From positions 413,719 through 477,718 of the forward strand of contig JAQULM010000001.1 in the NCBI GenBank assembly GCA_028718605.1: DNA of 64,000 nucleotides, written 5' to 3'. The notes below the pieces were generated by a model. That model was not told the origin of the DNA. It did no database searches and saw only the letters and a program-made list of their open reading frames with translations. Numbering within the stretch: the stretch's first letter is position 1; each line of letters begins with the position of its first letter. This DNA is from Patescibacteria group bacterium. GTDB taxonomy: Bacteria; Patescibacteriota; Patescibacteriia; UBA10025; JAHIVO01. Below, one piece after another: positions 1 to 64,000 of the stretch. A program made the translations under genes and the position numbers.

Positions 1-1
1 T

Positions 2-583
2 CGGGCAGCAACCGCTGAATACGAAAAGCTTCAACGCAACGTATTCCCCGATCTGTCCGTCGGGCTCCTCCATGGCAAATTAAAGGCGCAGGAAAAAGAA
101 CGTGTTATGAACGCTTTCAAGGCCCACGATATCCACATTCTTGTCGCAACGGCTGTCGTCGAGGTTGGCATCGATGTGCCGAATGCATCAGTCATGATGG
201 TCGAGGGCGCCGAACGCTTTGGCTTGGCCCAGCTCCACCAATTCCGCGGCCGCGTCGGTCGAGCAGAACATCAGTCGTACTGCCTCGTTTTTACAGACTC
301 AACGAGTGAAAAAACCACGGAACGCTTACATGCGCTCGTGACCGCAAAAAACGGCTTCGAGCTCGCAGAAATGGATCTCGATCTCCGGGGTCCGGGTGAA
401 ATATACGGTATCGCGCAGTCCGGCTTCCCCGAACTAAAAATCGCGAAACTGACCGATCTCGATCTCATACAAAAAACCCGCGAAGCCGCTGAAAGCATAT
501 TCAGCGTTGACCCGACGCTCGACCACTACCCGATGCTTAAAAAACAGCTCACCGCATTCAGCCAGGAGTTGCATCTCGAATAA
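2..583 (+). CDS. recG: ATP-dependent DNA helicase RecG, C-terminal part (5' end lies outside the window)
   Basis: The frame stays open from position 2 and translates RAATAEYEKLQRNVFPDLSVGLLHGKLKAQEKERVMNAFK...ILVATAVVEVGIDVPNASVMMVEGAERFGLAQLHQFRGRVGR. This matches the helicase C-terminal motifs of RecG (LxHGxMK, TxVIEVGVDVPNA, LHQLRGRVGR). Confidence 0.85.
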   Translation, partial: RAATAEYEKLQRNVFPDLSVGLLHGKLKAQEKERVMNAFKAHDIHILVATAVVEVGIDVPNASVMMVEGAERFGLAQLHQFRGRVGRAEHQSYCLVFTDSTSEKTTERLHALVTAKNGFELAEMDLDLRGPGEIYGIAQSGFPELKIAKLTDLDLIQKTREAAESIFSVDPTLDHYPMLKKQLTAFSQELHLE

Positions 584-619
584 AACGACGAGAAACATCG
601 ACTTACAACCCGCCGATTG

Positions 620-1966
620 CTAAAGTATGTCCCGGAGCGCTTCACTGAGCGTATCGTACGACATGAGCTCGATCCCTTTCGGCTGCACGCCCATGCGGGT
701 TCTTGGCATAAGCACTTCCTTGAAACCCATCTTAATAATTTCTTCAATGCGCTTTTCCGCCTGGCCGACAGCGCGCAGCTCCCCCCCCAATCCAATTTCG
801 CCGAACACCGCCATCTGTCGCGACACTGGCTTGTTTTTCAGCGCTGACGCGATCGCGACGCACACGGCGAGATCGACGGCGGGTTCGCTCACTTTGATCC
901 CGCCAGCGACATTCACGTGAATGTCCTGATTCGACAGGTAGAGCCCCGCTTTTTTCATGAGAACCGCGATGAGCAACTGGAGGCGGTTGAAATCAAACCC
1001 GGCAGCACGCCGCTGCGGGTACCCGAAGTTCGTACGGGAAACGAGCGCCTGAATCTCGACGAGAAACGCGCGTGACCCCTCAACGACGGACGTGACAACC
1101 GATCCAGGGTTTGCCGCCTTGCGGTCTGTCAAGAAAATCTCAGAGGGATTGGGAACTTCCCGCAAGCCGCCGCGCTGCATATCGAAGACGCCAACCTCGC
1201 CTGTCGAGCCGAAACGGTTTTTTACGGCGCGCAGTACACGGAACGCATGGTACCGATCACCCTCAAGATACAAAACGACGTCGACGAGGTGTTCGAGCGT
1301 TCGCGGCCCGGCGACGCTTCCCTGCTTCGTGACATGGCCGATAACAATAATCGGGATGCGGCTCTCCTTCGCCGATTGCACCAGCTTCGCCGTTGCGGCT
1401 CGTACCTGGCCAACGCTGCCGGGATCGCTCGATACGTCCGCGCACCGCATCGTCTGGATGGAATCAAGAACGACGAGGCCAGGCGAGTGTTCCGTAAGCG
1501 TTGCGATAATCGTATCAACATCCGTTTCTCCGAGGAATTTCAAATTCGAGGTAGTCAGGCCCAGGCGCTCGAATCTGATTTTCACCTGCGCAGAAGACTC
1601 CTCTCCGGATACGTACAGTACCGTCGTGCCTGCCGCTGCCAGCTTACCACCAACCTGGAGCAGGAGCGTTGACTTGCCGATGCCTGGATCGCCGCCCAAC
1701 AACGTCACGCTCCCTGGCACCAGGCCGCCGCCCAGTACCCGGTCAAATTCACGGAGCCTGCTCTCGAGTCGAGATGCGGCTGTTTCTGCCTGGTACGTCG
1801 CGAGTGTTTCAATGCTGCTGCTCCGTCCTGCGCTTTGTTGCCGGCGAATCACTTTTGTTTCTTCGGCAAGCGTACCCCATGCGCCGCACTCCGTGCACCG
1901 CCCCTGCCATTTGGGGAACTGCGCTTCGCATTTACTACAACGGAATATGGTTGTCGGTTTTGCCAT
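620..1966 (-). CDS. radA: DNA repair protein RadA/Sms
   Basis: N-terminal C4 zinc finger (FRCSKCEAQFPKWQGRCTECGAWGT), RecA-like Walker A (GGDPGIGKSTLLLQ) and a C-terminal Lon-protease-like domain. It converges on recG. Confidence 0.9.
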   Translation of the reverse strand: MAKPTTIFRCSKCEAQFPKWQGRCTECGAWGTLAEETKVIRRQQSAGRSSSIETLATYQAETAASRLESRLREFDRVLGGGLVPGSVTLLGGDPGIGKSTLLLQVGGKLAAAGTTVLYVSGEESSAQVKIRFERLGLTTSNLKFLGETDVDTIIATLTEHSPGLVVLDSIQTMRCADVSSDPGSVGQVRAATAKLVQSAKESRIPIIVIGHVTKQGSVAGPRTLEHLVDVVLYLEGDRYHAFRVLRAVKNRFGSTGEVGVFDMQRGGLREVPNPSEIFLTDRKAANPGSVVTSVVEGSRAFLVEIQALVSRTNFGYPQRRAAGFDFNRLQLLIAVLMKKAGLYLSNQDIHVNVAGGIKVSEPAVDLAVCVAIASALKNKPVSRQMAVFGEIGLGGELRAVGQAEKRIEEIIKMGFKEVLMPRTRMGVQPKGIELMSYDTLSEALRDIL

Positions 1967-2029
1967 ATAGAAATTCTACTTTTATCTTAGTGGACATAAC
2001 ACGTCAAGAAAGATGCGAATTCGCCACTA

Positions 2030-3508
2030 TCAATCAAGATTATTGCAATCCAAGGGCAGGCTATCGTTCCAGGTGTATTTTCCCGGTGCTGAACCTGGGA
2101 GATTTGAATTAACAATCTCGTCATGCGCTGCCTTGACCTTGATGACATAATTCCTCGTTTCCGCATATCCAGGATTCTTCACACACTCCCACCACGTCTG
2201 GCCGGCGCAGTCGACACTCGAGCAGTTCGCGCCGCGGCCGCCGTTGTATGCAGCGCTGATATACCGCCACGCACGCTCCAGGCATGCCGCATCACTTGCC
2301 GCGCATTTCCCACCATCCTGGCAACTCGTCAGGTCAGGTTCGCACTTCGCCGTCCGTCCGCTCTTGTATGTCGATTTTAGTGCGCATGTATAAACAAACA
2401 AATCTCTGAGATATTTGCCAGAAATTGTAATATTCGTAGCTGGGTCTTTCAATCCGTCGCACGTGATGCCCGTCTGGTACTTCTGGGCTGTAGCGGGCAT
2501 GAGTTGCATGAGACCGCATGCGCCGGCAGGCGACGTAAGGCCCGGCCTGCCCGAGGATTCAACCAGCATGATTGCCTTAAACCAGTTGCGATCCAGACCG
2601 TTCTTGGTTGCGGTATACGTCAAGCACCCGTCATATTTACCGACATTTGCCGATACGACAACACCTGATGACTTGGGGGTTACTTCCTGATTTTCAAGTG
2701 CTGAAACGCCGCGCGTGACTGCTTCCACGGATAGTTTTCCGAATTCCACAAGCCGCGGGCTAATGAATAAAAGTATTGAATATGATCCGAGCGCAATAAG
2801 GAGGCCCATGAGCGCACCGGTGATATTGTCTTTCGCTTCAGACAGCTTCTGGGGGTTGCCGAATGAAACCACGTACTTCACCCCGCCGTACATCCCCATC
2901 ACCGTCGCAAGGATGCCAACGACGCCTGTAAAATAAACGTATAATGCGACGATATATTCACCAAGCGTCAATCCGGTGACGACAATCGGCACGCCTCGAT
3001 TGAACGTTCCGGATCCGGGGATTGTGATGTTTGGCGTAAAGAGGATGCGTTTAGGCGCTTCATCCTTTGACAAATCACCTGCGGCAACAATCGCCGCCTG
3101 GCGATCCCACTCAATGCACTGTTCGACAAGGGGACATTCTTTTGGATTTGGCGTACAGGTCGGCTGGCATGGCGGTGTATACCCGCTTGCCTTGACGCAG
3201 CTTCCGATTTCTTCAGAGCCGCCTGGCGGTAGGCATACACAACATTTCATATTGCTCTGCTCGACGATTTTGCATTTTTCATAGTTATCGCAAGATCCAG
3301 GATACGCCATACCGTATCCTGACCCCATCGTAGTACAATCGGCTAGATCGCGATCATTGAGTGGAATGCACTCCCCCTGCTCAGCGCCAATACAACATCG
3401 GTCGCTTGCTCCGTATTGCGCTTGCGCCCCTGCTGGAAGAGGCAATGCAAATATAACCAGAGCACACAGTGGGACGATCTGGGAAATTGATCTGATGGTT
3501 GTGCGCAT
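2030..3508 (-). CDS. Secreted Cys-rich protein with a pilin-like two-helix hydrophobic hairpin and a C-terminal lytic transglycosylase (SLT, VirB1-like) domain
   Basis: Signal peptide (LCALVIFALPLPAGAQA); Cys-rich residues 35-135; hydrophobic hairpin YVYFTGVVGILATVMGMYGGVKYVVSFGNPQKLSEAKDNITGALMGLLIALGSYSILLFI (nt 2765..2950); SLT catalytic motif AIMLVESSGRPG...ACGLMQLMPATAQ (nt ~2129..2596). Confidence 0.6.
   Translation of the reverse strand: MRTTIRSISQIVPLCALVIFALPLPAGAQAQYGASDRCCIGAEQGECIPLNDRDLADCTTMGSGYGMAYPGSCDNYEKCKIVEQSNMKCCVCLPPGGSEEIGSCVKASGYTPPCQPTCTPNPKECPLVEQCIEWDRQAAIVAAGDLSKDEAPKRILFTPNITIPGSGTFNRGVPIVVTGLTLGEYIVALYVYFTGVVGILATVMGMYGGVKYVVSFGNPQKLSEAKDNITGALMGLLIALGSYSILLFISPRLVEFGKLSVEAVTRGVSALENQEVTPKSSGVVVSANVGKYDGCLTYTATKNGLDRNWFKAIMLVESSGRPGLTSPAGACGLMQLMPATAQKYQTGITCDGLKDPATNITISGKYLRDLFVYTCALKSTYKSGRTAKCEPDLTSCQDGGKCAASDAACLERAWRYISAAYNGGRGANCSSVDCAGQTWWECVKNPGYAETRNYVIKVKAAHDEIVNSNLPGSAPGKYTWNDSLPLDCNNLD
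2765..2950. repeat. Copy 1 of a ~150-190-nt repeat (~83% nt identity) encoding the pilin-like hydrophobic hairpin
   Basis: Aligned with 5562..5762 on the same strand; blocks such as tttcgcttc, agcttctgggggttgccgaa, ccgccgtacatccccatcac and ggatgcc..acgac are identical. Confidence 0.7.
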
Positions 3509-3512
3509 GTGC

Positions 3513-4781
3513 TTACTTTATCTGAATGGAATATACATTCGACGTATTCGCATCGATAAAATTCAAGTGTTTTTCATCTGCCGTCAGGAACACAGACGAT
3601 ACCGTATAATCACGCTGTCCGTCGTCAAACGCGGGTACGGCCAGCACCGTTGAGGTACCGGTGTTTGTATCAATTCGGTACATGACATCATTCGTATTCG
3701 TCGCTGTTTCTGGAACCAGGCCACTGCCCTCCGGCAGGCTCTGGGGCACCGCGCAATATGCAGCATTTTCGAGCTTCGCGAACGCGCACTTCGTCGACCA
3801 CGTGCGCAAACCGAGCCGCATATGGTTCGCGCCCGTCATATCACCTGATGAATCAACGAGATACAGCACCGGCTGGAAATCAGATTCGCTCGTAAACACG
3901 CTGTACAGGAGCTGTGTACCATCGGCAGACCATGTGCCTTCGAAACCGCGGCCATACGTCACGACGGATTTAAAATTTTCGCCAAAAAGCCCGATAGGAT
4001 ACACTTCCTGCGCTGTCGCATCGTTTGATTCGCGGTATAGGGCGAGTACCTGGCCGTTTGGGGACCAATTCACGTCTACATCTCTCTCTTTATCGCCGAT
4101 CGGCTCAATAAGCTGCACTTCGGACCCGTCTGATTTTGAATAAGCGAGCCAGCGGTCACCCTCATCATCCGATAAATTTTTGAAGCCGATCTTCGTTCCT
4201 GTTGGGTCAAACTCCGTATCATCCCATGTTTTCGGGAGCGTCACCTGCGTCTCATTCTCAAAATCATACACAATCTTGCTGTCGTCCGGGAATGTGATGA
4301 TTGCTTTATCCTGGGCTGGGGACCAATCAATCTCTTCGGCTTCAGGAAATGCCTTGTCCGACATTTCTGTTGCATTCCCGTTTTCATCGATAGTATAAAA
4401 CTTGCCCCGCCGCTCATCATAGTAACGCATGCCTTTACCACTCAACGCAGGCTCCGCGGCTTTTACACTCCGTGACACTGCGGGTGTTGCGGTGGTTTCG
4501 CCGCCTCCAGCTATCGGCGTCACTCCGCCGGCGTTCACATTCTGAAGTGTCGGAATATTCACTGGAGCATTTGTGTTCGCAACATTCACCCGGTTCATGT
4601 TTCCGGTCCCATTAATTGATGGCAAGTTCCCGTTCAGAGCGCCATTGGTGGGTACATTCACGTTCTCATTTTCATTACCTGGCGCGAAAACATCTCTGCC
4701 GATAACAAAGTAAATGAGGGCGCCGAGTGCGATGATGAGAACAATAAAAGCGATGATTAAAAGTACGCGCTTGGATTGCAT
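3513..4781 (-). CDS. Membrane-anchored PD40/TolB-like beta-propeller protein with an Asn-rich linker
   Basis: N-terminal TM helix (LLIIAFIVLIIALGALIYFVI), an N/T/G-rich low-complexity linker, then repeats of the WSPNGQ..LAL / WSADGTQLLY type typical of PD40 propeller blades. Confidence 0.5.
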   Translation of the reverse strand: MQSKRVLLIIAFIVLIIALGALIYFVIGRDVFAPGNENENVNVPTNGALNGNLPSINGTGNMNRVNVANTNAPVNIPTLQNVNAGGVTPIAGGGETTATPAVSRSVKAAEPALSGKGMRYYDERRGKFYTIDENGNATEMSDKAFPEAEEIDWSPAQDKAIITFPDDSKIVYDFENETQVTLPKTWDDTEFDPTGTKIGFKNLSDDEGDRWLAYSKSDGSEVQLIEPIGDKERDVDVNWSPNGQVLALYRESNDATAQEVYPIGLFGENFKSVVTYGRGFEGTWSADGTQLLYSVFTSESDFQPVLYLVDSSGDMTGANHMRLGLRTWSTKCAFAKLENAAYCAVPQSLPEGSGLVPETATNTNDVMYRIDTNTGTSTVLAVPAFDDGQRDYTVSSVFLTADEKHLNFIDANTSNVYSIQIK

Positions 4782-4892
4782 ATAGTATAGTATTTATAAT
4801 TTTTAATGAAGCACATACCCAAAGATTGGGGAGTCGATCGTATACGATTCAATAATTCTTTTTCTGCCGATTCAACATTCGGCGCATCAATT

Positions 4893-6011
4893 CTAATAGC
4901 AACGGGCTCCCTGAAATGCGCCAAGCAAATCTGGATCTCCTGGTTTCATGTCCTCGGCCGTAAAAATATGGTATCCGTACTTCTCTTCGCCGCCAAACAG
5001 TATTAAGCAGCTCTTCTTATCGCCTTCGCACTCTTTACCAATCACCAACTTACCAGTAGGCCATGCACCTTTGGCAATATATCCGCATGGCTCATTTCTT
5101 GTTACATGAGCATCACTTGTTTCCCCCTCATAATAGATCGGCCACGATTTAAATGCTCGAATCTCCTTACCCGCATCATTCGACATCGCAATACAAATCT
5201 CATCATCACTAGAATGCACGCCTTGGCATTCATCCTTGCCGTCTTTGTCCCAAATAAAGCCGCACGATTGGTATATTCGCTCCATGCAAAAATTCATGCC
5301 TTCCCACTGTGCCGTGCACCGGGGAATGCCGGTAAACGGATCCCGCACACAATATTGCTCCTTAAGCTCGCAATCAGTGCCCTTGTAATAACAGCGTTTG
5401 CCTTTTAAATTGCCAGCCGAGGTGATTGTGCCCTCTGTGCCACAGGTTTCCTGAGGCAACGGCGGGTCTACGACCAAGCCTTGGCTGACATACTCTTCGC
5501 AAAAATCTTCTACCTGTTGAATTTTACCAACATCAAGCGTCCCCAATATCGTCAGATTTGGATTAATAAAATACAGGATGCTGTACGACCCGAGCCCGAT
5601 CAGGAGACCCATAAGGGCGCCAGTAATCGTATCTTTCGCTTCGGATAGCTTCTGGGGGTTGCCGAACGAGATCACGTACTTTACGCCGCCGTACATCCCC
5701 ATCACGGTCGCCAGGATGCCGATGACACCCATAAAATAAATGTACAAGCCGGCAATATAGCAGCCCATATTCTTTACGTAGTGCCCGGTTGCGGTGCCAT
5801 CGCCGGTCGCCAGATCAATGGTAACATTGGGTATGGCGATATTGACACGGATCGCACTCCCATCGTTCACGTCAGTCTGGGTAATCGCACAACTCGGATT
5901 AAACGTCGTAAGCCATGTTTGCGCGCTCGCTAAAAGCGGTGCGGACACAAGCACGACCGCAATGATCAATCCCATGAATTTTCCTGCTTTTATCTTTTTC
6001 TCGGCGCGCAT
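4893..6011 (-). CDS. Secreted Cys-rich protein with a pilin-like hydrophobic hairpin (paralog of the hairpin in 2030..3508)
   Basis: Signal peptide; hairpin YIYFMGVIGILATVMGMYGGVKYVISFGNPQKLSEAKDTITGALMGLLIGLGSYSILYFI (nt 5562..5762) is nearly identical to the one in 2030..3508; C-terminal domain has many Cys. Confidence 0.5.
   Translation of the reverse strand: MRAEKKIKAGKFMGLIIAVVLVSAPLLASAQTWLTTFNPSCAITQTDVNDGSAIRVNIAIPNVTIDLATGDGTATGHYVKNMGCYIAGLYIYFMGVIGILATVMGMYGGVKYVISFGNPQKLSEAKDTITGALMGLLIGLGSYSILYFINPNLTILGTLDVGKIQQVEDFCEEYVSQGLVVDPPLPQETCGTEGTITSAGNLKGKRCYYKGTDCELKEQYCVRDPFTGIPRCTAQWEGMNFCMERIYQSCGFIWDKDGKDECQGVHSSDDEICIAMSNDAGKEIRAFKSWPIYYEGETSDAHVTRNEPCGYIAKGAWPTGKLVIGKECEGDKKSCLILFGGEEKYGYHIFTAEDMKPGDPDLLGAFQGARCY
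5562..5762. repeat. Copy 2 of the hairpin-encoding repeat
   Basis: See copy 1; the flanking domains of the two host genes are unrelated. Confidence 0.7.
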
Positions 6012-6056
6012 ACCCGCACTTTGTATTTAAATACTATAGCCTTTCAAGATGTACTG

Positions 6057-6728
6057 CTACTCGTGTCCCTGTGACGGCAAGAGGTCATTGATGTTAATAT
6101 TTGTGTTTGTCGAATTTGTATTTGCAGAAGGCGCTGCTGGTGTTATGCCTTCGCTGCCCCAGGTCGCTTCATCGACGAGCCAGGAGTTGCCTTCCTTCAA
6201 AAACTGAAGCTCGATATCCTGGTAGTACGTACCCTTGGCCGTGCCCTGCTCCGCACGCTGAGTGCTCAAAACGACATTTGCTCTCGTACCCGCAATTTCT
6301 ACGTCCTTCGTCGAAACAACCTTGGTGAACACCGAAGCAAACGCAGTTTCGCCGCGAGCAAGCTGCACGCGGATAAAGTCTTCGGAAACACTCTGCATCG
6401 TCGCAGTCATGTACGGCCGCAGGTCCAGAATATTCTGATATTTCGCTTCGCTGGAATAGCTCCCGTATCGTTCAGTAAAAAAATTCGCGAGCCTGACGAG
6501 CGTCAGTTCTTCGGGATCCGCGTTTGTATTTTGCCCCGGGACTGCTGTGTTCACCGTTGAATTCACGACTGGCACGGCACCGTTGGTATTCGTAACGGGG
6601 GCGGTATTATTCGTCGGTGTGTCGCCGTCCCTGAAAAACTGCCACCATACAAAAAATGCAATCACGAGAACGGCGCCCAGAGCGATAAGGATGATAATAA
6701 AATTTTTCCGCTTCTGTTCTTGATCCAT
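6057..6728 (-). CDS. Bitopic membrane protein with an Asn/Thr-rich linker (possibly a VirB8-like NTF2-fold periplasmic domain; speculative)
   Basis: N-terminal TM (FIIILIALGAVLVIAFFVWWQFF), an N/T-rich linker, and a ~130-aa C-terminal globular domain. It sits directly downstream of the VirB4-like gene. Confidence 0.4.
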   Translation of the reverse strand: MDQEQKRKNFIIILIALGAVLVIAFFVWWQFFRDGDTPTNNTAPVTNTNGAVPVVNSTVNTAVPGQNTNADPEELTLVRLANFFTERYGSYSSEAKYQNILDLRPYMTATMQSVSEDFIRVQLARGETAFASVFTKVVSTKDVEIAGTRANVVLSTQRAEQGTAKGTYYQDIELQFLKEGNSWLVDEATWGSEGITPAAPSANTNSTNTNININDLLPSQGHE

Positions 6729-6766
6729 AGGAAACTATTTTAGACAATTTTATACCAAAAGAGATG

Positions 6767-8668
6767 CTACTGTTGCTGTTGCTCTTCTTGCTCTTCCTGA
6801 GATTGCTCAAACTCCTTTTTCGCCTGCTCAATCTCCAAGAGCTGCCGCGGGTCGGACGTGATGATCTGGTCCTCAGTGTACGATGCCACAACCTTGATTG
6901 CCGCATGTTTCGCACCAGCAAAGAATATGCCTTCGCCGACTCCGCACTCGAGCAATAAATATTTTTCCCCTTCGGTGAGGAGGAATGTTTTTGCGATGAG
7001 ATCGATGGAGGCTGGCGACTGCTTCATCAGGAGCTGGATTGCGGAATTCGTCACGATCGCCTGGCCATACGGCGAACGGAGAAAGTCATTCACGTCCTGG
7101 GTAATCGTCGTAACGCCGAGATAGTATTTTCGGCAGCGCTTCACGAGGGCGTAAATGAACTTCGCCGACTCTTCCTGCTGCATAAGCCACCATGCTTCGT
7201 CGATTACCATGATGCGTTTTTTTAGCGCAGAACGCACGGTATTCCAGATATACGATACGATAAGGGAAATGCCGATCGGCTTCAACTCATCCTCCAGGTC
7301 ACGAACCGAGAAGACAACAAGCTGGTTGTTCAGTTCAACGTTGGTCGGATTATTCAGTAAACCGGCAAACGTGCCTTCGGTGTACTTTTTCAGGCGCGTT
7401 ACCAGCTCTTCGGCGCCAACCATGCCCTCAAGAACTTCTTCAAAATCCTTAAAGAGCGGCGGTTCAACGCGCGTTAAGTCTGCATCCGCAGTAATATCTT
7501 TCTTCGCGTACGTTTCGATGAGCGCGCGGTCAATGATAGAATCTTCCTCGTGGGTAAAAGTACCGAGCATCAAGCGCAGGAGGCCTTTTAGGGTGATCAC
7601 GGCGGAACGGATGATATCGGCGGTCTTTTCGTCTTTCCTGGTCGGCCGAGGCAGGTCAAATGGATTGATTTTGCTTTCTGAGCTCAATGAGATATTGATA
7701 TAGGTACCACCGACAGCGTCAGACAAATACTTATACTCCATTTCAGGATCAATGACGATCACGTCCGTACCGAGCATCATGCTCCGCAAAATTTCAAGCT
7801 TGACCGCGTAACTCTTGCCGGCGCCGGAAGTAGCGAATACTACGCTGTTTGCATTCTGCAGGCTAAACCGGTCAAAAAGAATCAAGCTGTTGTTGTGGCG
7901 ATTAATGCCGTAGAGAATGCCGTTATCGCTCGTTAGTTCCGAGGAAATAAACGGAAATGACGATGCGCATGGCGATGAACTCATATTGAATCCGATTCCG
8001 AGCTCATCTTCGGCGATCGGGAGCGTCGAGGTGAATCCCTGCTCGGCCTGGTAAAATACGCGCTTCGTATACACGAGCCGCGACCCGAAGAATGATTCAA
8101 CCTTCTCGGTAATTTTATCCAAATCTTCCTTCGACTTTGCGTACACTGTGATGTACAGCGCGTACTGGAAAAACCGCTCAACACCCTGCGTCAGGTCATC
8201 CCGTAATTTCTCGATATCACGGAGTGCCGTCTCGCGAATCGGGTCACGCGGCGCGCCCTTTTCCGCGTCAGCTAAAATCTGGGCTTCGAGGGTGCCTACT
8301 TTGTTCCGGAGCTGCTTCAGAATCACCTCAGCACCGATCGGGTAGAAAAACATCGATATGTCGAGCGGCACGTTGAGATTGATAATCGGCGCAAACCACC
8401 CAACGCGGATATATCGTGGGTACGTGACCACAAACATCGTACGGACAAACTGCGAACCAAGCTCAAGATAACGGGACTCGATCTTCATTGCAGCGGGCGC
8501 GATCAGGTCGCGGACCGTCACGACACCGCGGCGGTATACCTTTTCGGCCTCGATCAGGGTTTTTTTCTCCTCCAGCTGCTCCTGCTTCAAACGCTCCTGC
8601 TCTTCGGGAGACAGATCAGGAGCCGCCTCGGTCGGGATTGCCTTTCTGGATTTAAATAGCTCTACCAT
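6767..8668 (-). CDS. Type IV secretion ATPase of the VirB4/TrsE/PrgJ family
   Basis: N-terminal region typical of Gram-positive VirB4-like proteins (VTVRDLIAPAAMKIESRYLELGSQFVRTMFVVTYPRYIRVGW); Walker A VVFATSGAGKSYAV; Walker B/DEAW motif IMVIDEAWWLM. Confidence 0.8.
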   Translation of the reverse strand: MVELFKSRKAIPTEAAPDLSPEEQERLKQEQLEEKKTLIEAEKVYRRGVVTVRDLIAPAAMKIESRYLELGSQFVRTMFVVTYPRYIRVGWFAPIINLNVPLDISMFFYPIGAEVILKQLRNKVGTLEAQILADAEKGAPRDPIRETALRDIEKLRDDLTQGVERFFQYALYITVYAKSKEDLDKITEKVESFFGSRLVYTKRVFYQAEQGFTSTLPIAEDELGIGFNMSSSPCASSFPFISSELTSDNGILYGINRHNNSLILFDRFSLQNANSVVFATSGAGKSYAVKLEILRSMMLGTDVIVIDPEMEYKYLSDAVGGTYINISLSSESKINPFDLPRPTRKDEKTADIIRSAVITLKGLLRLMLGTFTHEEDSIIDRALIETYAKKDITADADLTRVEPPLFKDFEEVLEGMVGAEELVTRLKKYTEGTFAGLLNNPTNVELNNQLVVFSVRDLEDELKPIGISLIVSYIWNTVRSALKKRIMVIDEAWWLMQQEESAKFIYALVKRCRKYYLGVTTITQDVNDFLRSPYGQAIVTNSAIQLLMKQSPASIDLIAKTFLLTEGEKYLLLECGVGEGIFFAGAKHAAIKVVASYTEDQIITSDPRQLLEIEQAKKEFEQSQEEQEEQQQQ

Positions 8669-8673
8669 GATTT

Positions 8674-9363
8674 TTATTCGAGATTCAGCTTATTTATATC
8701 ATCCAAGCGCTGCTGGTCATATGTATCGGGATTGTACGTATTGTAGTACAGCTCAATCAACCCCTGCGTATCAAGGACGGCCGCTTTGAGCCCGATTGAA
8801 CTCAGTCCATCGATGATGTATTCCAACCGCTTCGCAAGTTCGATGCGGTTCTTCTCAAACTTTTTCTGCTTGATGCTGATAACAGTAGTTGGCGACGCGG
8901 CTTCCTTCAGTCGCGCAAGGAAACCTTTTGACCGGATTGATCCGCCGGTATACGGCACAATAATATAAAACCGTTTGCTCATAATATCGGCGAGCGACAC
9001 AAGCTCGGCTACATACTGGCGATACTCACGCGTCTGGACTTTCAGAAGTTCGTTTGTCTGCTCCTTCTCGATCGCTTTCAAGCGGTCAAGGTAGTCATCG
9101 ATATTCAGTTTGCGTGACTGGATGACGATTTGGAGCGGAAAATCAAGCGTATTGAGAAACTGAATATACCCCTGGATGACCGCGTTTTGTTCGTCTTCGG
9201 ACTTCAGCGCGAAATTGATGGACGAAACGAGAATGATGCCGCGAAGCGTACCGTCCTTGAGAATAACGGTATCGTCCCGTATCTCGAGGATCGGCAAATA
9301 CTGCTGCGTCGATGGCCGATGCAGCGGCTTCCTAATTTTATCCTGCTGTTTCTTCTCTGCCAT
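8674..9363 (-). CDS. Hypothetical T4SS-associated protein (resembles the N-terminal domain of VirB4-family proteins)
   Basis: ORF lies 5 nt upstream of the VirB4-like gene; the segment YLPILEIRDDTVILKDGTLRGIILVSSINFALKSEDEQ is reminiscent of VirB4 N-termini. I chose the start at the second Met (MAEKK) to avoid a 41-nt overlap with the upstream gene. Confidence 0.45.
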   Translation of the reverse strand: MAEKKQQDKIRKPLHRPSTQQYLPILEIRDDTVILKDGTLRGIILVSSINFALKSEDEQNAVIQGYIQFLNTLDFPLQIVIQSRKLNIDDYLDRLKAIEKEQTNELLKVQTREYRQYVAELVSLADIMSKRFYIIVPYTGGSIRSKGFLARLKEAASPTTVISIKQKKFEKNRIELAKRLEYIIDGLSSIGLKAAVLDTQGLIELYYNTYNPDTYDQQRLDDINKLNLE

Positions 9364-9379
9364 AAAAGCGTCCGTTGGT

Positions 9380-9814
9380 TTATTCCTGCTCAGGCGGCTC
9401 AATTTCTTCGTTATATGCACCGCCAGTATCCACGACGAGTGAAAGCTGGTTCAGCCGGGACAGGGTCAATTTCTTCTTCGGAACCGGCGGTTTAGGCTTC
9501 TCTTGTTTTTCCTCTTTGATGCGCTGTATGACTATTTCCTTGTTCCAAGTCTTCAGAATCGGGCGCCGCGCGGTCTGCAGCATATTGAGAAGAAAATAGT
9601 GGAACGGCCGGCCATTAATTTTCAGGAAAGCGAAAACGCCGGTCAGCGCAAAAATCATTATCCCCTCGATTGCTGCCATCCAGAATGTGGCGAGCTTGAA
9701 TACGATAAAAATCAAGCCGGCGCCGACTAAAAAGATAAGAAACTGCCGGACCGTCAACGGACCGATAATCTTTCCTTCAACGTCCAGGAATTGGGGCACA
9801 ACAAACTGCTGCAT
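9380..9814 (-). CDS. PrgI/VirB3-like small membrane protein
   Basis: 144 aa; N-terminus MQQFVVPQFLDVEGKIIGPLTVRQFLIFLVGAGLIFIV followed by a second TM, which matches the PrgI-family architecture. It is positioned just upstream of the VirB4-like ATPase, as VirB3-VirB4 usually are. Confidence 0.5.
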   Translation of the reverse strand: MQQFVVPQFLDVEGKIIGPLTVRQFLIFLVGAGLIFIVFKLATFWMAAIEGIMIFALTGVFAFLKINGRPFHYFLLNMLQTARRPILKTWNKEIVIQRIKEEKQEKPKPPVPKKKLTLSRLNQLSLVVDTGGAYNEEIEPPEQE

Positions 9815-9819
9815 ATGAA

Positions 9820-11205
9820 TTACACGCCGAGCGTGCTATTTAAATTATTGATCGCGAGGAATTCTTCCATAAGAAGCGTCGGATGATTTTCCTGTGCGCG
9901 TCTCGTGAGTATCTGCTCAATTGACCGATTCGTGTCAATGCTCTCTCGGCCGATATCAATATAAAGTTTGAATACGGGCGCGAGTTTCCATGCGCCAACC
10001 CCCTCGCTCCGGCGCTGATATGAATCTTCTTCGAGGAGATCAATTTTCTCCAACACTTTCTCCGCGGACTCCTGTGGATTTGTGCCGAGCCTTCTAAATT
10101 CCTTCAAATCAATTTCCCCAATTTCCTCAACAGGACCGACAATGTGCATCGGTTGGCGAATATCTACCATCTGGGGACGGTCAGGCTCGATCGATGACGG
10201 GATTGGTGTGCGCTTCGGCAGCTCTTCGGGTGAACGCGCGTAAAGCGATACGGCTTCTGCGCTCATGGGTTGGACCGGCTGTGGCGCCGGTACGGCAGGC
10301 GTTTCCTCAATGGGCACTGAACGCGCTGGGGCAACTGGCTCGACAGGCAACGGAGTTACGGATTGAAGAGCAGGTGGTTTGACTGGTGCAACCTGCTGTG
10401 CCGGCTCTGGCGGGATCTGTTCGACAGAAGGAACAAATGGTTTTGGAAGTTCTTTCTTCACTTCGCCGGGTTTCGGAACAAACGCCGGTGGCGTTGGTGC
10501 AAACATGCCTCCCTGCCCGACGAGGTCCACGCCCCATTTCTTGAGGTTCGCCCGTGGTGCTTCTGCCGTTCGAGGCTGCGCGGCGACGGCGACGCCCGCC
10601 TCATGGAACACAGCTGCCCTTTGTTCCGCAAGGTTGAGCACACGATCCGCCTCGGCTGATGATAACTCTATTCCGCCAATTTTTTTCGGCCGCATGAGCA
10701 CTTCCCGCGCCTCAATGGACGTCCTGATATCACGCAGGCGCGATTCGAGTACCTTTGAAAACCTCTTTATCAAGAGATCGTCTTCGAGCCGTACGCCGCT
10801 CTCACGAAGGATTTCCTCAATGGCTGTATTGAGGGCTACGGTGGCAGCCAGCTGCGGAGCTCCGCCCATTGCTTCGAGATCACGGGCATGCTGCTCGATT
10901 TCCTCAATATCCTCCGGCTCCAAGTTGAGCGGCGCCTTCCCTGCCGACATAACGGGCATTGGCCGCGGTGCTATTGCCGCGGATGGGGCGGGTTTCTGCG
11001 GCACAAACAGAGGGGGTGTAACAGGCGGCATGGGAGGTTTCGGAAGCGGTTCCGGAGCAGGCGGCTCACGGCGGGCGGGAACCGCGGTTTTCGGTACTGT
11101 TACGTCAACGATCTGCCCGTCCTCGACTTTTTTGAATTGGCCGCTTTTATCGCGTATCAAAAAACTCTGCGATAGATCAGAATTGTTTGGATCATTCACG
11201 TCCAT
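9820..11205 (-). CDS. Pro-rich hypothetical protein (first gene of the T4SS-like operon)
   Basis: 461-aa ORF with PxxP-rich segments and a conserved-looking C-terminal ~100 aa. There is no TM and no recognisable catalytic motif. Confidence 0.45.
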   Translation of the reverse strand: MDVNDPNNSDLSQSFLIRDKSGQFKKVEDGQIVDVTVPKTAVPARREPPAPEPLPKPPMPPVTPPLFVPQKPAPSAAIAPRPMPVMSAGKAPLNLEPEDIEEIEQHARDLEAMGGAPQLAATVALNTAIEEILRESGVRLEDDLLIKRFSKVLESRLRDIRTSIEAREVLMRPKKIGGIELSSAEADRVLNLAEQRAAVFHEAGVAVAAQPRTAEAPRANLKKWGVDLVGQGGMFAPTPPAFVPKPGEVKKELPKPFVPSVEQIPPEPAQQVAPVKPPALQSVTPLPVEPVAPARSVPIEETPAVPAPQPVQPMSAEAVSLYARSPEELPKRTPIPSSIEPDRPQMVDIRQPMHIVGPVEEIGEIDLKEFRRLGTNPQESAEKVLEKIDLLEEDSYQRRSEGVGAWKLAPVFKLYIDIGRESIDTNRSIEQILTRRAQENHPTLLMEEFLAINNLNSTLGV

Positions 11206-12151
11206 GCAAGAGAGTAGTTATTGGTCTCGTTTGAGTAATATATATCTTTTTCTTCTCGATAGCCCACTCGATATCCTGAGGGCATCGATAATGCGCCTCA
11301 ATCCGCTTGCACATGCGGGCGAGCTCGACTATCTGCGAACCAGTGAGGACTTGCGCGTCCTGGAGTTTCCGGGGTAGGCGGACAGTTTTGGTGCCGGCAC
11401 CCGGTTTCCGGATAATCATTTTCTCCTGTGTCGAAACGTTAACGTCAAGAATTACTTCATCTTCTTTGTCGATAATGTACGTATCAGGGGTAATCATGCC
11501 CGATACAATCGCTTCGCCGAGGCCGAATCCTGCTTCGATAACCATTTGTTTCCGGTCCTTCGTGACCGGGTGGGCAGTGAAGCAGACCCCGGATACCTGC
11601 GAATTCACCATTTTCTGCACAACAACTGCGACGCTGACTTTTGTTTTGTGAAGTTTCCTTTCGTACCGATAGAAAATCGCCCGGGGCGTGAATAGGGATG
11701 ACCAGCAGCTTTTAACTGCCCCAAATAGCTTCTGCTGAGTAATAAATAAATATGTTTCGAGCTCGCCTGCCCAGGATGCGATTGAAGAATCCTCTGCGGT
11801 TGCCGAGGACCTGACGGCAACGTATGGGGCGCGGAGTTTTCGGAACATTTGCAAGACTTCTTTCTTGAGGTCACCCGGGAAACGGGCGTCATGAATCAAA
11901 TCGCGTATCTCATGAGAAAAACGGTCAACCGACGTAAGGTCCCGATGATTCAGGCGGTCAAGCCCTGCGTCTATCTCAACACCAATATCGGTCTCCTCGA
12001 GAAAACGTTCAAATGCAGGCGCGAGAATCACAAACCCCGGCGGTACCGGGATCCCACTCTGTACCATTTCGCCAAGATTCGCTCCTTTTCCGCCAGCGAC
12101 ACTTACACTTTTTTTTGATAATTCCGAGAAAGAAGATACGTACGTAAACAT
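11192..12151 (-). CDS. Stand-alone PEP synthase / pyruvate phosphate dikinase N-terminal ATP-grasp (PPDK_N) domain protein
   Basis: Motifs VSVAGGKGANLGEM and VAVRSSATAEDS are the PPDK_N/PEP-synthase ATP-binding signatures. The 319 aa are roughly the ATP-grasp domain alone, with no swivel or substrate domain. Confidence 0.8.
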   Translation of the reverse strand: MFTYVSSFSELSKKSVSVAGGKGANLGEMVQSGIPVPPGFVILAPAFERFLEETDIGVEIDAGLDRLNHRDLTSVDRFSHEIRDLIHDARFPGDLKKEVLQMFRKLRAPYVAVRSSATAEDSSIASWAGELETYLFITQQKLFGAVKSCWSSLFTPRAIFYRYERKLHKTKVSVAVVVQKMVNSQVSGVCFTAHPVTKDRKQMVIEAGFGLGEAIVSGMITPDTYIIDKEDEVILDVNVSTQEKMIIRKPGAGTKTVRLPRKLQDAQVLTGSQIVELARMCKRIEAHYRCPQDIEWAIEKKKIYITQTRPITTLLHGRE

Positions 12152-12311
12152 GCGATTGGTTTCAGATACGGCTCCGCAATCGAGCTTAAAAAGTCGTGTT
12201 ATTAAATGACTTTTTCTTTAATGTAAGTGGCTTCATTATAGCATAATTTTTCAAGAAAATCAAACCATCTCCCGTACGTTTCTGTAATTTATCTGGCGGC
12301 GAATGTACTTG

Positions 12312-12340
12312 AAAAAACAGCAAAAAAATGGTATTTTATA
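12312..12340 (+). promoter_or_regulatory. Candidate sigma70-like promoter for the 12350 gene
   Basis: TTGAAA, 17-nt spacer, TATTTT, located ~10 nt upstream of the ATG at 12350. Confidence 0.3.
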
Positions 12341-12349
12341 ATCAACAAT

Positions 12350-13408
12350 ATGGCAACGCCAAACCAACAAGCCGACATACAACGTGCACGCGAATACAGC
12401 ACCGCACTTCGAGCTGATAAAGCCAAGCGAGAATCTAGAATTGCTGCACGGCTTGCCGCCACAACCAATAAAGTTGAGGGGATGAAACAGATTATCGAAC
12501 AGGAAACAGCGATGCGGGTAATGAATGAGAAAGCAAATGCGGATGATGTCATACGGGGCGCTGGCATGATGGAGCGCTTGGATGCTGACAATGCCGGGGA
12601 AGGCGGGCAGGCTGGGCAAGCGCAAAGTAAAAAAAATGAGGCAGCGCGCCGAGAAATTGCAGAAGAATTTGACCAACCCGGCGACACTGATGCTTTGGCG
12701 GAATCAGAAAACAGCGCACAAGGGCAGCATGGCGACCTCAGTAGCTTAAAAAATAAAATGCCCTCAATGCCTGTCGGCGATAGCATCCAGGTACCCCGTT
12801 CCCCGGGAGAACAAACTGGCGAGGGCGGTGGTGACGAAGAGCAAAGCCCGCCAGATGAAAATCAAGACGTGGTCCGCAAAGACCAGGAGTCGGCTACTGC
12901 CCGCCAGATGCATCTTAAGCAGACTAAGGCGCTCGCCGACAAACGGGAACAAGCGGTCGCCGACGAAGAAATCGCAGTAGCCGAGCAGGCAGAGGTTGAA
13001 GCCGCCGGTGAAGAAGCGCAAGCAACAGGGAAACCGCTAAAACCGATCCCGACGCTCCCTTTCGCCATGATGCTCGCACTCGCAATTATGAAAGATGGCG
13101 TAGATTTTTTTGATTGGGGATTTCTCGGCGTTGTGCTCAACCTCATACCGATTATGGGGATAACCATTATTGTGTTAATTACTGGCGGCTCACTGTCGAA
13201 CTTCATCAGCAAGAAAAAATGGCTCTTCGCGTCAGGCGCTGCAGTAGAATTTATCCCTATCATTGGCTTTATGCCGATCTGGACCATCACGATCATCTGG
13301 ATGTGGATTGAGGGGAAACGCCAGAAACCTGTTTCCGGACGGGTTGCTGCACGGTATACCCGCCGCATTGCGAACAGAGGTAAGTCAGCACTGCGGTTGC
13401 TTAAATGA
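12350..13408 (+). CDS. Hypothetical membrane protein (charged coiled N-terminus, C-terminal TM hairpins)
   Basis: 352-aa ORF; an E/A/Q-rich N-terminal 230 aa, then three or four TM segments; followed by an intrinsic terminator. Confidence 0.5.
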   Translation: MATPNQQADIQRAREYSTALRADKAKRESRIAARLAATTNKVEGMKQIIEQETAMRVMNEKANADDVIRGAGMMERLDADNAGEGGQAGQAQSKKNEAARREIAEEFDQPGDTDALAESENSAQGQHGDLSSLKNKMPSMPVGDSIQVPRSPGEQTGEGGGDEEQSPPDENQDVVRKDQESATARQMHLKQTKALADKREQAVADEEIAVAEQAEVEAAGEEAQATGKPLKPIPTLPFAMMLALAIMKDGVDFFDWGFLGVVLNLIPIMGITIIVLITGGSLSNFISKKKWLFASGAAVEFIPIIGFMPIWTITIIWMWIEGKRQKPVSGRVAARYTRRIANRGKSALRLLK

Positions 13409-13458
13409 TGCGGCAGTCTTCCGCATCCTGTCTATTTTAATAAAATGATATGTTCGAC

Positions 13459-13480
13459 AAACCGCACGGCGCGGTTTTTT
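13459..13480 (+). terminator. Rho-independent terminator
   Basis: AACCGC-acggc-GCGGTT stem-loop followed by TTTTTT, 50 nt after the stop of 12350..13408. Confidence 0.6.
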
Positions 13481-13620
13481 GTTCCTTGTGCAGTTGCAGC
13501 GACCTACATGCTTTCATTGACAAACACGATTCCCCATGGTACGGTGAGATGCTACTTACTTGGTTACGAACAAAAAAACGAAACATAGACGTCCACCCTT
13601 TGGCGGACAGGAGGATTGAA

Positions 13621-14274
13621 ATGAAATCCCTGATGCTTGTTCGGAACTCACTCCCGGACGCAAATGGGAGTATTCGGCATTGGGCTGGCATCAACCTGGC
13701 GTGGGTCGCGGGTACATTCTTCGGCCCGACGCAGAATGTATCGTATGCAGCGGCAAGCGGCGAACGTTCTGCGGTCGAAACCGCTGAACTGTACCTCGGC
13801 GCTGCGGGATTTAACCACGTTCCGATCGTACCGAACGACATGCTCGACTCCCCACGAAGGCTGGTCCTCCCCGAATTCGCTGAGCAGCTGGCAATGCAGG
13901 CGGCACACCGGGGAGTCACGTTCGATGAGATACTGTTTGAACCGGAAACAGGCTTGAATGCGGAGATTGCGCGTTACGCCCAGGCTGCGTACTCGTTTCT
14001 GGTGGGACACGTGAAGTCAGCGAGCGACAATGAGGCCGTGATTGCCTTTTCCCACGCAATCACGATTGAGGCGATCGTCATCACTGCCCTGCGTACCAGT
14101 TGCGGAGTACCACTCTCCCGCCCGTATGCGCTCGATGAAATCAAAGGCATGCTCGGGTACGCAGAAGCCTATACCGTCCTTTTTGCGGGGGACAATAAGC
14201 CGACGCGAATTATCCGGCCGAGCACCGCAGAACTGCTCGCATTGCTCCCCCAGCTCGTGAAGAAGCCCCACTAA
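13621..14274 (+). CDS. Hypothetical protein, possibly a degenerate histidine-phosphatase-fold protein
   Basis: I chose the start at the ATG preceded by GGACAGGAGGA (SD). The protein has LVRNSL where RHG is expected, and a late SHAITIEA segment resembling the second-His region. An in-frame upstream ATG (13546) cannot be excluded. Confidence 0.4.
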   Translation: MKSLMLVRNSLPDANGSIRHWAGINLAWVAGTFFGPTQNVSYAAASGERSAVETAELYLGAAGFNHVPIVPNDMLDSPRRLVLPEFAEQLAMQAAHRGVTFDEILFEPETGLNAEIARYAQAAYSFLVGHVKSASDNEAVIAFSHAITIEAIVITALRTSCGVPLSRPYALDEIKGMLGYAEAYTVLFAGDNKPTRIIRPSTAELLALLPQLVKKPH

Positions 14275-14302
14275 CACGGCTCTTCCCCTGCTCCAAAACG
14301 AG

Positions 14303-14345
14303 GCCCGGTCGCTCTCTCATACGACCGGGCTCTCATTATTTATTC
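14303..14345 (+). terminator. Rho-independent terminator
   Basis: Perfect 9-bp stem GCCCGGTCG...CGACCGGGC followed by a T-rich tract, right after the stop at 14274. Confidence 0.55.
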
Positions 14346-14359
14346 TGGCACAGCAACTC

Positions 14360-14388
14360 TTGACAAATCCACAACGCCATGCTATTAT
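14360..14388 (+). promoter_or_regulatory. Sigma70-like promoter
   Basis: TTGACA (14360-14365), 17-nt spacer, TATTAT (14383-14388). Confidence 0.55.
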
Positions 14389-14412
14389 GCTCTGTTAAAT
14401 AACAACCAAATA

Positions 14413-14553
14413 GCTGAGGAGAGAATACGAATGTACACTGTTTCGTAGTGAGTACGATATCCTCAATGCCAAGCAGTGTGTTTTTGTAAGTAATTGACAA
14501 TCTATCTACTGAAACCACACAACCGTCCGCCCCATGGTGGACAGGAGGAATTG
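14413..14553 (+). promoter_or_regulatory. Long 5' leader with a 5-codon uORF (MYTVS) overlapping a terminator-like hairpin, then a conserved SD-proximal hairpin
   Basis: SD GAGGAGAG, then ATG TAC ACT GTT TCG TAG (14431..14448). ACACTG (14435-40) pairs with CAGTGT (14474-79) and is followed by GTTTTTG. Downstream sits GTCCGCCCCATGGTGGACAGGAGGAATTGATG. Confidence 0.35.
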
Positions 14554-15228
14554 ATGCAATTTCTAGGAATCTGTGAAACCGCAAAACAAGTGGGGGAGTT
14601 CGTCCCGGAAACCGCGACGAACGTAAATGCCCTCACCCGGCACAGCAAATCAGTCCAGGAAGGACCGAACCGCTCCAGAACGCTCATTCCCTTGGGAATT
14701 GAGTTGTGCGCCGCCGTACGTCCTCAATACGGACACCTCGGGCTGCTCAAGGTCCTGACGACCCGATTCGGCAACCCGCTGATCAGACATAGCGAGATGA
14801 TCCGGGCCGCGCTGACCGGCTGGGAGATTCTGCATCCAACGCAATTCACGGCCGATAGCCGTATCACACTCGCCGTAAGCCTGAAGAAAATTAAGGGCGG
14901 TGCATGGTACGACGAGATGAAGAAGGCCGGCAGGTCGATCGGCGAAATGTTGACCACGGTCCACCATGAACTGACTATGCTGGACAGCCAGCCGTACGAT
15001 CAACGCATGTCCGAGATGTATGACTTCTTCACGGAAGTCGGCACCGACTGCAAATTCAGGTGGGGCTTTGGACACGAACCGGAACCTACGCTCTGCGTTC
15101 TGAAGCACAATCTCATCCCGGAGGAACACGTCGGTCTGCTCGAATGCCAGTCGTACATCGTATTCACCGATGATCAGCGGAACATCGTCGGGGTCATCAA
15201 GTTCTGCCCACCGGCTACCATCAAGTAG
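14554..15228 (+). CDS. Hypothetical protein, possibly a divergent histidine-phosphatase fold
   Basis: Start chosen at the ATG after the GGAGGA SD; contains LTRHSKS (RHG-like) and a late GFGHEPEP segment. No other recognisable motif. Confidence 0.45.
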   Translation: MQFLGICETAKQVGEFVPETATNVNALTRHSKSVQEGPNRSRTLIPLGIELCAAVRPQYGHLGLLKVLTTRFGNPLIRHSEMIRAALTGWEILHPTQFTADSRITLAVSLKKIKGGAWYDEMKKAGRSIGEMLTTVHHELTMLDSQPYDQRMSEMYDFFTEVGTDCKFRWGFGHEPEPTLCVLKHNLIPEEHVGLLECQSYIVFTDDQRNIVGVIKFCPPATIK

Positions 15229-15357
15229 CCAGTGCTGAAAAGGATCCTGACCGATTCTAATCAGCCAAAATGAGACCATCCAACGTCTTCGTACGGAGGG
15301 TGGTTTTTTTATCGCACAAACAGTATACTGAAATAACTACTTACTAACAATACTTCT

Positions 15358-16269
15358 ATGGGAGAAATGCACAATTTCGAAATATCATCCCAGTTTGAAC
15401 ATCGGGAAGGAGAAAAAGAACGGCCCAATCTGACCGTGTACCTCATGCGGCACGGCGAAACTGAAACCGACAAATCGAAACCGAACCGCGGTCTTACCGA
15501 GCATGGCCAGGAACAGGTAAGAGAAAACTTCAATGGCATCATCGACCAACTGATACAAGAAGAAGTGCCAGAATTTCGGGACTTCGACGATCCGGAAAAA
15601 CGTAAAGCTGCTGCCGTACAAGCGTTCTCGAAAGTTGAAATGCACCTCGCGGAATCCGGCACTGACCGCACCCAAGAGCAGGTTTGGCTTGAACGCGGAA
15701 TCCTCATTGACATGGGCGTGCCTCCCGAGGACCTGCATTTGCCGAAGTCAACCTACGAATGGGCAGTAAAGAACGGGAAGATCGAAGCGATGCCCGAAGA
15801 CGGCGGTCCAGGGGTCAAGCGCCGGCTTGCTGGCGTTGGCGGTATGGATAGTGCCAAAGAGTTCAGGAAAAAAATCAGCAACCCTGAATACCAGGCGCAG
15901 ATCGGCGCGACGGACGAAATTATCGCGTGGGCAAAAACGCCGGATGATGAAATCCCGGAAGGCGTTGAGACGAGGAACCAAATGGAAGCCCGCCTGCAAA
16001 GCGACCTCGGCAAAGTAGAGCACGTTGCCAGTAAACGCCTCAACGGCCGCCCGAAACGGACTGTGTATGTTGCGAATAGCCATGCCTCAATACTCACGCT
16101 TGCCGCTTCCTCAGAGTTAAACGCGCCGATTGAACAGGTCGGAGAAATTGAAAACGGGGAAGGCCTCCGCCTCGACTTCTACGGCGAGGGTAAAGCGCAC
16201 ACCGCACAGCCATTTGGAAAAAATACGGAAGCGAAATTTCAGCGACTCAGGGAACAGCCGTCGGCTTAA
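15358..16269 (+). CDS. Histidine phosphatase superfamily protein (phosphoglycerate mutase/SixA-like)
   Basis: N-terminal motif VYLMRHGETE (RHGE with the catalytic His), LTEHGQEQ, and a C-terminal second-His segment VYVANSHASIL. Confidence 0.7.
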   Translation: MGEMHNFEISSQFEHREGEKERPNLTVYLMRHGETETDKSKPNRGLTEHGQEQVRENFNGIIDQLIQEEVPEFRDFDDPEKRKAAAVQAFSKVEMHLAESGTDRTQEQVWLERGILIDMGVPPEDLHLPKSTYEWAVKNGKIEAMPEDGGPGVKRRLAGVGGMDSAKEFRKKISNPEYQAQIGATDEIIAWAKTPDDEIPEGVETRNQMEARLQSDLGKVEHVASKRLNGRPKRTVYVANSHASILTLAASSELNAPIEQVGEIENGEGLRLDFYGEGKAHTAQPFGKNTEAKFQRLREQPSA

Positions 16270-16286
16270 TAAACTGCCATAACAAA

Positions 16287-16312
16287 ACCGCCTTACACCA
16301 AGGCGGTTTTTT
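16287..16312 (+). terminator. Rho-independent terminator
   Basis: AAACCGCCTT-acacc-AAGGCGGTTTTTTATT, immediately after the stop at 16269. Confidence 0.65.
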
Positions 16313-16331
16313 ATTATACAAAAAGAAGACC

Positions 16332-17852
16332 CTATTTTCTTATTCGCACCACTCCCTCGTTCCCATCAACCTCAACAATCTGCCCGTCTTTCAGAATTTT
16401 TGTTGCCATGCGCAAGCCGATAATGCCCGGGATGCCGGCTTCACGTGCTAATGTTGCCGGGTGCGAGGTAATGCCCGGCCCGCCGTCGCAAATCAAACCT
16501 GAAGCGATTGACAGGACGTGGGTAAACACCGGCGTTGCCTGGATTGTCGCGATGATGTCTCCCTTCTTTACCTTATGGAACGCGTCCGGATTAATCACAA
16601 TCTTGACCGGCCCGCGCGCGGTGCCGGGAGAAACAGGCGTACCGTACAGTGCCTTTACTTTTCTATCAATTTTAACAAAAAAATCAAAATACTGCTGTGC
16701 CTGTTTTCCCATTAACACGGCTGTCTTCCTGCGGAAGTTATGGAACACGACCAAGCGGATGCGCTCGTTTACGATTGAACTCATGTCGATGCCGTGCACG
16801 AGCATCGGCCGCACTTCCTGCGTAAGCAAATGCCTCGCCTGGCGAATCGATAGCACACCCCGTTTGGCAATCTCGATGAGGATCGGGTCGTATAAATGGA
16901 GCGTCTGGGACACGATCCACTTCCGCAGCTCCTTGTAGTAAATTGCCTCGCGCATTGTTTTGAACAGCCGCTGGTGCTTCGTGTCAATCTTCAGCGTTCG
17001 GTAAATCGCACGGACATCCCGCTCTAGTTGCTGTTCGTCGCGGATCATTTTTTTGAGCGCTGCATGTGGGTCACTGGCGAGAAGTTTTTTAAACCGTACA
17101 ATGAAATCTTCCTGGGATAAAATCGGGTCATCGTAGTCGCGCGTAATCCAGAAAAACCTGCGTACGTGCTTCATAAAAAGCGCTCGCAGGGCTGTGTCTG
17201 CCCGAATTGACTTAAGGACATTTCCGGCGTGGCGCTGCTTGAAAATTGCCCTCCAGCGGGAATTCTGTGCAATGCGCTGGCACACGGCGAGTGCTGCTTT
17301 ACGCTCCTGCCAGTTAATCATCGCGCGCTGTTCGGTGATCAGCCGGTCAATCGCCTTGCCGGCGCGGATCGGGTCTGGCTCACGGGATGCAATATACTCC
17401 CGTAAGTATTGAAAAAAGTAGTTTTCCATCGCCAACACGGGGAAATAGTGGGAATACACCTGCCGGTACCGCTTATCGTACTCCTCGTGCAGCGCCGCCA
17501 GCTTCGCATTGTGCATCGTCTTCAACGCTGCCGGCTTATTGTTTGCGCGCAGGAAGCGGTAGAACGAACGGCCAAAGGCCTTTTGCTTTTTCGCGAGTTT
17601 CATGAACAGCGCCGGGTCGGCGAGAACGCGCTTCATTACTCCCATACCCACGCGTTCATGGTCGTCCTTGTCAAAAAAAGCGTAAAAAACGTTCTCGGTA
17701 AAGAACACGATGCTCTGCTGATACGCATACCCGATCACCTGTTTCATTTCATTGCACACTGTCTCCATGGAGATATAGTTCGGAAACGGACTGACCCGCT
17801 GGCGCTGGGACAGCTGGAACCAGTGCAGTTTTTTATTTAACCGTATGTTCAT
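16332..17852 (-). CDS. PEP-utilizing-enzyme swivel (phospho-His) domain protein with a divergent helical N-terminal domain (RPH/PEP-synthase-like, lacking ATP-grasp)
   Basis: C-terminal GTPVSPGTARGPVKIV...GDIIATIQATPVFTHVLSIASGLICDGGPGITSHPATLAREAGIPGIIG is the PEP-utilizers mobile-domain signature with the catalytic His; the N-terminal ~400 aa is all-helical with no ATP-grasp motifs. Confidence 0.8.
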   Translation of the reverse strand: MNIRLNKKLHWFQLSQRQRVSPFPNYISMETVCNEMKQVIGYAYQQSIVFFTENVFYAFFDKDDHERVGMGVMKRVLADPALFMKLAKKQKAFGRSFYRFLRANNKPAALKTMHNAKLAALHEEYDKRYRQVYSHYFPVLAMENYFFQYLREYIASREPDPIRAGKAIDRLITEQRAMINWQERKAALAVCQRIAQNSRWRAIFKQRHAGNVLKSIRADTALRALFMKHVRRFFWITRDYDDPILSQEDFIVRFKKLLASDPHAALKKMIRDEQQLERDVRAIYRTLKIDTKHQRLFKTMREAIYYKELRKWIVSQTLHLYDPILIEIAKRGVLSIRQARHLLTQEVRPMLVHGIDMSSIVNERIRLVVFHNFRRKTAVLMGKQAQQYFDFFVKIDRKVKALYGTPVSPGTARGPVKIVINPDAFHKVKKGDIIATIQATPVFTHVLSIASGLICDGGPGITSHPATLAREAGIPGIIGLRMATKILKDGQIVEVDGNEGVVRIRK

Positions 17853-18454
17853 AATGCTCTCGTAATGGCACGCCGCATCTGTTTGAAGTTTTTATATAAA
17901 ATCGTGTTTACGCCCATTTTGGAGGGTTCAACCAGGTTTGCCGCTTGATCATCGATGTAAACTATCTCAGATGGCTTTACCCGAAAACGGCGACAAATGT
18001 ACGCGACGGTCTTCTTGCTCGCCTTGGGAAGGTTCAGCGACTGCGTATTGATACTGTCGTCAAAATACTTCTTGAAACCGAGCGCTTTATCAAAATACGC
18101 AAACCACGCCACCAGGTTCTTGCTCAGGATAATGCACGTGTACCCGCGATGGCGCAAGCGAGTGACGTACTGCACGACTGATCTACGAAGTTCCGTATGC
18201 CGCAAGTGCCATGCCCTCATCGCGCGCCAGTCCTGGCGCCACCCGAGTTCTCGAATTGGGCGAATCCAACCCTGGCGTTCGGTGATCTTATTTTCGGCAA
18301 TTAAGTTGAAATACTTCGTATATAAAACGTTAAAAACCGCTTGCCATGGGGTTCCGTGGATTTTCGCGAAATGCCGGCTTGTTTTTTTATGGTCACCGAT
18401 CACGGTAACGCCGTTGAAGTCAAAAATGATTAATTGTACGTGTTTCTTGTTCAT
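17849..18454 (-). CDS. HAD-fold hydrolase-like protein with non-canonical motif I (DxN)
   Basis: LIIFDFNGVTV (motif I with the second Asp replaced by Asn), motif IV-like YIDDQAANL. Its ends overlap both neighbours by 4 nt. Confidence 0.65.
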   Translation of the reverse strand: MNKKHVQLIIFDFNGVTVIGDHKKTSRHFAKIHGTPWQAVFNVLYTKYFNLIAENKITERQGWIRPIRELGWRQDWRAMRAWHLRHTELRRSVVQYVTRLRHRGYTCIILSKNLVAWFAYFDKALGFKKYFDDSINTQSLNLPKASKKTVAYICRRFRVKPSEIVYIDDQAANLVEPSKMGVNTILYKNFKQMRRAITRAL

Positions 18455-19974
18455 AATTTTTTCATTATCCCCCTCGTCGCGTCCACTGCAACGCGACAGC
18501 CTGTTTTAAGAATGGTGACGGCTCTGGGCACCCCGACAATACACGGAACATTGAGCTCCCGCGATACGATTGCCGCATGGCACGTGAGGCCGCCCTCCTC
18601 GGTGATAATCGCCGCAGCCTGGCGCATCGCGGGCAACAGCGTCGGATTGGTCGCATACGAAACGAGGATTTCGCCGCGCTTGAAATCCTGCGCATCAGCA
18701 AGGCTGTTGACGGTACGTGCGGCTCCCCGCGCTGTCCCATTGCATGCAGGCGTCCCCGTGAGCTTCGAACGGTTCCGGCAGGGAGGCATCTGTATATTAT
18801 CACGGATAAATTTTTCAGCAGCGTTGCCGCTCACAATCCACCACGCACCCCGCTGGTACCTGCATATGAACAGCTGGCGGCGTCCGTTGATTTCCTTGAG
18901 ATCGGGCGCGCCCGTCTTGAGCGCTTGTGCAACCTCCTCGTGGGTCATGTACCGCACCTGGTCAACGCTCATATGGAGCCGCCCCGCAATTTCGCGGAAC
19001 AGCTTATGCATATGCCAACACGACTTGAACTGGTGCGCCTTGCGGAACGGCTGGAACCAGTATGCAAACTGGGCGATAGCGGCAAACCGGCGCTCCTGCG
19101 GGGAAAAATGTAGGTCTTTCATAATCCGCTGTTGCGTTCGGGCGAGCACCGCGGGTTCCGCTTTTTTCGTTTCATATTCCGCGCGGACATTCCCGCGGCG
19201 CAGAATATCCTGCACGAACATGATGAAATCCGCAATGTCCATCACCGGCCCTTCCCAATTGTGGAACAGCCAATGGTATGCGCGCTGTTGGCGCCGTAGC
19301 TCGCGGTACATGCGCGGATACTGCTTGCTGATTATCTCCTGAACGGCTGGGGCTGCAGTGGCCCTGAACACGCGGCTGAGCTTGGGCTGTTTGCTGACTG
19401 CATAACTTAATTTCAGGATATCGAGCGTCTGGCGGTAAAAGATCGTTGGCTTGGCCGGGACGGATAGGGCATGGAAGTATTCCGCCGCTTTTTTTGGCGC
19501 ACGGCGCTTCAGTATCTCCTTGATCGCGCCACTGAAATACGCTCGCTCGCCGAACTCAAAATTAAAAACGATATTCCCGTACGCGTAGCACGGCTCATCG
19601 AGCACGACGAAACGGCTGTAGAGCTTCGCGAGCTGTGCGTTGGCCATGGCACCGAGATCCTGCTTCCATATACGCTGGTAGGTAAATACATTCAACCGCC
19701 TGAGTGACGCCAGCGCGTTCAATTTCGTTTTTTCGACAAACCCCGGCTGGCGGACGGCCAATTGCTGGCAATGGTCTTGGAACCGATGCCAATCCGCGGG
19801 CGCCATAAAGTATTCCTGCACCTTTTCCCGGTTCACCATGCCGATTGGCGCGACCATGCCGACGTACTTCTGGTAATTCTTGCTCCAGAGCCGCACGAGG
19901 ATGAACTGGGGAAACACGCTGGTCTGCATGTCCCGCGCAATATACTCAAATTTCTTTCGTGTATGGTTTGGCAT
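18451..19974 (-). CDS. PEP-utilizing-enzyme swivel domain protein (paralog 2)
   Basis: C-terminal GTPACNGTARGAARTV...GEILVSYATNPTLLPAMRQAAAIITEEGGLTCHAAIVSRELNVPCIVG. I chose the start at Met21 (MPNHTRK) to avoid overlapping the upstream gene; the first ATG in the frame is at 20034. Confidence 0.75.
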   Translation of the reverse strand: MPNHTRKKFEYIARDMQTSVFPQFILVRLWSKNYQKYVGMVAPIGMVNREKVQEYFMAPADWHRFQDHCQQLAVRQPGFVEKTKLNALASLRRLNVFTYQRIWKQDLGAMANAQLAKLYSRFVVLDEPCYAYGNIVFNFEFGERAYFSGAIKEILKRRAPKKAAEYFHALSVPAKPTIFYRQTLDILKLSYAVSKQPKLSRVFRATAAPAVQEIISKQYPRMYRELRRQQRAYHWLFHNWEGPVMDIADFIMFVQDILRRGNVRAEYETKKAEPAVLARTQQRIMKDLHFSPQERRFAAIAQFAYWFQPFRKAHQFKSCWHMHKLFREIAGRLHMSVDQVRYMTHEEVAQALKTGAPDLKEINGRRQLFICRYQRGAWWIVSGNAAEKFIRDNIQMPPCRNRSKLTGTPACNGTARGAARTVNSLADAQDFKRGEILVSYATNPTLLPAMRQAAAIITEEGGLTCHAAIVSRELNVPCIVGVPRAVTILKTGCRVAVDATRGIMKKL

Positions 19975-19978
19975 ACCG

Positions 19979-21511
19979 TTATTGTACGCGTTTAATAATG
20001 CCTTTTCCCGCATCAACGGAAACCTTATCATCATCTTTTAAAACCTTGGTGGCAATTTTCGTGCCAATGACGCACGGCACTCCCAATTCCCGTGAAACAA
20101 TTGCCGCATGGGAGGTAATGCCGCCGGCGTCCGTAATGATCGCCCGCGCCCTGCGCATTGCGGGGACCAATTCAGGCGATGTTGCCGGTGAAACAATGAT
20201 ATCGCCAGCATTAAATTTCGGCAAATCACTCGCGTTCCGCAATATTTTTACGTGGCCTTCTGCCTTTCCGGCGCAGGCGCACATGCCGTGGAGCTCCTGG
20301 ACCGAGCCCTTCACCTGTAGCGAACGGTTAATCTCGGAAATAATTGCACGTGCTTCCCCGAACGGCAGCACCTTCCAGCGCATACCGTCAATCCACACAA
20401 CGGTTTGCTGCGCACGTCTGCGTAGATACGGGCGTGACAATTTTCCGGCGATCGCCGTGTACATTTCCCAGTGCGATAACGTTTGCGCTTCGGCAAGTGA
20501 AATGCCGAGGCGTTTGCTGATTTCAACAACCAACTCATGTACGAGGTACTGGCACCGCACCATCAGCTTTTTGCGCCAGCGTTTCAGGCCGGCAAGCTCG
20601 CGCAACAGTACGAAAAGTGTGCGGTGCTCCGCGTCGACTCCTGCGCGCTTGAACCACACGACCTGCTGCTGTCGAATGGCCTTATTGGCGGCGATTAAAT
20701 CACGCCGCTTGCGCTGCAGCAATGTTTTGGATAACTTCAGGTGCCGGAAAAAATCGTCAATAGTTTCGGCAAACGGCTTTTTCGGGCCGCTATACCCGTA
20801 CGACAAATATGAAAATCGGCCATGGTACCTCTCCAGCGTGAGTAATAATTCCGGATTCCTGGCCTGGCAATACCGCACGCACGCATCAACCGATTTCCTC
20901 GACGATGCAGGTACGACCTGCCGGAATTTCAAAGCAATCTCAATAAGCTTAATTTCCGTCGTACGGTTCTCGTTCACGCCCGTCGGCGTGGTGAGCACGG
21001 TAAAAATCGTGCCGACGTCATTCGCATACCGTGGCGGCACCGTGCCCTTCAAATACTCGTACAGCGGGCCTGACAGCAGCGGCTCCTCGAATTCCAGTAC
21101 TGTGCCGTACGTGCTCGCCGACAGCGTACGGAGCGCCAGCCCAGTCCAGCGTTCATATATGCGCAACAGTTCTGCGTCGGTCAATGCGGACAGGTCAGCG
21201 CCGGCAACCTGCTGCGAAAAACGTAAAATCAAACGCGCCTGCTGCCGCGTCGTGTGCCACATCCAGCGGAGAAATCGCGGATCCTTCCGCAGCTTCTGGA
21301 GTATCGCCTTTCCTGGCGTGGCAAAGCCGCCCTTCACCACGCATTCGCGGACAGACCGGCCGTGGTACACAAGTGCAATCGGGCCTGCGTGCGCGCCAAT
21401 CCGATTGCACGCCTGCGCCGCGCCGATGTAATACAATGACATGGGGAAATTCGCAGCCGGTTCCTCGTCGAGCTGCACCCACTGCCGATTTTGCCGCCGA
21501 ACAATCGCCAT
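19979..21511 (-). CDS. PEP-utilizing-enzyme swivel domain protein (paralog 3)
   Basis: C-terminal GMCACAGKAEGHVKIL...GDIIVSPATSPELVPAMRRARAIITDAGGITSHAAIVSRELGVPCVIG. Confidence 0.8.
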   Translation of the reverse strand: MAIVRRQNRQWVQLDEEPAANFPMSLYYIGAAQACNRIGAHAGPIALVYHGRSVRECVVKGGFATPGKAILQKLRKDPRFLRWMWHTTRQQARLILRFSQQVAGADLSALTDAELLRIYERWTGLALRTLSASTYGTVLEFEEPLLSGPLYEYLKGTVPPRYANDVGTIFTVLTTPTGVNENRTTEIKLIEIALKFRQVVPASSRKSVDACVRYCQARNPELLLTLERYHGRFSYLSYGYSGPKKPFAETIDDFFRHLKLSKTLLQRKRRDLIAANKAIRQQQVVWFKRAGVDAEHRTLFVLLRELAGLKRWRKKLMVRCQYLVHELVVEISKRLGISLAEAQTLSHWEMYTAIAGKLSRPYLRRRAQQTVVWIDGMRWKVLPFGEARAIISEINRSLQVKGSVQELHGMCACAGKAEGHVKILRNASDLPKFNAGDIIVSPATSPELVPAMRRARAIITDAGGITSHAAIVSRELGVPCVIGTKIATKVLKDDDKVSVDAGKGIIKRVQ

Positions 21512-21516
21512 ACTCC

Positions 21517-22107
21517 CTACGAATACTTTTTTAACAGCAACCTCCCTGCCTCGCGGATACCCTCAATGCGGTAAAAAATAAACTTGTCCTGGGTAGTGAT
21601 GCCCCACTCAAGTATAACATTTTTAAGCGCCAACTTCCGCACTGCCTGCAGTACTGTCGTACGCTGCCCCGGCGTAAGCGTTGCGCGGTCGCCAACGGTG
21701 CTGGCGAGGCGGAGCTTTGCGTCATAATAGTACGCGGCATCTACCTTGCCGTGCCGCATCAGGTCAACAACAGCGCCCTTCACTGTTTCGATAACGGCAC
21801 GGTGCTTTTCAATGAGCAAGGTGCCCGCGCGCTTCCACTTCCACGACGGGTAGACAACGAAAAGTGCCCTGCCACCAAGCTGCTTTTGGAATTTATCGAT
21901 CGTCGAAGGCACCTGGTTTTTTGGCAGCCAATTCGTATAGACATTTTTCCATGCGCCCTTGGTAACGGCAACGGTACGGATCGTCCAACCAACGTAGTCT
22001 TTGATACCGAAAAACTTCTCCAAGTCGCGCGACGTACGGACAAATTCCCACTCCGGGTGGGGCAGTTTTGCGCGGTCAATGAGTTGGAGGCCATGGAGGA
22101 TCGTCAT
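21517..22107 (-). CDS. Hypothetical protein in the swivel-protein operon
   Basis: 196-aa ORF tightly packed between paralog 3 and the second HAD gene; no recognisable motif. Confidence 0.4.
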   Translation of the reverse strand: MTILHGLQLIDRAKLPHPEWEFVRTSRDLEKFFGIKDYVGWTIRTVAVTKGAWKNVYTNWLPKNQVPSTIDKFQKQLGGRALFVVYPSWKWKRAGTLLIEKHRAVIETVKGAVVDLMRHGKVDAAYYYDAKLRLASTVGDRATLTPGQRTTVLQAVRKLALKNVILEWGITTQDKFIFYRIEGIREAGRLLLKKYS

Positions 22108-22727
22108 ATGAGCTGCCGTAATTCGTCAATCTCCCGAAATACGTAGTCCGGTTTTTCTTTCAGCAATTCCTGCTCGCGCTTATAGCCCCACGTGACAGCG
22201 CCAGTCAGGATTCCCTCCCGCTTCCCAACTTTAACTTCATGCGCGGTGTCGCCGATAAATATCGTTTCCTGGCGGTTCAGATGGTGCCGCTGGATCGCAC
22301 TTTCAATAACCCGAGCTTTGTCATGAATATCATAAACGATCTCATTGAAAACGCGCTCGAGGCCAAACTTTTTCAATTCCGGAAAAATCGTTTCTTTGAT
22401 GTCGCCACTGATGACGATCATGTATTTTCCGGCGTGGTGCAATGCACGAATACTATCGATAATGCCGGGAAAAGGGTTCGCAGGGGGCCGGCGCAGTATT
22501 TCCCGATGAAAAATCGCCGACTCCTCCTCGAGCGTCAGGTTGGGCAGGTATTTTTGGTAAAAAAGGATATACGGCTGGTCCCATGCTTCACGAAATTCCT
22601 CGAGTGAAATCCGCGGGGCTTTGTAGGTATCAAAAACAACCATCGCGACATCATAGACGTTCTGGATGTTGTCGCTGATGACCCCCGCCCAGTCGAAAAT
22701 GATATTCTGAACCTTCGGTACGCTCAT
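22104..22727 (-). CDS. HAD-fold hydrolase-like protein with non-canonical motif I (DxA)
   Basis: NIIFDWAGVISD (second Asp replaced by Ala), motif IV-like IFIGDTAHEV; 4-nt overlaps with both neighbours. Confidence 0.65.
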   Translation of the reverse strand: MSVPKVQNIIFDWAGVISDNIQNVYDVAMVVFDTYKAPRISLEEFREAWDQPYILFYQKYLPNLTLEEESAIFHREILRRPPANPFPGIIDSIRALHHAGKYMIVISGDIKETIFPELKKFGLERVFNEIVYDIHDKARVIESAIQRHHLNRQETIFIGDTAHEVKVGKREGILTGAVTWGYKREQELLKEKPDYVFREIDELRQLI

Positions 22728-24373
22728 AATTTTTTCACGATCCCTTTTGTCGCATCGACCTCCACCGTATCACCGTCCTGGAAGACCTTTGTCGCAATTT
22801 TCGTGCCGATGACGCAGGGAATTTTTAACTCACGGGACACAATCGCCGCATGCGACGTGACGCCTCCCTGCTCCGTGACAATCGCCGCGGCTTTTTTCAT
22901 TGCCGGCACGATGTCGGGGTCAGTAGCGATTGAAACAAGAATGTCCCCTTTCTGCATCTTTGCCATGTCTTTTGGCCGTATGATAATTCGTACAACGCCG
23001 GTTGCCCTGCCGACGCAACCGACCTGGCCGGAAATTTCACGCACGCCGGTAGCTACGGAACGAGTTGCAGTCCGCGCGAGGCGTTGCGCCTTGGCACCAC
23101 TAAAAACCCCCTCGGAGCCACGTTCGTAATAATACACGGCAAGCGCTGGGCGCTTGCGCAACGCTGCACGGTTCAACCTCCCGCGCATGAGTGCGGCGTG
23201 CACCTCGTCGCGCAGCATGAAACGCACCTCTCGTAATGAAAGCTTCAGCCGCCGCGCGATTTCCTGCACCACCGGCTGCATCCGGTAAATGGCGTAGATC
23301 TGGGCATAGCGCCGGTAAATCTTGGTTACCATGAAATCGCCCCACTCGCTGAACACCGAGCGCCACGGATTGCGGATTTTGAGCTTCCGCACCAGCGCGG
23401 CTTGTTTTATTTTTTGGTTGTTAAATTCCGTCCGTATCCGCGCCAGCTCGCGGCTGGGATTCACGCCCGTGCCGATCAGCTTTACGAGCTCTTTGAGGTA
23501 ATGCTCGAATGTATACACCCCTTCCTTGCCGATCCACATGAACTTCACGTAGAAATACCGGCGGTAGTGCTGCTCGATGCGCTTCAGGATCGATGGCTTG
23601 ATAATATCTTTAATTCGTTCCGCGCGCTCTTCGAGCAGCCGTTCGTACTCCGGCGTGTGGGTTTTGAAGCCGTACGGCGCCGCGTCCTGCTCAAGGAATG
23701 ATTTATACAAATTGCGGAACACGCGTTGCTGTTTCCGGTCGCGGCAGATGCCTGCGGCCAGTCCCAGGAATTGCTCCCGTTCAATCTGTATCAGCGATTT
23801 TAAGCGCGGCTGCGTTAAAATGACGAGGCACTCATTGACTTTTTTTTCAGGGACGAGCCTACGCAAATACCCCTTGAGCCGGTTTGTCAGGTTGTCGTGG
23901 AACATGTCGGCTGCAACGGGAATCCAGCCCCACTGGTAGTACTGCGTGTGCACTGCGTCATGGCGCCGGTACCAATCCCACAGCTGGCGGTTGGAAAGGC
24001 GCTCGAGGTGGTCTTCGGGAATTGTGCCTGCGAACCTACGCAGTGTATCAGACCATCGGACGATGCCGCGGTTCACCTGACGGGCGAAGGACGGATTGCT
24101 GACGATGCGCTCGGCAATATGCTCACCAACGCGGTTCGAATCCTCCTCGCCATAATAAAACCACAGGTGGTACCCCCGGAACACCGCGAGCAATTTTTTA
24201 TACCGGGCACCAGCCGGGTGTGCAAATTCGTTGACAAAGCAGGACTGCCAGATCTGCGCGAAGAACGGGTCCATGTCCGGGATGTCCTCGGCAAGTATCC
24301 ACGGGTCTGTATCCGCAAGGTAATTGAGCCGCTTTTTTGCCATAGTATTAGCGTAAGTATACCTATTTTTCAA
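22724..24373 (-). CDS. PEP-utilizing-enzyme swivel domain protein (paralog 4)
   Basis: C-terminal GQVGCVGRATGVVRII...GDILVSIATDPDIVPAMKKAAAIVTEQGGVTSHAAIVSRELKIPCVIG; N-terminus MAKKRLNYLADTDPWILAEDIPDMDPFFAQIW. Confidence 0.8.
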   Translation of the reverse strand: MKNRYTYANTMAKKRLNYLADTDPWILAEDIPDMDPFFAQIWQSCFVNEFAHPAGARYKKLLAVFRGYHLWFYYGEEDSNRVGEHIAERIVSNPSFARQVNRGIVRWSDTLRRFAGTIPEDHLERLSNRQLWDWYRRHDAVHTQYYQWGWIPVAADMFHDNLTNRLKGYLRRLVPEKKVNECLVILTQPRLKSLIQIEREQFLGLAAGICRDRKQQRVFRNLYKSFLEQDAAPYGFKTHTPEYERLLEERAERIKDIIKPSILKRIEQHYRRYFYVKFMWIGKEGVYTFEHYLKELVKLIGTGVNPSRELARIRTEFNNQKIKQAALVRKLKIRNPWRSVFSEWGDFMVTKIYRRYAQIYAIYRMQPVVQEIARRLKLSLREVRFMLRDEVHAALMRGRLNRAALRKRPALAVYYYERGSEGVFSGAKAQRLARTATRSVATGVREISGQVGCVGRATGVVRIIIRPKDMAKMQKGDILVSIATDPDIVPAMKKAAAIVTEQGGVTSHAAIVSRELKIPCVIGTKIATKVFQDGDTVEVDATKGIVKKL

Positions 24374-24466
24374 TCACTTCTGCAAATAAAAATCCACCCA
24401 AAAACCTTCGATAGATATCCATTGAAACCATACCCGGATTATGCCGCCGTTTGAAAAATGGTACCC

Positions 24467-24494
24467 TTGACTGAACCATATATTTCGGTATATT
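24467..24494 (+). promoter_or_regulatory. Sigma70-like promoter
   Basis: TTGACT (24467-72), 16-nt spacer, TATATT (24489-94), upstream of the GGGAGG SD and the ATG at 24552. Confidence 0.5.
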
Positions 24495-24551
24495 CAAGCT
24501 ACAAACAGCTCATTGGCAAAAGGGGGGCCAAGAAAACCGGGAGGTATTGTA

Positions 24552-25006
24552 TGGAGTACTATCTGTATGTGGATTTAGAACAAGCGTACTGGGAAATCAC
24601 CTTTGCATTCGGTGAAAACCAACAACCGAGTACTGTCTGGCCACTTCTACTGGGCAAATGTATACCCAAAAACGCGAAGCAAGTTGCCTGTGATGGCGGT
24701 CAGTCATATTTTGACTTCGTGTATGAGACCGAAAGGGTAGTCCTGTGTTTTTGGGAGGCAGGCGAGTTTATCATTTTCCTCCGCCATCTGAAGGGGGACG
24801 ATAAGGCGTACGTCACTTTCATACGCGAACTAAAAGACCCCGGCCTAGCAGAGCAGTACGCAAGCCAGGCAACGGACCTTTTCAAGCCCATGCTCCAAAT
24901 GACGGCTTCACGGCAGCTCGAAATGCTGGCAGATGACCCGATAATTAGTTTGCTGCGGGAAGCGTACATTCTCTCCTCTCTTCCAGTCTCAACATCAACT
25001 CAATGA
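24552..25006 (+). CDS. Small hypothetical protein (151 aa)
   Basis: Start MEYYLYVDLE is preceded by the SD GGGAGG at -13. The ORF is embedded between minus-strand swivel genes and is followed by a hairpin terminator. Confidence 0.45.
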
Positions 25007-25017
25007 AACTGATGCCA

Positions 25018-25047
25018 AACCGCCTGGGTTCCCTGGGCGGTTTTCAA
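25018..25047 (+). terminator. Rho-independent terminator
   Basis: ACCGCCTGGG-ttc-CCTGGGCGGT stem (two G-U pairs) followed by TTTT. Confidence 0.5.
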
Positions 25048-25115
25048 TTGTGGGGGCCGGGCAACGAATGGAGTGGGTGCTGCAGCACGCTTCCATAAAT
25101 CACCAACGTGGAAAA

Positions 25116-25382
25116 TTAAAACCTCCTGTAAACTTTAAAAGGATTCTGTGAAGCAATATGCTCGCCAACGCGGTTTGAATCCTCGTGGCCATAATAAAAC
25201 CACAGGTGATACCCACGGAATATCGATACCAACTTTTGATACCGAACGCCTGACGGTTTAATAAACTCATTCACGAAGCAGGACTGCCAGACCTGCGCAA
25301 AAAACGGGTCCATATCCGGGATGTCCTCGGCAAGCATCCACGGGTCTGTATCATGCAGGTATTTCAATGGCTTTTGAGGCAT
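25116..25382 (-). pseudogene. Truncated duplicate of the 5' end of swivel paralog 4 (gene fragment)
   Basis: The translation MPQKPLKYLHDTDPWMLAEDIPDMDPFFAQVWQSCFVNEF...YHLWFYYGHEDSNRVGEHIA aligns with residues ~10-95 of 22724..24373, and nt 25140..25382 are ~85% identical to 24110..24373. The ORF ends after 88 codons. Confidence 0.7.
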
Positions 25383-25463
25383 AGAATTACCGTTAGTATA
25401 CTCGGTTTAACTGCACATTCGCAAATCAAAAACAGCCCCTAAAAAGGCCTTCCGCTGAAATAA

Positions 25464-26993
25464 TTACTTAATCCTGCGGACGATCCCCTCATTGGCATTC
25501 ACCTCAACCCGATCGCCGTCTTTGAATATGTCGGTCGCCACCTTTGTACCAATAACGCAGGGGATATCAAACTCGCGGGACACAACAGCGGCATGGCTGC
25601 AGATGCCACCCTCATTGGTAACAATCGCCCCTGCTTTCCTGCACGCGGTAATAATCTCTGGCCTGGTCTGGCCCGCGACGAGGATGTCACCCTTTTTCAT
25701 CTCGTCAATTTGTGGGGCGAGCGGCTTGTCGTACGTGATAACCTTCACGCGACCGACTGTCCTGCCCGGCGAACCAATTTCCCCATGCACCTCGCCGGTT
25801 CTTTCAACGCGCGAGTGCTCGCGGACGTACCGAACCAAGTTGCGGGCTTTCAAGCCGGTGTATAGTTCCAGCTTGAAATTGTGCAGCCAGAGTACGTACA
25901 GCGTTTTCCGTTTGCGGAGATCGGCGGCTGGCAATTGCTTACCGTGGATGAGGCAATCAACAATCTCTGTGGTAAGGCAGAACTGGGAGAGCTCCGGATT
26001 GATCTTCGACCGGCGCGCAGCCTCGTGGTACAGGCGCATGCCAAAGTGCATTCCCTGTGTCCAGCAAAACCGGATGCAGAAGCGGGTGTACGCGTACTCC
26101 TGGAGCATCGCAACCAACCGTCGGTAGGTTGGACTCACCCGGTACTGCGCCAGTAAACGTTTATTTTCACGAATTACCGTGCGCTGGCGCGACTCCAGCT
26201 CATGGAGTTTGGATTTCAACTCACGTGGCTGCTGGTGGAGCATGGTTTGGAGATTTCGGACACAGTCGAGCACGGTGTACGGCTGGAGGTTGCTGTCCGC
26301 GGTGAGCCATTCGTACTGCTGCTGGTGCACTGCAATTTTCTGGAATAGGCCCGGGTACTTCTTTTTAATCACCGCTGCGGCGCGCTGCGGACCAATGTCT
26401 TTTAATTTTTTAATAAAAGCACCATGCTTTTGCGCCTCCAGCACAATTCGTATCCACTCAATTTCTTCTTGCTCGAATTCGAACCGCTTCACCGGCCGGA
26501 CGAGCGAGCGGAGCACATCCTCACGCTTCACGGTGTTTGAAACCTTCCCGGCCAAGTACTGGCGCAGCTCCTGCTCGACGCCGATCGTGTACCAGTTGAC
26601 CGAGGTCTGGAACCGGCCGTAGACATTTATCAACGTTTTCAAGTATCGCTGCGCGAACAAACCAAGCTGACGAGTCGGTACGTTTGCGACGTCCAACTTT
26701 TTCAATTCGCTAATCTCACGGTACATCCGCCGCAGGACGCGCCACGTTTCAACGAGATCGGCCCTGACGAACGGTGGATTGGTCAGGTTGCGGTAGCCGA
26801 CTGTCGCGATGCGTGGCAGGTCCGCCTCGTCCATGAACGCCTGGATCTTGTTCCGCTCAGAAAGAAAAATGAAGTCGCGCGACCCGAAGCCGTGGATCTT
26901 TTGGTTCCACAGAGTATTGCCCCAGGCAGCGATCTCCGTGCGGAGCATGTAGTTTCGTACCTCGAACATCCGTTTGTACCGTTGTGCTGCCAT
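25464..26993 (-). CDS. PEP-utilizing-enzyme swivel domain protein (paralog 5)
   Basis: C-terminal GEIGSPGRTVGRVKVI...GDILVAGQTRPEIITACRKAGAIVTNEGGICSHAAVVSREFDIPCVIG. Confidence 0.8.
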   Translation of the reverse strand: MAAQRYKRMFEVRNYMLRTEIAAWGNTLWNQKIHGFGSRDFIFLSERNKIQAFMDEADLPRIATVGYRNLTNPPFVRADLVETWRVLRRMYREISELKKLDVANVPTRQLGLFAQRYLKTLINVYGRFQTSVNWYTIGVEQELRQYLAGKVSNTVKREDVLRSLVRPVKRFEFEQEEIEWIRIVLEAQKHGAFIKKLKDIGPQRAAAVIKKKYPGLFQKIAVHQQQYEWLTADSNLQPYTVLDCVRNLQTMLHQQPRELKSKLHELESRQRTVIRENKRLLAQYRVSPTYRRLVAMLQEYAYTRFCIRFCWTQGMHFGMRLYHEAARRSKINPELSQFCLTTEIVDCLIHGKQLPAADLRKRKTLYVLWLHNFKLELYTGLKARNLVRYVREHSRVERTGEVHGEIGSPGRTVGRVKVITYDKPLAPQIDEMKKGDILVAGQTRPEIITACRKAGAIVTNEGGICSHAAVVSREFDIPCVIGTKVATDIFKDGDRVEVNANEGIVRRIK

Positions 26994-27877
26994 TACGGAG
27001 CCTCCTCATACCGATGCGCCTCTATGTACGCCTGGCTTAGACGTTTAAGTTCCTCCATATCGATGCGCCACTTCAAGCCCTTCAGGCGCTCGATATCTCC
27101 GAACCGAGGCACGACGGTTTTCTCACCCTTCTGGTCAATCGTGACGTCCAGCTCGACGAACTCAACGGGTTTGAACGATCCGCCGATCTCCTCTACGCCC
27201 TGGAACCCCCGGCGCTCCTCGCCCGTCTCGGGGTCCTCGATAATCAGACACTTACTCAGGAAGCAGGTGAGGGGCGTATTGTGAGATACGTCCACGAGCA
27301 CTGCCCGAGAACCGCTCTTGAGGTGATCAGCCATCCGTATCTGCGTATCGACAAAGTGCCCGATATTACTCGCTGCCTCTTCCGTATACACGGGATCCTG
27401 CAGCGCCTTGTTGCACAGGAAATCCTCGGCTTCCTGCATAGCCCGCAGTTGCACGTCTGGCGCCAACGAATCAAACTGCGGGTAGTGTTCCTCGAGGTAC
27501 TGCTTACCATACTTTACCCACCCGCCCTCCGGGAAACTCCGTATTGAAGAGTAATCAAGCTCTTTCCGCTGGCGTGGGTCGAGCTTGATGAACGTTTCAT
27601 CGGAGGCACTCCCCACAATGTTATCGCGCGTCCGGTCTGCGCGCTGCTGTCCGCTCGCATACCCCTTGAGCCCAGACTGCTCTGTGGCAGTGAACGAACG
27701 ACCGTAGTCCTTTGTGGACTGTTCACCGCGAGGGCTCAGCAAACCGTACATCTGACCTGGTTCTTTATCACCATGCCTTCCGAGCCTGATTATCAGCTGC
27801 ACGTCACGACCACGCTCCCTCGCCTCGCGATCAGGAGAGCTATTCATCCCGTATTCTATTGGTCCTCGTTCAACCAT
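26993..27877 (-). CDS. Histidine phosphatase superfamily protein
   Basis: LIIRLGRHGDKEPGQ...LSPRGEQ (RHG motif plus the LSxxGxxQ motif), a later VLVDVSHNTPL second-His segment; a 1-nt TAATG overlap with paralog 5. Confidence 0.6.
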   Translation of the reverse strand: MVERGPIEYGMNSSPDREARERGRDVQLIIRLGRHGDKEPGQMYGLLSPRGEQSTKDYGRSFTATEQSGLKGYASGQQRADRTRDNIVGSASDETFIKLDPRQRKELDYSSIRSFPEGGWVKYGKQYLEEHYPQFDSLAPDVQLRAMQEAEDFLCNKALQDPVYTEEAASNIGHFVDTQIRMADHLKSGSRAVLVDVSHNTPLTCFLSKCLIIEDPETGEERRGFQGVEEIGGSFKPVEFVELDVTIDQKGEKTVVPRFGDIERLKGLKWRIDMEELKRLSQAYIEAHRYEEAP

Positions 27878-28180
27878 ACAAATGATCTCCCTATTCCCTT
27901 ATTATACTTTCTCGCTCTTTCCGTTCAATACTGGCGAGGTACCGCCCGATGACAGGGAAAAATCTGCGGTTGTACTTCCGCGTAACTGACAGTGAGAGCG
28001 TACCGGCGGCAGCGGCGCACGATAAAGCGTCCTAACGGCGTGGTTATCGCCCAACACTCGTTGATTAGTCCGGTGGGAATGTACCGGTACGATCGAACGC
28101 GGCCAAGGCCGTAGCGCACCGCGACCGTGTTGAGGAAGGATTGTGCAGACCGTGCTATGTGAAATGGCATACACGGGTAT

Positions 28181-29746
28181 TTAGAGTTTTCTAATAATCC
28201 CCTCGTCCGCATTCACCTCAACCTTATCACCATCCTTCAAAACCTTCGCCGCTCCCGCGACACCGACAATGCATGGCGTGCGCAACTCGCGCGCAACGAT
28301 CGCGGTATGGCACGTGAGGCCGCCTGATTCAGAAACTAACGCTGCTGCCTTCTTCATCGCGGGCACGAGATTCGGGTTCGTATTATGCGCAACCATGATA
28401 TCCCCCTTTCGCATTTTCGCCATTTCATCTGGTATATTTATGACGCGCACGGTACCGACGGCAGTACCCGGGCATGCCGTCGTGCCGGTCAGGATATCAG
28501 AGTTTTTAAACGATACCCGCTCCATCGTGATCCCTCGGAGGAACGCGCGCGCCTCCGCCCCGGTATAGACGATGTACTGCGTGCGGTCAGCGTACGCGAC
28601 TGCGAATTTCCTCCGCGCATCGAGGGTTTTTACATCAACAACGCCGCTCTTCAGCGCCTTCTCGATTTCCCATCCGTTCATTGCCCACACCTGCGGCAGT
28701 GAAAGGCCAAGGCGCCCGCCAATCTCCTTGAACAGCGACTCATAGCAATACATGCCGTGGTACAGCGCATCTTTGCGGAAATCTTTGATAAAAACCATTG
28801 CCTGGGCAAGTGCAATGAGCTGTTCGAGGCGCGGGGTTAGCGCCAGCTCCCGGATGATCTGCCGCTGGCGTGCCATAAGCTGCGTCCGATCCCTAAAAAT
28901 TTTCCTCAGCACCTGGCGGGGATCATCACCGTTGTGGAAAAGCTCCTGCCAACGCCGAATGTACTCTTCGATCTTCGTTGCAGGGCCATGGTACTGGAAC
29001 GCAAGCCAGCAGTACTTCCGATGGTGCCGTTGTATCCGCAAGTATAAAACAGGATTGAATTGTTTAAGATGGGCAATAATTTTTACAGGATCAGCTGCTT
29101 TTTGGAATAGTTTCCTGACTTCTGCGTGGCGCCTCAGTACAATCGCTATGCGGAGGAAGTCACGCTCCTCTTTCGCGACTAAACTCTCCCGCCGCGGCGT
29201 GGTCAACACGCTGAAAATTTCCGGCAAGGACAGGGTGCTCCCCGTCTGCTCCAGATGCGCAGAAAGTTCCTGCCAAATGGCTTTCGTGACGCGCTCCTTC
29301 TCGGCGTCAGCATGCCAGCTTACGGACGCACCAATGCCATGTGCCAGCCGATGATAATGCATCGCTGCCTTATACAGGGCGATAAGCTGGCGATTTGTCA
29401 TGTGGCGGTGGGGGCTCCGCTTCAGTACTTTCGAAACCTGCATAAATTTCCGCGACCAGTTTTCCACCTGATTGATAACACGCAGCGCCCACCGCGGCCG
29501 TGTTATCATTTTATTCGCCAAAAATTCAGCTTGCGCGTCAAATTCGTGCCGAAGGTAATGCATCCTCCCGAAATCCCCGTCGAACCGCGTGAAGTACCGC
29601 GTCACCTGGCCGCCCAAGCCTCGCTTCGGCCACTGCTGGATAAAAAAACAAATCGGCTCGGACAGCATGAAAATCGTCGTCTCGGGAATTTCAGCGGGCA
29701 TCATCCATGCATTGTTGTGCTTTGCTCGAGGCATACTTTCTTGCAT
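28181..29746 (-). CDS. PEP-utilizing-enzyme swivel domain protein (paralog 6)
   Basis: C-terminal GTTACPGTAVGTVRVI...GDIMVAHNTNPNLVPAMKKAAALVSESGGLTCHTAIVARELRTPCIVG. Confidence 0.8.
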   Translation of the reverse strand: MQESMPRAKHNNAWMMPAEIPETTIFMLSEPICFFIQQWPKRGLGGQVTRYFTRFDGDFGRMHYLRHEFDAQAEFLANKMITRPRWALRVINQVENWSRKFMQVSKVLKRSPHRHMTNRQLIALYKAAMHYHRLAHGIGASVSWHADAEKERVTKAIWQELSAHLEQTGSTLSLPEIFSVLTTPRRESLVAKEERDFLRIAIVLRRHAEVRKLFQKAADPVKIIAHLKQFNPVLYLRIQRHHRKYCWLAFQYHGPATKIEEYIRRWQELFHNGDDPRQVLRKIFRDRTQLMARQRQIIRELALTPRLEQLIALAQAMVFIKDFRKDALYHGMYCYESLFKEIGGRLGLSLPQVWAMNGWEIEKALKSGVVDVKTLDARRKFAVAYADRTQYIVYTGAEARAFLRGITMERVSFKNSDILTGTTACPGTAVGTVRVINIPDEMAKMRKGDIMVAHNTNPNLVPAMKKAAALVSESGGLTCHTAIVARELRTPCIVGVAGAAKVLKDGDKVEVNADEGIIRKL

Positions 29747-29794
29747 TCATCTGCTCAATAACGGCTCAATTGTATCTTGATTTACTCATTAAAT

Positions 29795-29830
29795 CAATAC
29801 TAAAAAACCGAATGCCTCCCAGTGGGAATT
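29795..29830 (-). terminator. Rho-independent terminator for the giant operon
   Basis: On the minus strand: CGAATTCCCACTGGGAGGCATTCGG (nested CGAAT/ATTCG and CCCA/TGGG stems) followed by TTTTTT, 17 nt after the stop at 29847. Confidence 0.6.
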
Positions 29831-29846
29831 CGCTTTATTCCTTATT

Positions 29847-31877
29847 CTAGAGTGTCTGGGCTTCTCCGATTCTGAGAAGCTTGTCAACGAAGGCGTCAAT
29901 TTTTCGCGAAGATTCCTGCGCAATCCGGTCTTCTGCCGCCCTCATTTCTGCTGTCCGGCCTGCAGGGTCAAGGTCCTCGCGCGACTGCAGCTCTTTTTCG
30001 GCGTCCTTCAAGCCAGAGTGTATATAGTGTTGTTCCAGCGACCTCCCATCCGATGCAACAAGGTCGCCGAGCAGGATCCTGATCTCATCCCCGCATTCCT
30101 GGTGTGCGATTGATTGGAGGGTTTGCTCAACCTCACGGGCGTTTGATTCGTACCGCTTCGCTGGGTCGCCGGGAACATCGGCTTTCCAGAAGCCTTTCAC
30201 GTTGGTCTGCGCTTCTGCTATCTGGCGCTCAATCTGCCGCTTTGATTCAAGCCGATTCTCACGTTCAGTGTCGGACAGCGAATGTGAAGTAAGGACTTCA
30301 CGGTCAATATCATCGCGCAAGATCGCCAGGGATTCCATGCGTGCTTCTGCGCGCGGCGAGATGCGGTCCGGGTCCCACTCAACCGGCTTGCCCATAGCGC
30401 GTGCCATCGATCCGACACTCTCCTGGGACGCCATGCCCTTGCGCGCCGCGTATTTTGTGCTGCAGAGCATTTCCCGGATCTTGATAAGCTTCATGATCAT
30501 CATGCCATTCTGGGTATCGACGCCGTACTCCTCTGAGACAGCCGCGACCGAGCTGTATGGAACTGCCTGTTCAAGATATGCGCCGTACGCACGCTCTCGC
30601 GCAGGAGGGGTTTTGTCGACATACCCCCGGTCCCATGGAAATCCGGATTTCTGGGCATCAACCTTGCCGTGGTACTTCAGATTATAAACTGCTTCAACAA
30701 CTGTGGGATTATAACCGACAAGCCGCTTGAAATCATTGACCATATTCTCCCGCGCGCTGATGGCACCATCATCGCTGGAGGTCTGTGAAAAACCGAGTTT
30801 CACGGCGTGCTGATTGTCAACGAAATTCCCCGACGGATCAAAATACCGCCCGAGGATTTTCTCTGGCACCTCAGTTTTAAGCCGCCGGAATTCACCGATA
30901 TTCTGGCCGTGGAGCAGGCGCATGAACATCTCAAACTCAAACGTGCCTTCTTTGGGCGCCTCTTTCGATGTTACCATTTGGCCGTCCTCGTCGTCTTCCC
31001 ATTCCTGAGACTGGAAAACGTTTCCGGACACCGTGCCGAGGAACTCCCTGTTTCCCATTTTCATCGCTTCCCCGACAACCTCATCGCGGCGTTCCCGCTC
31101 GGACATCATGTAGTAATTCCCCGTCTGAAAATCTTTCACACTGACGACCTGCTCCCAGTGCCCGGTTTTTTTGGCAAGCTCCGACATGACCGCGAGCGCG
31201 CGCATCCGGCGCTGGTCTTCTGGCCCCGCTTCATTGCCAGCCGCTCTCGTATCACCGCCATCAATATACTTCCGGTCCAGGCCGAGATACGCAGAGGAAA
31301 ACTGGCGGATTGTTTCTGCATTACACTCCGTGAGCATCCGCCGTACATCTTCCTGGGAATACCCGAGCCGCGAGAACATCTGTTCAATATCATGCTGGAT
31401 TTCCTGATCTTGCCGGTACAGTTTCCCGAACCCCTCAACGACACGGTCCATGCGGCCAGACGTTGCGGCAAGTTCGATGAACGCCTGCTTCATGTCATTG
31501 CCCTCCCTCCCGCGCGTATAGAGCGCACGCCTGCCGAGGTCAACAAGCACCTGTGGATTATCACCGAGCGTGCCCATCTCTGCCCGAAATTCAGACACGA
31601 TCTGTTGAATCACTCTCCGATCCGCCATTTCCGCCCGATCGATGGCGCCGCCGCGCCGGCCAAAAAGCCTATTTGCAAAACTTTCGCCTGCCCCAAAACT
31701 ACGCGTGCGTGCCCGGTCGTCGAGCCGCTCGCCACGTTGGTTAAAACCTTTCACGCGGTCTGGAATCTCGTCTCGCCTGATCCGGGACATCCTATCGCTG
31801 CCTGTTCCCGGGCTTAATATTTCGAAAATACCCATACGAACGGTTGTCAGTTTCTCGTATGCACTACTCCACCTCAC
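29847..31877 (-). CDS. Hypothetical 676-aa protein, paralogous to the central region of the 2082-aa VirB6-like giant protein
   Basis: Blocks such as QAFIELAATSG...GFGKLYRQD, RRMRALAVMSELAKKTGHWEQVVSVKDFQTGNYYMMSERERRDEVVGEAMKMG and EGTFEFEMFMRLLHGQ align with QAFLELATSKG..., RRLRAMAGIAESAKNVGHWEQYSATKDMATGQYYMMDDEEQRGEIIGEAKKMG and EGSFEHEMYTKLMSGQ in 33255..39503. Confidence 0.6.
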   Translation of the reverse strand: MRWSSAYEKLTTVRMGIFEILSPGTGSDRMSRIRRDEIPDRVKGFNQRGERLDDRARTRSFGAGESFANRLFGRRGGAIDRAEMADRRVIQQIVSEFRAEMGTLGDNPQVLVDLGRRALYTRGREGNDMKQAFIELAATSGRMDRVVEGFGKLYRQDQEIQHDIEQMFSRLGYSQEDVRRMLTECNAETIRQFSSAYLGLDRKYIDGGDTRAAGNEAGPEDQRRMRALAVMSELAKKTGHWEQVVSVKDFQTGNYYMMSERERRDEVVGEAMKMGNREFLGTVSGNVFQSQEWEDDEDGQMVTSKEAPKEGTFEFEMFMRLLHGQNIGEFRRLKTEVPEKILGRYFDPSGNFVDNQHAVKLGFSQTSSDDGAISARENMVNDFKRLVGYNPTVVEAVYNLKYHGKVDAQKSGFPWDRGYVDKTPPARERAYGAYLEQAVPYSSVAAVSEEYGVDTQNGMMIMKLIKIREMLCSTKYAARKGMASQESVGSMARAMGKPVEWDPDRISPRAEARMESLAILRDDIDREVLTSHSLSDTERENRLESKRQIERQIAEAQTNVKGFWKADVPGDPAKRYESNAREVEQTLQSIAHQECGDEIRILLGDLVASDGRSLEQHYIHSGLKDAEKELQSREDLDPAGRTAEMRAAEDRIAQESSRKIDAFVDKLLRIGEAQTL

Positions 31878-33225
31878 TCACGAGCGTTCCCGCTTGAATG
31901 CTGTTCTTGGCCCACTCAAACCCTCCGGTTTCAGGATTTCCATATGCGAGGCTCTGGTACTCACCGCCCATAATCTGGCTTACTTCAACGCCAACCAGGG
32001 CAGAATCGTTTTCTGTCATGCCGAGCCGTTCTTTCAGTAAGTACTGGAGAAGCTCGGAAACAACCGCTGGCGTCGGCGTTGTTGAACGAATATTCGCCGT
32101 CGCGCTTTGCATGTCTGCCGGGGTACAGCTCTTCTGGTACTTCTGTTCAACGTGCTGTGAGATCGCCTCAAGCCATGCAGGGCTTGCCGCAAGAGCTGCG
32201 ACGAGCTGCTGCCCTTGAGCGAGAATTTTCAGGCATGCGATTACTCCTTTTTTGTCATTCGAACGCGCTGCCTGGGATAACGCACGTTTTACCCCTTCGA
32301 CATCTCCCTGCGTCCGGACAAGGAGCTCGTCTTCCAGCCGGAGCACTTCCTGCCGTTGTATGCGATATGATTGGTATTTCTGCTTCAAAATTTCTATGGG
32401 ATCAAGGTTCGGTTGCCGCAATGCTGGGGGCCGCTGTACAGGACGCGAAACGGTGTCCGGCGTACGGAGGGGTTCCAATGGTATGCCGCGCTTCTCTATT
32501 GGTGCAGTTCCAGAGCTTGAAGTGGCTAGCGGCGATACAACCATATCACGAGCCATTTCTACGAGCGGGGGGAACCGGACAAAATCATAAATCTGCAAAA
32601 TTTTCAAAATTTGCTCGCGATCCTGCGGTGCCATCTGGATTAGCGTTGGGGTGTTATCGATATACCGCACTTCCTCGAGGCTTCCCCGTTCGACTTCTTC
32701 CTTCGCGAACCGATTGTAATCAAGGATGATGCTGCGCACGGTAGCAGGCATCGGTTTATCGGACAGGTGCTGGCGGATCATCACCGTGCCGACACATTCA
32801 TTGTTCTCAGAAAAAGCCCGCAGCAGATAATCCCGTTTTTCGCCCCGTAAAAAAGGGTCCCAGGTATTCCGGAATAGCTCCTTCACGCCAGCGCGGATAT
32901 CGGTACCCAGGTCCAAGCCAACAATAAGCTTTTCCTTCAGCAGGCGGTACAATTCTTCATCGAGCAGAAAGGGGAAGTCGATAAACTGGAGCCAGGTTGC
33001 CATCCCAGTGTAGAAACTAAAAGCGGGCTGGTGCTCATGTTCAAATATTTTGTCTGCCAGTATATAAGTTCGCAGGAACCCGAGGAGGCGAGCTGCGTCA
33101 GCATAGTTGCGCGTCCGTTCAATCTCCAGCACCCGCGTACCAATACCCCCATACACGCTTGGCCTAGCGAGTTCCTCTTGGGGGAGCTTCAGAATGTCCC
33201 CAATTTCACACGTTTTAAAATCCAT
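31864..33225 (-). CDS. Hypothetical protein (453 aa)
   Basis: ORF between the VirB6-like giant gene and its paralog; no recognisable motif. Confidence 0.45.
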   Translation of the reverse strand: MDFKTCEIGDILKLPQEELARPSVYGGIGTRVLEIERTRNYADAARLLGFLRTYILADKIFEHEHQPAFSFYTGMATWLQFIDFPFLLDEELYRLLKEKLIVGLDLGTDIRAGVKELFRNTWDPFLRGEKRDYLLRAFSENNECVGTVMIRQHLSDKPMPATVRSIILDYNRFAKEEVERGSLEEVRYIDNTPTLIQMAPQDREQILKILQIYDFVRFPPLVEMARDMVVSPLATSSSGTAPIEKRGIPLEPLRTPDTVSRPVQRPPALRQPNLDPIEILKQKYQSYRIQRQEVLRLEDELLVRTQGDVEGVKRALSQAARSNDKKGVIACLKILAQGQQLVAALAASPAWLEAISQHVEQKYQKSCTPADMQSATANIRSTTPTPAVVSELLQYLLKERLGMTENDSALVGVEVSQIMGGEYQSLAYGNPETGGFEWAKNSIQAGTLVSEVE

Positions 33226-33254
33226 GTTGATTATTATCTAACTTTATACAACGC

Positions 33255-36200
33255 TTACTCTGCCGCTGGCTGTTCTCCAGAGCTTTCCTCCGATTCAGCG
33301 GACGCTTTCCGAGGCGTTGGTTGTGTTTTCTGTGCTGTTGATGCTCTCCGCGCGTCATCAACGACTTCAGAGGCACGGCGCGTCTTCGCATCACGCATCG
33401 CTCTCGTCAGCTCCTCGAGACGATAGAGCATGAGCCGCGGATCATACGTGCCCAGGACACCGCCCTGCGGACCGCCTGGAAGCATACCCTGGCGCATCGA
33501 TTCAACGATCTTGGTCAGGTCTTCAGAAGCTTTTTTTTGGTCAGGGTTCATAGATTCACCAAGTGCTTTCATGCGCTCTTGCATTGTCGTTACCAAATCG
33601 CCAAGGCCTTTTTGGATAGCCTCCATGACCGCCGGCAAATCCTTGGCTGCGCCTGCCGTCTGCTCAATTGCTACGCGCAACTCATCGCCAATCGCACCGA
33701 GGCTCTCCACGTTCTGCTGGACTTGCTCGCTGCCGAGCACCGGACCTGCAACGGGGGTACCGCTCTTGAGGTCTTCAAGCACCGTCCGCTCATCAGCAAT
33801 AGACTGTGCAAGCGCTTCAATCCCTTTCACGGAATCACTGTGGCCGCCTTGCTCGAGTGTAGCGCGGACTGTTGCATTCTTGAGTATGCCATCAGCATCA
33901 ACATCCCCAGAGAGCCCCGCTTTTTCCTTGAGGTTTGCCACGGCCTCAGCAAGCTGGCTTTCGGCTGCTGCGATGACCTGCTGCTGTGCTCCGATAATTT
34001 CTTCCGCGGTCGGCGGTTTTGTTCGTGGCGCAGCTGTTTCTAGTGTCTCATCTTTCGCTTTTCCGGCTTGAGGCCGAGGAGTTGTTGGTGCCGGAGTGGG
34101 CGTTGGGGTTGGTGCCGCTGGCGCTGGCTTCGCGCCCGCACGCTTATTCACGGCATTTTTCAGCTCTGCCTGAGCTCGTGCTTCAGCCTGGTACCGCTTG
34201 GCGTCGCTCCCAAACGCATCCCCCGTAGATTGAATCTCGCCGATAGTTTGTTGAGTCTCAATAATTTCCGCTTCTTTCGCTTCAATCTTCTCGTCATGCT
34301 CCTCAAGCGCTCCCTGGAGTTTGGCGGCGCGCAACGAATTTGCTTGAGTAGGCGGAATGTCATCAACCGCATGCTGGAGTGGTATGCGCTGCTCTTGGAG
34401 AGTGGCCAATTCTGCCTGCTGGCCTGCGAGTTTCTGTTCGTGCGGTGCAATCGCGGGCTCATTGTGCTGCTGAATCCCGCCTGCAAATGTCGCTGATGTT
34501 ATTGCACCGAGATTGCTCGCTTCAAGCCCTTCCGTCGCCATCGTCTTGAATTCCTCGAGCTCATCCGGTGAAAGTTTGCCGGCAATCTTCTCAAACGTCT
34601 GGCGGAGCTGCCCCATGGTCGCAATGTCGTCCTCGACAGCGGCCGCGTATGCAAGGTCAGCCTGCGAACGGGCTTGCTGCGCCTTCTCTACTTCGGCGTT
34701 CTGCCTATCGATGTCCCCCTGGAGACGCTTCAAACCCTGCTGGCCTTTGAATGCATCGAGCTGGTGCTTGCTGGCTTCATCGAGCGCCTGCTGCCGCGCA
34801 GCGCCGGTCAGGCCGCCCGCGCGGCGGGTCGCATCGCGTGCCTTTTCGTTGTTCTCGGCGATCTGCACTTTCGCCTGTTTCTCCTGGTGCCGCATGCCAT
34901 CACGCTTCCGTACCTCTTCCTCGTAGTGCGCTTTTGCCGCGTGTTTTTGATCGCGTTTGCCAGCAACATCATTCTCAGCAAACTGTTCAGAATAATTATC
35001 GATAAGATCATTTACCTTTTTCACGCGCTTGCCATATTTGCGCTTTTGCCACCATTCGCGCGTACCGTGCACGGCGCTCGAAACGCCCTGAGCGACCGCC
35101 TTTGGTGCACGGCCGACAAGCTTCGCGGGGCGCACAATGCCATATTCAACAACATCATCGAGATGGCTCGCCTCCCACAGCTCCGGAACTTTCTGTTTTA
35201 CCTTATTCTTCACGTTCACGGCGGTACTCTTCACCTTGCGTGCGGCATCGCCTGCAACCTCCACGCCCCTGCCGGCGACGTACTTGCCGCGCGCCACCAT
35301 GCCGACCATGGCAAGCTCGCGGTCACTGACTGCCTCATCCGCGAAGTCTTTATCGATAAACTCGTCGGCAGATTCCGGCTCCGGCGCCGCACCTTTAACT
35401 CCTTTTTCAAAGAAATCAAGCTTTTTATCCTGTAAAAACTGCTTCGAATCGCTTCCAAGCTGGTACTTACCCTCGCCGACGCCCAAAGATTCAGCCGCGA
35501 ACTCCATCATGCCGATGCGGTCCACGAGCTGCTGCTGTTCCTCGGAAAGCGTCTTGTAGAATTCCTCCCCGACCTCGTTCATCGTGCCTGTTTCGAGGTT
35601 AACAAAATTCTTTGCCAGGTCATGCCCGCGCAATTCATGCCCGCGGATTGACTGTATCCTGCTCTCCCATGCGTTATTATCAGCGAGCACGATCTTATCG
35701 TTTGCTCCTAGCGTCTTCTTCAGATTGCCAACCTGGTCGGCAATCTCGTCGTCGCCAACGCCTTCACTGCGCAACTGCTGCTCGAGGGCGGTTGCGAGTT
35801 TTTCTGCCATCTGCCCTTTCTCCTCCTTATGCGCTTCCGTGTCGCTGTCAAATCGCGCAGCAATCTGCCCCTCGACGATGCCGAATTGCTCCCGAACTGC
35901 CGGGTCAGAAAAGTCGAGGCCGAGCATCGTCGCATTGCTTGCGTTTTTACCCTGGCGTTTCGCGCTCTTGCCGGATGCGACCGCGGACTTCAGGCCGCGC
36001 ATCTTCTTCACGTCTGCTTGCGCGCCAGCCTCAGCGCGGCGCTCAAGCTCGTCGGAATCAACCATCTCGCCTGCGGTAATCTCGTCCTCATACATCGTAT
36101 CATAATCAGCGGCAGAGAGGCCCGATTCCTTATACTTATTGTATTCCGCATGTGACCGCGAGAGTGTTTCCGCAGATACTTCTTCCCGCATGCGCGGCAG

Positions 36201-39200
36201 CGGACCGACGTTTTCGTCACGCACAAAATCATCAAACGGCACTATCCGGCTCCTCGTTACCGTATCCCGCCTTCCCTTTACAACAAGGTCATCAACAATC
36301 GCCTCCAACTTCTCCGGAGGTAATTTCGTACCATCAGCTGCTACCAAACCACCCTCCATTTTTTTCTTTAGGGAACCCTTTAGCTCATCCTCGCTAAATC
36401 CCATTAATTGGCTTTCGAGCTGATGCGCGTCGTCCTTGCTCGCCCCATTCTTTCCAGTCCATTCGCCTTTCCGTTCATTCATCTGCCCGGTAAGCGACCG
36501 CCGGTATTGCTCAAGTTTTGCTCGCTGCTCATTGGAAAGCCTTGTACTGCGTAAGGCCTCATCGACTCTACCCATATTGCTGGTCAATTCCTGCTTCTCA
36601 TCATCAGATACCCCGTCTTTCCATTCCTTCGGGTCCCAATCAACCTTTTTGCCGGTCTTATCCGCCAGTTCCTGGACCATCTCATGCGGAATCATCGCAT
36701 CACCTGGGATGTGCATCCGTGCCGCGTACTGGGCTTCGTGAAGGTCCTCCAGCACTCCGAGCATTGCCTTCTGGTTCCTGGGCTTTGTTATATCAGCGCC
36801 ATTGAGTTCCGCGGCTGCAGTAACATCATCATAATTAACCCGGTCAAGGAGCTCGCCCTGGAGGTAGTCGTCCGCTTCTGCGCGTGCTTTGCGGATAAAC
36901 CCTGGATCTCCGGGGTATTTATCGCCTTTTGGTGGAGCATCAACCCTGCCATTATATTTAATATTATAAAACGCACGCGAAATAGGCTGGTTGTAATCCT
37001 GCATCTTCATCCATTCTTCCTGGAGCGCTTGTGCCGCCGTCTTTTGCTCGCCTTTGTTGTTTGTATACGGCCGGAAGCCGCGTGCGAATGCCTCCTCCTC
37101 ATCCGTTACCAAATTGCCGGGCGTGTCAAAAAACTGCCCAACATGCTGGTCCGCATGCCGTGATTGCATCTGGCGCATTTCCGGTTTGTGCTGGCCGCTC
37201 ATGAGCTTCGTGTACATCTCATGCTCAAACGAACCCTCTTTCGGGGCGTACACGTCTGCCTTGTAGCTGTGGCGGTACAGCCGGGTATCCTCGACCTCTT
37301 TACCGTCTGCGTCTTTCATCATGAGCCCTTTGATCTGTTCGCCGTTCTCCGCGTCCTCGATAAAATTACCTTCCTCGTCCCGGTCTGCAGACCAGACGCG
37401 CTGCCGGAGCACGTGAGGCGAGAGGGTACGCAGAAAATCGCGCAAGCCCATTTTCTTCGCCTCACCGATAATTTCACCGCGCTGCTCCTCGTCGTCCATC
37501 ATATAGTACTGCCCCGTAGCCATATCCTTAGTTGCGGAATACTGTTCCCAGTGCCCGACATTCTTGGCGGATTCGGCAATGCCTGCCATAGCACGCAGCC
37601 GCCGCTGGTCAGCGTCATTCGCTGCCTTGCCCACTTCCCGTGATGACCTGATCACTTCACCGGTCTCTTCATCCCGTTCACCTTTGACGAATTTTTTATT
37701 GAGCCCGACAAATCCGGCATTGAAGTTCTTTATACTATCTGCGTTATATTCCTTGAACATGCCCTCAACTTCCTCCGGCTTCCACCCAAGCTTCCCATAA
37801 TGATCATTTAATTGGGCCCGCACACCTTCATCTTTGCGGTACAATTCCCCGAAACCGAAAAAGACGTCATCATCATTGCCCTTACTCGTAGCAAGCTCCA
37901 GGAACGCTTGGCGCGCTTCATCGCCTTCGAATCCGCCCATATTGAACGTTTTGAACGCGAGATCCATCATCGCCTGCCGTGATTCGCCGGCAGAGCCCAT
38001 TTCCTGTTTGAATTCGCTCTTCAGTTTCTCGATAATCGCACGTTCAGCGAGCTCTTTTCGGTTCAGGGCTCCTTTCTTGCCCTTGAAGAGCACTTCGCCG
38101 AAATATTCGCCTTTGCCGAGTGCGCGTTGCTTGGCCCGCTCCTCGAGCCGCTTGCCGCGTTGCGCAAAGCCTTTCCAAAATTCCGGCGTTGCCATATTCA
38201 GCCAGGTCTTGTCGCTCTCCCGCACCTTCCTGCCCACATACCCCGTTACCCGGCCAACGCCATACCCAGCCGCTTTCCGAAGGCCTAGGAGCGGTGCGCC
38301 TGCAGCTTTCAGCGGTATCGAGCCCCAACCCTTGATCTTGTTCGCGAAATTCCCGGCAAGCTGGCCTGCCATGCCGCCGAGCGCACCCGCGGTCGAAAGC
38401 GCCATCAGGAACATCGCGATCGCGAGCATGAATCCGAGGAGCTGGTCAGAACGGGACACCGGCGCGATCGCTGCCTGGACAGCCGTAAGCTGGCCAGAGG
38501 CTAATACTTGTCCTGTCGCGTCTGTTGTCACGCCAAGCGCACTCGAATCCCCAGAGTTTGGCAGTACAGCGAGCGCGAGCCATATAAAAAAAGCCAGCAC
38601 GGGACCGGTTGTTGCCCATTTGCCGAACGTAGACCACCACTGAGAACTGTACCGTGCACCGATCGGAAGCGTCGCGAGAAGGTATGCAAGCGGCGACAAA
38701 ACCACAAGTATCCAAAGCATGATGATACGCATAAGGACGACGACGATCAATGCGACCATGGTCATGATTCCGGCGATGATGACGATATTGGCAAAAAGCG
38801 GTACGGCAACCATTTCGGCAAACCCAAGTGCAGTAGTTTGCTTCGCATCAGAGGTAACCGACAACAAATTATCAAGCTTCAGAACCGTCGTAAAATCCTT
38901 GTATGACGTATCGGCAAACGCATTCACGAACGTCAGCATGACTACCTGGGAGATGTCGATAAAAAATCCGGCGATCATCTTCGAAAAATTGACAAGAATC
39001 GCCATGATTACGAGTTTGGCAAGAAGGCGGTTGAATTTATAGTTTTCCAGGCGCAGTACAGTACCGAATGCGATGACCAGCAGCACAAGCACGAAAAACA
39101 TATTGCATGCGTCGCGCACGACGCTCCATCCTTTGTCGATGACCGGCGATGAGGTGAAATTGTTGTACTGAATAATGCTGATCAGGATGTCGATAAGAAC

Positions 39201-39503
39201 AATAAGTATCTTGCCGAGGAGGGACGCAACCCAGAATAAAATCCAGCCGACTGTTTCAGCGATTAATTCAGTGGCCCATGAAATTGCTTCTGCATGCACA
39301 GGCCGCGCAATAACAAAACAACCGCCGATTAAAACAGTTAGCAGGACTGTACCGAGTAGCACCGTCCTTGCTCGCGGCCGGTACTTCCAGAGTTCGCGTA
39401 TGTATTGTGTGATATGTATCAGCATTGAAATGTTTGTATCAAAGTGAAGCGGCAGCGCCGTATTCCCGAGTACTGCCGTCCGGGGGAAGCACCCCTCCTG
39501 CAC
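33255..39503 (-). CDS. Giant (2082 aa) protein: N-terminal VirB6/TrbL-like polytopic membrane domain plus a long charged/coiled extramembrane region
   Basis: At least 8 hydrophobic helices in the first ~400 aa with VirB6-like spacing; the remainder is E/K/A/Q-rich with long coiled-coil-like stretches; the C-terminal tail is acidic and Ala/Pro-rich. Confidence 0.55.
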   Translation of the reverse strand: MQEGCFPRTAVLGNTALPLHFDTNISMLIHITQYIRELWKYRPRARTVLLGTVLLTVLIGGCFVIARPVHAEAISWATELIAETVGWILFWVASLLGKILIVLIDILISIIQYNNFTSSPVIDKGWSVVRDACNMFFVLVLLVIAFGTVLRLENYKFNRLLAKLVIMAILVNFSKMIAGFFIDISQVVMLTFVNAFADTSYKDFTTVLKLDNLLSVTSDAKQTTALGFAEMVAVPLFANIVIIAGIMTMVALIVVVLMRIIMLWILVVLSPLAYLLATLPIGARYSSQWWSTFGKWATTGPVLAFFIWLALAVLPNSGDSSALGVTTDATGQVLASGQLTAVQAAIAPVSRSDQLLGFMLAIAMFLMALSTAGALGGMAGQLAGNFANKIKGWGSIPLKAAGAPLLGLRKAAGYGVGRVTGYVGRKVRESDKTWLNMATPEFWKGFAQRGKRLEERAKQRALGKGEYFGEVLFKGKKGALNRKELAERAIIEKLKSEFKQEMGSAGESRQAMMDLAFKTFNMGGFEGDEARQAFLELATSKGNDDDVFFGFGELYRKDEGVRAQLNDHYGKLGWKPEEVEGMFKEYNADSIKNFNAGFVGLNKKFVKGERDEETGEVIRSSREVGKAANDADQRRLRAMAGIAESAKNVGHWEQYSATKDMATGQYYMMDDEEQRGEIIGEAKKMGLRDFLRTLSPHVLRQRVWSADRDEEGNFIEDAENGEQIKGLMMKDADGKEVEDTRLYRHSYKADVYAPKEGSFEHEMYTKLMSGQHKPEMRQMQSRHADQHVGQFFDTPGNLVTDEEEAFARGFRPYTNNKGEQKTAAQALQEEWMKMQDYNQPISRAFYNIKYNGRVDAPPKGDKYPGDPGFIRKARAEADDYLQGELLDRVNYDDVTAAAELNGADITKPRNQKAMLGVLEDLHEAQYAARMHIPGDAMIPHEMVQELADKTGKKVDWDPKEWKDGVSDDEKQELTSNMGRVDEALRSTRLSNEQRAKLEQYRRSLTGQMNERKGEWTGKNGASKDDAHQLESQLMGFSEDELKGSLKKKMEGGLVAADGTKLPPEKLEAIVDDLVVKGRRDTVTRSRIVPFDDFVRDENVGPLPRMREEVSAETLSRSHAEYNKYKESGLSAADYDTMYEDEITAGEMVDSDELERRAEAGAQADVKKMRGLKSAVASGKSAKRQGKNASNATMLGLDFSDPAVREQFGIVEGQIAARFDSDTEAHKEEKGQMAEKLATALEQQLRSEGVGDDEIADQVGNLKKTLGANDKIVLADNNAWESRIQSIRGHELRGHDLAKNFVNLETGTMNEVGEEFYKTLSEEQQQLVDRIGMMEFAAESLGVGEGKYQLGSDSKQFLQDKKLDFFEKGVKGAAPEPESADEFIDKDFADEAVSDRELAMVGMVARGKYVAGRGVEVAGDAARKVKSTAVNVKNKVKQKVPELWEASHLDDVVEYGIVRPAKLVGRAPKAVAQGVSSAVHGTREWWQKRKYGKRVKKVNDLIDNYSEQFAENDVAGKRDQKHAAKAHYEEEVRKRDGMRHQEKQAKVQIAENNEKARDATRRAGGLTGAARQQALDEASKHQLDAFKGQQGLKRLQGDIDRQNAEVEKAQQARSQADLAYAAAVEDDIATMGQLRQTFEKIAGKLSPDELEEFKTMATEGLEASNLGAITSATFAGGIQQHNEPAIAPHEQKLAGQQAELATLQEQRIPLQHAVDDIPPTQANSLRAAKLQGALEEHDEKIEAKEAEIIETQQTIGEIQSTGDAFGSDAKRYQAEARAQAELKNAVNKRAGAKPAPAAPTPTPTPAPTTPRPQAGKAKDETLETAAPRTKPPTAEEIIGAQQQVIAAAESQLAEAVANLKEKAGLSGDVDADGILKNATVRATLEQGGHSDSVKGIEALAQSIADERTVLEDLKSGTPVAGPVLGSEQVQQNVESLGAIGDELRVAIEQTAGAAKDLPAVMEAIQKGLGDLVTTMQERMKALGESMNPDQKKASEDLTKIVESMRQGMLPGGPQGGVLGTYDPRLMLYRLEELTRAMRDAKTRRASEVVDDARRASTAQKTQPTPRKASAESEESSGEQPAAE

Positions 39504-39528
39504 TTACTACCCTCGCCGACAGCAGCGC

Positions 39529-42500
39529 CTACTGCGTCACGGTAATCGTAACACCGGTGCTCGTTAATCCATCACGGCCACCCTCGAAATCGCAATCATC
39601 AAGGTCTACATTGAACCGGCAATCGCCGAATCCCGGGCAACTCTCGCCCGAATCTTTAAGCACGCCGCACCAGTCCCAATTGTCCACGACCTTGATTTTC
39701 GGAATATGCGGTCCGGGGATGCGGTACTGGTGAGACAGCGAGATCGTCCCGGATTCGTACCGGCCGGTCGTCACGTAGTGCGGTGTTCCGTCGTCCCAGT
39801 CAACTTCGACGAACGTGATCGGCGACTGCTCCGGATCAGCACTGATGGAGAACGTGAACTGGACAACGCCGCCGCCGGGTATCGTAATGCTGTCAGTCTC
39901 CTCGAGCGAACCGCCGGCACCGACGAGGATGGTATGGATAATCGGCGGCACGCCGCAGTAGTCAACGTCCAATCCCTGCACGTACTCTGGCCGTACCGCC
40001 TTGCCCTGCGCAGTGCTGTATGGGCACACTGCCATGGTGTTGTACGCGGTGTTCCACGTGTTAATAAATCCGCTATTTTCTGCGTACGACATACTGCCCG
40101 CAGGCGCAGTGCACGCCCCATAATCATCAGTACGGCACGACCCAAATGTTGTTGACTGGCACGTACCGTAGGTATCCACGACAGCGCATGAGCCCCAGTT
40201 GCGCTCATTTTCGCACGTCGCGGTGGCACCAGCGCACGTCTCGCCTCCTGGACAGTCAGTGTCGACATGGCATTCAACTGATGTCGTAACGCTGCAGCTG
40301 CCGTTCTTGCAGTCCGTATCCGCCTGGCACAGCACTGTGCTGTCATGGCTGCATACACCGACACCCGTACATTCCACATTATCGGAACAGCCAATCCGTG
40401 TCGCTTCGCACGTCCCTCCGGGGCAATCCGCAGCAATACGGCACCGAGCGCCATCATTCGCGCCGGCGCGGCACAAACCGGTATTGCACACTGCCGGGGC
40501 ACCGCCGCAATCAGCGGTAACCTGGCAATACGCGCTGCTGTTTGAACACACACCGAGCGCTGTTGAGCATCCGTACACGCGGCAATCAAAGTCTGATGTC
40601 ACGCAATTCCCCGCGGGCCAAATAAAGCTCCGGCAATCCGCGTTCACCGTACATACGTGTCCAGTCCGAGGGCCTGAATTGTTATCACAACGGTTAAAGC
40701 ACTCCTGCAGGGCGTTGTCAGCGCACGCGAGGTGCTGGCAGTCAGCTGCGCCAGCGCACGCCATCGTATGGTTGGTCTGGCACGTGCCGCCGGTACAGGT
40801 ATATCCGCCGGGAATGGGTGTGCAAGTGCTGTCAGGACAATCAGCGTTGGTCGCGCATGACAGGCTCGCATTATCTCCCGCAGCGCACGTACCACCGCAC
40901 GGCTCGCCGTCTTCTGCACCACCATAACAGGTACCGATCGCACCGCACCGGCGGAATTCGCACGTCGAGTCATCGCCCGCCGTGCACCGGATCAGGTCAG
41001 TGAAATTGGACCGGTCGCATGTTGCAATATCCCACGTCCAGGCATTAAACGCGTTCGCGAACAGGCGCTTCGAATACCGTATCGCTTCCGCATAATTCGT
41101 ATCGGGTGTGGGCGTCGCTGTTTTCATACCATACGTACCGCCGTCCATGATGCATGGGCCGTAGTTCCTCCCGCCGTACGAGCAATCGGCATCGATCGCA
41201 CAGTACGCCTCGGCGTTCCCCGAGCAGAACCCGACACCAATGCCGACGCAGTACCCGTCATCGTCCGTGCCAACCGTGCCGTCGTCACCCTCATGGCAAT
41301 TCACCTCGTCAAGCCGGGTCGCGCAGTCGTTGGCCCATCTCCATGAGCACTGCCTGCCGCCGACGCACTTGCCGCCGCCAGTGGTGCACGCAGTAACCGC
41401 TGCAGCTGAATCACACCAGTTGCCCGTGTTATTCGTACAGTATTTAATATGCTGCCCCAATAGCCCATTAGCCACCGTATTATACGGGGAACTGTACGGC
41501 GTGCCAGCATGCGCGAAACTCGCGTCGCTCCGGGATTCAACGTACAGGGGGCCCGTGTGGGTGGCGTAATCCCATGCCGTCGGATCGCCTGCCGGCGCGA
41601 CAACCGTGCCAAACGGCGCGAACTGCTGGGTGTACTTGTACAGCAGCGCCGGCACCTGGAACGCGGATCCTTCACTGACGCGAGCAGTCCATGCGCGGTC
41701 ATTGTCATCATCGGCGACCTGGGCAAGGACCGAGCATGACTCGCGCAGCTGGAAGATTGGCAAATAGTGCGCACCGCCGCCATTGTTGCCGTCGTGCATG
41801 CTCGTCCTGAAATGGGTAATCTGCCCGGCATCATTGAATATGACTGCGAAATCAATATAATTGCCACTGCACGTCCACCGTTCGCCCCAGCAATTCGTTG
41901 CCCCGCCACAGGGGCCGCCGCCCGCGTCTTCTTCATTGAGCGTCATGAAATAATGGTTGTCGCCGTCACCGACACCGTAGTGGCCGCATTCCCAGTCGCC
42001 GTGCGACCAGTGCACCATGAGCACGTCGATGCGCTCGATTTCATATTTATAATACCGGTCTTCGGGATGGGCTGTAATCAAGTTATTGTATCCTCGCGTG
42101 CACTGCTCATCGTCGTCGCAGTCGCAGGACATGCAGAAGCCGTTGCGCCACCCACCATCCCACGCGCACGAGTACGCGGCGCCGCCCATATTGCCCGCTT
42201 CGTCGCACTCGCTCGTGCCGTCTTGGTCAATAAAGTTTGTCGTCATCGGCGCGCGGTATTTGAACGGCTTGCCGATCAGCGGAGACTCCTCAAATGTAAT
42301 CCGGCACCCGCCGCCATGGCCGGTCGAGCCCTTACCGTTACTTACCTGCCGTGTCGCCTGGAACGTGTCGACCAGGCCAAAACTCACCGACTTCGGCTTA
42401 TTATAGTTGCCCTCCTGCTCCAGGCACATGTACAGCGGCCGGCGGCCGTCATACCCGGCAGTACGGAGGTTAGAAAATATATTCGTATCGCCCATAAGGA

Positions 42501-45500
42501 GGTCGGCAGGCCACCAGTTCAGGCAGTACGCCGGATTCAGCGGATCGCGCTCCAGGCAGTACCCTTCCCATCCGCGGTACTCGATGCCGTTCTCGTCCGT
42601 GTACGCGCAGTACGGCGCTGACGCATTCGGGTACAGCCGGCACGACCGCGGTATGAGCGACCCGTCCTCCTTGTACTTGAGGGCTGGCTCGATTGAGATA
42701 TCGTCGACAAAGAATTCCACGCCCGGTACGGTCACGATATTGCACGTGTCGCCGACGGGGCAGTCCGCGTCAACGTTGCAGGGGACGTTCGGATTCGCAT
42801 TGCACATCTGCGGCTCGTCGTGGAAATGGATGATATTGAGCAGTGCGTCGTTCCAGCCGGTTACCTCGGCGCCGCCGATGGGATCCCACCCTGCCTCGAT
42901 AGGCCCGAGCGTGAACTGCTGCCAGTCCTGCGTAAGCTCCACGTCCTCGATCGCGCTCCAGCCGATCTCGTTCCCGCGCGCATCGAGATACCCGAATTCA
43001 ACACGAATTTTGTCATACACCGTCGGTAGTGTTGCCCACCGCAGTTTCAGCGAAACCACGTACTGGTCGCCGTCGATAAGGTTGCCAGTGCCGATATCGT
43101 AGGACAAGCCATTCCACTGCGCGGTGCCGATTGTGCCGTCGTTATTCGTATCGTTGCCGGTATACCCGCTCGTTTTAACGCGCGCGACATTATTCTCATC
43201 GAGATTGCTGTTCTGCGACGGAACGCCCCCGTTATTCACGTCTTCTTCGGTCCACTTGACCGTCGCGACGCCATCAAACCAGTTCCGTGGCTGCCACGCC
43301 GAATCAAGCTCGCTGAGATCAATCTCGTCAACGGTTGGCCCTGCATCAGGGCTGCCGCCATAATCACTCGATGTAGTACAGCTCGCGGTGGCGCCGCCAG
43401 TCAGTTCACATGAGAGCTTCTGATTTGCTTCGTAATCTCCGTCGCCAAAATCGCCATTTTTTGCCAGATCCGTTCCGCTCGTCACGGATCCGGCTTCTTC
43501 CATCGCCGGATACAGGAGCGCACCCTCGACAATCTGCGGATCAGAGCATGTGCCTCCGGCACCGCATTGCGCGTCGCTCGTGCAGATAATATCTTTATTG
43601 TTCTTGCATCGGCGTTGCCAGTCGAGTCCCGCCATGACCATGCCAGAATAATTATGCACTTTCTCGGCGAACGCAGGGGACGTAAACGTTTGATCAACTT
43701 CCTCGTAATCAACAACGCCTGTGCAGACGCCTGTCGCCTCATCCATCTTGTCACAAATAAACCGGGACGTGCATAGTTCCTGGACATTGCCGTTTTTATC
43801 TTCTTCGCGTACCGTTGTTTCGCACGCAAGCCATTTTCCGCACTCGCGGTCTGGCCGCACCTTCACGACTGAATTAGAATCGCATGTCGTCGGATCATCA
43901 ACACACGTTGCGGGCTCCTCGCCGTCGACTGAAGCAGATGAGCTGTACGGCAAATCGCTACGCGACATGTCCTCAAACAAGCGGCATCCCGCATCGCGGC
44001 TGACAAGGCCATTGCATGACGATGAATCAATCGTATCGCTTAAATAATAGTACGATGCATAGTCTGCTTCTGCGCTGACCTGCTCTACCTGCACCTGATC
44101 AAGAATAACATCGCACACGGGGGTTGAAGCGGCAACTCCTGGCCTGCGGAATACGACCGAGAACCTGTTCTGGAGCTCCTCGAGAGTTGTGCCCCCGGAC
44201 GGATTCCACTCATGTTCCACGCCGTCGCCATCAATGAATGGGGTCGATGGTATTGATATAACATATTCATACTTTTGCCAACTGTCGGTGGTATGGAAAA
44301 ATGCGCCTGGCAGGTACTGCACGCCGTTTGGCAGCACCTGGTCAACCGTCCGGACAGCACCAACGCTGACCCCGTCATACGTCGGATCTGCCAGCACTGT
44401 ACAGCGTGGGTCATTAGGATTGCGTTTTGCCCAGAAAGAAATTCGGAACGTCTTATTATCCGTCAGGCTTCCCGTATCTATCCCGCGCCATTGGTAGTGG
44501 GCAGCATCATTCCATGGTGCGTTCGTGCAGTTCTGATACGACCTGAAGATCGCCGCTACCGCTCCGTCATGAGCATCGGACGTAGCGATCAAACGGTCAC
44601 CGCATGGCTGCCGCGCTTCACCGGGTCCTGGCAAGTCGCACGTGGAAGCTGCTCTATTGCAGGTAGTGCCGCCCGCCTCGCACGTGCCTGGGCACGCAGC
44701 GCCTGCGCACGTAACGCAATCATTATTGTCATCACAGTACGTCGCGCCGCCGCCGCACCCGGATGTATAATCAGTATCGCATCGTCCGCAGTCGATGTTG
44801 GAATTGCATGCATACCCCGCCTGCGGGCCGCCTGCCGTACACAATCCGAGTTTGGTAGACTGGTTCCCCCAGTCGAGGAATTCATCAGGTACGTAGCAAT
44901 CGAGGTCAACGGCACATGGGTACCCGCTCTGCTGGCACCTTCCTGCGTTGCACGTGTCGTTGTCGATGATCGCGTCAGTTACAATGCCCGCATCGGCGAC
45001 ACTATCAATGCTCTCAAAGCTGCCGTTTGTCAGAAAATTTTGGGACAACACTTCAGCATTGTCAGCTATGCCCTCTGGATCACGGTACTCCGTGCAGCCA
45101 GACACGGATTCTTCGCACGATCCCACCCAGCCATCAACGGGTTTTGGGGTGATGCGGTCATCTTTCAGGCAGTTGCCGCTGTCGCAGTCGTCCGAGGAAT
45201 TGCACAGCGCACCTTCATTTGCTCCGCCGTTGTAGCACGTGCCGATCGACACCGGGCAATCCGGGGTAGCGCTTGCTGATCCGTTCTTGAACCATCCTCC
45301 TTTATCTTTTTGGTATGAGCATGTCTTTTTCCCGGGTTCCTTGAAATACATCTGGGAGCCGCTCCCCGTCGTGTACTCTTCGCATCCGTTCTCGTTGTAC
45401 AGGCACATCTCGGTAGCGTATGCATCGGGATCATTTATCATATATGAATCGCCATACGCACTAACGCTGCCGTCCGCATTCGTCAGAGGAAGCCCCATGC

Positions 45501-48500
45501 GCTCGCAACCCTTACTGCCGGCACCGCACGCTTTATCTGAATCATAGACGTAGTACCCTACGGTATCCTGGCTAATGCTGGGATTAATGTCATAGTGGAG
45601 CGATGACGGCTCGGGTCCGCCCCCAATGTAACTCTGGAAGTTATTTCTATCAGTGGCATCAACTGATCCATTTTCATCGAAATCGCCGACCAAGAGAGGT
45701 ACTGGCGCATAGCTCGTTCCGCTCGATAAATACCTATTCAGTATGTCAATATCATACCGGTTAATACGGCCATCGTCATTCAGATCGCCGCGCAGGTAAC
45801 GCGCGGTTGTATATGACATGCTCTCATACATTTCCGTGTTGTACGTATCGATGAATATATCACATCCAACTTTTGACTTATCGCACAAGCGACGGAATGA
45901 TTTCAGGTAATGCACCGTACCGGCACTGTCAGAATAAGCATCGCATCCTTCCCATCCCGAACAGTCTTGGTACGAATCCTTGATAAGGTACACGCTGTCA
46001 TATACCTCGGTAATTTCAATATTATCGACATAGAACGCACTGTCACCATATATCACGAGCTGGTTCGCGCTGATATCAGCGCTCTCCGGCAAGTAGAGCG
46101 GGCCTAGTACGAACTGGTTCCATTCGCCAGTTTTTGCTACGGCTTTGCCCGAAAATACCATCGCAGGCGTCGAATTAATGGCGACGGTCACCGGCACATC
46201 GGAGCCCGAGACGGCTGATTTTACCCAGAGTGAAACTGAATACTGCTGTCCGCCTGGGAGGGTAATCTGCGAACCGACGTTACTGATCGCGGCGCTGTTC
46301 GTTACTGCCATCGAATGCCCGTTCAGGTTGAGAGACTCATTGCTGTAGCTCGCATCGCCGGACCATAGGTCGATTGATCCGGACTCAAAATCTTCACGGT
46401 ATACCTGGCGGGTATTGTCGCCCGCGTTGCCTTTATATGCGCGGCAGCCCGCATTCGATGCAGTGCACTGCACGCCCTGGTTAGGGATAATATGGTAAAT
46501 CGATCCGCGGCAATCTTCATCGTTGATGGCGCCGTCGCTATTCGCATCAACACACGCGAGCCCTGAATTTGTGCAAATGCCGTCAGCGCACGATGCGGTG
46601 CTGTCAACGGAATTCTTATACGATTTACAATCGTCAGAGACATAGATCAGGCGCGTCCGCAAGCGGTAATATACATTGCCGAGCGAATCGAAGAATTCCG
46701 TGCAATCAGGATTATCTGCCATGTCCGCTGCCGTGCAGACCTGCTGGGGATAATCCGCCGTACCATCCCCGTCGACATCAAGATTATCGATGCACGCTGG
46801 CCAGTCCTCGCCCAACGCTACGAGTGCGGGATCATTTTCTGCACCGACGTTCGTGCACGGACCATTGTCAAGATTGCTCTTCTTCAGATTGTACCGACGC
46901 AGCTGGTACCCAAATTCATCAGACCCCTCCCATGTGTAGTATGCGCCCGTATCCGGATCCGACGTCTCTACGCACACTTTTATCTTGCTGTAATACTCCT
47001 TCCCTTCGCCGCCCGCGGCGACATCTTCAAGATTCGTATATTCTTCGCATCCGACAGCAGATGCGGGGCACGACATGCCAGTAGTCGAAACGAACGAAAC
47101 GGGATCGCGCACTGGCCGCAGCGGCATCCGATCAATCTCGAGCTCCCGGTATGCCTGGCAACCGACGAATTCAGCAGAGCACTGATCGCAGGAAAACGGA
47201 TCCGCAGCGTTGCACAGCCCCGGCGGGGAAATGATCCCGGTAATCTTCCTGCCGGTCGTCTTCGATGTAAATTCCTCACATCCGACTTCTGTTTCCTGGC
47301 ACTGTAGCGTATAACTCGCGCACAAAGGATCATCAGTCACGGCATTGCCCGTGCAATTCAGATACGATGGAGGTTTCTTGAAATATGTCTTCGTCGATTC
47401 TTCGTACTCTTTGTATGGGGTAAGGGTATTCTCCTCCATCTGGAAATCATCAATGATGACGTCACATTGATCGGTCAACGGCCGCACGATTGAAGCGAGA
47501 ATAAGCGGTTCCCCTGCCGCTACCCGAAAAGTTATTTTCGGAAATGTAATCGTCCCCGTATACCGTGTCCACTGCCCAGAAGTGGCTACGTTCATGACAT
47601 TGGTAAACATGCCACCCCCAATAACTGCATCCGGCTGGCGGTATGCCCATACGCTCAAGCTTCCAGTATCCGATGTGCAATCAGCATCATCAGCCGCCTG
47701 TTTCGCATAGAGCGAGAAAGTAAACGTACGCTCGTTTGTTGATGCGCCGACATCAGCAATTTGTGCGGTATATGTACCGTCCTCAAATGGGGTACCGGTC
47801 CAATCCGGATTACCCGGACAGGGTGGCAGCATACTCGTCCGCAATGCCGTTGAGCCGCTGTAGCTGTCCGACACGGCGGGCGACTGTAAACCACAGAATG
47901 AACTTAAAATTGGCCAGTATGTAAAAAGTTCAGAAGCCGCATCGTCCTTAACAGCCAGCGGATTCTGCTCATACGATTCAAAACTGCTGTTCAGGAGAAG
48001 GTTCGCTCCGTCTCCTTTTACGCGGATAAACTCACTGCACCCATCCGCTGATACATTACACGTCCTCGCATTCGCATTCAGGCTGATAACCGGATCGGTA
48101 GCGTCATTGGGCTTCAGGCCGTCGCATGCCCACGATTTTGCCGTCGAGTTATACTCACGGCAATACCACTGGCACCCGACAGTATCGATCGAGCAACTAT
48201 TGGTATTCACGGTGTCGGTAAGGTATGACACCATATCGCCGCTCCTGCGTGTCAGCAGCGTGCAGCTTGTTTCCCACGGTTTGCACTCCGTAGCGTCAAA
48301 GCGCCATACGGCTTTTTCTTCCATGCAGTACCCCCATACAGAGCACGATCCTTTCTCGTCTTCCTTGAGGCACTGTTTCTCATCCGCGCAGTAGTCTTCT
48401 TGGCGCTGGATGAGAGTCGAAGCGGCATCTGCCGTATCAACCTTTTCGTCGCGATTCGTATCCTCCGCGCGGATGGCCGTCTGGTAGGTAACCTGCGGAC

Positions 48501-50298
48501 CAGCACCCTCGCGCGCGCAATACGTCTCGGGAATCTTCAGAACCCAGTTCGGGTCAATCAGCTGGTAGAACGGGGACTTCGGATTATCATATTCGCCAAT
48601 AATATCATTGAGCGTATAGTTGCCTCGCGCGTACTGCCCGATGTATTTCGCCGCCAGCTCCCACCCCACGGGAATAATGCGGTATTTCCGCAGAATCACC
48701 AAGCTCCGGTACGGGTACCCTTCGCGATAGTCCGGCTGATTGCCGGCGATATCATACCCAAAAGGTTTATTTCCATCCAGCAATCCCTGCTCAACAGCAT
48801 CACGAACGAGCATCTTCTGGCTGATAGCAGTGCTGAACCGGGAATCAATAACGCACGTCTGGGGTGTCGGGTCGTTCTGGTTCGGACAGCTTGAGAGGCC
48901 CGAGAGTATGTCCACGTTCCCGCCCTCAGAATAGGAAGTCTGCTTCAGCTCCTTGAACCGCAGCTTGGCGGCAGTAACGCCGGGTGATGATGCGCCAAAC
49001 TTGTTTGAGCCTCCCGCATACGATGAGGCAGTTGCTTCATCGAGACCGTTGAGGTAACGGTCGAGCAGTTTGTTGGCGAGTGTGTTTGTAAAAATTCCGA
49101 CTGCGTCGGCGACAAGGCTGCCGGTGTACGTAAGGTACGGATCGATTGACTTGCCGAATAATGACGTGCCAGCGCCGCGAAGAAACGCGGCGGGTGTCTT
49201 CACCACGCCGGTAATCTTGGACGTGACAGCCTTAAATTCCCCCTGGAGCGACTGCGTGAACTCGGTTGCCTTTTCGTTCACCGCTTTCGTCAGCTTCACC
49301 TGGTCTCGGATAGTCATGTACGCGCCGTACTCGCTGGCTTTGGGGTTGAATTTTTTTGAAAATTCGATGAGGTACTGCGTACCGGGATCAACTTGGACTA
49401 AGTCTTTTGTATCAACGCCGAGGCTCTTTGCGAGCTGGTTATAATGCTTCTGCAATCCTTCGCGATATCCATAATAATTATCCAGTATCTCCGTGATCGG
49501 ACAGTCCCCCTTGTAGCTTGTCCCTTTATCGTACTCATAATCCGCTTTGCGTGCCATGATAGTCAGCTTCACTTGCAGGTTGCCGCTTGGATCCTGGGGA
49601 TCGCCGAGATCGCACAGAGAAAACGAGCTTACGCATTCACCCGCACCGTCCTTTTTGATAAGGCGCGGTTTCTTCGCATCCGTCGGCTGCTTTATCATCT
49701 TCTCATCAAAAATTTTGTACTCATCCGCAGTTTCCATAATGGAAATATAGCAGCCGGCAGCAAGGCATTTCTTTTTCGCGTCGAGGCTGGAGGAGCATTC
49801 CTCCAATGAAAGATTTTGCGGGCATATCATGACCGGCGGCGGGCATTTTGAATCGGTTTTGCAGCCCTGGTACGGGTGGCCATCACACTGCGATTTTCCA
49901 ATCCAGTCTGATGCGATAGAATCGAGGAGATCGCCAGCCGCAGCATCACCCGCGTCCTTGAGCATCTTCATCGGATCGCCCACAAAATACGGCTTCTGGC
50001 CTTTCTCGCCGGTCGCGAGCTTTACCGCGTAGTTGTATGCGAGCGCATTAACATAGTTTTTCAAAACATTTTTAAACGCGATATCCTTGGCAGTTTTAAC
50101 CGCCTTCGAGATCGCATCGCGTATTGCCGCCGGAATATCGCCGATCGTAATGCTCATATCTCCCATGCCAAAAATGGCATCCGCGTGGCGCGGGATGAGG
50201 GCGACCGGTGCAACTAACTGCAGCGCGAAAAAAGCGAGAGCGCCAATAAGCGCCCACCGCCGCATCTGTCCGCGAAATATGTTTTTGAATCGCCTCAT
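39529..50298 (-). CDS. Giant (3589 aa) secreted Cys-rich surface protein with dockerin-like and PKD-like modules
   Basis: Signal peptide MRRFKNIFRGQMRRWALIGALAFFALQLVAPVALIPRHADA; hundreds of Cys in spaced CxxxxDC / CxxGxC repeats; dockerin-like DLNDDGRINRYDIDILNRYLSSG...GDFDENGSVDATDRNNFQSYIGG (nt ~45618..45800); C-terminal VQFTFSISADPEQSPITFVEVDWDDGTPHY is PKD-like. Confidence 0.7.
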   Translation of the reverse strand: MRRFKNIFRGQMRRWALIGALAFFALQLVAPVALIPRHADAIFGMGDMSITIGDIPAAIRDAISKAVKTAKDIAFKNVLKNYVNALAYNYAVKLATGEKGQKPYFVGDPMKMLKDAGDAAAGDLLDSIASDWIGKSQCDGHPYQGCKTDSKCPPPVMICPQNLSLEECSSSLDAKKKCLAAGCYISIMETADEYKIFDEKMIKQPTDAKKPRLIKKDGAGECVSSFSLCDLGDPQDPSGNLQVKLTIMARKADYEYDKGTSYKGDCPITEILDNYYGYREGLQKHYNQLAKSLGVDTKDLVQVDPGTQYLIEFSKKFNPKASEYGAYMTIRDQVKLTKAVNEKATEFTQSLQGEFKAVTSKITGVVKTPAAFLRGAGTSLFGKSIDPYLTYTGSLVADAVGIFTNTLANKLLDRYLNGLDEATASSYAGGSNKFGASSPGVTAAKLRFKELKQTSYSEGGNVDILSGLSSCPNQNDPTPQTCVIDSRFSTAISQKMLVRDAVEQGLLDGNKPFGYDIAGNQPDYREGYPYRSLVILRKYRIIPVGWELAAKYIGQYARGNYTLNDIIGEYDNPKSPFYQLIDPNWVLKIPETYCAREGAGPQVTYQTAIRAEDTNRDEKVDTADAASTLIQRQEDYCADEKQCLKEDEKGSCSVWGYCMEEKAVWRFDATECKPWETSCTLLTRRSGDMVSYLTDTVNTNSCSIDTVGCQWYCREYNSTAKSWACDGLKPNDATDPVISLNANARTCNVSADGCSEFIRVKGDGANLLLNSSFESYEQNPLAVKDDAASELFTYWPILSSFCGLQSPAVSDSYSGSTALRTSMLPPCPGNPDWTGTPFEDGTYTAQIADVGASTNERTFTFSLYAKQAADDADCTSDTGSLSVWAYRQPDAVIGGGMFTNVMNVATSGQWTRYTGTITFPKITFRVAAGEPLILASIVRPLTDQCDVIIDDFQMEENTLTPYKEYEESTKTYFKKPPSYLNCTGNAVTDDPLCASYTLQCQETEVGCEEFTSKTTGRKITGIISPPGLCNAADPFSCDQCSAEFVGCQAYRELEIDRMPLRPVRDPVSFVSTTGMSCPASAVGCEEYTNLEDVAAGGEGKEYYSKIKVCVETSDPDTGAYYTWEGSDEFGYQLRRYNLKKSNLDNGPCTNVGAENDPALVALGEDWPACIDNLDVDGDGTADYPQQVCTAADMADNPDCTEFFDSLGNVYYRLRTRLIYVSDDCKSYKNSVDSTASCADGICTNSGLACVDANSDGAINDEDCRGSIYHIIPNQGVQCTASNAGCRAYKGNAGDNTRQVYREDFESGSIDLWSGDASYSNESLNLNGHSMAVTNSAAISNVGSQITLPGGQQYSVSLWVKSAVSGSDVPVTVAINSTPAMVFSGKAVAKTGEWNQFVLGPLYLPESADISANQLVIYGDSAFYVDNIEITEVYDSVYLIKDSYQDCSGWEGCDAYSDSAGTVHYLKSFRRLCDKSKVGCDIFIDTYNTEMYESMSYTTARYLRGDLNDDGRINRYDIDILNRYLSSGTSYAPVPLLVGDFDENGSVDATDRNNFQSYIGGGPEPSSLHYDINPSISQDTVGYYVYDSDKACGAGSKGCERMGLPLTNADGSVSAYGDSYMINDPDAYATEMCLYNENGCEEYTTGSGSQMYFKEPGKKTCSYQKDKGGWFKNGSASATPDCPVSIGTCYNGGANEGALCNSSDDCDSGNCLKDDRITPKPVDGWVGSCEESVSGCTEYRDPEGIADNAEVLSQNFLTNGSFESIDSVADAGIVTDAIIDNDTCNAGRCQQSGYPCAVDLDCYVPDEFLDWGNQSTKLGLCTAGGPQAGYACNSNIDCGRCDTDYTSGCGGGATYCDDNNDCVTCAGAACPGTCEAGGTTCNRAASTCDLPGPGEARQPCGDRLIATSDAHDGAVAAIFRSYQNCTNAPWNDAAHYQWRGIDTGSLTDNKTFRISFWAKRNPNDPRCTVLADPTYDGVSVGAVRTVDQVLPNGVQYLPGAFFHTTDSWQKYEYVISIPSTPFIDGDGVEHEWNPSGGTTLEELQNRFSVVFRRPGVAASTPVCDVILDQVQVEQVSAEADYASYYYLSDTIDSSSCNGLVSRDAGCRLFEDMSRSDLPYSSSASVDGEEPATCVDDPTTCDSNSVVKVRPDRECGKWLACETTVREEDKNGNVQELCTSRFICDKMDEATGVCTGVVDYEEVDQTFTSPAFAEKVHNYSGMVMAGLDWQRRCKNNKDIICTSDAQCGAGGTCSDPQIVEGALLYPAMEEAGSVTSGTDLAKNGDFGDGDYEANQKLSCELTGGATASCTTSSDYGGSPDAGPTVDEIDLSELDSAWQPRNWFDGVATVKWTEEDVNNGGVPSQNSNLDENNVARVKTSGYTGNDTNNDGTIGTAQWNGLSYDIGTGNLIDGDQYVVSLKLRWATLPTVYDKIRVEFGYLDARGNEIGWSAIEDVELTQDWQQFTLGPIEAGWDPIGGAEVTGWNDALLNIIHFHDEPQMCNANPNVPCNVDADCPVGDTCNIVTVPGVEFFVDDISIEPALKYKEDGSLIPRSCRLYPNASAPYCAYTDENGIEYRGWEGYCLERDPLNPAYCLNWWPADLLMGDTNIFSNLRTAGYDGRRPLYMCLEQEGNYNKPKSVSFGLVDTFQATRQVSNGKGSTGHGGGCRITFEESPLIGKPFKYRAPMTTNFIDQDGTSECDEAGNMGGAAYSCAWDGGWRNGFCMSCDCDDDEQCTRGYNNLITAHPEDRYYKYEIERIDVLMVHWSHGDWECGHYGVGDGDNHYFMTLNEEDAGGGPCGGATNCWGERWTCSGNYIDFAVIFNDAGQITHFRTSMHDGNNGGGAHYLPIFQLRESCSVLAQVADDDNDRAWTARVSEGSAFQVPALLYKYTQQFAPFGTVVAPAGDPTAWDYATHTGPLYVESRSDASFAHAGTPYSSPYNTVANGLLGQHIKYCTNNTGNWCDSAAAVTACTTGGGKCVGGRQCSWRWANDCATRLDEVNCHEGDDGTVGTDDDGYCVGIGVGFCSGNAEAYCAIDADCSYGGRNYGPCIMDGGTYGMKTATPTPDTNYAEAIRYSKRLFANAFNAWTWDIATCDRSNFTDLIRCTAGDDSTCEFRRCGAIGTCYGGAEDGEPCGGTCAAGDNASLSCATNADCPDSTCTPIPGGYTCTGGTCQTNHTMACAGAADCQHLACADNALQECFNRCDNNSGPRTGHVCTVNADCRSFIWPAGNCVTSDFDCRVYGCSTALGVCSNSSAYCQVTADCGGAPAVCNTGLCRAGANDGARCRIAADCPGGTCEATRIGCSDNVECTGVGVCSHDSTVLCQADTDCKNGSCSVTTSVECHVDTDCPGGETCAGATATCENERNWGSCAVVDTYGTCQSTTFGSCRTDDYGACTAPAGSMSYAENSGFINTWNTAYNTMAVCPYSTAQGKAVRPEYVQGLDVDYCGVPPIIHTILVGAGGSLEETDSITIPGGGVVQFTFSISADPEQSPITFVEVDWDDGTPHYVTTGRYESGTISLSHQYRIPGPHIPKIKVVDNWDWCGVLKDSGESCPGFGDCRFNVDLDDCDFEGGRDGLTSTGVTITVTQ

Positions 50299-50324
50299 GT
50301 GTACGTCGCGCCGTTAGATCTGGA

Positions 50325-51218
50325 CTATTCGCTCGTACCCAAATTGGTTTCTAAGCTCTCTAAATAAATTGCTCGTAACGTTTCATCGTCGATCTGATTC
50401 AAAGTTTCAGCAGCGATGCCGCTTTCAGCGAGGAGCTCGCGGATTTCATCAGGTGTCAGCGACTGTAGCCTCTCATAGGTTATGGAGTCGGTCGTTACGC
50501 TGTTTGTCGTTGCCTGTGCATTCGTTGCACTATTGGCATTTACCGCGGTATTCGTCCCTGTTTGTCCACCGACAATATCGAGGTACGCTGCCTGTAAATC
50601 CTCATCGCTGATACTGCTCAAGAACTCTTCGGACGCGCCCGCATCACGCATAATGGATCGAAGTTCGTCCGCGCTTAGATTTGAGAGATCAACTTGCGTC
50701 AGAGGCTCACTATTGGTGCCCGCCGTGATATCATTGACGAGCCCGCTGACATTCGTGTTCGCATTCGAATTCGTTGCTGTTTCCCGCCCGCATGTATCGC
50801 CCGCCGGACAATTCGGATCTTGCCCTGCGGCAAGCTCATCTTTATCACTCGTCCCGTCGCTATCGCTGTCAGCAATATACGGGCTGGTGCTAAACGTATA
50901 AAGCTCGTCGTAATCATTCAAACCGTCACTATCAGTATCTTTGGCGCGGAGGGACTCAAGCCGTTCAACCGACGTCTGCGATGTATTCAAGGTCGCGAGG
51001 TCTTGGTTCGACAAAAGTACTTCATATTCAAACGGGTTGCTGATCTGCATACCAATGTACCAAATTCCAAATGCGACAACAGCTGTTCCGACGACAATTG
51101 AAACAACGACCGTACGGGTCCGCTCTTTCCGTCGAGCTTCGTCTGCCTCGAAATACGGATCGCTGAAGAGTCGCTGGAGCAAATTTTTATTTTGATTTTC
51201 CGGCATCTTGGGTGCCAT
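50325..51218 (-). CDS. Membrane-anchored Ca-binding (thrombospondin-type-3-like DxDxDG repeats) protein with two ~40-aa C-terminal repeats
   Basis: TM VVVSIVVGTAVVAFGIWYIGM; DTDSDGLNDYDELY...DSDSDGTSDKDELAAGQDPNCP (nt 50799..50942); repeats DLSNLSADELRSIMRDAGASEEFLSSISDEDLQAAYLDI and LQSLTPDEIRELLAESGIAAETLNQIDDETLRAIYLESL (nt 50352..50693). Confidence 0.55.
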   Translation of the reverse strand: MAPKMPENQNKNLLQRLFSDPYFEADEARRKERTRTVVVSIVVGTAVVAFGIWYIGMQISNPFEYEVLLSNQDLATLNTSQTSVERLESLRAKDTDSDGLNDYDELYTFSTSPYIADSDSDGTSDKDELAAGQDPNCPAGDTCGRETATNSNANTNVSGLVNDITAGTNSEPLTQVDLSNLSADELRSIMRDAGASEEFLSSISDEDLQAAYLDIVGGQTGTNTAVNANSATNAQATTNSVTTDSITYERLQSLTPDEIRELLAESGIAAETLNQIDDETLRAIYLESLETNLGTSE

Positions 51219-51230
51219 AATGACCCTGCC

Positions 51231-51259
51231 ATTATATCACATTATCTCATGTCTGTCAA
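51231..51259 (-). promoter_or_regulatory. Near-consensus sigma70 promoter driving the giant operon
   Basis: On the minus strand: TTGACA (51259..51254), 17-nt spacer, TATAAT (51236..51231). The ATG of 50325..51218 is ~13 nt downstream, so the leader is very short. Confidence 0.6.
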
Positions 51260-52132
51260 TTAAAAAACGCCCCGAGTGTTCCTAATTTCATGTGTAATTT
51301 TTATCCAATCGCCGACCGACAAATTCTGGGCTCGAATCATGGGATCAATGCCAGCCTTTTGCAGTATAGTTCGCGCAAAATCATCTCCAAGCCTCAGGCC
51401 TGAAGCGATGTTATTGTGCAGTTGTTTTCTCCGTGCCGCATATCCAGTCCGTACGACGCTAAAAAACTGGCTCGCCGTAGATGGTTGAAGCGCCTCCAGG
51501 TACCCGTGCGCATCTGCCCCGATTCCGTCAATTTTTAACACCGCCGAGTCAACCTCCGGCTCTGGCCAAAAGCAATCAGGCGGTACGATCTCGACGATTC
51601 GCGGGTTCCCGAAAAACTGTACTGCCACCGAAAGTACGCTCATCTTGCCGGCACCGGCGGTAACACGTTCTGCGACTTCGCGCTGCACCAGAAGCGTCAT
51701 CGAAGACGGACGGGGCGTACGTTCGAGAAATGAACGCAGAACGAGCGACGTGATGTTATACGGGACGTTCGCCACAACCTTATACCGAAGGTCATGGAGC
51801 CGCGGCGAAAGGGCAGGCCATTGCTGAAAAATATCACCGCCAATGAGCGTACAATTACCGCATCCGCCAACGCGGTCATGGAGCGCAGCGATGAGCCGCT
51901 GGTCAAGCTCAACCGCGAAAACACGGCTGGCGCGGGCACACAGCTCCTCAGTCAGAGCGCCGAATCCAGGGCCGATTTCAAGCACTGTATCGCTCTTCGA
52001 TACTTCTGCCGTCGTTACAATACAATCGAGCGTTTCAGCAGAAATCAAAAAATTCTGGCCAGATGACCGCTGAGGCACAACGCCATAGCGCTTACAGAGC
52101 GCGCGGAGTGTACGAATTGTCGCAACACTCAT
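51260..52132 (-). CDS. rsmA: 16S rRNA (adenine1518/1519-N6)-dimethyltransferase RsmA/KsgA
   Basis: SGQNFLISAETLDCIV, SAM motif VLEIGPGFGALTEEL, NVPYNITS. I chose the start at MSVATIRTL so it abuts the stop of the upstream MFS gene. Confidence 0.85.
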   Translation of the reverse strand: MSVATIRTLRALCKRYGVVPQRSSGQNFLISAETLDCIVTTAEVSKSDTVLEIGPGFGALTEELCARASRVFAVELDQRLIAALHDRVGGCGNCTLIGGDIFQQWPALSPRLHDLRYKVVANVPYNITSLVLRSFLERTPRPSSMTLLVQREVAERVTAGAGKMSVLSVAVQFFGNPRIVEIVPPDCFWPEPEVDSAVLKIDGIGADAHGYLEALQPSTASQFFSVVRTGYAARRKQLHNNIASGLRLGDDFARTILQKAGIDPMIRAQNLSVGDWIKITHEIRNTRGVF

Positions 52133-53313
52133 AAGATTCGCGGTCGCGCCGTCTTCATGAACAAATACAAGAGCGAGAACAGCGCGGAACAAATAAACAT
52201 GACCGGCCAGGGAGATACATTAAACGATAACACGATAAGTAAGAGCCCGGCAGCGATCACTTTGCCTGCTGCGAGTGACTGCTCGTAGAATACGGTATAC
52301 CCAAGGACGTCCTCCCGCTTCCCGTTTTCATACGTCATTGCGAGGAGCGGCACATAGAGCGCTTCCTTCGAAAGCCGCGACAGCGTATCGAATGACAGCA
52401 CTTGCCACGCTTTCTGGGCAAAACCGCGTATGAGCCAGCTCACTGCGTAGACGATGCTGCCGAAGCGAAGGACATGCTCTTTCTTATACCGGTCGGTTGC
52501 CTTGCCGAGGAGGAGCGCGATAAAGGCGGTCACGAGCGTTGCAATCGCTACGAGCGCCCCGATCTCAAAAAAATCTTTGACCACGGTAAAAATAAAAATT
52601 GGCCACATGACCATGACGATGAGCTCCTCCCCGAAACCAAGGTATGCGACGAAATTGCGGCGGTGCCCGGGCGCATAGAGCTTCCGGAGGGTTTCGCGGT
52701 ATGAAAAGGATGACTGGCTATGAATTTCCTTGATCCGCAGCAGGGGAATTGCCGAGAAAATAAAAAGCGCTGCAACGATCAGGAACAGGGAGCTGTAATT
52801 GCTCCATTCGAGAATCGCGCCGCCGATAAACGGGCCGACAATGTACACGATCATGTTCAGCGTCTCAAGCCCACCGACCTCGCGTCCGCGCTGGGAATCA
52901 TCCGAAAAAAGGACGAAATCAGCATGGTATGCAGGCCAATAGAACGACTTCTGGATTGCGTAAATGATTGGGGCGACATAAAACAGGAAGGACAACCTCT
53001 GAATTCCAAAGAGTGATATATAAAATGCAATGAGGAAAAATTGGCTATAGAATATTGAATGCTCCATGCCGATCCGGGCGATGATCCTGCCGACAACTGG
53101 CAGAATGAGGAAGTACCCGACGTATACCATCAGGTAGAAAAAGAGGATGTACCGTAATGAATATCCGAGCGTGTACAGAAAAATCGGCTCGAAAATCGCT
53201 ACCGTCGCAATCCCTAAGCCCATCATCCCGACAGACCAATAGAGGTTGACGAGTTTGCGCGAGGGGTGTTTGGAAAAATAGTGGGGAAGGTTGAGATGGA
53301 TTCTATTGAACAT
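52129..53313 (-). CDS. MFS-type transporter
   Basis: ~12 TM helices with a two-halves arrangement. I chose the start at MFNRIHLNL, because the longer ORF would overlap tsaC. Confidence 0.55.
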   Translation of the reverse strand: MFNRIHLNLPHYFSKHPSRKLVNLYWSVGMMGLGIATVAIFEPIFLYTLGYSLRYILFFYLMVYVGYFLILPVVGRIIARIGMEHSIFYSQFFLIAFYISLFGIQRLSFLFYVAPIIYAIQKSFYWPAYHADFVLFSDDSQRGREVGGLETLNMIVYIVGPFIGGAILEWSNYSSLFLIVAALFIFSAIPLLRIKEIHSQSSFSYRETLRKLYAPGHRRNFVAYLGFGEELIVMVMWPIFIFTVVKDFFEIGALVAIATLVTAFIALLLGKATDRYKKEHVLRFGSIVYAVSWLIRGFAQKAWQVLSFDTLSRLSKEALYVPLLAMTYENGKREDVLGYTVFYEQSLAAGKVIAAGLLLIVLSFNVSPWPVMFICSALFSLLYLFMKTARPRIL

Positions 53314-53365
53314 GATGGTACGTAAATTCGGCGGTGCCATGCAGCAGCCGCCCCTCCCTGGCGAT

Positions 53366-53986
53366 TTAAAGCTTTGGGACGACGGGCCCTTCGCGCAGAA
53401 CCTGCAGCTTGGTCCCGATGACCTGCACGACGGTCGAAACCGGCACTTCTGGCAGTTCACCGGCATCCAATACAAGGTCCGGCTGGCTGGGAGAATCCTG
53501 GAACATGCGGGTTACGCACTCGGCGGTGTAGCAATTGCCCCGGCCGGTGATATTCGCGCTGGTGGCAGTCAGCGGTTTGCCGCACGCAGCAACGAGTGCC
53601 TGCGCGGCTGGCGAATTCGTAATGCGGACGCCGATCGTCGGTAACCCGAGCGTGAGAGATGGCGGCACCGCGTCTTTCTTTTTGAAAATAATCGTCAGGG
53701 CGCCAGGCCAGTACTGTTTCATGAGCTTACGCTCTGCTGGTGCAACCGACGCAATCCCGGCGAGCATGTGTTGGTCCGCGATGATAACCGGCAGCGGCTT
53801 CTGCATGCGCTGCTTGAGGATGAAGAGCTTCCCGATCGCCGTCTCGTCCAATGCATTAACTGCCAATCCATAGGCTGTATCGGTCGGGTACGCGACAACA
53901 CCGCCACCCAGGATGATTGCTGCCGCCTGTTTAATGATATGCGGCTCAGGATTTTTCGGATCGATTGCTACTATCTGTAGGCTCAT
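53366..53986 (-). CDS. tsaC: L-threonylcarbamoyladenylate synthase TsaC/YrdC family
   Basis: YPTDTAYGLAVNALDETAIGKLFILKQRMQKPLPVIIAD...TATSANITG are the YrdC/Sua5 signature motifs; ~200 aa suggests the single-domain form. Confidence 0.8.
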   Translation of the reverse strand: MSLQIVAIDPKNPEPHIIKQAAAIILGGGVVAYPTDTAYGLAVNALDETAIGKLFILKQRMQKPLPVIIADQHMLAGIASVAPAERKLMKQYWPGALTIIFKKKDAVPPSLTLGLPTIGVRITNSPAAQALVAACGKPLTATSANITGRGNCYTAECVTRMFQDSPSQPDLVLDAGELPEVPVSTVVQVIGTKLQVLREGPVVPKL

Positions 53987-54035
53987 ACTCTTCTTATGGC
54001 GCGAGGCGTTGATTAATGGTTTCCATGCTTCTTAA

Positions 54036-57000
54036 TCATACCACAAAATTTATCAGCCTGCCTGGCACAAATACTACCTTTTTCGGTTCCGTGGCGACGT
54101 ACTTCCGCACTTTCGGGCTTTTCAATGCCAATGCCCTCACTTGATCTACGGTGGCATCTGGACGGGCGATGACAATATCCCGCACCTTGCCATTGACTTG
54201 TACCACGAACTTCACCTGCTCGTCCTGAACTTTCGCTTCGTCGTACAAAGGCCATTGCTCGTACATAATGCTCTTCTGATGGCCGAGGCGTTCCCATAAT
54301 TCTTCTGCGATATGCGGCGCAAAAGGTGACATTAATTTAAGGAAAATTTCAAACTCCTCTCGCTTCAATAAAGATTGCCCCTCATATGATTGCCCATTAA
54401 CAACTATTACTTTTTTTATATAAGTCATCAGCTGGGCAATGGCAGTATTAAATTTAAAATTCTCTATATCCTCGGAAATCTTTTTTATCGTTATATGCAA
54501 TTGTCTCACGATACCATGATGAAGATTTTTAGCCTGTGGATTATCTTTATACCACTCAATTAAAAATAGGCTCCACTCCCAAACTCGGTCAAGAAACCGC
54601 GTCATTCCGATTAATCCTTTTGTATTCCACGGCTTCACGTCCTCAAACGGACCCATGAACATTTCGTACATGCGCATGGCATCAGCGCCGAACTTCTTGA
54701 TGACATCGTCAGGATTCACGACATTACCGCGCGATTTGGACATCTTCTGCCCGTCTTCGCCTAAGATCAGCCCCTGGTTTTTTAATTTAATAAACGGCTC
54801 GTCGCCATTCTTTTTAACAAACTCTTTGGGTATAACCTCAATGTCGCATAAAAACTTATAAATAAACCGCGCGTACAGCAAATGCAAAACCGCATGCTCA
54901 GCACCGCCGATGTACAGGTCGACGGGCAGCCACTGCTTCAGTTTTTCGGGGTCTGCAAGCTTTTTATCATTGTGCGGGTCGCAGTACCGAAGCCAGTACC
55001 AGTTTGACCCTGCCCACTGGGGCATGGTGTTTGTCTCGCGCTTGGCAGGCCCGCCGCACTGCGGGCACTTCACGTTTACCCATGTGGCAATCGCAGCAAG
55101 TGGCGACTCGCCCGTGCCGGTTGGTTTGTACTTTTTGACATTCGGAAGTTTCACGGGCAAGTGCTTTTCAGGAACGGCAACATGCCCGCACTTCTCGCAG
55201 TGCACGATCGGAATCGGTTCGCCCCAGTACCGCTGCCGGGAAAACACCCAGTCGCGGAGCTTATAATTAACAGCGGTCTTTCCTTTCCCCTGTCTTTGTA
55301 ACCATGCAGTAATAACCTTCTTGAACTCAACCGAATCCATGCCGTCGTATTTGCCGGAATTAATCATGGTTCCCTCGCCAGTATAAGCAAACGGCACTTC
55401 CTTCCCTTCGCATATTTGCTGATAATCATACCTAAACGCTTCCTGTGTAGTTATTTCTGCGTCATGTGCGAAAATTTCCCAATAATGTTGAGTTTGCGAA
55501 TAAGTCTTTGGCAAAATAACATGACGGAATTTTAGATGATATTTTTCTGCAAAAAAGGCATCCCGCTCGTCATGCGCCGGTACTGCCATAATCGCGCCAG
55601 TGCCGTATGAACGTAACACGTAGTCAGCGATCCAGATCGGAATCTTCGCGCCATTAACAGGATTAATGGCGTATGCACCGGTAAACACGCCTGTTTTCTC
55701 TTTCGCCAAATCCGTCCGGTCAAGATCTGACTTTTTCGCGGCAGACGTTTGGTACTTTTCAACTGCCTGCTTCTGGTCCGGCGTTGTGATCGAACCCACC
55801 AGCTCATGTTCGGGCGACAGTACCATGTACGTCGCGCCGAATAACGTGTCAGGCCGTGTGGTAAAGACGCGGATTACCGGACATAAAAGTTTGCTCAGCG
55901 CATCCTTGACCGGCTTGAGCTCAATATTGACCTCCTCATGCTCAGTTTCATCAACCGGACGTTTGTTGGTTGCGACATTGATGTACAGCGACCGCATGGG
56001 AAAATGCGGATCAACAGGCTTATGGAGCGTATCCGTTAATATAATATCTCTCCGCGCCTCAGCAAAACGGACTGTCCCGTCAGGAGTGACCAAGGCAAAA
56101 CAGTCAATCCAGTATGCATTTACTTTTCCGCCGTGCTTTTTCGCAACACTCGAATAATGCCGGATAATGTGCTCCATGATCTGTTTTCTGGAAAGTTGCG
56201 ATTCATCTTTGCCGCCGAGGGCAGTCCGCCGCACCATGGCAGGATCATGCGTTTCGCCGTCGATATACAAACCCGTATCAACGGCAAGAACCGGCAGTTT
56301 CGTTTTTCCGAAATACGCGCGCGCTTTAGCCTCTGCGTTCTCGCGAAGATTGCCGTCTTCATGAACTTCAATCGTTTTTATATGCTCATCCGCAGGTGTT
56401 ACCAGATCGGGCGCAGTGCCGATGCTCGCAAGAAGTTTTTTAAATCGCACCACCTTGCTCGGATTCGTTGTCGCGGCCAAAACCCTCGGGTGCGGTGCAA
56501 CCGAAAAATCAACTTCAGCGCCCTCGCTTCTGCCAATCCAATTCTTCTGGAGCAATTTGATGTTCTCCGGCCAGTCGAGCTTGTCCAATCCGTGCAAAAG
56601 CCGCTCGATATACCGCTCATCGGTAATCTTAACGAGCCACTGCTTGATGCTCTTTTTCGTCACCTCGGTGCCGCACCGCTCGCATGTGCCGGCAACAACC
56701 TCCTCATTCGCCAATCCGGTCTTGCATGACGGGCACCAGTTGATCGGCGCATATGATTCGTATGCAAGGCCATGTTTGAATAACTGTAAAAAAATCCACT
56801 GCGTCCACTGGTAGTATGACGGGTCAGAAGTAATAACCTCGCGATCCCAGTCATACGAAAAACCCAGGGATTTGATCTGCTTGCGCATGTTCCGTATGTT
56901 TTTCGCTGTCGTAACGGCAGGGTGCGTCCCTGTTTTAATCGCGTAATTCTCCGCGGGCAAACCGAATGAGTCGAAACCCATCGGATGCAGGACGGGAAAC

Positions 57001-57212
57001 CCCTTCATGCGGAAATACCTTGAAACGATGTCCGATGCGGTATAACCCTCCGGATGGCCGACGTGGAGCCCCTGGGCTGACGGGTATGGAAACATGTCGA
57101 GCACATACCGCTTGTCAGGTCCAGCGGCGCCCGGAGCGGCAAACAGTTTCTCCTCGTTCCACCGGCGCTGCCATTTGCGCTCTATCTTTGCATGGTTATA
57201 TTTTTCTCGCAT
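54036..57212 (-). CDS. leuS: Leucine--tRNA ligase carrying a ~210-aa Ham1/RdgB (ITPase)-like insertion
   Basis: [16 protein letters not shown] (HIGH), [32 protein letters not shown] (CP1), [13 protein letters not shown] (KMSKS). The insertion covers residues ~236-445 (nt ~55878..56507). Confidence 0.9.
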
Positions 57213-57470
57213 AGGTACACTAATACTATCACTCCGGGGGGTTCATTTTCAAGGGACAAAAACTTCGTCCGAACGAGTATATGATGGTGTCTTACGGCCG
57301 GCGCTTGACGCATGCCGTATGCCGTGATACTCTTTGTACTGTTTCACATTTCTACTCTACGCAGTATGTTTCGATAGTATGATGCGTAGATTTTTAAATA
57401 CCTAACCACCACCAATATTTCAGTACGGATCAAATCATTCTTAATCGGTATTCTCCTCGGGACGCTGAAA

Positions 57471-58748
57471 GTGATTATCACAATCGGGAGCGTGATTGAA
57501 TCAATCCTAGCGGGCATCGTGAAGCCGCTCCGTGGGATTGCCCGGTTTATATTCCAGCACAACCTGGTTCCGCTCTACCGCGTATACTTAAATGCAAAAA
57601 AGGTTTTCGCCACAATCTTTGCGCCGGCGAAAAACAAAATCATATACCCGCTCCTCAGCAAATCGACGATCCACGTTGTTATCGCGGTACTCGCGGTAGC
57701 CGTCATCGCAAACAACGTATTCGTCAAAGAAACTCGCGCAGAAGAATTTGGCCAGAAAACAATCCTCGCATCCATGATAACCGATACCCAGGATGCTGAT
57801 ATTGTCGAAGGCGCAATTACGGCCCAGGTGAAGGAAGCGAACTACTATCGCGACTCAGGCGTTGTACCGCTCGTCGGGCAATTCTCGCTCGACCAAACAA
57901 TCACTGGCGGAGAAGGGAACGACGAAATTCTCACGTCAGAAAGCAGTGCTGCGGTCGTGAAGCCCAACATCGCCCAGACGAAAATCGGCCAACGCCCCCG
58001 CGAACAAGTCGTATACTATATCGTTGAAGGAGGCGATACCGTCAGCTCAATCGCTCAAAAATTCGGGATCTCAACGAATACGATCCTCTGGGAAAATAAG
58101 CTCGGGCCACGGGATTACATCAAGCCGGGGAACAAACTTACGATTCTTCCTGCTTCAGGCGTTTCCCACCAGGTGCAGTCCGGAGATACCGTGGATAAAA
58201 TTGCGAAAAAATACAAAGTTGACGCAAACTCAATCCTGGAATACAACAAGCTTGCCGACGCCTCTGCCATTGAAAAGGACCAAATTCTACTCATCCCGGG
58301 AGGCACGATTGAAGCGCCAGTCGTTGTACCGTCGAACAATTATGGATCAACGCAATACAGCGGCAGCATCCCGGCAAACGCCACTCCGAGCGGAACGAAG
58401 CTGCAGTGGCCGACAACCGGGCATAAGATAAACCAGTATTACAAGTGGCGCCACCTCGCAATCGACATCGGTGGTAACTATAGCTCACCGCTCTATGCGG
58501 CAGATGACGGCCGTGTTGAAGCGTCTGGCTGGGGAACCGGCTATGGAAACCGCGTCATTGTCAACCATGGAAATGGGATAAAAACACTATATGCCCACGC
58601 GTCAAAACTCTTTGTCAACGTTGGTGACTCAGTCAAGCGCGGCCAAACAATCGGCATGATGGGATGCACCGGGTGGTGCACCGGCCCCCATATACACTTC
58701 GAGGTGATCGTCAACGGAAGCAAAGTCAACCCGCTTTCCTATCTTTAG
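57471..58748 (+). CDS. LysM-domain M23 (LytM-type) peptidoglycan endopeptidase
   Basis: N-terminal TM; two LysM motifs (YIVEGGDTVSSIAQKFGISTNTIL, HQVQSGDTVDKIAKKYKVDANSIL); M23 motifs HLAIDI...GYGNRVIVNHGNGIKTLYAH...TGPHIHFEV. Confidence 0.8.
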   Translation: MIITIGSVIESILAGIVKPLRGIARFIFQHNLVPLYRVYLNAKKVFATIFAPAKNKIIYPLLSKSTIHVVIAVLAVAVIANNVFVKETRAEEFGQKTILASMITDTQDADIVEGAITAQVKEANYYRDSGVVPLVGQFSLDQTITGGEGNDEILTSESSAAVVKPNIAQTKIGQRPREQVVYYIVEGGDTVSSIAQKFGISTNTILWENKLGPRDYIKPGNKLTILPASGVSHQVQSGDTVDKIAKKYKVDANSILEYNKLADASAIEKDQILLIPGGTIEAPVVVPSNNYGSTQYSGSIPANATPSGTKLQWPTTGHKINQYYKWRHLAIDIGGNYSSPLYAADDGRVEASGWGTGYGNRVIVNHGNGIKTLYAHASKLFVNVGDSVKRGQTIGMMGCTGWCTGPHIHFEVIVNGSKVNPLSYL

Positions 58749-58777
58749 TCGGTAACACAATAATTTTTTTGAAAAAA

Positions 58778-58801
58778 CAGGCCCTCCCTCTGGAGGGCCT
58801 G
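58778..58801 (-). terminator. Rho-independent terminator
   Basis: Perfect 10-bp stem CAGGCCCTCC-ctct-GGAGGGCCTG. It is followed by TTTTTTC on the minus strand (after the response regulator) and preceded by a T-run on the plus strand (after the LysM-M23 gene). Confidence 0.7.
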
Positions 58802-58842
58802 TTCATATGTATCAGTACAATAAACGCTTGTTCAGCGCCAGG

Positions 58843-59676
58843 CTATTTCCGCGTCGCGATCGTACTCCTGATCTTTTCAATTATTTCATCGATTGTGAAA
58901 TTCGATTTGATCAGATAATCATCCGCACCCAGCGCCCGCCCCTTTTCAACATCGGCTTCTTGGCCTAAATTTGAAAGTAAAATAATAGGGATCTTCGCGA
59001 CATCCATCCGCACATTCGTTCGGACCCTCTTCAAGATCTCAAATCCGTCAATTCCCGGCAGGATGATATCGAGAAGGACGACATCTGGCTGTTCCTTGGT
59101 AATCTTTTCGATCCCACCTGGCCCGTCAATGGCAGCAACGACATCAAAGTTTTCTTTTTCAAGTTTAGTCGTCAGTAAATCACGGAGAAACTGGTCGTCC
59201 TCAACGAGAAGCACTTTTGCTTCGGCGTTTGCCTTCTTCTGCGGATGCTGCTGTGGCTCCGGGGAGGCGGGTGCCGGTGGCTGGTTCGCTGCTGACGCAT
59301 GCCGTGCCCCGAGGAGGCTCTCAACTTTATTAATGACTTCGTCGGGGGTGAACTGGGCCTTCACGATATAATCGCGCGCCCCGAGGGTCAGCGCCTTATC
59401 GATCTCGACGGGCTGGCCTGAGTTCGAAATAATGATAACCGGTGGCATCTTGCTTTTCCCGTATTTCCGCTGAAGCTCATCAAGCACCTCGTAACCATTC
59501 ATCTTCGGCATGACGATATCGAGCAATACGAGGTCCGGAGCCGACCGCTCTAATTCTGCCAAGCCCTGCTCCCCGTCTGAGGCTGAAAAAACCACATACC
59601 CCTCCTGTTCGAGCTTTTTGGTCAAAACCTCGATCAGGATACGCTCGTCTTCAATGATGAGTATTTTTTCCTTCAT
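58843..59676 (-). CDS. Response regulator with two tandem receiver domains and no output domain
   Basis: REC1 ILIIEDERIL...DLVLLDIVMPKMNGYEV...ISNSG; a Pro/Ala-rich linker; REC2 VLLVEDDQFL...DVVLLDIILPGIDGFEI. No HTH or enzymatic C-terminal domain. Confidence 0.75.
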   Translation of the reverse strand: MKEKILIIEDERILIEVLTKKLEQEGYVVFSASDGEQGLAELERSAPDLVLLDIVMPKMNGYEVLDELQRKYGKSKMPPVIIISNSGQPVEIDKALTLGARDYIVKAQFTPDEVINKVESLLGARHASAANQPPAPASPEPQQHPQKKANAEAKVLLVEDDQFLRDLLTTKLEKENFDVVAAIDGPGGIEKITKEQPDVVLLDIILPGIDGFEILKRVRTNVRMDVAKIPIILLSNLGQEADVEKGRALGADDYLIKSNFTIDEIIEKIRSTIATRK

Positions 59677-59696
59677 AAACGTAGTAAAAGTGGATA

Positions 59697-60401
59697 TTAT
59701 TCGGTTTTGCTCTCCTCGTATCGAGCGCCCCTCTTATATATAACACCAAAAAAGATGATTAGGAAAGACAGGAGGGAAAGAATATCAGAAACCAGCGCGA
59801 CAATACGCGTCGTCGCTGAGTAATAGGTGAACGCGGTAACGGTGAGGAACACGAGGCCGATGGCGATAATCGTGGACCGTTTGCGGACAATCTGGTCCTG
59901 CGAACGGAATCCCTGGAAGAAAAAGTATACCGCGCTCGGCAAGAGCACGCCTGCAAAAACCAGTACGCTCACAATACTGACGCTTATATGAATGTTCCAG
60001 TTGGTAATGCTCGTCACTGGGTCATACTCCGGGTATCCGAAATACATGATGCTCAGGAGGACGCCAATGGCTGAAATAAAAACAACAAGCCAGAAAATCC
60101 GCTGCGCCCATTGGACTTTCACAAAAAACATCGTCACCTTCGCAAAAAACGCGACCGCAAGAAAAAGGAATGCCTGGGCGATAACAAAACCGATTCCAAC
60201 CGTCAAACTATCTTCAGGCACGGCAATCCGCGGAACCGAGAAAAAAAGATACGAAACGACCAACGATAAATACCCTTGCGCGAAAAAACGGAGGACAGGC
60301 CGGCCAGGCTCACGCTGGAAAGAACGAAACAGCAAAAAACTGCAGATGCCACAAATGACGCTGTTCAAGAAATCAATAATTGGAGTGATTGGCAAGCCCA
60401 T
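59697..60401 (-). CDS. Polytopic membrane protein (6-7 TM) encoded between the kinase and the regulator
   Basis: 234-aa ORF, hydrophobic throughout; 3-nt gap from the kinase gene. Confidence 0.45.
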   Translation of the reverse strand: MGLPITPIIDFLNSVICGICSFLLFRSFQREPGRPVLRFFAQGYLSLVVSYLFFSVPRIAVPEDSLTVGIGFVIAQAFLFLAVAFFAKVTMFFVKVQWAQRIFWLVVFISAIGVLLSIMYFGYPEYDPVTSITNWNIHISVSIVSVLVFAGVLLPSAVYFFFQGFRSQDQIVRKRSTIIAIGLVFLTVTAFTYYSATTRIVALVSDILSLLSFLIIFFGVIYKRGARYEESKTE

Positions 60402-60404
60402 ACC

Positions 60405-61934
60405 CTACATGCTCTTAATAAAATGCTCAAATGATGACCCGCGGTTCTCGGCCTGCTGGATCGGTAGGGAGAAGAAAAACGTCGTACCCTTCCCCTCCGC
60501 GCTCTCGAACCACACCTCACCGCGATGCTTCTCGATGATATTTTTCACGATAAATAAACCGAGCCCAGAGCCGTCAGTCTGCATTCGAATCACATTATCA
60601 GCACGGAAAAACTTCGAAAAAATTCTTCCCTGCTGGGACGGGGGGATCCCGACTCCGTTATCCGCAATACTGCACACCACGCGGTTTTCCTCTGCCCACA
60701 GCGTCGTGGTCACCTTGCCCCCAGACTGCGTATATTTCACTGCATTATCAAGCAAATTCTGGATCACGAGATGTATTTTCTGCGGATCAATGTTCACGCG
60801 CGGCAGCGGCTCGCCGGACTTATGATACACGAGTTTAATATTACGTTTCGCATAGACATTCATCATCTCCTGCCGGACGCTCTCAATAACTTCCTCGAGG
60901 GACATGTGCACGAAACGGTACTGGAACCTCCCTTCTTCGATACGCGATACGTTGAGGAGGTCATTAATCAGGAAAATCATGCGCTCATTCGTCTCATACC
61001 CCTTGCCGATCATCTCGCGCTGCTGGTCATTGAGGGGCCCGAGGTCTCCATCGAGAATCATTTTCAATACCCACTTCGTCGCTGAGAGCGGTGTCCGCAT
61101 CTGGTGGGAAGCAACGGATATAAACTCAGTTTTCATCTGATCAACTTCCTTCAGGCGCCGGTTGACTTTCGAATAAATTTTATTCAATCGCGCGAGTTCC
61201 TGGTTCGCCTTCAAGAGCTCGTCTTCCACGGTACCCAAGCTGCGCACGACATAGCCGCTCCGATACGTACTGATGCCCATCAGGCAAAGGGTGGTAATGG
61301 AAACCGCAAACAGGTACGTCTCGTTGCGGTAGAGCGTCTCACGCAAGACACCAACCGCATTGTGGGGCAAGATACCTCGATACTCAAGAACGACTATCGT
61401 AGTAAACACAATCCCGCCAAATACCAGGTTCAGGGGGCCGGCGATTCTGCTGAAGTGTACATTGGTACCGACGAGCTGGAGGATGTACAAGGGAAGAAAC
61501 ACGCTCTCGATGCCTCCCGTCGCATGGACAATCACTGAAATAATGATCATGTCCAGAAAAATGCCGATATACGGCCAAAATTTCGGGTAATAGATCGTGC
61601 TGTAGACGAGGCTCGAGGTCAGGTTGAAAATAAAGGCGATAGTCGCCGCGATTAGTATGCCGATGAGGTCAAACTGAAAACCGAACTCATAGCACAGGAG
61701 TGAAATGAGGCATACGACGGTTATCATGATATACCGCACTGCGACAGACCACCGCAGACGCTTCAGCTTCTCTTCCTTGCCCAAACGAAGCACTTCCCGG
61801 GCTGCGACTGCTTCATTGTACCGGGCCGCGGCACTCTGCACGCCCTCTGATTCATCGATACTTTCACTCTCAGGCGTTCGCTCAATTCCAGCTGCTGCAG
61901 TTTGTTTTTTTTCATCCATTGCCCTGTCCATCAA
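60405..61934 (-). CDS. Membrane-bound sensor histidine kinase
   Basis: ~6 N-terminal TM helices; HisKA FISVASHQMRTPLSATKWVL; HATPase_c LLDNAVKYT...DNGVGIP...GSGLGLFIVKNIIEKHRGEVW. Confidence 0.8.
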   Translation of the reverse strand: MMDRAMDEKKQTAAAGIERTPESESIDESEGVQSAAARYNEAVAAREVLRLGKEEKLKRLRWSVAVRYIMITVVCLISLLCYEFGFQFDLIGILIAATIAFIFNLTSSLVYSTIYYPKFWPYIGIFLDMIIISVIVHATGGIESVFLPLYILQLVGTNVHFSRIAGPLNLVFGGIVFTTIVVLEYRGILPHNAVGVLRETLYRNETYLFAVSITTLCLMGISTYRSGYVVRSLGTVEDELLKANQELARLNKIYSKVNRRLKEVDQMKTEFISVASHQMRTPLSATKWVLKMILDGDLGPLNDQQREMIGKGYETNERMIFLINDLLNVSRIEEGRFQYRFVHMSLEEVIESVRQEMMNVYAKRNIKLVYHKSGEPLPRVNIDPQKIHLVIQNLLDNAVKYTQSGGKVTTTLWAEENRVVCSIADNGVGIPPSQQGRIFSKFFRADNVIRMQTDGSGLGLFIVKNIIEKHRGEVWFESAEGKGTTFFFSLPIQQAENRGSSFEHFIKSM

Positions 61935-62005
61935 TGCTCAAAACGTGCTTCTATTCTACCATTTTGTTCGGACTCGCTCAAGCAATCGCGTATATAATAC
62001 AAACC

Positions 62006-62026
62006 CGGGCAGGGAGGTCCCGGGTT
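62006..62026 (-). terminator. Candidate intrinsic terminator
   Basis: CCCGGG-n9-CCCGGG palindrome followed on the minus strand by TTTGTATT, just downstream of 62054..62587. Confidence 0.35.
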
Positions 62027-62053
62027 GGTTAAGAGAGTTGTGGCGTGATGTAA

Positions 62054-62587
62054 TCACGACGTAACGTGTTGTTGCAGCACACGCCTCGTCCCGAGATAGC
62101 TCGAGACAAGCACGATAGCAACAACGAGGGCTACGGCGCTTCCCATTCCTGACAGATTCACGGTGTACCCTTTCGGAAGGTACCAGACGAGCCAAATGCC
62201 TGCCATACAGGCTGCAACCAGGCTGAGGTACAATCCGATCGCTCGAACTTCGCCGATCCACCAGCAGCGCTGCCTGAAAATGCTCTGCAGATACTCAGCA
62301 CAAGTTTCCTCGCACACGTAGACGGTCATCGTATAATTGGCCCACAGGATCCCAAACGATCCGATAACCATCAAGTACGTTGCTTTCGTGTTGGTGAACA
62401 ACTGCGCTTCCACAAAAGCAACAGCTGTGCCGAACAACAGCAGTAAGAGAGCATACCGGCGGTTTCTGAAAAAACCTACAACAGTAACAACGATGAACAG
62501 GAACAACCAGACGATTAACTCGCCGATTCCGATGTCATCCGATTCTGGATCCCCCGGATCCTCAGTGGCTAACCGGCCATCTTCCAT
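62054..62587 (-). CDS. Hypothetical small membrane protein
   Basis: 177 aa, 4-5 TM helices. Confidence 0.4.
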   Translation of the reverse strand: MEDGRLATEDPGDPESDDIGIGELIVWLFLFIVVTVVGFFRNRRYALLLLLFGTAVAFVEAQLFTNTKATYLMVIGSFGILWANYTMTVYVCEETCAEYLQSIFRQRCWWIGEVRAIGLYLSLVAACMAGIWLVWYLPKGYTVNLSGMGSAVALVVAIVLVSSYLGTRRVLQQHVTS

Positions 62588-62693
62588 GATTCCTCCACGG
62601 TTTTCTATCTAGGGTTTACAATTTTCATTCTCGATGAACGATGTCTGTATATATATTTGATGATTGCCACATTACTCCCGCGAAGAGAGAATG

Positions 62694-64000
62694 TCAACCT
62701 GCCTGCGACCGGTACTGGAGTGCCTCAGCGACAGCGGCGGCTGAAATCAATTCCTCGGAACTGATGTCCGCGATTGTCCGGGCAACCTTAATGATCCGAT
62801 GGTACGTTCGTCCGGACAAATAAAAATGGTTCACAGCATCTTTGAGCAGCGCTTCGGCTTCGGACGTTAATCTACAAAACTCCCCGATGTGCCGCACCGA
62901 CATTTCTGCGTTGACGACCAGGTGTGCCTGCAACAGCCGATCGCGCTGGATATCCCGCGCACGCACGACCCGCTCGCGGATGCGCTCTGATGTTTCACCC
63001 GCGCTGCTCGCTGCGATTTTCTCATAGGGCAACCGCGGAACATGGATATGGATATCGATCCGGTCCAGGAGCGGGCCTGATATTTTTTTCTGGTATTTCA
63101 GGATATTCTGAGGCGAACACGTACAGGCGCGCTGTGGATCGTTATAGTAGCCGCACGGGCACGGGTTGCGCGCCGCGATGAGCGTAAACCGCGCGGGAAA
63201 CTGGACAGACCCCGCAGCCCGCGACACCGTAATACGGCCATCTTCCAATGGCTGGCGCAAACTCTCGAGCACGTGCCGTGAAAATTCAGCAAATTCGTCG
63301 AGGAATAGAACGCCGCGGTGTGCGAGCGACACCTCCCCGGGCTTCGGGAAGCTCCCGCCGCCGACCAACGCGACTGATGACGTCGTATGGTGGGGCGAAC
63401 GGAACGGCCGCTGCTCGATGATTGACGCTGAATCCAGCAACAAGCCTGCGACAGAATAAATCTTGGTCACTTCAAGCGACTCATCAAACTGCATTGGCGG
63501 AAAAATGCTCGGCATTGTCCGTGCAAGCAATGTCTTGCCTGAGCCCGGCGGCCCGGTCATCAGCACATTGTGCCCGCCGGCAGCAGCAATCTCGAGCGCG
63601 CGCTTGGCTTGCTCCTGCCCGCGGATGAATGCCATATCCTGGGAGCATTCAGCGGCAGGGGTATATTTTGAGGGCGGGGACGTATATGGTTGGATGGGAT
63701 CGCCGCCACGCAAATGGAAAACAAGCTGCGACAAGCTTCGCACCGGGTACACCATGATGCCATGAACCAACGCCGCTTCTGCTGCATTGCGTTCGGGCAC
63801 GTAGAATTCACGAATACGCTGTTCTTTCACGAGTGCCGCGATCGACAGCACGCCGCTGACCGGCCGTACCGTACCGTCGAGCGACAATTCACCGATAAAT
63901 AATTTCCCCTTCAACGGCTGGCGAGTACCGATCTCGCCATACGCGGCGATAATGGCGACCGCTATGGGCAGATCGTAACTTGGTCCCTCTTTTCGCAGGT
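62694..64000 (-). CDS. comM: Mg-chelatase-like AAA+ protein ComM/YifB (N-terminus lies beyond the window end)
   Basis: GELSLDG.LRPV.G, Walker A LMTGPPGSGKT, VLFLDEFAEF, CPCGYYNDPQRACTCSPQNILKYQKKISGPLLDRIDIH. The frame stays open to position 64000 (…FDLPIAVAIIAAYGEIGTRQP). Confidence 0.85.
   Translation of the reverse strand, partial: LRKEGPSYDLPIAVAIIAAYGEIGTRQPLKGKLFIGELSLDGTVRPVSGVLSIAALVKEQRIREFYVPERNAAEAALVHGIMVYPVRSLSQLVFHLRGGDPIQPYTSPPSKYTPAAECSQDMAFIRGQEQAKRALEIAAAGGHNVLMTGPPGSGKTLLARTMPSIFPPMQFDESLEVTKIYSVAGLLLDSASIIEQRPFRSPHHTTSSVALVGGGSFPKPGEVSLAHRGVLFLDEFAEFSRHVLESLRQPLEDGRITVSRAAGSVQFPARFTLIAARNPCPCGYYNDPQRACTCSPQNILKYQKKISGPLLDRIDIHIHVPRLPYEKIAASSAGETSERIRERVVRARDIQRDRLLQAHLVVNAEMSVRHIGEFCRLTSEAEALLKDAVNHFYLSGRTYHRIIKVARTIADISSEELISAAAVAEALQYRSQAG

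Follow-up and report, generated by a model that had tools for sequence, protein, structure and literature searches.

Eight co-directional genes occupy positions 2030–11205 on the minus strand of the window, by which we mean the whole stretch of 64 kb analysed here, running from g8, the first gene, to g1, the last. All eight ORFs are intact and follow one another tightly in single-operon style, with gaps of ~4–110 nt or overlaps, and their coordinates and order agree with those of a first-pass annotation of this DNA. The nearest named relatives of the window are Kerfeldbacteria (class ABY1), and the three proteins that were looked up (g4, g8 and RadA) are 100% identical to proteins of the Patescibacteria MAG GCA_028711455.1. 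We found 80 related loci, whose VirB4 proteins share 56–92% identity with g5. The Pfam scans took in long ORFs selected throughout the window, namely those taken as coding, each at least 144 aa long.

The conserved first gene of the VirB3–VirB4 block, g8 (9820–11205), encodes a cytoplasmic orphan protein of 461 aa, already recognised as Pro-rich in the first pass (13% Pro), whose N-terminal beta-hairpin is accompanied by two helical domains (aa 97–202 and 358–459), with Pro-rich linkers joining them. The following gene, g7 (9380–9814), specifies a PrgI/VirB3-like membrane protein of 144 aa with two transmembrane (TM) segments (25–43 and 49–67); its earlier PrgI assignment is upheld by profile search (PF12666, E 1.8e-7, 32.1 bits against a cut-off of 27), and the gene recurs in 74 of the 80 loci. 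Gene g6 (8674–9420) encodes a TrsD-like protein, that is, the N-terminal domain of VirB4 as a separate polypeptide: it matches the VirB4 CD1110 family (NF045971) at profile positions 2–119, the Mycoplasma ICE VirB4 model at positions 87–233 (E 1e-12) and TrsD (NF041427, E 2.5e-6), bears a precomputed Pfam annotation as TraC-like (PF26593), and has counterparts in 76/80 loci. The 248-aa ORF reported for it exists, but translation probably starts at Met20 (9363), giving the same 229 aa as the NCBI call. The VirB4 ATPase itself, g5 (6767–8668; 633 aa), lacks an N-domain of its own and aligns to positions 161–729 of the 752 in NF045971 (355.5 bits, cut-off 325). Its description as a VirB4/TrsE-like ATPase with Walker A and DEAW motifs is borne out by P-loop_TraG (101 bits, cut-off 25.8, E 6.5e-29), AAA_10, the sequences ATSGAGKS (at aa 279) and VIDEAW, and the Gram-positive VirB4 structure 4ag5 (E 4e-47). 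Last in this series, g4 (6057–6728) encodes a bitopic protein with a predicted VirB8 fold, in which an Asn/Thr-rich linker connects the N-terminal TM segment to an NTF2-like domain. The membrane motor comprises VirB4, its separate TrsD-like N-domain, PrgI/VirB3, the VirB8-fold bitopic protein and an extended VirB6 described below.

The extracytoplasmic set consists of a membrane-anchored PD40 propeller and a pair of proteins organised around a VirB2-like pilin hairpin. In g3 (4893–6011; 372 aa), a signal peptide precedes the hairpin (aa ~86–149; PF18895, T4SS_pilin, 28.0 bits against a cut-off of 26.6; Mycoplasma-ICE pilin-like model NF045849, E 2.4e-5) and a 220-aa Cys-rich extracellular C-domain. 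Gene g1 (2030–3508) encodes a VirB2-like::VirB1-like fusion, in which a signal peptide and a Cys-rich N-domain are followed by the hairpin (aa ~183–249; PF18895, 30.5 bits) and an SLT lytic transglycosylase domain (aa 298–427; PF01464, 63 bits, cut-off 21.3); the 492-aa reading, which has the signal peptide, is preferable to the NCBI call of 406 aa. With 16 Cys in g3 and 27 in g1, both Cys-rich pilin-hairpin proteins and the SLT (VirB1-like) domain of the first pass hold. The combination of hairpin and SLT recurs in at least 50 protein clusters, all named ones being from Patescibacteria, and wherever an SLT gene lies near virB4 in related loci (12 loci) it is fused to a hairpin (12/12). The two hairpins are 86% identical in the window; the median is 77% within genomes as opposed to 44–47% between genomes, as would follow from the two docking into, or polymerising within, a single structure. 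Signal peptides, an N-out/C-out hairpin topology and the 16–27 Cys place these proteins outside the cytoplasm. Domains of 200–300 aa on each hairpin subunit may, however, preclude a genuine polymeric pilus, and the hairpin perhaps serves only as an anchor. Between the two lies g2 (3513–4781), encoding a PD40/TolB-like beta-propeller behind an N-terminal TM anchor, predicted to be extracytoplasmic and present in 33 loci with two invariant Cys. Its PD40 assignment, made in the first pass, is carried by the orthologues (20/32 match, best E 3.8e-8) and not by the window copy, which falls below threshold (18.3 bits, cut-off 20.9), with a further match to the TolB propeller TIGR02800 (E 8.7e-5).

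Where is VirB6? As had been proposed, it is encoded at a distance, within the giant operon: an ORF at 33255–39503 on the minus strand encodes an extended VirB6-like protein of 2082 aa, assigned by its N-terminal polytopic domain (aa ~40–430, 7–8 TM), by orthologue matches and by position. Like the propeller, the window domain alone is below threshold and was assigned through orthologues, 10/40 of whose N-domains match TrbL/VirB6 (PF04610, best E 2.9e-5); hhalign against R388 TrwI gave a weak match (E 0.0075). A library search with VirB6 returned 15,860 cluster representatives, the top 150 being mostly 800–2000 aa long. In 36 of the 46 loci whose upstream sequence extends for 8 kb or more, the N-domain lies upstream of the module, and tabulated ORF coordinates of related loci put VirB6 directly before g8. 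The remaining ~1700 aa form a Cys-free, K/E-rich extension, which is probably cytoplasmic by the positive-inside rule (16 K+R against 5 D+E in the loop after the last TM) and by its absence of Cys, although a simple hydropathy count of 7 TM puts it outside. Downstream on the same strand follow x453 (31864–33225), a soluble accessory protein with homologues between VirB6 and g8 in 11 loci and no match in family and PDB searches, and x676 (29847–31877), a paralogue without TM of the membrane-proximal part of the extension (33% identity over 646 aa to aa 440–1072, E 1e-97). Immediately upstream of VirB6, also on the minus strand, a gene at 39529–50298 encodes a giant protein of 3589 aa, Cys-rich (185 Cys) and secreted or surface-located (signal/TM segment 17–35), with CBM_4_9 and dockerin domains, a candidate adhesin of the system; its C-terminal parts have homologues upstream of VirB6 in 13 loci.

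Synteny in related loci shows that the module, VirB6 and the giant protein once formed a contiguous operon. An ~18.6 kb insertion (11192–29746), placed outside the T4SS by Pfam and synteny, now parts the VirB6 half from the VirB4 half and displaces VirB6 by ~22 kb. Besides HAD phosphatases and four genes on the plus strand, this block contains six PEP-utilizer paralogues and a PPDK_N gene that overlaps the g8 start by 14 nt. In 11 related loci PPDK_N is the immediate upstream neighbour of g8, and in L017–L019 it stands between g8 and VirB6. The split might suggest a decaying remnant without function, yet intact ORFs, tight junctions, the preserved Walker A and DEAW motifs and the VirB4 identities given above make this extremely improbable. 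Since VirB6 and the conserved accessories bring the system to at least 10–12 genes, the label ‘minimal’ fits the locus and misleads for the system.

All informative titles among the 80 loci are of Patescibacteria; ~30 TPA MAG records bear other or generic labels (including uncultured Gammaproteobacteria, Bdellovibrionales, Methylomirabilis and ‘bacterium’), and the names include no cultured non-CPR organism. The gene order g8–PrgI–TrsD–VirB4–VirB8 is kept in 64–76 of the 80, and median identity across the same loci is higher for VirB4 (73%) than for RadA (55%). Housekeeping genes flank the T4SS region, no tRNAs, flanking repeats or integrase were found in the 64 kb window plus 20 kb of flanking sequence, and no VirB4 relative turned up in IMG/VR. 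Lineage spread, gene order, VirB4 conservation, flanks and these absences together argue for chromosomal, vertical inheritance.

Could this nevertheless be an ordinary conjugative or mobilising T4SS on an integrated element, one that relies on a coupling protein and a relaxase encoded at another site? VirB4 does fall in a conjugative family (CD1110), and PMC12102498 (Quinonero-Coronel et al. 2025) reports T4CP-like genes in most Patescibacteria genomes, away from virB4. The window, however, contains no T4CP, relaxase, VirB11 or integrase by Pfam in the ORFs scanned, and pCF10 PcfC/PcfG and R388 TrwB/TrwC/TrwD, used as tblastn queries, had no matches there or in the 10 kb adjoining each end. 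TrwB matched two related loci within 10 kb of virB4, which provides a positive control for the search and a point in favour of conjugation. The first-pass statement that coupling protein, relaxase and VirB11 are missing from the window stands; ‘lacking VirD4’ holds for the window and 10 kb on each side, and a T4CP-like gene may lie elsewhere in the genome. Conjugation is rendered very unlikely by the stable chromosomal synteny across many lineages, the stronger conservation of VirB4 than of RadA and the missing boundary features, and by two figures from PMC12102498: relaxases in only 103/3,035 genomes, and 99.3% of VirB4 proteins having their closest relative in their own class. We think it probable that the eight-gene region is one half of a chromosomal, vertically inherited ‘Patescibacteria-clade’ T4SS (MPF_FATA-derived) of an ABY1-class Kerfeldbacteria-like CPR bacterium, and not a conjugation apparatus.

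On the other side of the module, 63 nt downstream of g1 and on the same strand, lies the gene for the recombination helicase RadA (620–1966; Pfam AAA_25, Zn-ribbon, Lon_C/ChlI), followed by recG. No terminator is predicted on the minus strand between g1 and radA, a conserved neighbour that may be co-transcribed with the T4SS genes: it lies within 10 kb in 26 of the 39 loci that offer 9 kb or more of downstream sequence, and accompanies the pilin block also in loci that have it inverted. With comM also inside the window (62694–63914), comF, recG and radA adjoining the T4SS in ABY1 according to PMC12102498, and ComB-type importers using no relaxase, a DNA-import (competence-type) machine like H. 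pylori ComB or archaeal Ced could be envisaged, which would take up DNA from a host or from its surroundings for RadA, RecG and ComM to process for recombination or nucleotide salvage. We regard this as unlikely: RadA and RecG are general housekeeping proteins, Pfam finds no ComEC, ComEA or ComF in the window, and CedB is matched far less strongly (E 5e-10) than conjugative VirB4 (E 5.6e-106). Moreover, competence in Southlakia epibionticum needs T4P and ComEC, and comEC deletion is viable there while the T4SS is essential (PMC12857230, PMC10633639).

What, then, might this Patescibacteria-clade T4SS do? VirB4/TrsD, docked via VirB3, VirB6 and VirB8, would drive the building of a wall-spanning channel, to which the hairpin proteins may add a short pilus-like structure, either as its subunits or as its cap. 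Peptidoglycan, whether the cell's own or the host's, could be cleaved by the tethered SLT domain, and the neighbouring giant CBM/dockerin protein might mediate adhesion. The cytoplasmic face would be formed by the VirB6 extension, x676, x453 and g8; in conjugative systems, the coupling protein occupies this place. By analogy with Southlakia epibionticum, which cannot grow on its host without the homologous T4SS and its pilins (PMC10633639, PMC12857230), the system may serve to exchange proteins or other molecules between bacterium and host cell. Such exchange is the most likely role, on grounds of homology and of analogy with another class (Saccharimonadia).

To our knowledge, no ABY1 member has been cultured. 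The Patescibacteria-clade T4SS, as described in PMC12102498 (with TrsD, PrgI, PF18895 pilins and rare relaxases), shares with our locus its chromosomal location, an MPF_FATA-type VirB4 with separate TrsD, PrgI/VirB3, VirB6, PF18895 VirB2-like pilins beside virB4, a cell-wall hydrolase and the lack of a relaxase or T4CP at the locus; shared within ABY1 are adjoining radA and recG and few HMM-detectable VirB8 homologues. In the sections of PMC12102498 that were searched, there was no occurrence of SLT, PF01464, propeller, PD40 or giant. The experimentally studied example, SEML1_0006–0019 of Southlakia epibionticum (Wang et al. 2023, PMC10633639), likewise has no recognisable coupling protein or relaxase (see also PMC12857230), but carries an array of six small, sequence-divergent pilins, whereas here two hairpins, 86% identical to one another, reside in 372- and 492-aa proteins, accompanied by the propeller, the Pro-rich orphan, a 2082-aa VirB6 and a split operon.

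Gram-positive conjugative MPF_FATA systems, namely pGO1/pIP501 (TrsC–TrsD–TrsE), pCF10 (PrgH–PrgI–PrgJ–PrgK–PrgL) and CTn2 (CD1110), have the same order of VirB3-like protein, TrsD, VirB4 (here above the CD1110 family cut-off) and bitopic protein, with a VirB8-fold protein, a membrane-tethered peptidoglycan hydrolase and no outer-membrane core. Unlike our locus, they possess a T4CP (PcfC/TraJ), a relaxase and surface adhesins but lack a pilin; no match in the window was obtained by tblastn with PcfC, PcfG, PrgH, PrgI, PrgK and PrgL, and hhalign against PrgH was not significant. From the Mycoplasma ICE, the pilin-like model Mbov_0395 matches both hairpins (positions 8–76 of 80, E ~1e-5) and Mbov_0397 matches VirB4 (E 3e-81) and TrsD (E 1e-12), all below NCBIfam cut-offs; the Mycoplasma genes, unlike those here, belong to mobile ICEs that encode integration and transfer functions. 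H. pylori ComB and archaeal Ced also pair a VirB4-family ATPase with the lack of a relaxase; the CedB match is weak and generic (cut-off 700 bits), and the window shows no ComEC or CedA-like partner. In architecture, VirB6 resembles the ‘extended VirB6’ of Rickettsiales Rvh and similar T4SSs (PMC12857230), a polytopic domain with a very large hydrophilic C-terminal domain, including a paralogue of the extension (x676), but the window organism is a monoderm, its extension is Cys-free and probably cytoplasmic, and relatedness of the extensions in sequence is not expected. In agreement with PMC10633639, PMC12857230 and PMC12102498, and with the earlier reading as a Gram-positive/CPR-style T4SS not used for plasmid conjugation, the locus is a new, well-resolved copy of the chromosomal T4SS described since 2023 in nearly all of the ultra-small CPR bacteria, whose proposed role is host-cell contact and not plasmid transfer; it is not a new kind. 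Its Cys-free VirB6 extension of ~1700 aa and the co-evolution of its pilin hairpins within each genome may extend the published literature on Patescibacteria T4SSs.

Which parts of a T4SS does this locus encode? The module lies within a run of ten tightly packed ORFs on the minus strand (620-12151). Read 5′ to 3′, the run opens with a gene for a PPDK_N-only protein (11192-12151), which overlaps by 14 nt the gene for the Pro-rich protein g8 (9820-11205, 461 aa), and continues with g7 (PrgI/VirB3-like, 9380-9814, 144 aa), g6 (TrsD-like, 8674-9420, 248 aa), g5 (VirB4, 6767-8668, 633 aa), g4 (VirB8-like, 6057-6728, 223 aa), the Cys-rich hairpin protein g3 (4893-6011, 372 aa), the PD40 protein g2 (3513-4781, 422 aa), the hairpin-SLT fusion g1 (2030-3508, 492 aa) and, lastly, radA (620-1966). 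Promoter and terminator scans yielded counts no higher than in shuffled sequence, making the best promoter-like site (12263-12235) and the absence of a terminator before radA weak hints.

The VirB4 protein g5 scores 355.5 bits against NCBIfam NF045971 ('VirB4-like conjugal transfer ATPase, CD1110 family'; cut-off 325), matches P-loop_TraG (PF19044, 101 bits) and AAA_10 above curated Pfam cut-offs, aligns with PDB 4ag5 at E 4e-47 and carries Walker A (ATSGAGKS) and VIDEAW motifs. Profile scores and motifs assign it to VirB4 of the MPF_FATA lineage. Encoded beside it, g7 exceeds the PrgI cut-off (PF12666, 32.1 bits versus 27) and has two TM segments. Of the 752 positions in NF045971, g5 spans 161-729 only, and g6 covers positions 2-119 of the same model. 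In addition, g6 hits the N-terminal region of the NCBIfam model for Mycoplasma-ICE VirB4 (E 1e-12) and TrsD NF041427 (E 2.5e-6, under that model's 200-bit cut-off). Because g6 and g5 share one VirB4 model, and given these two further matches, g6 is the VirB4 N-domain encoded separately, like TrsD in pGO1-type systems. Next in order, g4 has the features of a VirB8-like bitopic protein with an NTF2 fold.

Most gene labels proposed by the first-pass annotation were thus upheld above curated Pfam cut-offs, namely the VirB4 ATPase with Walker A and DEAW motifs (g5), the PrgI/VirB3-like protein (g7), the pilin hairpins of g3 and g1, and the SLT domain of g1. The PD40 propeller that it saw in g2 fared less evenly: the window copy falls slightly under the threshold, and 20 of 32 orthologues match PD40. 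A search of PDB sequences with the PD40 family profile returned nothing.

How widespread is this arrangement? A VirB4 scan across one genome per GTDB species recovered 80 loci in which VirB4 is 56-92% identical in amino-acid sequence. Where names are informative, the loci belong to Kerfeld-, Uhr-, Magasanik-, Falkow-, Buchanan-, Veblen-, Nomura- and Moranbacteria, all of them Patescibacteria and mostly of class ABY1 according to a table in PMC12102498. By tblastn with the window proteins, g6 was present in 76 of the 80 loci, g7 in 74, g8 in 69 and g4 in 64, with the gene order of the window retained; 30-36 loci had the hairpin proteins, the PD40 protein and radA. These counts are limited by the incomplete length of many loci. 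Where at least 9 kb lay downstream of virB4, radA was found in 26 of 39. Across the same loci, which were picked through VirB4 peptides, median identity was 73% for VirB4 versus 55% for the housekeeping helicase RadA; constraint on VirB4 appears unusually strong for a T4SS ATPase. In the Patescibacteria MAG GCA_028711455.1, proteins 100% identical to g4, g8 and RadA were found.

Both hairpins, in g3 and g1, exceed the Pfam gathering cut-off for T4SS_pilin (PF18895). VirB2-like pilins near virB4, the feature distinguishing the CPR clade, are hence present in these two proteins, which may polymerise. In g1, the hairpin is joined to an SLT domain (PF01464, 63 bits), as expected of a VirB1-like peptidoglycan hydrolase. 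Since each protein has an N-terminal signal peptide and a two-helix hairpin whose loop is short and basic, we predict an N-out/C-out topology, which would place the SLT domain and the Cys-rich domains (27 Cys in g1, 16 in g3) outside the membrane. At least 50 protein clusters, all named ones from Patescibacteria, combine PF18895 with PF01464 in this hairpin::SLT architecture, and wherever a related locus has an SLT gene close to virB4 (12 of 12), the SLT domain is fused to a hairpin. Hairpin proteins of those loci are all 300-520 aa long; the window itself contains the g1 and g3 hairpins only, with no small stand-alone pilin. A search of g3 against PDB sequences gave nothing.

The two hairpin cores of the window (2753-2944 and 5556-5747) share 86% protein and 77% DNA identity. 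In a set of 19 genomes, the median identity is 77% between the paralogous hairpins of one genome, against 44-47% for orthologues between genomes. Recent gene conversion between g1 and g3 can be rejected, as nucleotide identity is 77% and 26 of 55 codons for the same amino acid differ synonymously; the likeness rather points to co-evolution or to an old conversion event. That identity between paralogues within a genome exceeds identity between orthologues suggests that both hairpins must fit one common site or polymer. Both also match, near full length, the NCBIfam model 'Mbov_0395 pilin-like conjugal transfer protein' (E ~1e-5, below cut-off), and VirB4 and TrsD match the model for Mbov_0397 VirB4, the neighbour of Mbov_0395 in Mycoplasma ICEs. 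The Mbov_0395 matches hint that part of the MPF_FATA lineage may have pilin-like hairpins of its own, instead of having borrowed them from diderm systems.

The candidate for VirB6 is encoded apart from the module, as a 2082-aa ORF (33255-39503) with 7-8 hydrophobic segments within its first ~400 residues. Related loci place a VirB6-like N-domain upstream of the module in 36 of the 46 cases with at least 8 kb of upstream sequence, and ORF coordinates in relatives put the VirB6-like gene directly before g8. Orthologues are typically 900-1500 aa long, and TrbL/VirB6 (PF04610) is matched by 10 of 40 orthologous N-domains (26-43% identity; best E 2.9e-5). The window's own N-domain gave nothing usable against Pfam or NCBIfam, even at E ≤ 10, and its profile retrieved noise only from PDB sequences. 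With hhalign, the comparison with R388 TrwI was weakly positive (E 0.0075, over an SPL...P...QWW motif) and that with pCF10 PrgH was not significant. Given its place in the operon, its topology and the evidence across its family, we treat the protein as VirB6-like, a candidate rather than a formally established member. The family comprises 15,860 representatives at E ≤ 1e-3; among the best 150 of these, almost all are 800-2000 aa long with the polytopic domain N-terminal.

The long extension of this protein (aa 374-2082) contains no Cys, in contrast to its Cys-rich exported neighbours, and the loop after the last TM segment has 16 K+R versus 5 D+E. For these reasons the extension is probably cytoplasmic. 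The C-terminus of A. tumefaciens VirB6 is likewise cytoplasmic. Further along, a 676-aa ORF lacking TM segments (x676, 29847-31877) encodes a soluble paralogue of extension residues 440-1072 (33% identity over 646 aa, E 1e-97). As the membrane-proximal part of the extension has this free paralogue, it is a discrete, duplicable domain. A second soluble protein, x453 (453 aa, 31864-33225), is encoded between VirB6 and g8 in 11 relatives. Searches of g8, x453 and x676 against Pfam and NCBIfam gave nothing usable, even at E ≤ 10, as did x453 against PDB sequences. The idea that one of the three is a cryptic ATPase or T4CP was rejected, as none has a Walker A motif.

On its upstream side, VirB6 adjoins a gene for a 3589-aa protein (39529-50298, minus strand) that has a signal peptide and 185 Cys and contains CBM_4_9 and dockerin domains. 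This gene is itself preceded by one for a 297-aa membrane-anchored protein with Asp-rich, thrombospondin-type-3-like Ca-binding repeats; the pair (39529-51218, minus strand) lies directly upstream of VirB6, and related giants occupy that place in 13 relatives.

Because relatives keep VirB6, x453 and the module together, the ancestral operon was contiguous, running from the giant surface protein through extended VirB6, (x453), g8, VirB3, TrsD, VirB4, VirB8 and the hairpin, PD40 and hairpin-SLT proteins to radA. In this genome, about 18.6 kb (11192-29746) have been inserted between the operon halves. The insertion contains six PEP-utilizer paralogues along with HAD phosphatases, four genes on the plus strand and the PPDK_N gene; in 11 relatives, a PPDK_N gene already precedes g8. 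The lone PPDK_N ATP-grasp protein has 319 aa. In the six paralogues (506-549 aa, minus strand), the sole recognisable part is a PEP-utilizers swivel (phospho-His) domain at the C-terminus, the position it has in rifampin phosphotransferase and PEP synthase; HAD phosphatase genes are interleaved with the paralogue genes. The block looks like a split, multi-paralogue phosphotransfer system.

The wider surroundings are housekeeping in nature, with recG, a Na/Ca exchanger and greA on one side and a pseudouridine synthase, lspA and glutamate dehydrogenase on the other. Three recombination/branch-migration helicases surround the system: radA directly downstream, recG adjoining radA just outside the window (loci L081/L086) and, at the opposite end of the window, comM (62694-63914). 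Further, in the 1058-aa leucyl-tRNA synthetase (54036-57212, minus strand), the catalytic core and the editing domain flank an inserted Ham1p-like/ITPase domain (PF01725, aa 245-386, E 1.4e-8), which precomputed Pfam annotation also records in the copy at locus L084.

Could the system be conjugative? Among selected long ORFs, presumed to be coding frames, Pfam detected no T4CP, relaxase, VirB11 or integrase, and tblastn with PcfC, PcfG, TrwB, TrwC and TrwD retrieved nothing in the window or 10 kb past either end; as a positive control, the TrwB query found a T4CP-like gene in two related loci. Within these bounds, neither a coupling protein of the VirD4/TcpA kind (Pfam; PcfC, TrwB) nor a relaxase (Pfam; PcfG, TrwC) was found. 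An integrative conjugative element finds no support, as integrase, tRNA and flanking repeats are all absent and chromosomal synteny is conserved; nor does a phage or plasmid origin, a scan of IMG/VR having found no VirB4 relatives. The flanking conjugative element with a relaxase that would have overturned the first-pass annotation is therefore missing from the window and its 10 kb flanks. Its description of the system as lacking VirD4 stands for the same region: since most Patescibacteria genomes have T4CP-like genes at a distance from virB4, as PMC12102498 reports, the description holds for the locus only.

How might a system with the gene content, conservation and chromosomal context observed here work? 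VirB4/TrsD, held by VirB3, VirB6 and VirB8, would drive the building of an envelope-spanning channel, into which the hairpin proteins could dock, or they could make a short pilus-like structure. The SLT domain would open peptidoglycan, and adhesion might proceed through the giant Cys-rich CBM/dockerin protein. The place of the coupling protein could be taken by the cytoplasmic VirB6 extension, x676, x453 and g8, and the function would be exchange with a host cell rather than conjugation. The chief rival is a ComB/Ced-like, competence-type T4SS that imports DNA and is coupled to RadA and RecG. Its sole support is circumstantial, namely the gene linkage to radA, recG and comM; the comEC result in Southlakia, albeit from another class, opposes it, and ComEC and ComEA were not found in the window. 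We also entertain a bolder, improbable reading, in which modular 'hairpin-display' proteins became the basis of a rebuilt T4SS in ABY1. A single conserved VirB2-like hairpin, whose paralogues stay nearly identical within each genome, may serve to plug varied extracellular cargo, namely a lytic transglycosylase and adhesin-like modules rich in Cys, into one pilus or stalk that penetrates the host wall. The giant Cys-free VirB6 extension, x676, x453 and g8 may then replace the coupling protein as a substrate-recruiting platform, and, given that the operon is linked to radA and recG, DNA could be among the substrates moved.

Few large machines are retained by nearly all CPR/Patescibacteria, and the T4SS is among them; the one genetically tractable species requires it to grow on its host. 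The window offers a clean, fully assigned ABY1-class example, with VirB3, split VirB4, VirB6, VirB8, pilin-like proteins and hydrolase, and its now defined conserved, lineage-specific parts (Pro-rich protein, PD40 propeller, hairpin fusions, giant VirB6 extension) are targets for structural modelling and cryo-ET interpretation. Compared to what has been published, the kind of system is not new: it is the one described in PMC10633639, PMC12102498 and a 2025 FEMS review (PMC12857230), in agreement with the initial view of a CPR-style T4SS not dedicated to plasmid conjugation. Wang et al. 2023 (PMC10633639) report that T4SS genes SEML1_0006-0019 and pilin genes of Southlakia are essential for epibiotic growth and that neither a coupling protein nor a relaxase is recognisable. 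In Quinonero-Coronel et al. 2025 (PMC12102498), the VirB4 proteins of Patescibacteria form a monophyletic clade within MPF_FATA; the authors report TrsD, PrgI and PF18895 pilins, relaxases in rare cases, few HMM-detectable VirB8 homologues (almost all ABY1), and radA, recG and comF near the T4SS in ABY1. In the parts of these three sources that were consulted, we found no mention of a fold-level VirB8 assignment for the conserved bitopic gene, the recurrent hairpin::SLT fusion, hairpin similarity within genomes, accessory proteins of the PD40 and Pro-rich kinds, a giant VirB6 extension devoid of Cys and its free paralogue, or the operon split. In one respect the present system even reverses a described pattern: Saccharimonadia and Microgenomatia have arrays of sequence-divergent pilins (PMC12102498), whereas the hairpins here are much more alike within a genome than between genomes.

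Follow-up and report, generated by a model that had tools for sequence, protein, structure and literature searches.

Two genes of a Patescibacteria T4SS cluster, here termed A and B, encode otherwise unrelated Cys-rich proteins that share a pilin-family membrane hairpin, and the core of this hairpin evolves in concert between A and B inside each genome. The explanation that we favour, to which we assign a probability of about 0.65, is that A and B are T4SS-linked paired hairpin proteins whose cores are kept alike by constraint together with episodic gene conversion. Both genes lie in the window, that is, the 64-kb stretch of DNA analysed here, whose features are collected in Table 1.

Table 1. 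Features of genes A and B and of the surrounding T4SS cluster in the window.
Feature	Coordinates	Strand	Basis
Gene A, 492 aa	2030..3508	-	ORF
Gene A putative signal peptide, residues 1-31 (MRTTIRSISQIVPLCALVIFALPLPAGAQAQ)	3416..3508	-	hydrophobic segment 4-30, then AxA-type site
Gene A N-terminal Cys-rich ectodomain and pre-hairpin motif LFTPNITIPGS	2981..3415	-	14 Cys counted
Gene A hairpin module, residues 177-262: TM1, loop GGVKYVVSFGNPQKLSEAKD, TM2	2723..2980	-	HMM match 1.6e-36, hydropathy
Gene A SLT lytic transglycosylase domain, residues 290-470	2099..2641	-	PF01464
Gene B, 372 aa	4893..6011	-	ORF
Gene B hairpin module, residues 80-160	5532..5774	-	HMM match 5.5e-33, hydropathy
Gene B C-terminal Cys-rich ectodomain	4896..5519	-	14 Cys counted
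Shared 67-codon block, gene A copy	2756..2956	-	77.1% nt, 85% aa to 5559..5759
Shared 67-codon block, gene B copy	5559..5759	-	alignment, repeat search
Candidate old gene-conversion tract, gene A	2831..2917	-	29 codons, 90% nt to 5634..5720
Candidate old gene-conversion tract, gene B	5634..5720	-	partner of 2831..2917
Membrane-anchored beta-propeller protein, 422 aa, between B and A	3513..4781	-	weak PD40 and TolB matches
Bitopic 223-aa protein between VirB4 and B	6057..6728	-	syntenic 214-225-aa genes in L001-L003
VirB4-like ATPase, CD1110 (monoderm conjugation) family	6767..8668	-	NF045971, PF19044, PF12846
TrsD/TraC-like protein, resembles VirB4 N-terminal domain	8674..9420	-	NCBIfam, synteny
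PrgI (VirB3-like) membrane protein	9380..9814	-	PF12666 32.1 bits (GA 27)
Pro-rich 461-aa protein heading the cluster	9820..11205	-	syntenic 353-473-aa genes in L001-L003

Architecture of the two hairpin proteins

Gene A encodes, in this order, a putative signal peptide, read from the sequence by eye, a Cys-rich ectodomain, a pilin-family hairpin (PF18895, T4SS_pilin; 30.5 bits, GA 26.6, residues 183-240), a linker and an SLT lytic transglycosylase (PF01464; 63.1 bits, residues 298-427). Orthologues cover 95-98% of this long ORF, and the NCBI model of the gene (P0001, 406 aa) is N-terminally truncated. C47 and C104 of the ectodomain are conserved in 38 orthologues. AF2 modelling gave pLDDT values of only 50-60 for the ectodomain, 84.9 for the hairpin, with helices at module positions 6-38 and 43-73, and above 90 for the SLT domain. 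The transglycosylase fusion described in the earlier note was confirmed: the catalytic E-S motif (E317, S318) is invariant and the AYNGG motif (A419, Y421, N422, G424) is kept among orthologues, and the domain that follows the hairpin is, as judged from these sequences, intact. Its closest solved sequences are Slt70, MltC and EmtA, and Pfam detected no second hydrolase domain (CHAP, LytM or NlpC/P60) in gene A.

Gene B, which is identical to the NCBI entry 'MAG: pilin [Patescibacteria group bacterium]' (P0052), encodes a signal peptide, a short N-terminal segment, a pilin-family hairpin (PF18895; 28.0 bits, GA 26.6, residues 87-139) and a Cys-rich C-terminal ectodomain. A search of 5.8 billion proteins yielded only about 5 homologues, the length of B-type proteins varies between 331 and 576 aa from genome to genome, and comparison of sequences suggests that the C-terminal ectodomain is fast-evolving. 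The Cys-rich domains of A and B are unrelated, both with even Cys counts. The pair of hairpins reported earlier was recovered, in each protein as a helix-loop-helix preceded by a signal peptide and above the PF18895 threshold. Hydropathy profiles have three hydrophobic segments in both proteins and, taken together with charge, predict an N-out/C-out topology with a short cytoplasmic loop, which would place the SLT and Cys-rich domains all outside the cell.

Genomic context and distribution

Patescibacteria are ultra-small bacteria, and A and B sit in a Patescibacteria T4SS cluster of the monoderm class (single-membrane, Gram-positive-type), together with PrgI, a TrsD-like protein and a CD1110-type VirB4. 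The latter scores 355.5 bits against NF045971 (cut-off 325) and also matches a Mycoplasma ICE ATPase model. The TrsD/TraC-like protein, whose translation probably begins at an internal ATG near 9360, has sub-threshold NCBIfam matches to TrsD, VirB4_plasma and conju_CD1110. Synteny of the cluster is kept in loci L001-L003, where the orthologues of this protein match PF26593 (TraC-like) and those of the beta-propeller protein carry Tricorn_N matches. Neither Pfam nor NCBIfam returned a match for the bitopic or the Pro-rich protein.

The distribution of the module was assessed in a comparison set of 28 distinct genomes. The order B / beta-propeller / A was found in about 25 of them, with B 1.1-2 kb upstream of A, and adjacent pilin-domain pairs take its place in three. 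Hairpin and SLT occur in one ORF at 59 of 62 loci, and the PF18895 plus PF01464 architecture forms more than 50 protein clusters. The two-gene arrangement is ancient and widespread, and the hairpin-SLT fusion is a common architecture within Patescibacteria; the earlier view of this fusion as non-standard therefore holds for classical T4SSs, but not for this group.

The shared block in the window

Genes A and B have in common an ungapped block of 67 codons, with 85% amino acid and 77.1% nucleotide identity, a match far beyond chance. An independent repeat search returned the same block as family D3 (2761-2956 / 5564-5759, 78%). An identity of ~83% had been claimed before; pairwise alignment at the correct register (2800..2950 versus 5603..5753, an offset of 2803, not 2800) gives 81.5%, in fair agreement, and an inner tract of 87 nt reaches 90%. 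The BLASTP alignment between both proteins (E=4e-37) covers the block and a weak continuation that lies about 35 residues before the hairpin (LFTPNITIPGS in A, IAIPNVTIDLA in B), outside which BLASTP finds no significant similarity. A six-frame HMM search of the 64-kb window yielded no third copy of the hairpin.

Synonymous sites over the block are close to saturation (pS 0.65, pN 0.09, dS about 1.5). Since both protein sequences and the codon usage of the window already predict a nucleotide identity of 70.6 +/- 2.3%, the excess at the DNA level is modest (77.1% observed, P=0.003). Most of the DNA identity in the window is a by-product of protein conservation, and the residual signal is found in the 87-nt tract, with a pS of 0.38 versus 0.62-0.95 in its flanks, the highest value being that of the last 25 codons of the block, and 19 identical synonymous codons versus 11.3 expected (P=0.0007, allowing for the window scan). 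The latest conversion in the window is old.

Concerted evolution of the hairpin cores

In all 28 genomes the hairpin core, that is, the second half of TM1, the loop and most of TM2, is closer between the genome's own A and B than between orthologues, with a mean identity of 0.74 within genomes versus 0.49 (A-A'), 0.51 (B-B') and 0.49 (cross-type). This relationship is reversed in the hairpin flanks, with 0.40 within genomes versus 0.52 and 0.44 for the same type, and the outer ends of the hairpin are type-specific. Identical synonymous codons in the core, pooled over the 28 genomes, amount to 486 versus 347 expected (z=9.5) under a codon-usage null built from about 20 kb of flanking ORFs, which may misjudge codon choice in membrane proteins; the controls gave z=0.7 for the C-flank, z=2.4 for the N-flank and a between-genome fraction of 0.343. 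The excess is found at P<0.01 in 11 genomes, among which identical runs of 38, 34 and 26 nt occur, and therefore points to episodic conversion of short tracts in addition to strong purifying selection. The other 17 genomes have no such excess, and thus DNA exchange is not needed for the similarity in every lineage. The earlier note had opposed exchange to constraint as an either/or; the family-wide pattern is of both, with conversion episodic and confined to the hairpin core.

It could be argued, although we consider it improbable, that selection alone suffices, the A and B cores co-evolving because both have to match one partner, be it each other, VirB4/PrgI or a lipid, by parallel or compensatory substitutions fixed in both genes and without DNA exchange. 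The 17 genomes devoid of synonymous excess despite core identities of 52-83% would fit this scenario, as would the pS values over the block in the window, both overall and in its last 25 codons. However, the pooled excess stands next to flank controls near expectation, the long identical runs among the 11 significant genomes are hard to obtain without copying, and old conversions followed by synonymous saturation account equally well for the remaining 17.

The hairpin as a member of a pilin family

PF18895 was matched above threshold by all 30 hairpins examined, and a hairpin profile retrieves PF18895 proteins of 81-151 aa with E-values down to 5e-23; among the matches listed, 7 of 120 proteins also match PF04956 (TrbC/VirB2). 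By these sequence criteria the A/B hairpin and the free-standing ~120-aa pilins of Patescibacteria belong to one family. The module also occurs in arrays adjoining virB4. One polypeptide can carry as many as 15 or more hairpins in tandem, which we count in favour of side-by-side packing. As for kinship with VirB2 and TraA, no significant match of the A/B hairpin to their solved representatives was obtained by sequence, profile (hhalign) or fold, the fold searches being non-specific and retrieving generic helical hairpins only. Of the VirB2/TrbC-like identity proposed earlier, membership of PF18895 thus stands, whereas kinship with VirB2/TrbC proper could not be demonstrated. A plain small pilin was found neither in the window nor within +/-10 kb of related loci, and therefore a pilus in this clade would need bulky subunits, unless the major pilin is encoded elsewhere in the genome.

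The negative fold and profile searches leave a small probability, somewhat below that of selection acting alone, that the hairpin is a mere membrane anchor for secreted enzymes or adhesins, functionally not a pilin and misnamed in Pfam; PrgK, pIP501 TraG and other hydrolases of monoderm T4SSs are likewise membrane-anchored (references cited in PMC12102498). However, simple anchors are rarely so conserved: G59 and P75 never vary and G33, G41, L60, Y67, L70 and L77 hardly do, and orthologues with only 40-47% overall identity still share 55-67% in the hairpin, in support of the strong constraint suggested before. Nor would a mere anchor account for the concerted evolution of the core, for the free-standing, arrayed and tandem forms of the module, or for the matches of some family members to PF04956.

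A recent event specific to this genome, be it a duplication or the module shuffling or conversion that the earlier note had entertained, is largely refuted: the core identity of the window (0.92) is the highest among the 28 genomes and the 87-nt tract is conspicuously alike, but the block has a dS of about 1.5, most of its identity is expected from protein conservation, and gene pair and synteny are kept even where orthologues share no more than 38-47% identity. Least probable of all is a prophage-derived or defective lysis cassette that joins a holin-like hairpin to an endolysin-like transglycosylase, which the layout of a two-TM hairpin beside a muralytic domain and a weak Phage_holin_8 match in 1 of 30 hairpins might recall, but which is at odds with the signal peptide and Cys-rich ectodomain preceding the hairpin, with a place inside a VirB4/PrgI cluster adjoining RadA/RecG that is fixed in many genomes, and with the absence of phage genes from the window neighbourhood.

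Comparison with known systems

Membrane-anchored T4SS peptidoglycan hydrolases have an established role in local wall opening (cited in PMC12102498). Like PrgK (pCF10), TraG (pIP501), CwlT (ICEBs1) and Agrobacterium VirB1, A is a membrane-tethered SLT-type transglycosylase of a T4SS cluster with a catalytic Glu. However, its tether is a conserved pilin-family hairpin after a Cys-rich ectodomain rather than a single N-terminal TM helix, it has no CHAP, LytM or NlpC/P60 second domain, and among solved SLT domains its own is closest by sequence to those of housekeeping enzymes. With VirB2/TrbC (PF04956) and F TraA, A and B share a signal peptide, a hydrophobic helix-loop-helix, a short basic loop and proximity to VirB4, and PF18895 and PF04956 matches overlap in some family members; in contrast, A and B have 492 and 372 aa rather than about 70-120 aa and have a monoderm host. 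Both hairpins also align to positions 8-76 of 80 of the Mbov_0395 family pilin-like conjugal transfer protein of Mycoplasma ICEs (NF045849), at 22.6 and 23.9 bits, which is under the 40-bit cut-off and a lead only.

Bacterial paralogues such as tufA/tufB evolve in concert by gene conversion. These genes, and the VirB2 paralogue families of Bartonella and Anaplasma as cited in PMC12102498, resemble A and B in that paralogues of the same genome exchange short DNA tracts, the VirB2 paralogues being T4SS pilins. Conversion between A and B, however, homogenises a conserved core in otherwise unrelated proteins rather than diversifying surface epitopes, and its tracts end where the shared module ends.

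T4SS arrays of VirB2-like pilins have been described in Patescibacteria, and S. epibionticum cannot do without them (Wang et al., 2023, PMC10633639; Quinonero-Coronel et al., 2025, PMC12102498; review, PMC12857230). They are also PF18895 proteins, encoded close to virB4/prgI in a monoderm-type T4SS that lacks a relaxase, but consist of small, divergent pilins with a mean within-array identity of 25%, and at most 54%, whereas A and B are both large fusion proteins with hairpins 85% identical, and 92% in the core. The published survey of these systems regards VirB1 and VirB2 as distinct components, concludes that VirB1 is missing from most VirB2-bearing genomes, and mentions neither a pilin-SLT fusion nor gene conversion. 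The searchable literature describes pilin arrays of Patescibacteria, but neither this fusion nor concerted evolution of A and B was found in it.

A model for the paired hairpin proteins

A and B each have a two-helix membrane hairpin after their signal peptide, and in the explanation that we favour this module may recruit both proteins to the same T4SS machinery, or they may be assembled by it. The two hairpins may pack together, or both onto one shared partner, and with machinery or partner in common the two cores would have to stay alike, a similarity probably maintained by strong purifying selection and episodic short-tract conversion between the genes. A would provide a VirB1-type wall-cutting activity tethered to the T4SS machine, while the fast-evolving Cys-rich ectodomains may be surface or host-contact modules.

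Hairpin proteins A and B and their gene neighbourhood

Genes A and B, which have in common a hairpin of two transmembrane (TM) helices, end a co-directional run of minus-strand genes (see the table), and in gene order they are followed by RadA and RecG. Gene B lies 756 nt and gene A 3.3 kb downstream of virB4, in the same operon-like run as PrgI, the TrsD-like protein and the CD1110-type VirB4. With virB4 close by and further components of MPF-FATA type around them, both agree with the usage of PMC12102498 for a VirB2-like pilin, and synteny of the cluster is kept in three of the loci compared from related genomes (L001-L003). The cluster is a chromosomal, relaxase-less, monoderm-type type IV secretion system (T4SS) known from the phylum (PMC12102498), and identities to database entries assign the window to a Patescibacteria MAG. 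Directly after virB4, and syntenic in relatives, comes a 223-aa bitopic protein for which no family match was obtained; a VirB8/PrgL-like component, of a kind seldom detected in Patescibacteria by the 2025 survey (PMC12102498), would be consistent with its size and topology. A PPDK_N-only protein, also syntenic in relatives, adjoins the T4SS cluster.

Features of the window discussed in the text (blank cells, nothing reported)
Feature	Position	Strand	Remarks
Gene A	2030..3508	-	492 aa; 14-Cys N-terminal domain, hairpin (residues 177-262), disordered linker, SLT lytic transglycosylase
Shared 67-codon block in A	2756..2956	-
Last 25 block codons, A / B	2756..2830 / 5559..5633
29-codon tract, A / B	2831..2917 / 5634..5720
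First 86 codons of A	3251..3508	-	Missing from P0001
Membrane-anchored beta-propeller	3513..4781	-
Gene B	4893..6011	-	372 aa; short N-terminal segment, hairpin (residues 80-160), 14-Cys C-terminal domain
Shared 67-codon block in B	5559..5759	-
223-aa bitopic protein	6057..6728	-
VirB4, CD1110 family	6767..8668	-	355.5 bits, cut-off 325
TrsD/TraC-like protein	8674..9420	-
PrgI	9380..9814	-
Pro-rich 461-aa protein	9820..11205	-
PPDK_N-only protein	11192..12151	-
Run of ~500-550-aa ORFs	16332..29746	-	Five or six ORFs
Giant ORF	33255..39503	-	2082 aa; no Pfam match
Giant ORF, adjacent to the former	39529..50298	-	3589 aa; CBM_4_9 and dockerin domains
Leucyl-tRNA synthetase	54036..57212	-	1058 aa
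LysM and Peptidase_M23 wall hydrolase	57471..58748	+

Both proteins start with a predicted signal peptide of typical Sec type, followed later by two more hydrophobic helices. Every non-membrane segment of A and B has an even number of Cys residues, and the hairpin loop, GGVKYVxSFGNPQKLSEAKD, has three Lys; a predicted N-out/C-out topology with all of the added domains extracellular fits these features. The SLT domain of A scored 63.1 bits against PF01464 (threshold 21.3) and was modelled at pLDDT >90; 38 A orthologues have its catalytic E-S motif (E317 and S318) without variation and also keep the AYNGG motif. From the association of this enzyme with the T4SS cluster in genomes, its putative muralytic activity may be required for assembly or function of the T4SS. 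The N-terminal Cys-rich domain was poorly predicted in the model of whole A (pLDDT 50-60). The NCBI model of this protein (P0001, 406 aa) starts 86 codons too late and so lacks the signal peptide as well as half the Cys-rich domain; the long ORF is supported by A orthologues, which align over 95-98% of its 492 aa. The window also encodes, away from the T4SS cluster and not linked to it, a second muralytic enzyme, the LysM and Peptidase_M23 wall hydrolase.

Three further observations concern the remainder of the window. First, three of the ~500-550-aa ORFs were scanned and all end in a PEP-utilizers mobile domain, while five ORFs of this run have a copy of repeat family D1. Second, the two giant ORFs are probably surface proteins. 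Third, a Ham1p_like (ITPase-type) domain is inserted at residues 245-386 of the leucyl-tRNA synthetase, inside the span of the tRNA-synt_1 match and preceding the Pfam editing-domain match (residues 447-638).

The hairpin belongs to the PF18895 pilin family

By BLASTP, residues 145-266 of A align with residues 47-166 of B (E=4e-37), with no significant alignment between the two proteins beyond these limits. Within this region an ungapped block of 67 codons has 85% protein identity, and the same pair was recovered independently by a repeat search (repeat family D3, 78%). The high identity of the hairpin DNA reported in the earlier note was confirmed with slightly corrected coordinates, namely, 81.5% over the span that it gave, the correct register being 2800..2950 against 5603..5753, and 77.1% when the two genes are aligned over the 67 codons. 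No third copy of the hairpin was found in the 64-kb window by a six-frame HMM search.

The hairpin is a member of PF18895 (T4SS_pilin), with 30.5 bits for A and 28.0 bits for B against a gathering threshold of 26.6, and 36.2 bits for the isolated hairpin; all 30 hairpins taken from 28 genomes match this family (best E 1.2e-13). When 1.84 billion proteins were searched with a profile of the hairpin, 80,717 cluster representatives matched at E<=1e-3. The profile also picks up free-standing pilins of 81-151 aa from other Patescibacteria, with E down to 5e-23 among the matches listed. A sub-threshold match was also obtained to NF045849, the NCBIfam family of 'pilin-like' proteins from Mycoplasma ICE.

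PF04956 (TrbC/VirB2) has no match in A or B at E<=0.1, gives sub-threshold matches in 6/30 hairpins (best E 0.0097), and occurs together with PF18895 on seven of the best 120 of 442 proteins listed. Searching the hairpin profile against PDB sequences returned zero matches even at E<=10, and hhalign with PDB-checked sequences of VirB2 and F TraA gave ~1% probability and no similarity. The fold comparison with VirB2/TrbC models that the earlier note had put forward yielded a confident AF2 hairpin (pLDDT 84.9, helices at 6-38 and 43-73) and no Foldseek match at E<1, but a helical hairpin is too simple a fold for this test to discriminate. The hairpin is therefore placed in PF18895, and these comparisons do not place it in VirB2/TrbC proper.

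A and B also differ from the VirB2-like pilins described in Patescibacteria (PMC12102498), which are small, free-standing and divergent within their arrays (mean 25%, maximum 54% identity), whereas A and B carry extra domains and have hairpins that are 85% identical. Among the best 120 of 442 matching proteins listed, none is a small pilin from the same 651-kb contig.

The hairpin cores of A and B evolve in concert

To compare the hairpins, 56 of them (A and B from each of 28 genomes) were aligned column by column, and the core was taken as columns 19-70, running from halfway along TM1, through the loop, over most of TM2. First, mean core identity is 0.74 between A and B of the same genome, against 0.49 between A orthologues, 0.51 between B orthologues and 0.49 across types; the match rate at column 30, for example, is 0.93 within and 0.32 between genomes. 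Second, the flanks behave in the opposite manner, with 0.40 within a genome against 0.52 and 0.44 for the same-type comparisons, and a match rate at column 12 of 0.07 within a genome against 0.79 between A orthologues. Each type has its own signature, GEYIxAxYVFFV...ILLTINPxLVKF in A and xCYIxGIYRYFAG...ILYFINPNLT in B. Across 28 genomes, then, paralogues resemble each other more closely than orthologues do within a bounded tract, and the reverse holds in its flanks. The core identity in the window, 0.92, is the highest of the 28.

Synonymous sites, too, are homogenised beyond codon usage in the pooled data, and modestly so in the window. At degenerate core positions with the same amino acid, 486 of 1003 codons are identical against 347 predicted by the codon usage of the loci (z=9.5), with z=0.7 for the C-flank and z=2.4 for the N-flank as controls, and an identical fraction of 0.343 between genomes. 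When each genome was simulated separately, P<0.01 was obtained in 11/28, with identical runs of 38 nt (L007), 34 nt (L039) and 26 nt (L002). We read this pattern as episodic gene conversion over short tracts, with later decay at synonymous sites while purifying selection was strong. The other 17 genomes have no excess of identical synonymous codons, and their matched cores could instead reflect selection for matching without DNA exchange.

In the window itself, the candidate trace of gene conversion is modest. The possibility, raised previously, that the identity is an artefact of codon bias or low complexity fails at the protein level and holds in part at the DNA level, since protein conservation and codon usage predict a nucleotide identity of 70.6 +/- 2.3%, against 77.1% observed (P=0.003). 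The excess falls in the 29-codon tract, where 19 synonymous codons are identical against 11.3 expected (P=0.0007 after scanning). In the last 25 codons of the block, which offer few sites, the synonymous difference pS reaches 0.95, above saturation at ~0.75, with 84% protein identity.

The pair is old and widespread

The interpretation in the earlier note holds in part. As one option it had proposed recent gene conversion or module shuffling. Over the whole block pS is 0.65 (dS ~1.5) and the nonsynonymous difference pN is 0.09, and the same arrangement recurs across genomes; high dS together with synteny in distant genomes led us to reject a recent shuffle specific to this genome. For instance, P0002, an orthologue of A, and P0120, a homologue of B, are encoded on one 25-kb contig with gene order exactly as in the window, and likewise P0003 and P0118 on another.

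A scan of species-representative genomes gave 58 loci, spread over many lineages of Patescibacteria, among them Kerfeld-, Falkow-, Nomura-, Azam- and Giovannonibacteria, Paceibacteria and Saccharibacteria. SLT and hairpin are joined in a single ORF at 59/62 loci, and the PF18895 plus PF01464 architecture is present in >50 database clusters. Two hairpin genes were found in 28 distinct genomes, in ~25 of which B lies 1.1-2 kb upstream of A. At Saccharibacteria/Paceibacteria-type loci (L047, L048, L049 and L053) the pilin-SLT gene comes first in arrays whose other genes encode small pilins (91-146 aa), with up to seven successive hairpin genes at L049. Homologues of B number ~5 against >50 for A, and the Cys-rich domain of B appears to evolve fast. 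Several MAG records from binchicken assemblies that bear the title 'uncultured Gammaproteobacteria bacterium' (L005, L007, L010, L015, L017, L026 and others) carry this Patescibacteria-type T4SS cluster and are probably mislabelled.

Outside the window, tandem PF18895-like hairpins, 4 to 15+ per chain with a period of ~100 aa, were noticed in eight database proteins (P0124, P0125, P0126, P0133, P0137, P0138, P0154 and P0178), P0138 being 1775 aa long. These proteins resemble 'poly-pilins', in which a whole pilin array forms a single chain, and their sequences suggest that hairpins may pack side by side.

A possible role in the secretion system

Pilin arrays of Patescibacteria have already been published (PMC10633639, PMC12857230), and S. 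epibionticum, the sole cultivated model, cannot do without its T4SS and pilin genes for epibiotic growth (PMC10633639); PMC12857230 treats the role of these 'pilins' in a monoderm as an open question. In the 2025 survey, PF18895 matches are counted as VirB2 and most VirB2-bearing genomes are found to be without VirB1 (PMC12102498). Very often the wall-cutting VirB1-type function and the pilin module are parts of one fusion protein, which may explain that conclusion. The literature searched, including that survey, says nothing of a pilin joined to an SLT domain, of PF01464 or of gene conversion in the context of the Patescibacteria T4SS. The feature is ordinary as a database-visible architecture of a known system; new are the VirB1-like function within the fusion and the concerted evolution of the core.

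We propose that A and B would be exported via Sec as hairpin proteins with extracellular domains, and that the hairpin would be the module by which the T4SS recruits or assembles them, in which case the two cores must stay compatible. Protein A would supply tethered wall cutting of the VirB1 type, and the Cys-rich domains may be modules for the surface or for host contact, that of B being fast-evolving. A bolder version, to which we assign a probability of roughly 15%, holds that the PF18895 hairpin polymerises into a pilus or ring, and that matched cores let A and B assemble together into one T4SS-associated surface structure, which would present on its outside an enzyme that cuts peptidoglycan, along with variable Cys-rich domains for binding. 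If so, this would be an enzyme-armed, conjugative-type filament by which a monoderm episymbiont breaches the host wall, concerted core evolution would be the genomic footprint of lattice compatibility, and the poly-hairpin proteins, with up to 15+ units, would be the same lattice covalently pre-assembled.

A lineage-wide pair with matched hairpin cores is a testable sign of a shared assembly interface, and the module is highly combinable, since it can stand alone, be joined to enzymes or adhesin-like domains, or be repeated many times in one chain. The fusion, the matching of cores and this combinability offer handles on whether these systems build a filament and on how they reach the host wall.

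Follow-up and report, generated by a model that had tools for sequence, protein, structure and literature searches.

Can a single stand-alone ATP-grasp protein serve a whole family of diverged swivel-histidine proteins, and for what purpose would a bacterium multiply such partners? The question is raised by a stretch of 64,000 nucleotides from a Patescibacteria group bacterium (contig JAQULM010000001.1, positions 413,719 to 477,718; hereafter the window), in which we found one canonical ATP-grasp subunit (AG), six swivel paralogs (S1–S6), two HAD proteins and a protein termed u196, a count that covers the window only; elsewhere the genome may well contain more ATP-grasp genes, or PpsA in complete form. 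The sequence features listed in the original prediction are all present, exactly where it placed them or within a few codons; the context, which it did not see, is a Patescibacteria chromosome with AG at the head of a T4SS operon. A Patescibacteria/CPR chromosome is the host of a putative split, multi-partner dikinase adjoining a T4SS. We think it rather likely that the locus encodes a hub-and-spoke two-component small-molecule dikinase, a Patescibacteria-specific variant of the PpsAB/CreHI/HpeHI design.

AG (319 aa, 11192..12151, minus strand) contains PPDK_N (PF01326) as its sole Pfam domain (E 3e-101, residues 18–314 of 319), which confirms that a separate protein carries the PPDK_N ATP-binding signatures and nothing else. 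The motifs GGKGANL, VAVRSSATAEDS and DIEW...QTRP are retained; the Lys of GGKGANL and the Arg of VRSS are read as putative equivalents of Lys22 and Arg117 of RPH-Lm, matched by motif and not through an alignment of AG with RPH (rifampin phosphotransferase). In the NCBIfam analysis the matches of AG reach no further than the N-terminal third of the models for PEP synthase and RPH, with scores far below their cutoffs, and comparison with PDB sequences gave matches to PEP synthase (8a8e, 254 bits), RPH (218 bits) and HpeI (9goj, 178 bits). The suspicion that AG might be a truncated ppsA pseudogene is refuted by at least 120 listed homologs (310–350 aa, most of them 312–320 aa) that contain only PF01326, are 60–76% identical, and come in every named case from Patescibacteria. 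The AG family is conserved in CPR, with a pairwise identity of 56–83%.

The six swivel-His subunits are full-length paralogs, all encoded on the minus strand: S1 (506 aa, 16332..17852; PF00391 at residues 429–500, motif GITSHPA), S2 (507 aa, 18451..19974; E 1.5e-24, GGLTCHAA), S3 (510 aa, 19979..21511; E 3e-25, GGITSHAA), S4 (539 aa, 22724..24343; E 2.3e-26), S5 (509 aa, 25464..26993; E 9.5e-22, GGICSHAA) and S6 (521 aa, 28181..29746; E 1.5e-24). In each, Pfam finds a single PF00391 domain, at the C-terminus (E-values between 3e-15 and 2e-26), and the catalytic His is found in all six, within the motif G-G-x-[TC]-[SC]-H. The strong divergence predicted for their N-terminal domains is also borne out, with identities of 16–23% as against 33–58% for the swivel domains. 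For S2, public gene calls disagree on the start, and initiation further upstream, at the ATG at 20034, would lengthen the protein to 527 aa. S4 probably starts at ATG 24343 rather than at TTG 24373, as judged from a duplication of its 5' region. This duplicate is the remnant of a seventh copy (25116..25400, minus strand), identified by a match to the N-terminal-domain HMM and as duplicated DNA: its ORF (25116–25382, 88 aa), together with the upstream region, makes up a duplicate of about 250 bp of the S4 5' end with 83% DNA identity.

The AF2 model of S6 (pLDDT 93.4) has as its best Foldseek matches the structures of RPH-Lm (5fbu/5fbt/5hv1), and resembles the rifampin-binding and swivel domains together (E 6e-15, ~570 columns). 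No ATP-grasp was found in this model, and its comparison with RPH argues that the N-terminal domains of the paralogs hide none, as had been proposed; they are predicted to be rifampin-binding-domain-like, of the RPH type. PRK08296-type models in NCBIfam match the paralogs, which belong to a family of 4448 clusters at 50% identity, in the swivel part only. In a profile alignment K321-D322-x-x-K325 of S6 falls on R666-E667-x-x-K670 of RPH. At this acceptor site a basic residue occupies the R666 position in five of the six paralogs and the K670 position in all of them, and across the family the conservation of K321, R324 and K325 is 90% or higher. Glu667, however, is essential in RPH, whereas of the window paralogs only S1 and S6 have an equivalent acidic residue, the other four lacking it. 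Therefore, some paralogs may use another acceptor chemistry or act as mere carriers.

Inspection of the junctions confirmed the proposed translational coupling, with ATGA overlaps at S4/HAD207, HAD207/u196, S2/HAD201 and HAD201/S1, and a TAATG junction at u294/S5; S1 is the final gene of a tight seven-gene operon. Both HAD-fold genes of the original prediction pass Pfam thresholds: HAD201 (17849..18454, minus strand; Hydrolase/HAD_2) has the motif I DFNGV, with Asn at D+2, and HAD207 (22104..22727, minus strand; HAD_2, E 1.6e-19) has DWAGV, with Ala in this position. The link between HAD and swivel proteins is strong, because fusions occur in both orders: members of the HAD201 family precede the swivel protein in some cases and follow it in others (P0254, P0189 and a 705-aa gene in L088). 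The HAD proteins may dephosphorylate the product, act on His~P by resetting it or taking over its phosphate, or have some other role. To couple or fuse a kinase with an enzyme of phosphatase fold appears futile if both target one group.

The claim of one ATP-grasp protein holds for AG as the canonical one, but AG is not the only one, since the previously unannotated ORF of u196 (196 aa, 21517..22107, minus strand), within the swivel operon, encodes a second, cryptic and minimal ATP-grasp fold. Because of its presence AG may serve fewer than all six partners. In a genome region without AG within 10 kb, a u196-type gene and a swivel gene share 4 nt.

The proposed histidine-phosphatase-fold genes are weakly supported. 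The protein hp303 (15358..16269, plus strand), encoded divergently from S1, is a probable member of the histidine-phosphatase superfamily, with a short match to His_Phos_1 (E 1.5e-5) restricted to the RHG region; R31-H32-G33 and H242 are invariant in five homologs, while a profile search against the PDB gave no match. The gene occupies the same place beside the S1 ortholog in L088, L097, L100 and L109. The assignment is no more than possible for 26993–27877 and 14494–15228, which show an RH[GS] motif alone. The former, u294 (26993..27877, minus strand), has RHG at residue 34, an SH motif further on, no match in the Pfam scan and one homolog that adjoins swivel genes, in L095; a histidine-phosphatase fold is possible. 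The latter, u244 (14494..15228, plus strand), is a conserved protein with an invariant RH motif and possibly the same fold, but no match in Pfam or in the PDB profile search; its homologs adjoin hp303 in L088, L097, L100 (two copies) and L109.

The array forms a single co-directional region that leads into the T4SS operon, yet AG belongs to the transcription unit of the T4SS and not to the swivel operon, from whose nearest swivel gene it is separated by 4.2 kb and four opposite-strand genes. Pfam and gene calls place the T4SS operon (2030..11205, minus strand) directly downstream of AG and co-directional with it. It includes u461 (9820–11205), which AG overlaps by 14 nt, PrgI (9380–9814), a TraC-like protein (8674–9420) and VirB4 (6767–8668), all on the minus strand, as well as two T4SS-pilin-domain proteins and an SLT hydrolase, and is followed by RadA (620–1966). 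AG is the leading gene of such an operon in 10 of the 12 genomes sampled, and in five of seven reached via AG homologs, with start and stop codons that overlap or abut; the order AG-u461-PrgI-TraC-VirB4 recurs in L089, L090, L093, L094, L095, L097, L100, L108 and L109. On its far side the array is flanked by u676 and u453 (29847..33225, minus strand), neither with a Pfam match, and then by proteins of 2082 and 3589 aa. Some T4SS loci without AG have a u453-like gene upstream of u461, adjacent to it in L099 and separated from it by a single opposite-strand gene in L092, and for this reason we place the dikinase array inside a T4SS-associated region.

Analysis of related genomes supports the expected co-occurrence: in all 11 genomes with enough flanking sequence, the stand-alone AG gene has a swivel gene no more than 10 kb away. 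The number of diverged swivel genes per AG gene ranges from one to at least ten; one contig carries ten with one AG gene, L006 has at least ten in tandem, and in L107 the swivel genes directly follow AG. Four of the six paralogs (S1, S4, S5 and S6) have orthologs in other genomes, at 43–61% identity: S1 in L097 and L100 (59–61%, with the synteny HAD-S1 | hp303-u244 kept) and, fused to HAD, in L088; S4 in L089 (57%) and L004 (43%); S5 in L088 (50%); and S6 in numerous CPR bins (47–59%). We also found unsplit proteins in which an AG domain, the N-terminal domain and the swivel domain are fused (P0273, P0263 and P0168), the first of them from the same subfamily as the window proteins.

The original prediction regarded this architecture as undescribed, which cannot be upheld, as two-component dikinases have already been characterised, namely PpsAB, CreHI and HpeHI. 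Action in trans was shown biochemically for HpeHI and PpsAB (PMC12167813), a direct precedent by analogy with which AG may serve its partners. The split design is common to these systems and the window; the arrangement of one ATP-grasp with many swivel proteins, as well as its setting, appears to be undescribed. What looks new is the host, a Patescibacteria chromosome, with the ATP-grasp as a conserved CPR family; the position of AG at the head of T4SS operons; and the HAD-swivel fusions in both orders together with the unsplit ATP-grasp-swivel fusions.

In the proposed mechanism AG would bind ATP, and the swivel His of a partner would dock on it in trans and become pyrophosphorylated on the beta-phosphate, with hydrolysis of the gamma-phosphate. 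The swivel domain would then return to its own N-terminal domain and pass the phosphate to a hydroxyl (or an enol or carbonyl oxygen) of the bound small molecule, yielding X-P, AMP and Pi. Each paralog would have one substrate, different from those of the others, as their N-terminal domains are only 16–23% identical (the AG hub: 56–83%), although four of them are represented in other genomes by orthologs at 43–61%. The HAD partners would belong to the same pathway and target either the phosphorylated product or the carrier charged with His~P, and u196 could be another partner that binds nucleotides, or else a docking subunit without catalytic role for some of the swivel proteins. As to the role, we favour a dikinase with which a bacterium of minimal biosynthesis would trap or activate several metabolites derived from its host, and which would be co-expressed with the T4SS host-interaction apparatus. 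This is the most speculative part of the proposal, drawn only from the lifestyle and from salvage genes for nucleotides and sugar phosphates in some related neighbourhoods. A multiplied dikinase hints at how reduced CPR symbionts deal with many small molecules.

Two other readings also start from the divergence of the paralogs. They could be a battery of RPH-like resistance kinases with a shared ATP-grasp, each inactivating one toxic compound or antibiotic derived from the host or the community: their nearest solved structure is rifampin phosphotransferase, their substrate domains differ strongly, and rph-like genes have been counted among CPR 'resistomes' (PMC8651080). We find this unlikely, since for resistance genes a patchy distribution would be more probable than a core chromosomal locus with orthologs at 43–61% across habitats, a coupled or fused HAD acting on the product would reverse the inactivation, and NCBIfam RPH scores reach 50–73 bits against a cutoff of 999. 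Diverged paralog arrays near secretion systems are typical for effectors, and the swivel proteins could be cargo for the host, either alone or together with AG, or else the system could have as its target a component of the T4SS or a substrate that the T4SS transports. The leading position of AG with its overlapping or abutting codons, the T4SS-associated genes on either side of the array and a VirD4-like coupling protein beside the L006 array speak for such a connection. However, the linkage is confined to one subclade, neither AG nor swivel genes occur at T4SS loci whose u461 homologs are more distant (L092, L101, L105), L088 and L107 carry both without a T4SS nearby, and the conserved orthogroups and unsplit enzyme-like fusions look metabolic; this possibility likewise seems to us a poor bet.

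The phosphate might alternatively stay on proteins, with AG charging the swivel His, the HAD Asp or the RHG proteins accepting or removing the phosphate, and the swivel proteins regulating enzymes. Absence of the usual D+2 Asp from motif I, as in DFNGV and DWAGV, fits HAD substrates or donors with good leaving groups, and SixA, a phosphohistidine phosphatase, is a member of the histidine-phosphatase superfamily. The direct HAD-swivel fusions and the four paralogs without a Glu667 equivalent agree with such a relay, and VadK, a PPDK-derived histidine kinase, illustrates that PPDK relatives can turn into regulatory autokinases (PMC13400623). Nevertheless, the rifampin-binding-like domain and the family-wide basic acceptor residues favour a small-molecule acceptor, protein partners are without evidence and the histidine-phosphatase assignments are weak, so we regard a relay as quite improbable. 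An ordinary catabolic dikinase set for phenol, cresol or hydroxyacetophenone, with PpsAB/CreHI/HpeHI function, would share the two-component architecture and fold, but is very improbable: we detected no carboxylase or aromatic-catabolic genes among the scanned window ORFs of at least 150 aa or in related loci, Patescibacteria are not known to have such pathways, AG is no nearer to HpeI than to PEP synthase or RPH, and the PRK08296-type matches are limited to the swivel part.

Between AG and u244 lie u352 (12350–13408) and u274 (13450–14274), both on the plus strand and without a match in the Pfam scan. By eye, u352 has a hydrophobic C-terminal stretch that is probably membrane-spanning, and it shows weak matches to genes at the T4SS loci L090, L092 and L100.

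The stand-alone ATP-grasp protein AG (11192-12151, minus strand, 319 aa) contains PPDK_N (PF01326; residues 18-314, E = 3e-101) as its sole Pfam domain, exactly as the original prediction had it, and the motifs GGKGANL, VRSS and DIEW...QTRP are kept across its family. In the NCBIfam models of PEP synthase, rifampin phosphotransferase (RPH), PigC and RedH, AG aligns to the first ~315-340 positions alone and scores far under every cutoff (e.g. PEP synthase 336 vs. cutoff 598; RPH NF041857 300 bits vs. cutoff 999). The best matches in the PDB are PEP synthase (8A8E, 254 bits), RPH (218 bits) and HpeI, the ATP-grasp component of a two-component dikinase from Rhodococcus (crystal structure 9GOJ, 178 bits); because 8A8E and RPH outscore 9GOJ, AG is not obviously an ortholog of HpeI. 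A search of 5.8 billion proteins revealed that the best 120 matches to AG are all 310-350 aa long (most 312-320 aa) and carry PF01326 only, and wherever the source gives an organism name for the homologs listed, it is Patescibacteria, Kerfeld-, Buchanan- or Kuenenbacteria. Pairwise identity within the family is 56-83% in a 14-member sample. Canonical PEP synthases (750-977 aa, their N-terminal domains 42-50% identical to AG) are among the matches listed in a genome-contig scan with AG. The possibility that AG is a truncated ppsA pseudogene can be dismissed, since at least 120 homologs that are 60-76% identical to it share its size, and the family is conserved.

The partners of AG are six paralogs, all on the minus strand: S1 (16332-17852), S2 (18451-19974), S3 (19979-21511), S4 (22724-24373), S5 (25464-26993) and S6 (28181-29746). 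The start of S4 is most likely the ATG at 24343, not 24373. Each of them has one C-terminal PEP-utilizers mobile ("swivel") domain (PF00391, E-values 3e-15 to 2e-26), and the catalytic-His motif G-G-x-[TC]-[SC]-H is present in all six. According to BLAST they are homologous over the whole length, with local identity of 21-38% within the genome; a MAFFT alignment gives identities of 16-23% over the N-terminal ~400 residues and of 33-58% over the swivel domains. Pfam, the motif and the alignment hence agree with the original prediction of six swivel-His proteins with strongly diverged N-terminal domains. For S6 we built an AlphaFold2 model from a 44-sequence alignment (pLDDT 93.4, pTM 0.89), for which Foldseek identified RPH structures 5FBU, 5FBT and 5HV1 as the best matches in the PDB (E-values 6e-15 to 1e-14, ~560-580 aligned columns, TM-score 0.57-0.59 normalised to the query). 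The N-terminal domain is predicted to be of the mostly helical rifampin-binding type, without an ATP-grasp; a cryptic complete ATP-grasp in this region, the competing possibility, was rejected on the basis of the model and the Foldseek comparison.

The swivel-family profile aligns to RPH from residue ~514 through the C-terminus, and in this profile alignment the family motif K-[DE]-F-R-K (K321, D322 and K325 in S6) falls on Arg666-Glu667-x-x-Lys670 of RPH. In RPH, the transferred phosphate is bound by these residues, two of which, Arg666 and Glu667, are essential (PMC4844700). As read from the sequence alignment, Lys or Arg occupies the position of Arg666 in five of the six paralogs and a basic residue that of Lys670 in all of them, while an acid is found at the position of Glu667 in S1 and S6 only. 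Among the 44 aligned sequences, K321, R324 and K325 each reach a conservation of 90% or more. The profile of the six N-terminal domains matched only PF00391-bearing proteins of ~480-525 aa, and the named matches of the swivel family come from Patescibacteria, Parcubacteria, Veblen- or Magasanikbacteria. In an exhaustive search of 1.84 billion representatives, this profile identified 4448 clusters at 50% identity (E up to 1e-3), 623 of which reach 1e-30. A shorter swivel class (~343-380 aa), absent from the window, recurs in arrays of other genomes (17412-18497 in locus L004, 8916-10001 in L006, 10997-12028 in L107 and 7255-8394 in L110); its N-terminal part is not or barely matched by the N-terminal-domain profile.

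Four junctions in the array are ATGA overlaps (S4/HAD207, HAD207/u196, S2/HAD201 and HAD201/S1, where HAD201 and HAD207 are HAD-fold genes), and gaps of 4-5 nt separate u196 from S3 and S3 from S2; S4-HAD207-u196-S3-S2-HAD201-S1 is therefore one tight seven-gene unit. Together with a TAATG junction between u294 (26993-27877) and S5, this confirms the predicted translational coupling at the junctions read. AG is located 4.2 kb from the nearest swivel gene, within the operon of a type IV secretion system (T4SS). A segment at 25116-25400 (minus strand), downstream of S5, duplicates 24080-24400 (minus strand), i.e. the 5' end of S4 with its upstream region, over ~250 bp with 83% DNA identity, and leaves an 88-aa ORF (25116-25382). 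It is a remnant of a seventh swivel copy and indicates that the array has recently undergone duplication or recombination.

We compared the loci of AG homologs and those of homologs of u461, the gene after AG. In each of the 11 genomes with enough flanking sequence, AG has a swivel gene within 10 kb, so the predicted co-occurrence in related genomes is indeed conserved. One AG gene is accompanied by six swivel genes here and by one to at least 10 in related genomes. Contig DAIENG010000002.1 (L004 and L088) encodes 10 swivel-domain genes (one of them HAD-fused), an aminotransferase, an APH-type kinase, two His_Phos_1-type genes and one AG, and a Magasanikbacteria-type contig (L006) contains at least 10 tandem swivel genes adjoining a VirD4-like coupling protein. 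Smaller sets comprise four swivel genes with a HAD and AG (L090), four with u196 and AG (L094), three with AG (L095), four with a HAD, an hp303 homolog and AG (L109), and, in Kuenenbacteria, AG followed directly by two swivel genes (L107). Orthologs of individual paralogs were found for S1 (59-61% identity in L097 and L100), S4 (57% in L089), S5 (50% in L088) and S6 (47-52% in L006 and L004), and the HAD-S1 and hp303-u244 synteny is conserved alongside the S1 ortholog. Since orthologs are 47-61% identical elsewhere, and paralogs within the genome 21-38% in local alignments and 16-23% over the N-terminal domains, the duplications are old and every copy has been kept, which points to distinct, stable specificities rather than to an arms-race array. 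Genes of IS200-type Y1 transposases occur within or adjoining swivel arrays in L088 (3596-4180) and L110 (10649-11197).

The protein u196 (21517-22107, 196 aa), encoded between HAD207, which it overlaps by 4 nt, and S3, matches no Pfam family, even with the E-value limit raised to 10. Its family comprises 58 homologs of ~195 aa with 35-69% identity, whose source names are Patescibacteria-type or just "bacterium". The AlphaFold2 model of u196 (pLDDT 95) displays the three-dimensional fold of ATP-grasp proteins. This assignment rests on the predicted structure, because an attempt to relate u196 to the AG family at the sequence level with hhalign produced a local match of 15 residues only, in the VIEAxxG segment. 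Judged by eye, u196 lacks both the Lys-bearing GGKGANL loop and the helical insert, and keeps counterparts of IPVPPGFV, VAVRSS and DIEW...QTRP; its WTIRT, VIExxKG and LEW...YRxE resemble VAVRSS, VIEAGFG and IEW...QTRP, respectively, with hhalign backing the VIE segment only. Homologs of u196 adjoin swivel genes in L090 and L094. The complete Nomurabacteria genome CP060223 has three swivel genes, the last of which shares 4 nt with the u196 homolog, and AG is absent from the surrounding 10 kb. In L111, a more distant homolog is isolated, with housekeeping genes as its neighbors. According to the model, then, the island holds two ATP-grasp-type proteins, and the original view of a single one stands only in part: AG is the only canonical ATP-grasp gene in the window, but a second, minimal ATP-grasp fold is predicted inside the array. 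With u196 in the island, the picture of one hub serving six partners may have to give way to one with two hubs, or with one hub and an adaptor.

HAD201 (17849-18454) and HAD207 (22104-22727), both encoded between swivel genes, pass the Pfam HAD thresholds and are secure members of the HAD fold by sequence, which agrees with the two HAD-fold genes predicted for the island. In their motif I the nucleophile Asp is present, and position D+2, usually the general acid/base Asp, is occupied by Asn (DFNGV) or Ala (DWAGV). A replaced D+2 Asp is typical of HAD proteins that act on good leaving groups or take phosphate from high-energy donors, which may serve as a lead here, and the motif suggests that ordinary phosphomonoesterase chemistry is not assured. 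The further claim of two to four histidine-phosphatase-fold genes fared less well. In its favor, hp303 (15358-16269, plus strand) matches His_Phos_1 with 25.2 bits vs. a cutoff of 21.7, only over residues 27-56, the RHG and a later His being invariant in its homologs, and u294 and u244 (14494-15228, plus strand) have the RH[GS] motif only; on the other hand, u274 (13450-14274, plus strand) has no such motif, and lenient Pfam, family-vs-family hhalign and PDB profile searches revealed nothing significant for this fold in any of the four proteins.

We also surveyed domain fusions by hmmsearch with local profiles over the 146 best representatives retrieved. P0273 (829 aa, context L112) has the architecture AG-Nterm-swivel, P0263 the architecture AG-x-swivel-Nterm-swivel, and P0168 (2309 aa) combines four swivel units with AG. 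A HAD201-type domain is found N-terminal to the swivel in P0254 (705 aa), which matches the 705-aa gene of L088 in length and domain order, and C-terminal to a swivel protein in P0189 (721 aa). About 18 proteins of the 146 carry two to four tandem Nterm-swivel units. These fusions tie both AG and HAD functionally to the swivel family. Proteins of 950-2309 aa (P0166, P0168, P0169, P0170 and others) consist of tandem Nterm-swivel units, one with an embedded ATP-grasp; they may be true polyproteins, although some of the very long fusions could be artefacts of gene calling or assembly.

The window contains a T4SS gene set of the monoderm type (SLT plus T4SS-pilin, VirB4, TraC-like and PrgI). AG overlaps u461 by 14 nt, and genes for PrgI, a TraC-like protein, VirB4, pilin-domain proteins, SLT and RadA follow. 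The order AG-u461-PrgI-TraC-VirB4 was also found in L089, L090, L093, L094, L095, L097, L100, L108 and L109; altogether, the AG-headed T4SS order is seen in 10 of 12 AG-bearing genomes, and in five of seven among those reached through AG and not u461. In L092, L101 and L105, three T4SS loci whose u461 homologs are more distant, neither AG nor swivel genes occur within 10 kb. Genes similar to u453, which in the window lies on the far side of the swivel array, are located upstream of u461 in T4SS loci; they adjoin it in L099, and a single gene on the opposite strand intervenes in L092. The array is therefore embedded in a T4SS-associated region of one subclade. The PrgI and VirB4 matches had suggested a mobile element (an integrative conjugative element or plasmid cargo). 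This idea is ruled out by the chromosomal flanks (the core genes for RecG, RadA, KsgA, Sua5 and LeuRS, in addition to an M23/LysM peptidase and a two-component system), by the Patescibacteria record and by the layout of T4SS loci in Patescibacteria (CPR): the T4SS locus of class ABY1 sits with recG and radA (PMC12102498), and the window matches this layout. Hence, the window is a conserved T4SS region of a CPR chromosome, not a mobile island. Genes for PPDK_N or PEP-utilizers proteins are not mentioned in that neighborhood study or its supplements (PMC12102498). PADLOC found no meaningful match to anti-phage defence systems, and such a reading was dropped on this result.

Several proteins around the T4SS genes deserve a comment. 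u461 (9820-11205, minus strand) and its homologs are Pro-rich, ~450-530 aa long, with a conserved C-terminal region of ~130 residues (FRRLG...EK.DLLEE) and no Pfam match; u461 always precedes PrgI in these operons and is an uncharacterised CPR T4SS component. u352 (12350-13408, plus strand) has a long, acidic, low-complexity N-terminal half and a hydrophobic, by eye probably membrane-spanning C-terminal part, and weakly matches genes of T4SS loci, e.g. 14738-15904 in L100, downstream of VirB4. Small proteins with the RapZ C-terminal domain (PF22740) are encoded between a u244-like gene and AG in L088 (9392-9874) and L109 (8780-9274 and 9412-9834), at the position that corresponds to u274 and u352 in the window.

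The split architecture was originally regarded as undescribed, which proved wrong for the split itself. HpeHI of Rhodococcus is a two-component dikinase composed of the stand-alone ATP-grasp HpeI and of HpeH with rifampin-binding-like and swivel domains, and CreHI of Corynebacterium and the phenylphosphate synthase PpsAB of Thauera are homologous two-component systems (PMC12167813). As in our array, their ATP-grasp resides on a separate polypeptide, and the partner consists of a rifampin-binding-like domain and a C-terminal swivel with the catalytic His in GGxT[SC]H; by analogy, the mechanism (ATP to His-PP to His-P to substrate) is presumably common to all of them. The two components of the known systems need not form a stable complex (PMC12167813). 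Those systems, however, are 1:1 adjacent gene pairs in aromatic catabolic clusters, whereas here one AG faces six swivel genes, the named homologs are from Patescibacteria only, AG belongs to a T4SS operon, the predicted minimal ATP-grasp u196 and HAD partners or fusions are added, and a Pfam scan of the window ORFs of 150 aa or more found no aromatic-catabolic genes.

RPH (5FBS, 5FBT, 5FBU and 5HV1) is the best structural match for the modelled paralogs and shares their order of substrate-binding and C-terminal swivel-His domains, P0273 having the exact RPH order. RPH is one polypeptide of ~865 aa, whereas here the ATP-grasp is split off; the paralogs score 52-73 bits vs. the NF041857 cutoff of 999, and the equivalent of Glu667 is missing in four of the six sequences as aligned. 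PEP synthase (PpsA) and PPDK have homologous ATP-grasp and swivel domains, but their swivel is central, not C-terminal as in the paralogs, whose second substrate domain folds differently. The PEP/pyruvate-binding TIM barrel (PF02896, PEP-utilizers_C) was not found by Pfam in any ORF scanned, and the paralogs score 78-121 vs. a cutoff of 598 with the NCBIfam PEP synthase model. The prodiginine ligases PigC and RedH belong to the same superfamily, with NCBIfam alignments that reach the central domain (e.g. S1 98-504 to RedH 457-877), but they are single polypeptides from pigment biosynthetic clusters, and the scores here are far under the cutoffs. They show that the scaffold is suited not only to making stable phosphoesters but also to condensation reactions, through activation of a carbonyl or enol oxygen. 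One nucleotide-using partner serving several paralogous substrate-binding proteins in the salvage of host-derived molecules is known from FakA with multiple FakB; the array seems analogous in its one-to-many logic, although the folds and chemistry of FakA/FakB are unrelated and involve no phosphohistidine carrier.

The best-supported interpretation is a multiplexed two-component dikinase: AG would act in trans on several partner enzymes and charge their swivel His, every one of these enzymes would phosphorylate its own small-molecule substrate, the HAD proteins would act in the same pathway, and u196 may be an alternative or auxiliary ATP-grasp partner. Indirect support for small-molecule phosphorylation, and the only one, comes from the basic residues aligned to R666 and K670 of RPH. 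A battery of RPH-like detoxification enzymes would share the fold predicted for the paralogs; it is unlikely, orthologs of individual paralogs being conserved in a core locus, where resistance genes would rather be patchy. Ordinary phenolic catabolism, as in the clusters of HpeHI, CreHI and PpsAB, is the least probable of the alternatives, the scanned ORFs of the window containing no aromatic-catabolic genes. An effector of the T4SS or a function serving it would be in line with the place of AG in the T4SS operon; with T4SS loci that have neither AG nor swivel genes nearby, we consider it improbable. A His~P relay or regulatory system, to which the HAD fusions might be related, is slightly less probable still, and the basic residues at the putative acceptor site speak for a small molecule.

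With regard to the physiological role of the dikinase, we favor, with low confidence, the trapping or activation of host-derived metabolites, because the orthogroups are conserved in a core locus, these organisms are host-dependent for their metabolites, a scavenging role has been put forward for HpeHI (PMC12167813), and genes of nucleotide or sugar-phosphate salvage recur nearby. The latter include a nucleoside phosphorylase in L004 and PRPP synthases with a nucleoside phosphorylase in L107; in L108 the neighbors are PfkB, inositol monophosphatase, an S6PP-type HAD, a phosphoribosyltransferase and an LDcluster4-domain protein. A bolder and rather doubtful proposal is a lineage-specific network for phosphoryl distribution in Patescibacteria of the ABY1/Paceibacteria type, in which the slowly evolving AG hub and the Lys-loop-less u196 would charge 4-12 swivel-His carriers, co-transcribed with the T4SS, and thereby activate or trap host-derived molecules, possibly with a relay from His~P to the HAD Asp in the fused forms. 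If true, such a network would be the first biochemical route by which minimal epibionts turn scavenged compounds into phosphorylated intermediates.

The mechanism class is known, but the one-to-many organisation, the expansion in and restriction to CPR, the minimal ATP-grasp u196, the HAD fusions and the linkage of the hub to the T4SS are apparently undescribed, as we found none of them in the open-access literature searched. Patescibacteria, which represent a large part of bacterial diversity, lack most biosynthetic pathways and are host-dependent, and biochemical explanations exist for very few of their lineage-specific genes. A family of ~4,400 clusters (50% identity level), with Patescibacteria as the source of every named member, becomes readable as a multiplexed version of a well-understood mechanism. 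For Ca. Southlakia epibionticum, a cultivated Saccharibacterium, a link between the T4SS and epibiotic growth has been reported (PMC12102498). The identities of the substrates would reveal which molecules the symbionts take from their hosts; for enzymology this would be the first one-to-many two-component dikinase, and AG/paralog pairs could supply modular catalysts for ATP-driven phosphorylation. We regard the interest of the array as fairly high because it gives a concrete, testable biochemical handle on the CPR "dark matter".

Two other features of the window were noted. Directly upstream of the T4SS-associated genes, two giant ORFs are located on the minus strand, 33255-39503 (2082 aa, no Pfam match) and 39529-50298 (3589 aa, with CBM_4_9 and dockerin domains); a surface or adhesion role in contact with the host is probable. 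LeuRS (54036-57212, minus strand, 1058 aa) has a match to Ham1p_like (ITPase/XTPase family) at residues 245-386; such a nucleotide-pyrophosphatase-like insert, placed within the catalytic domain and ahead of the editing domain, is unusual for a LeuRS.
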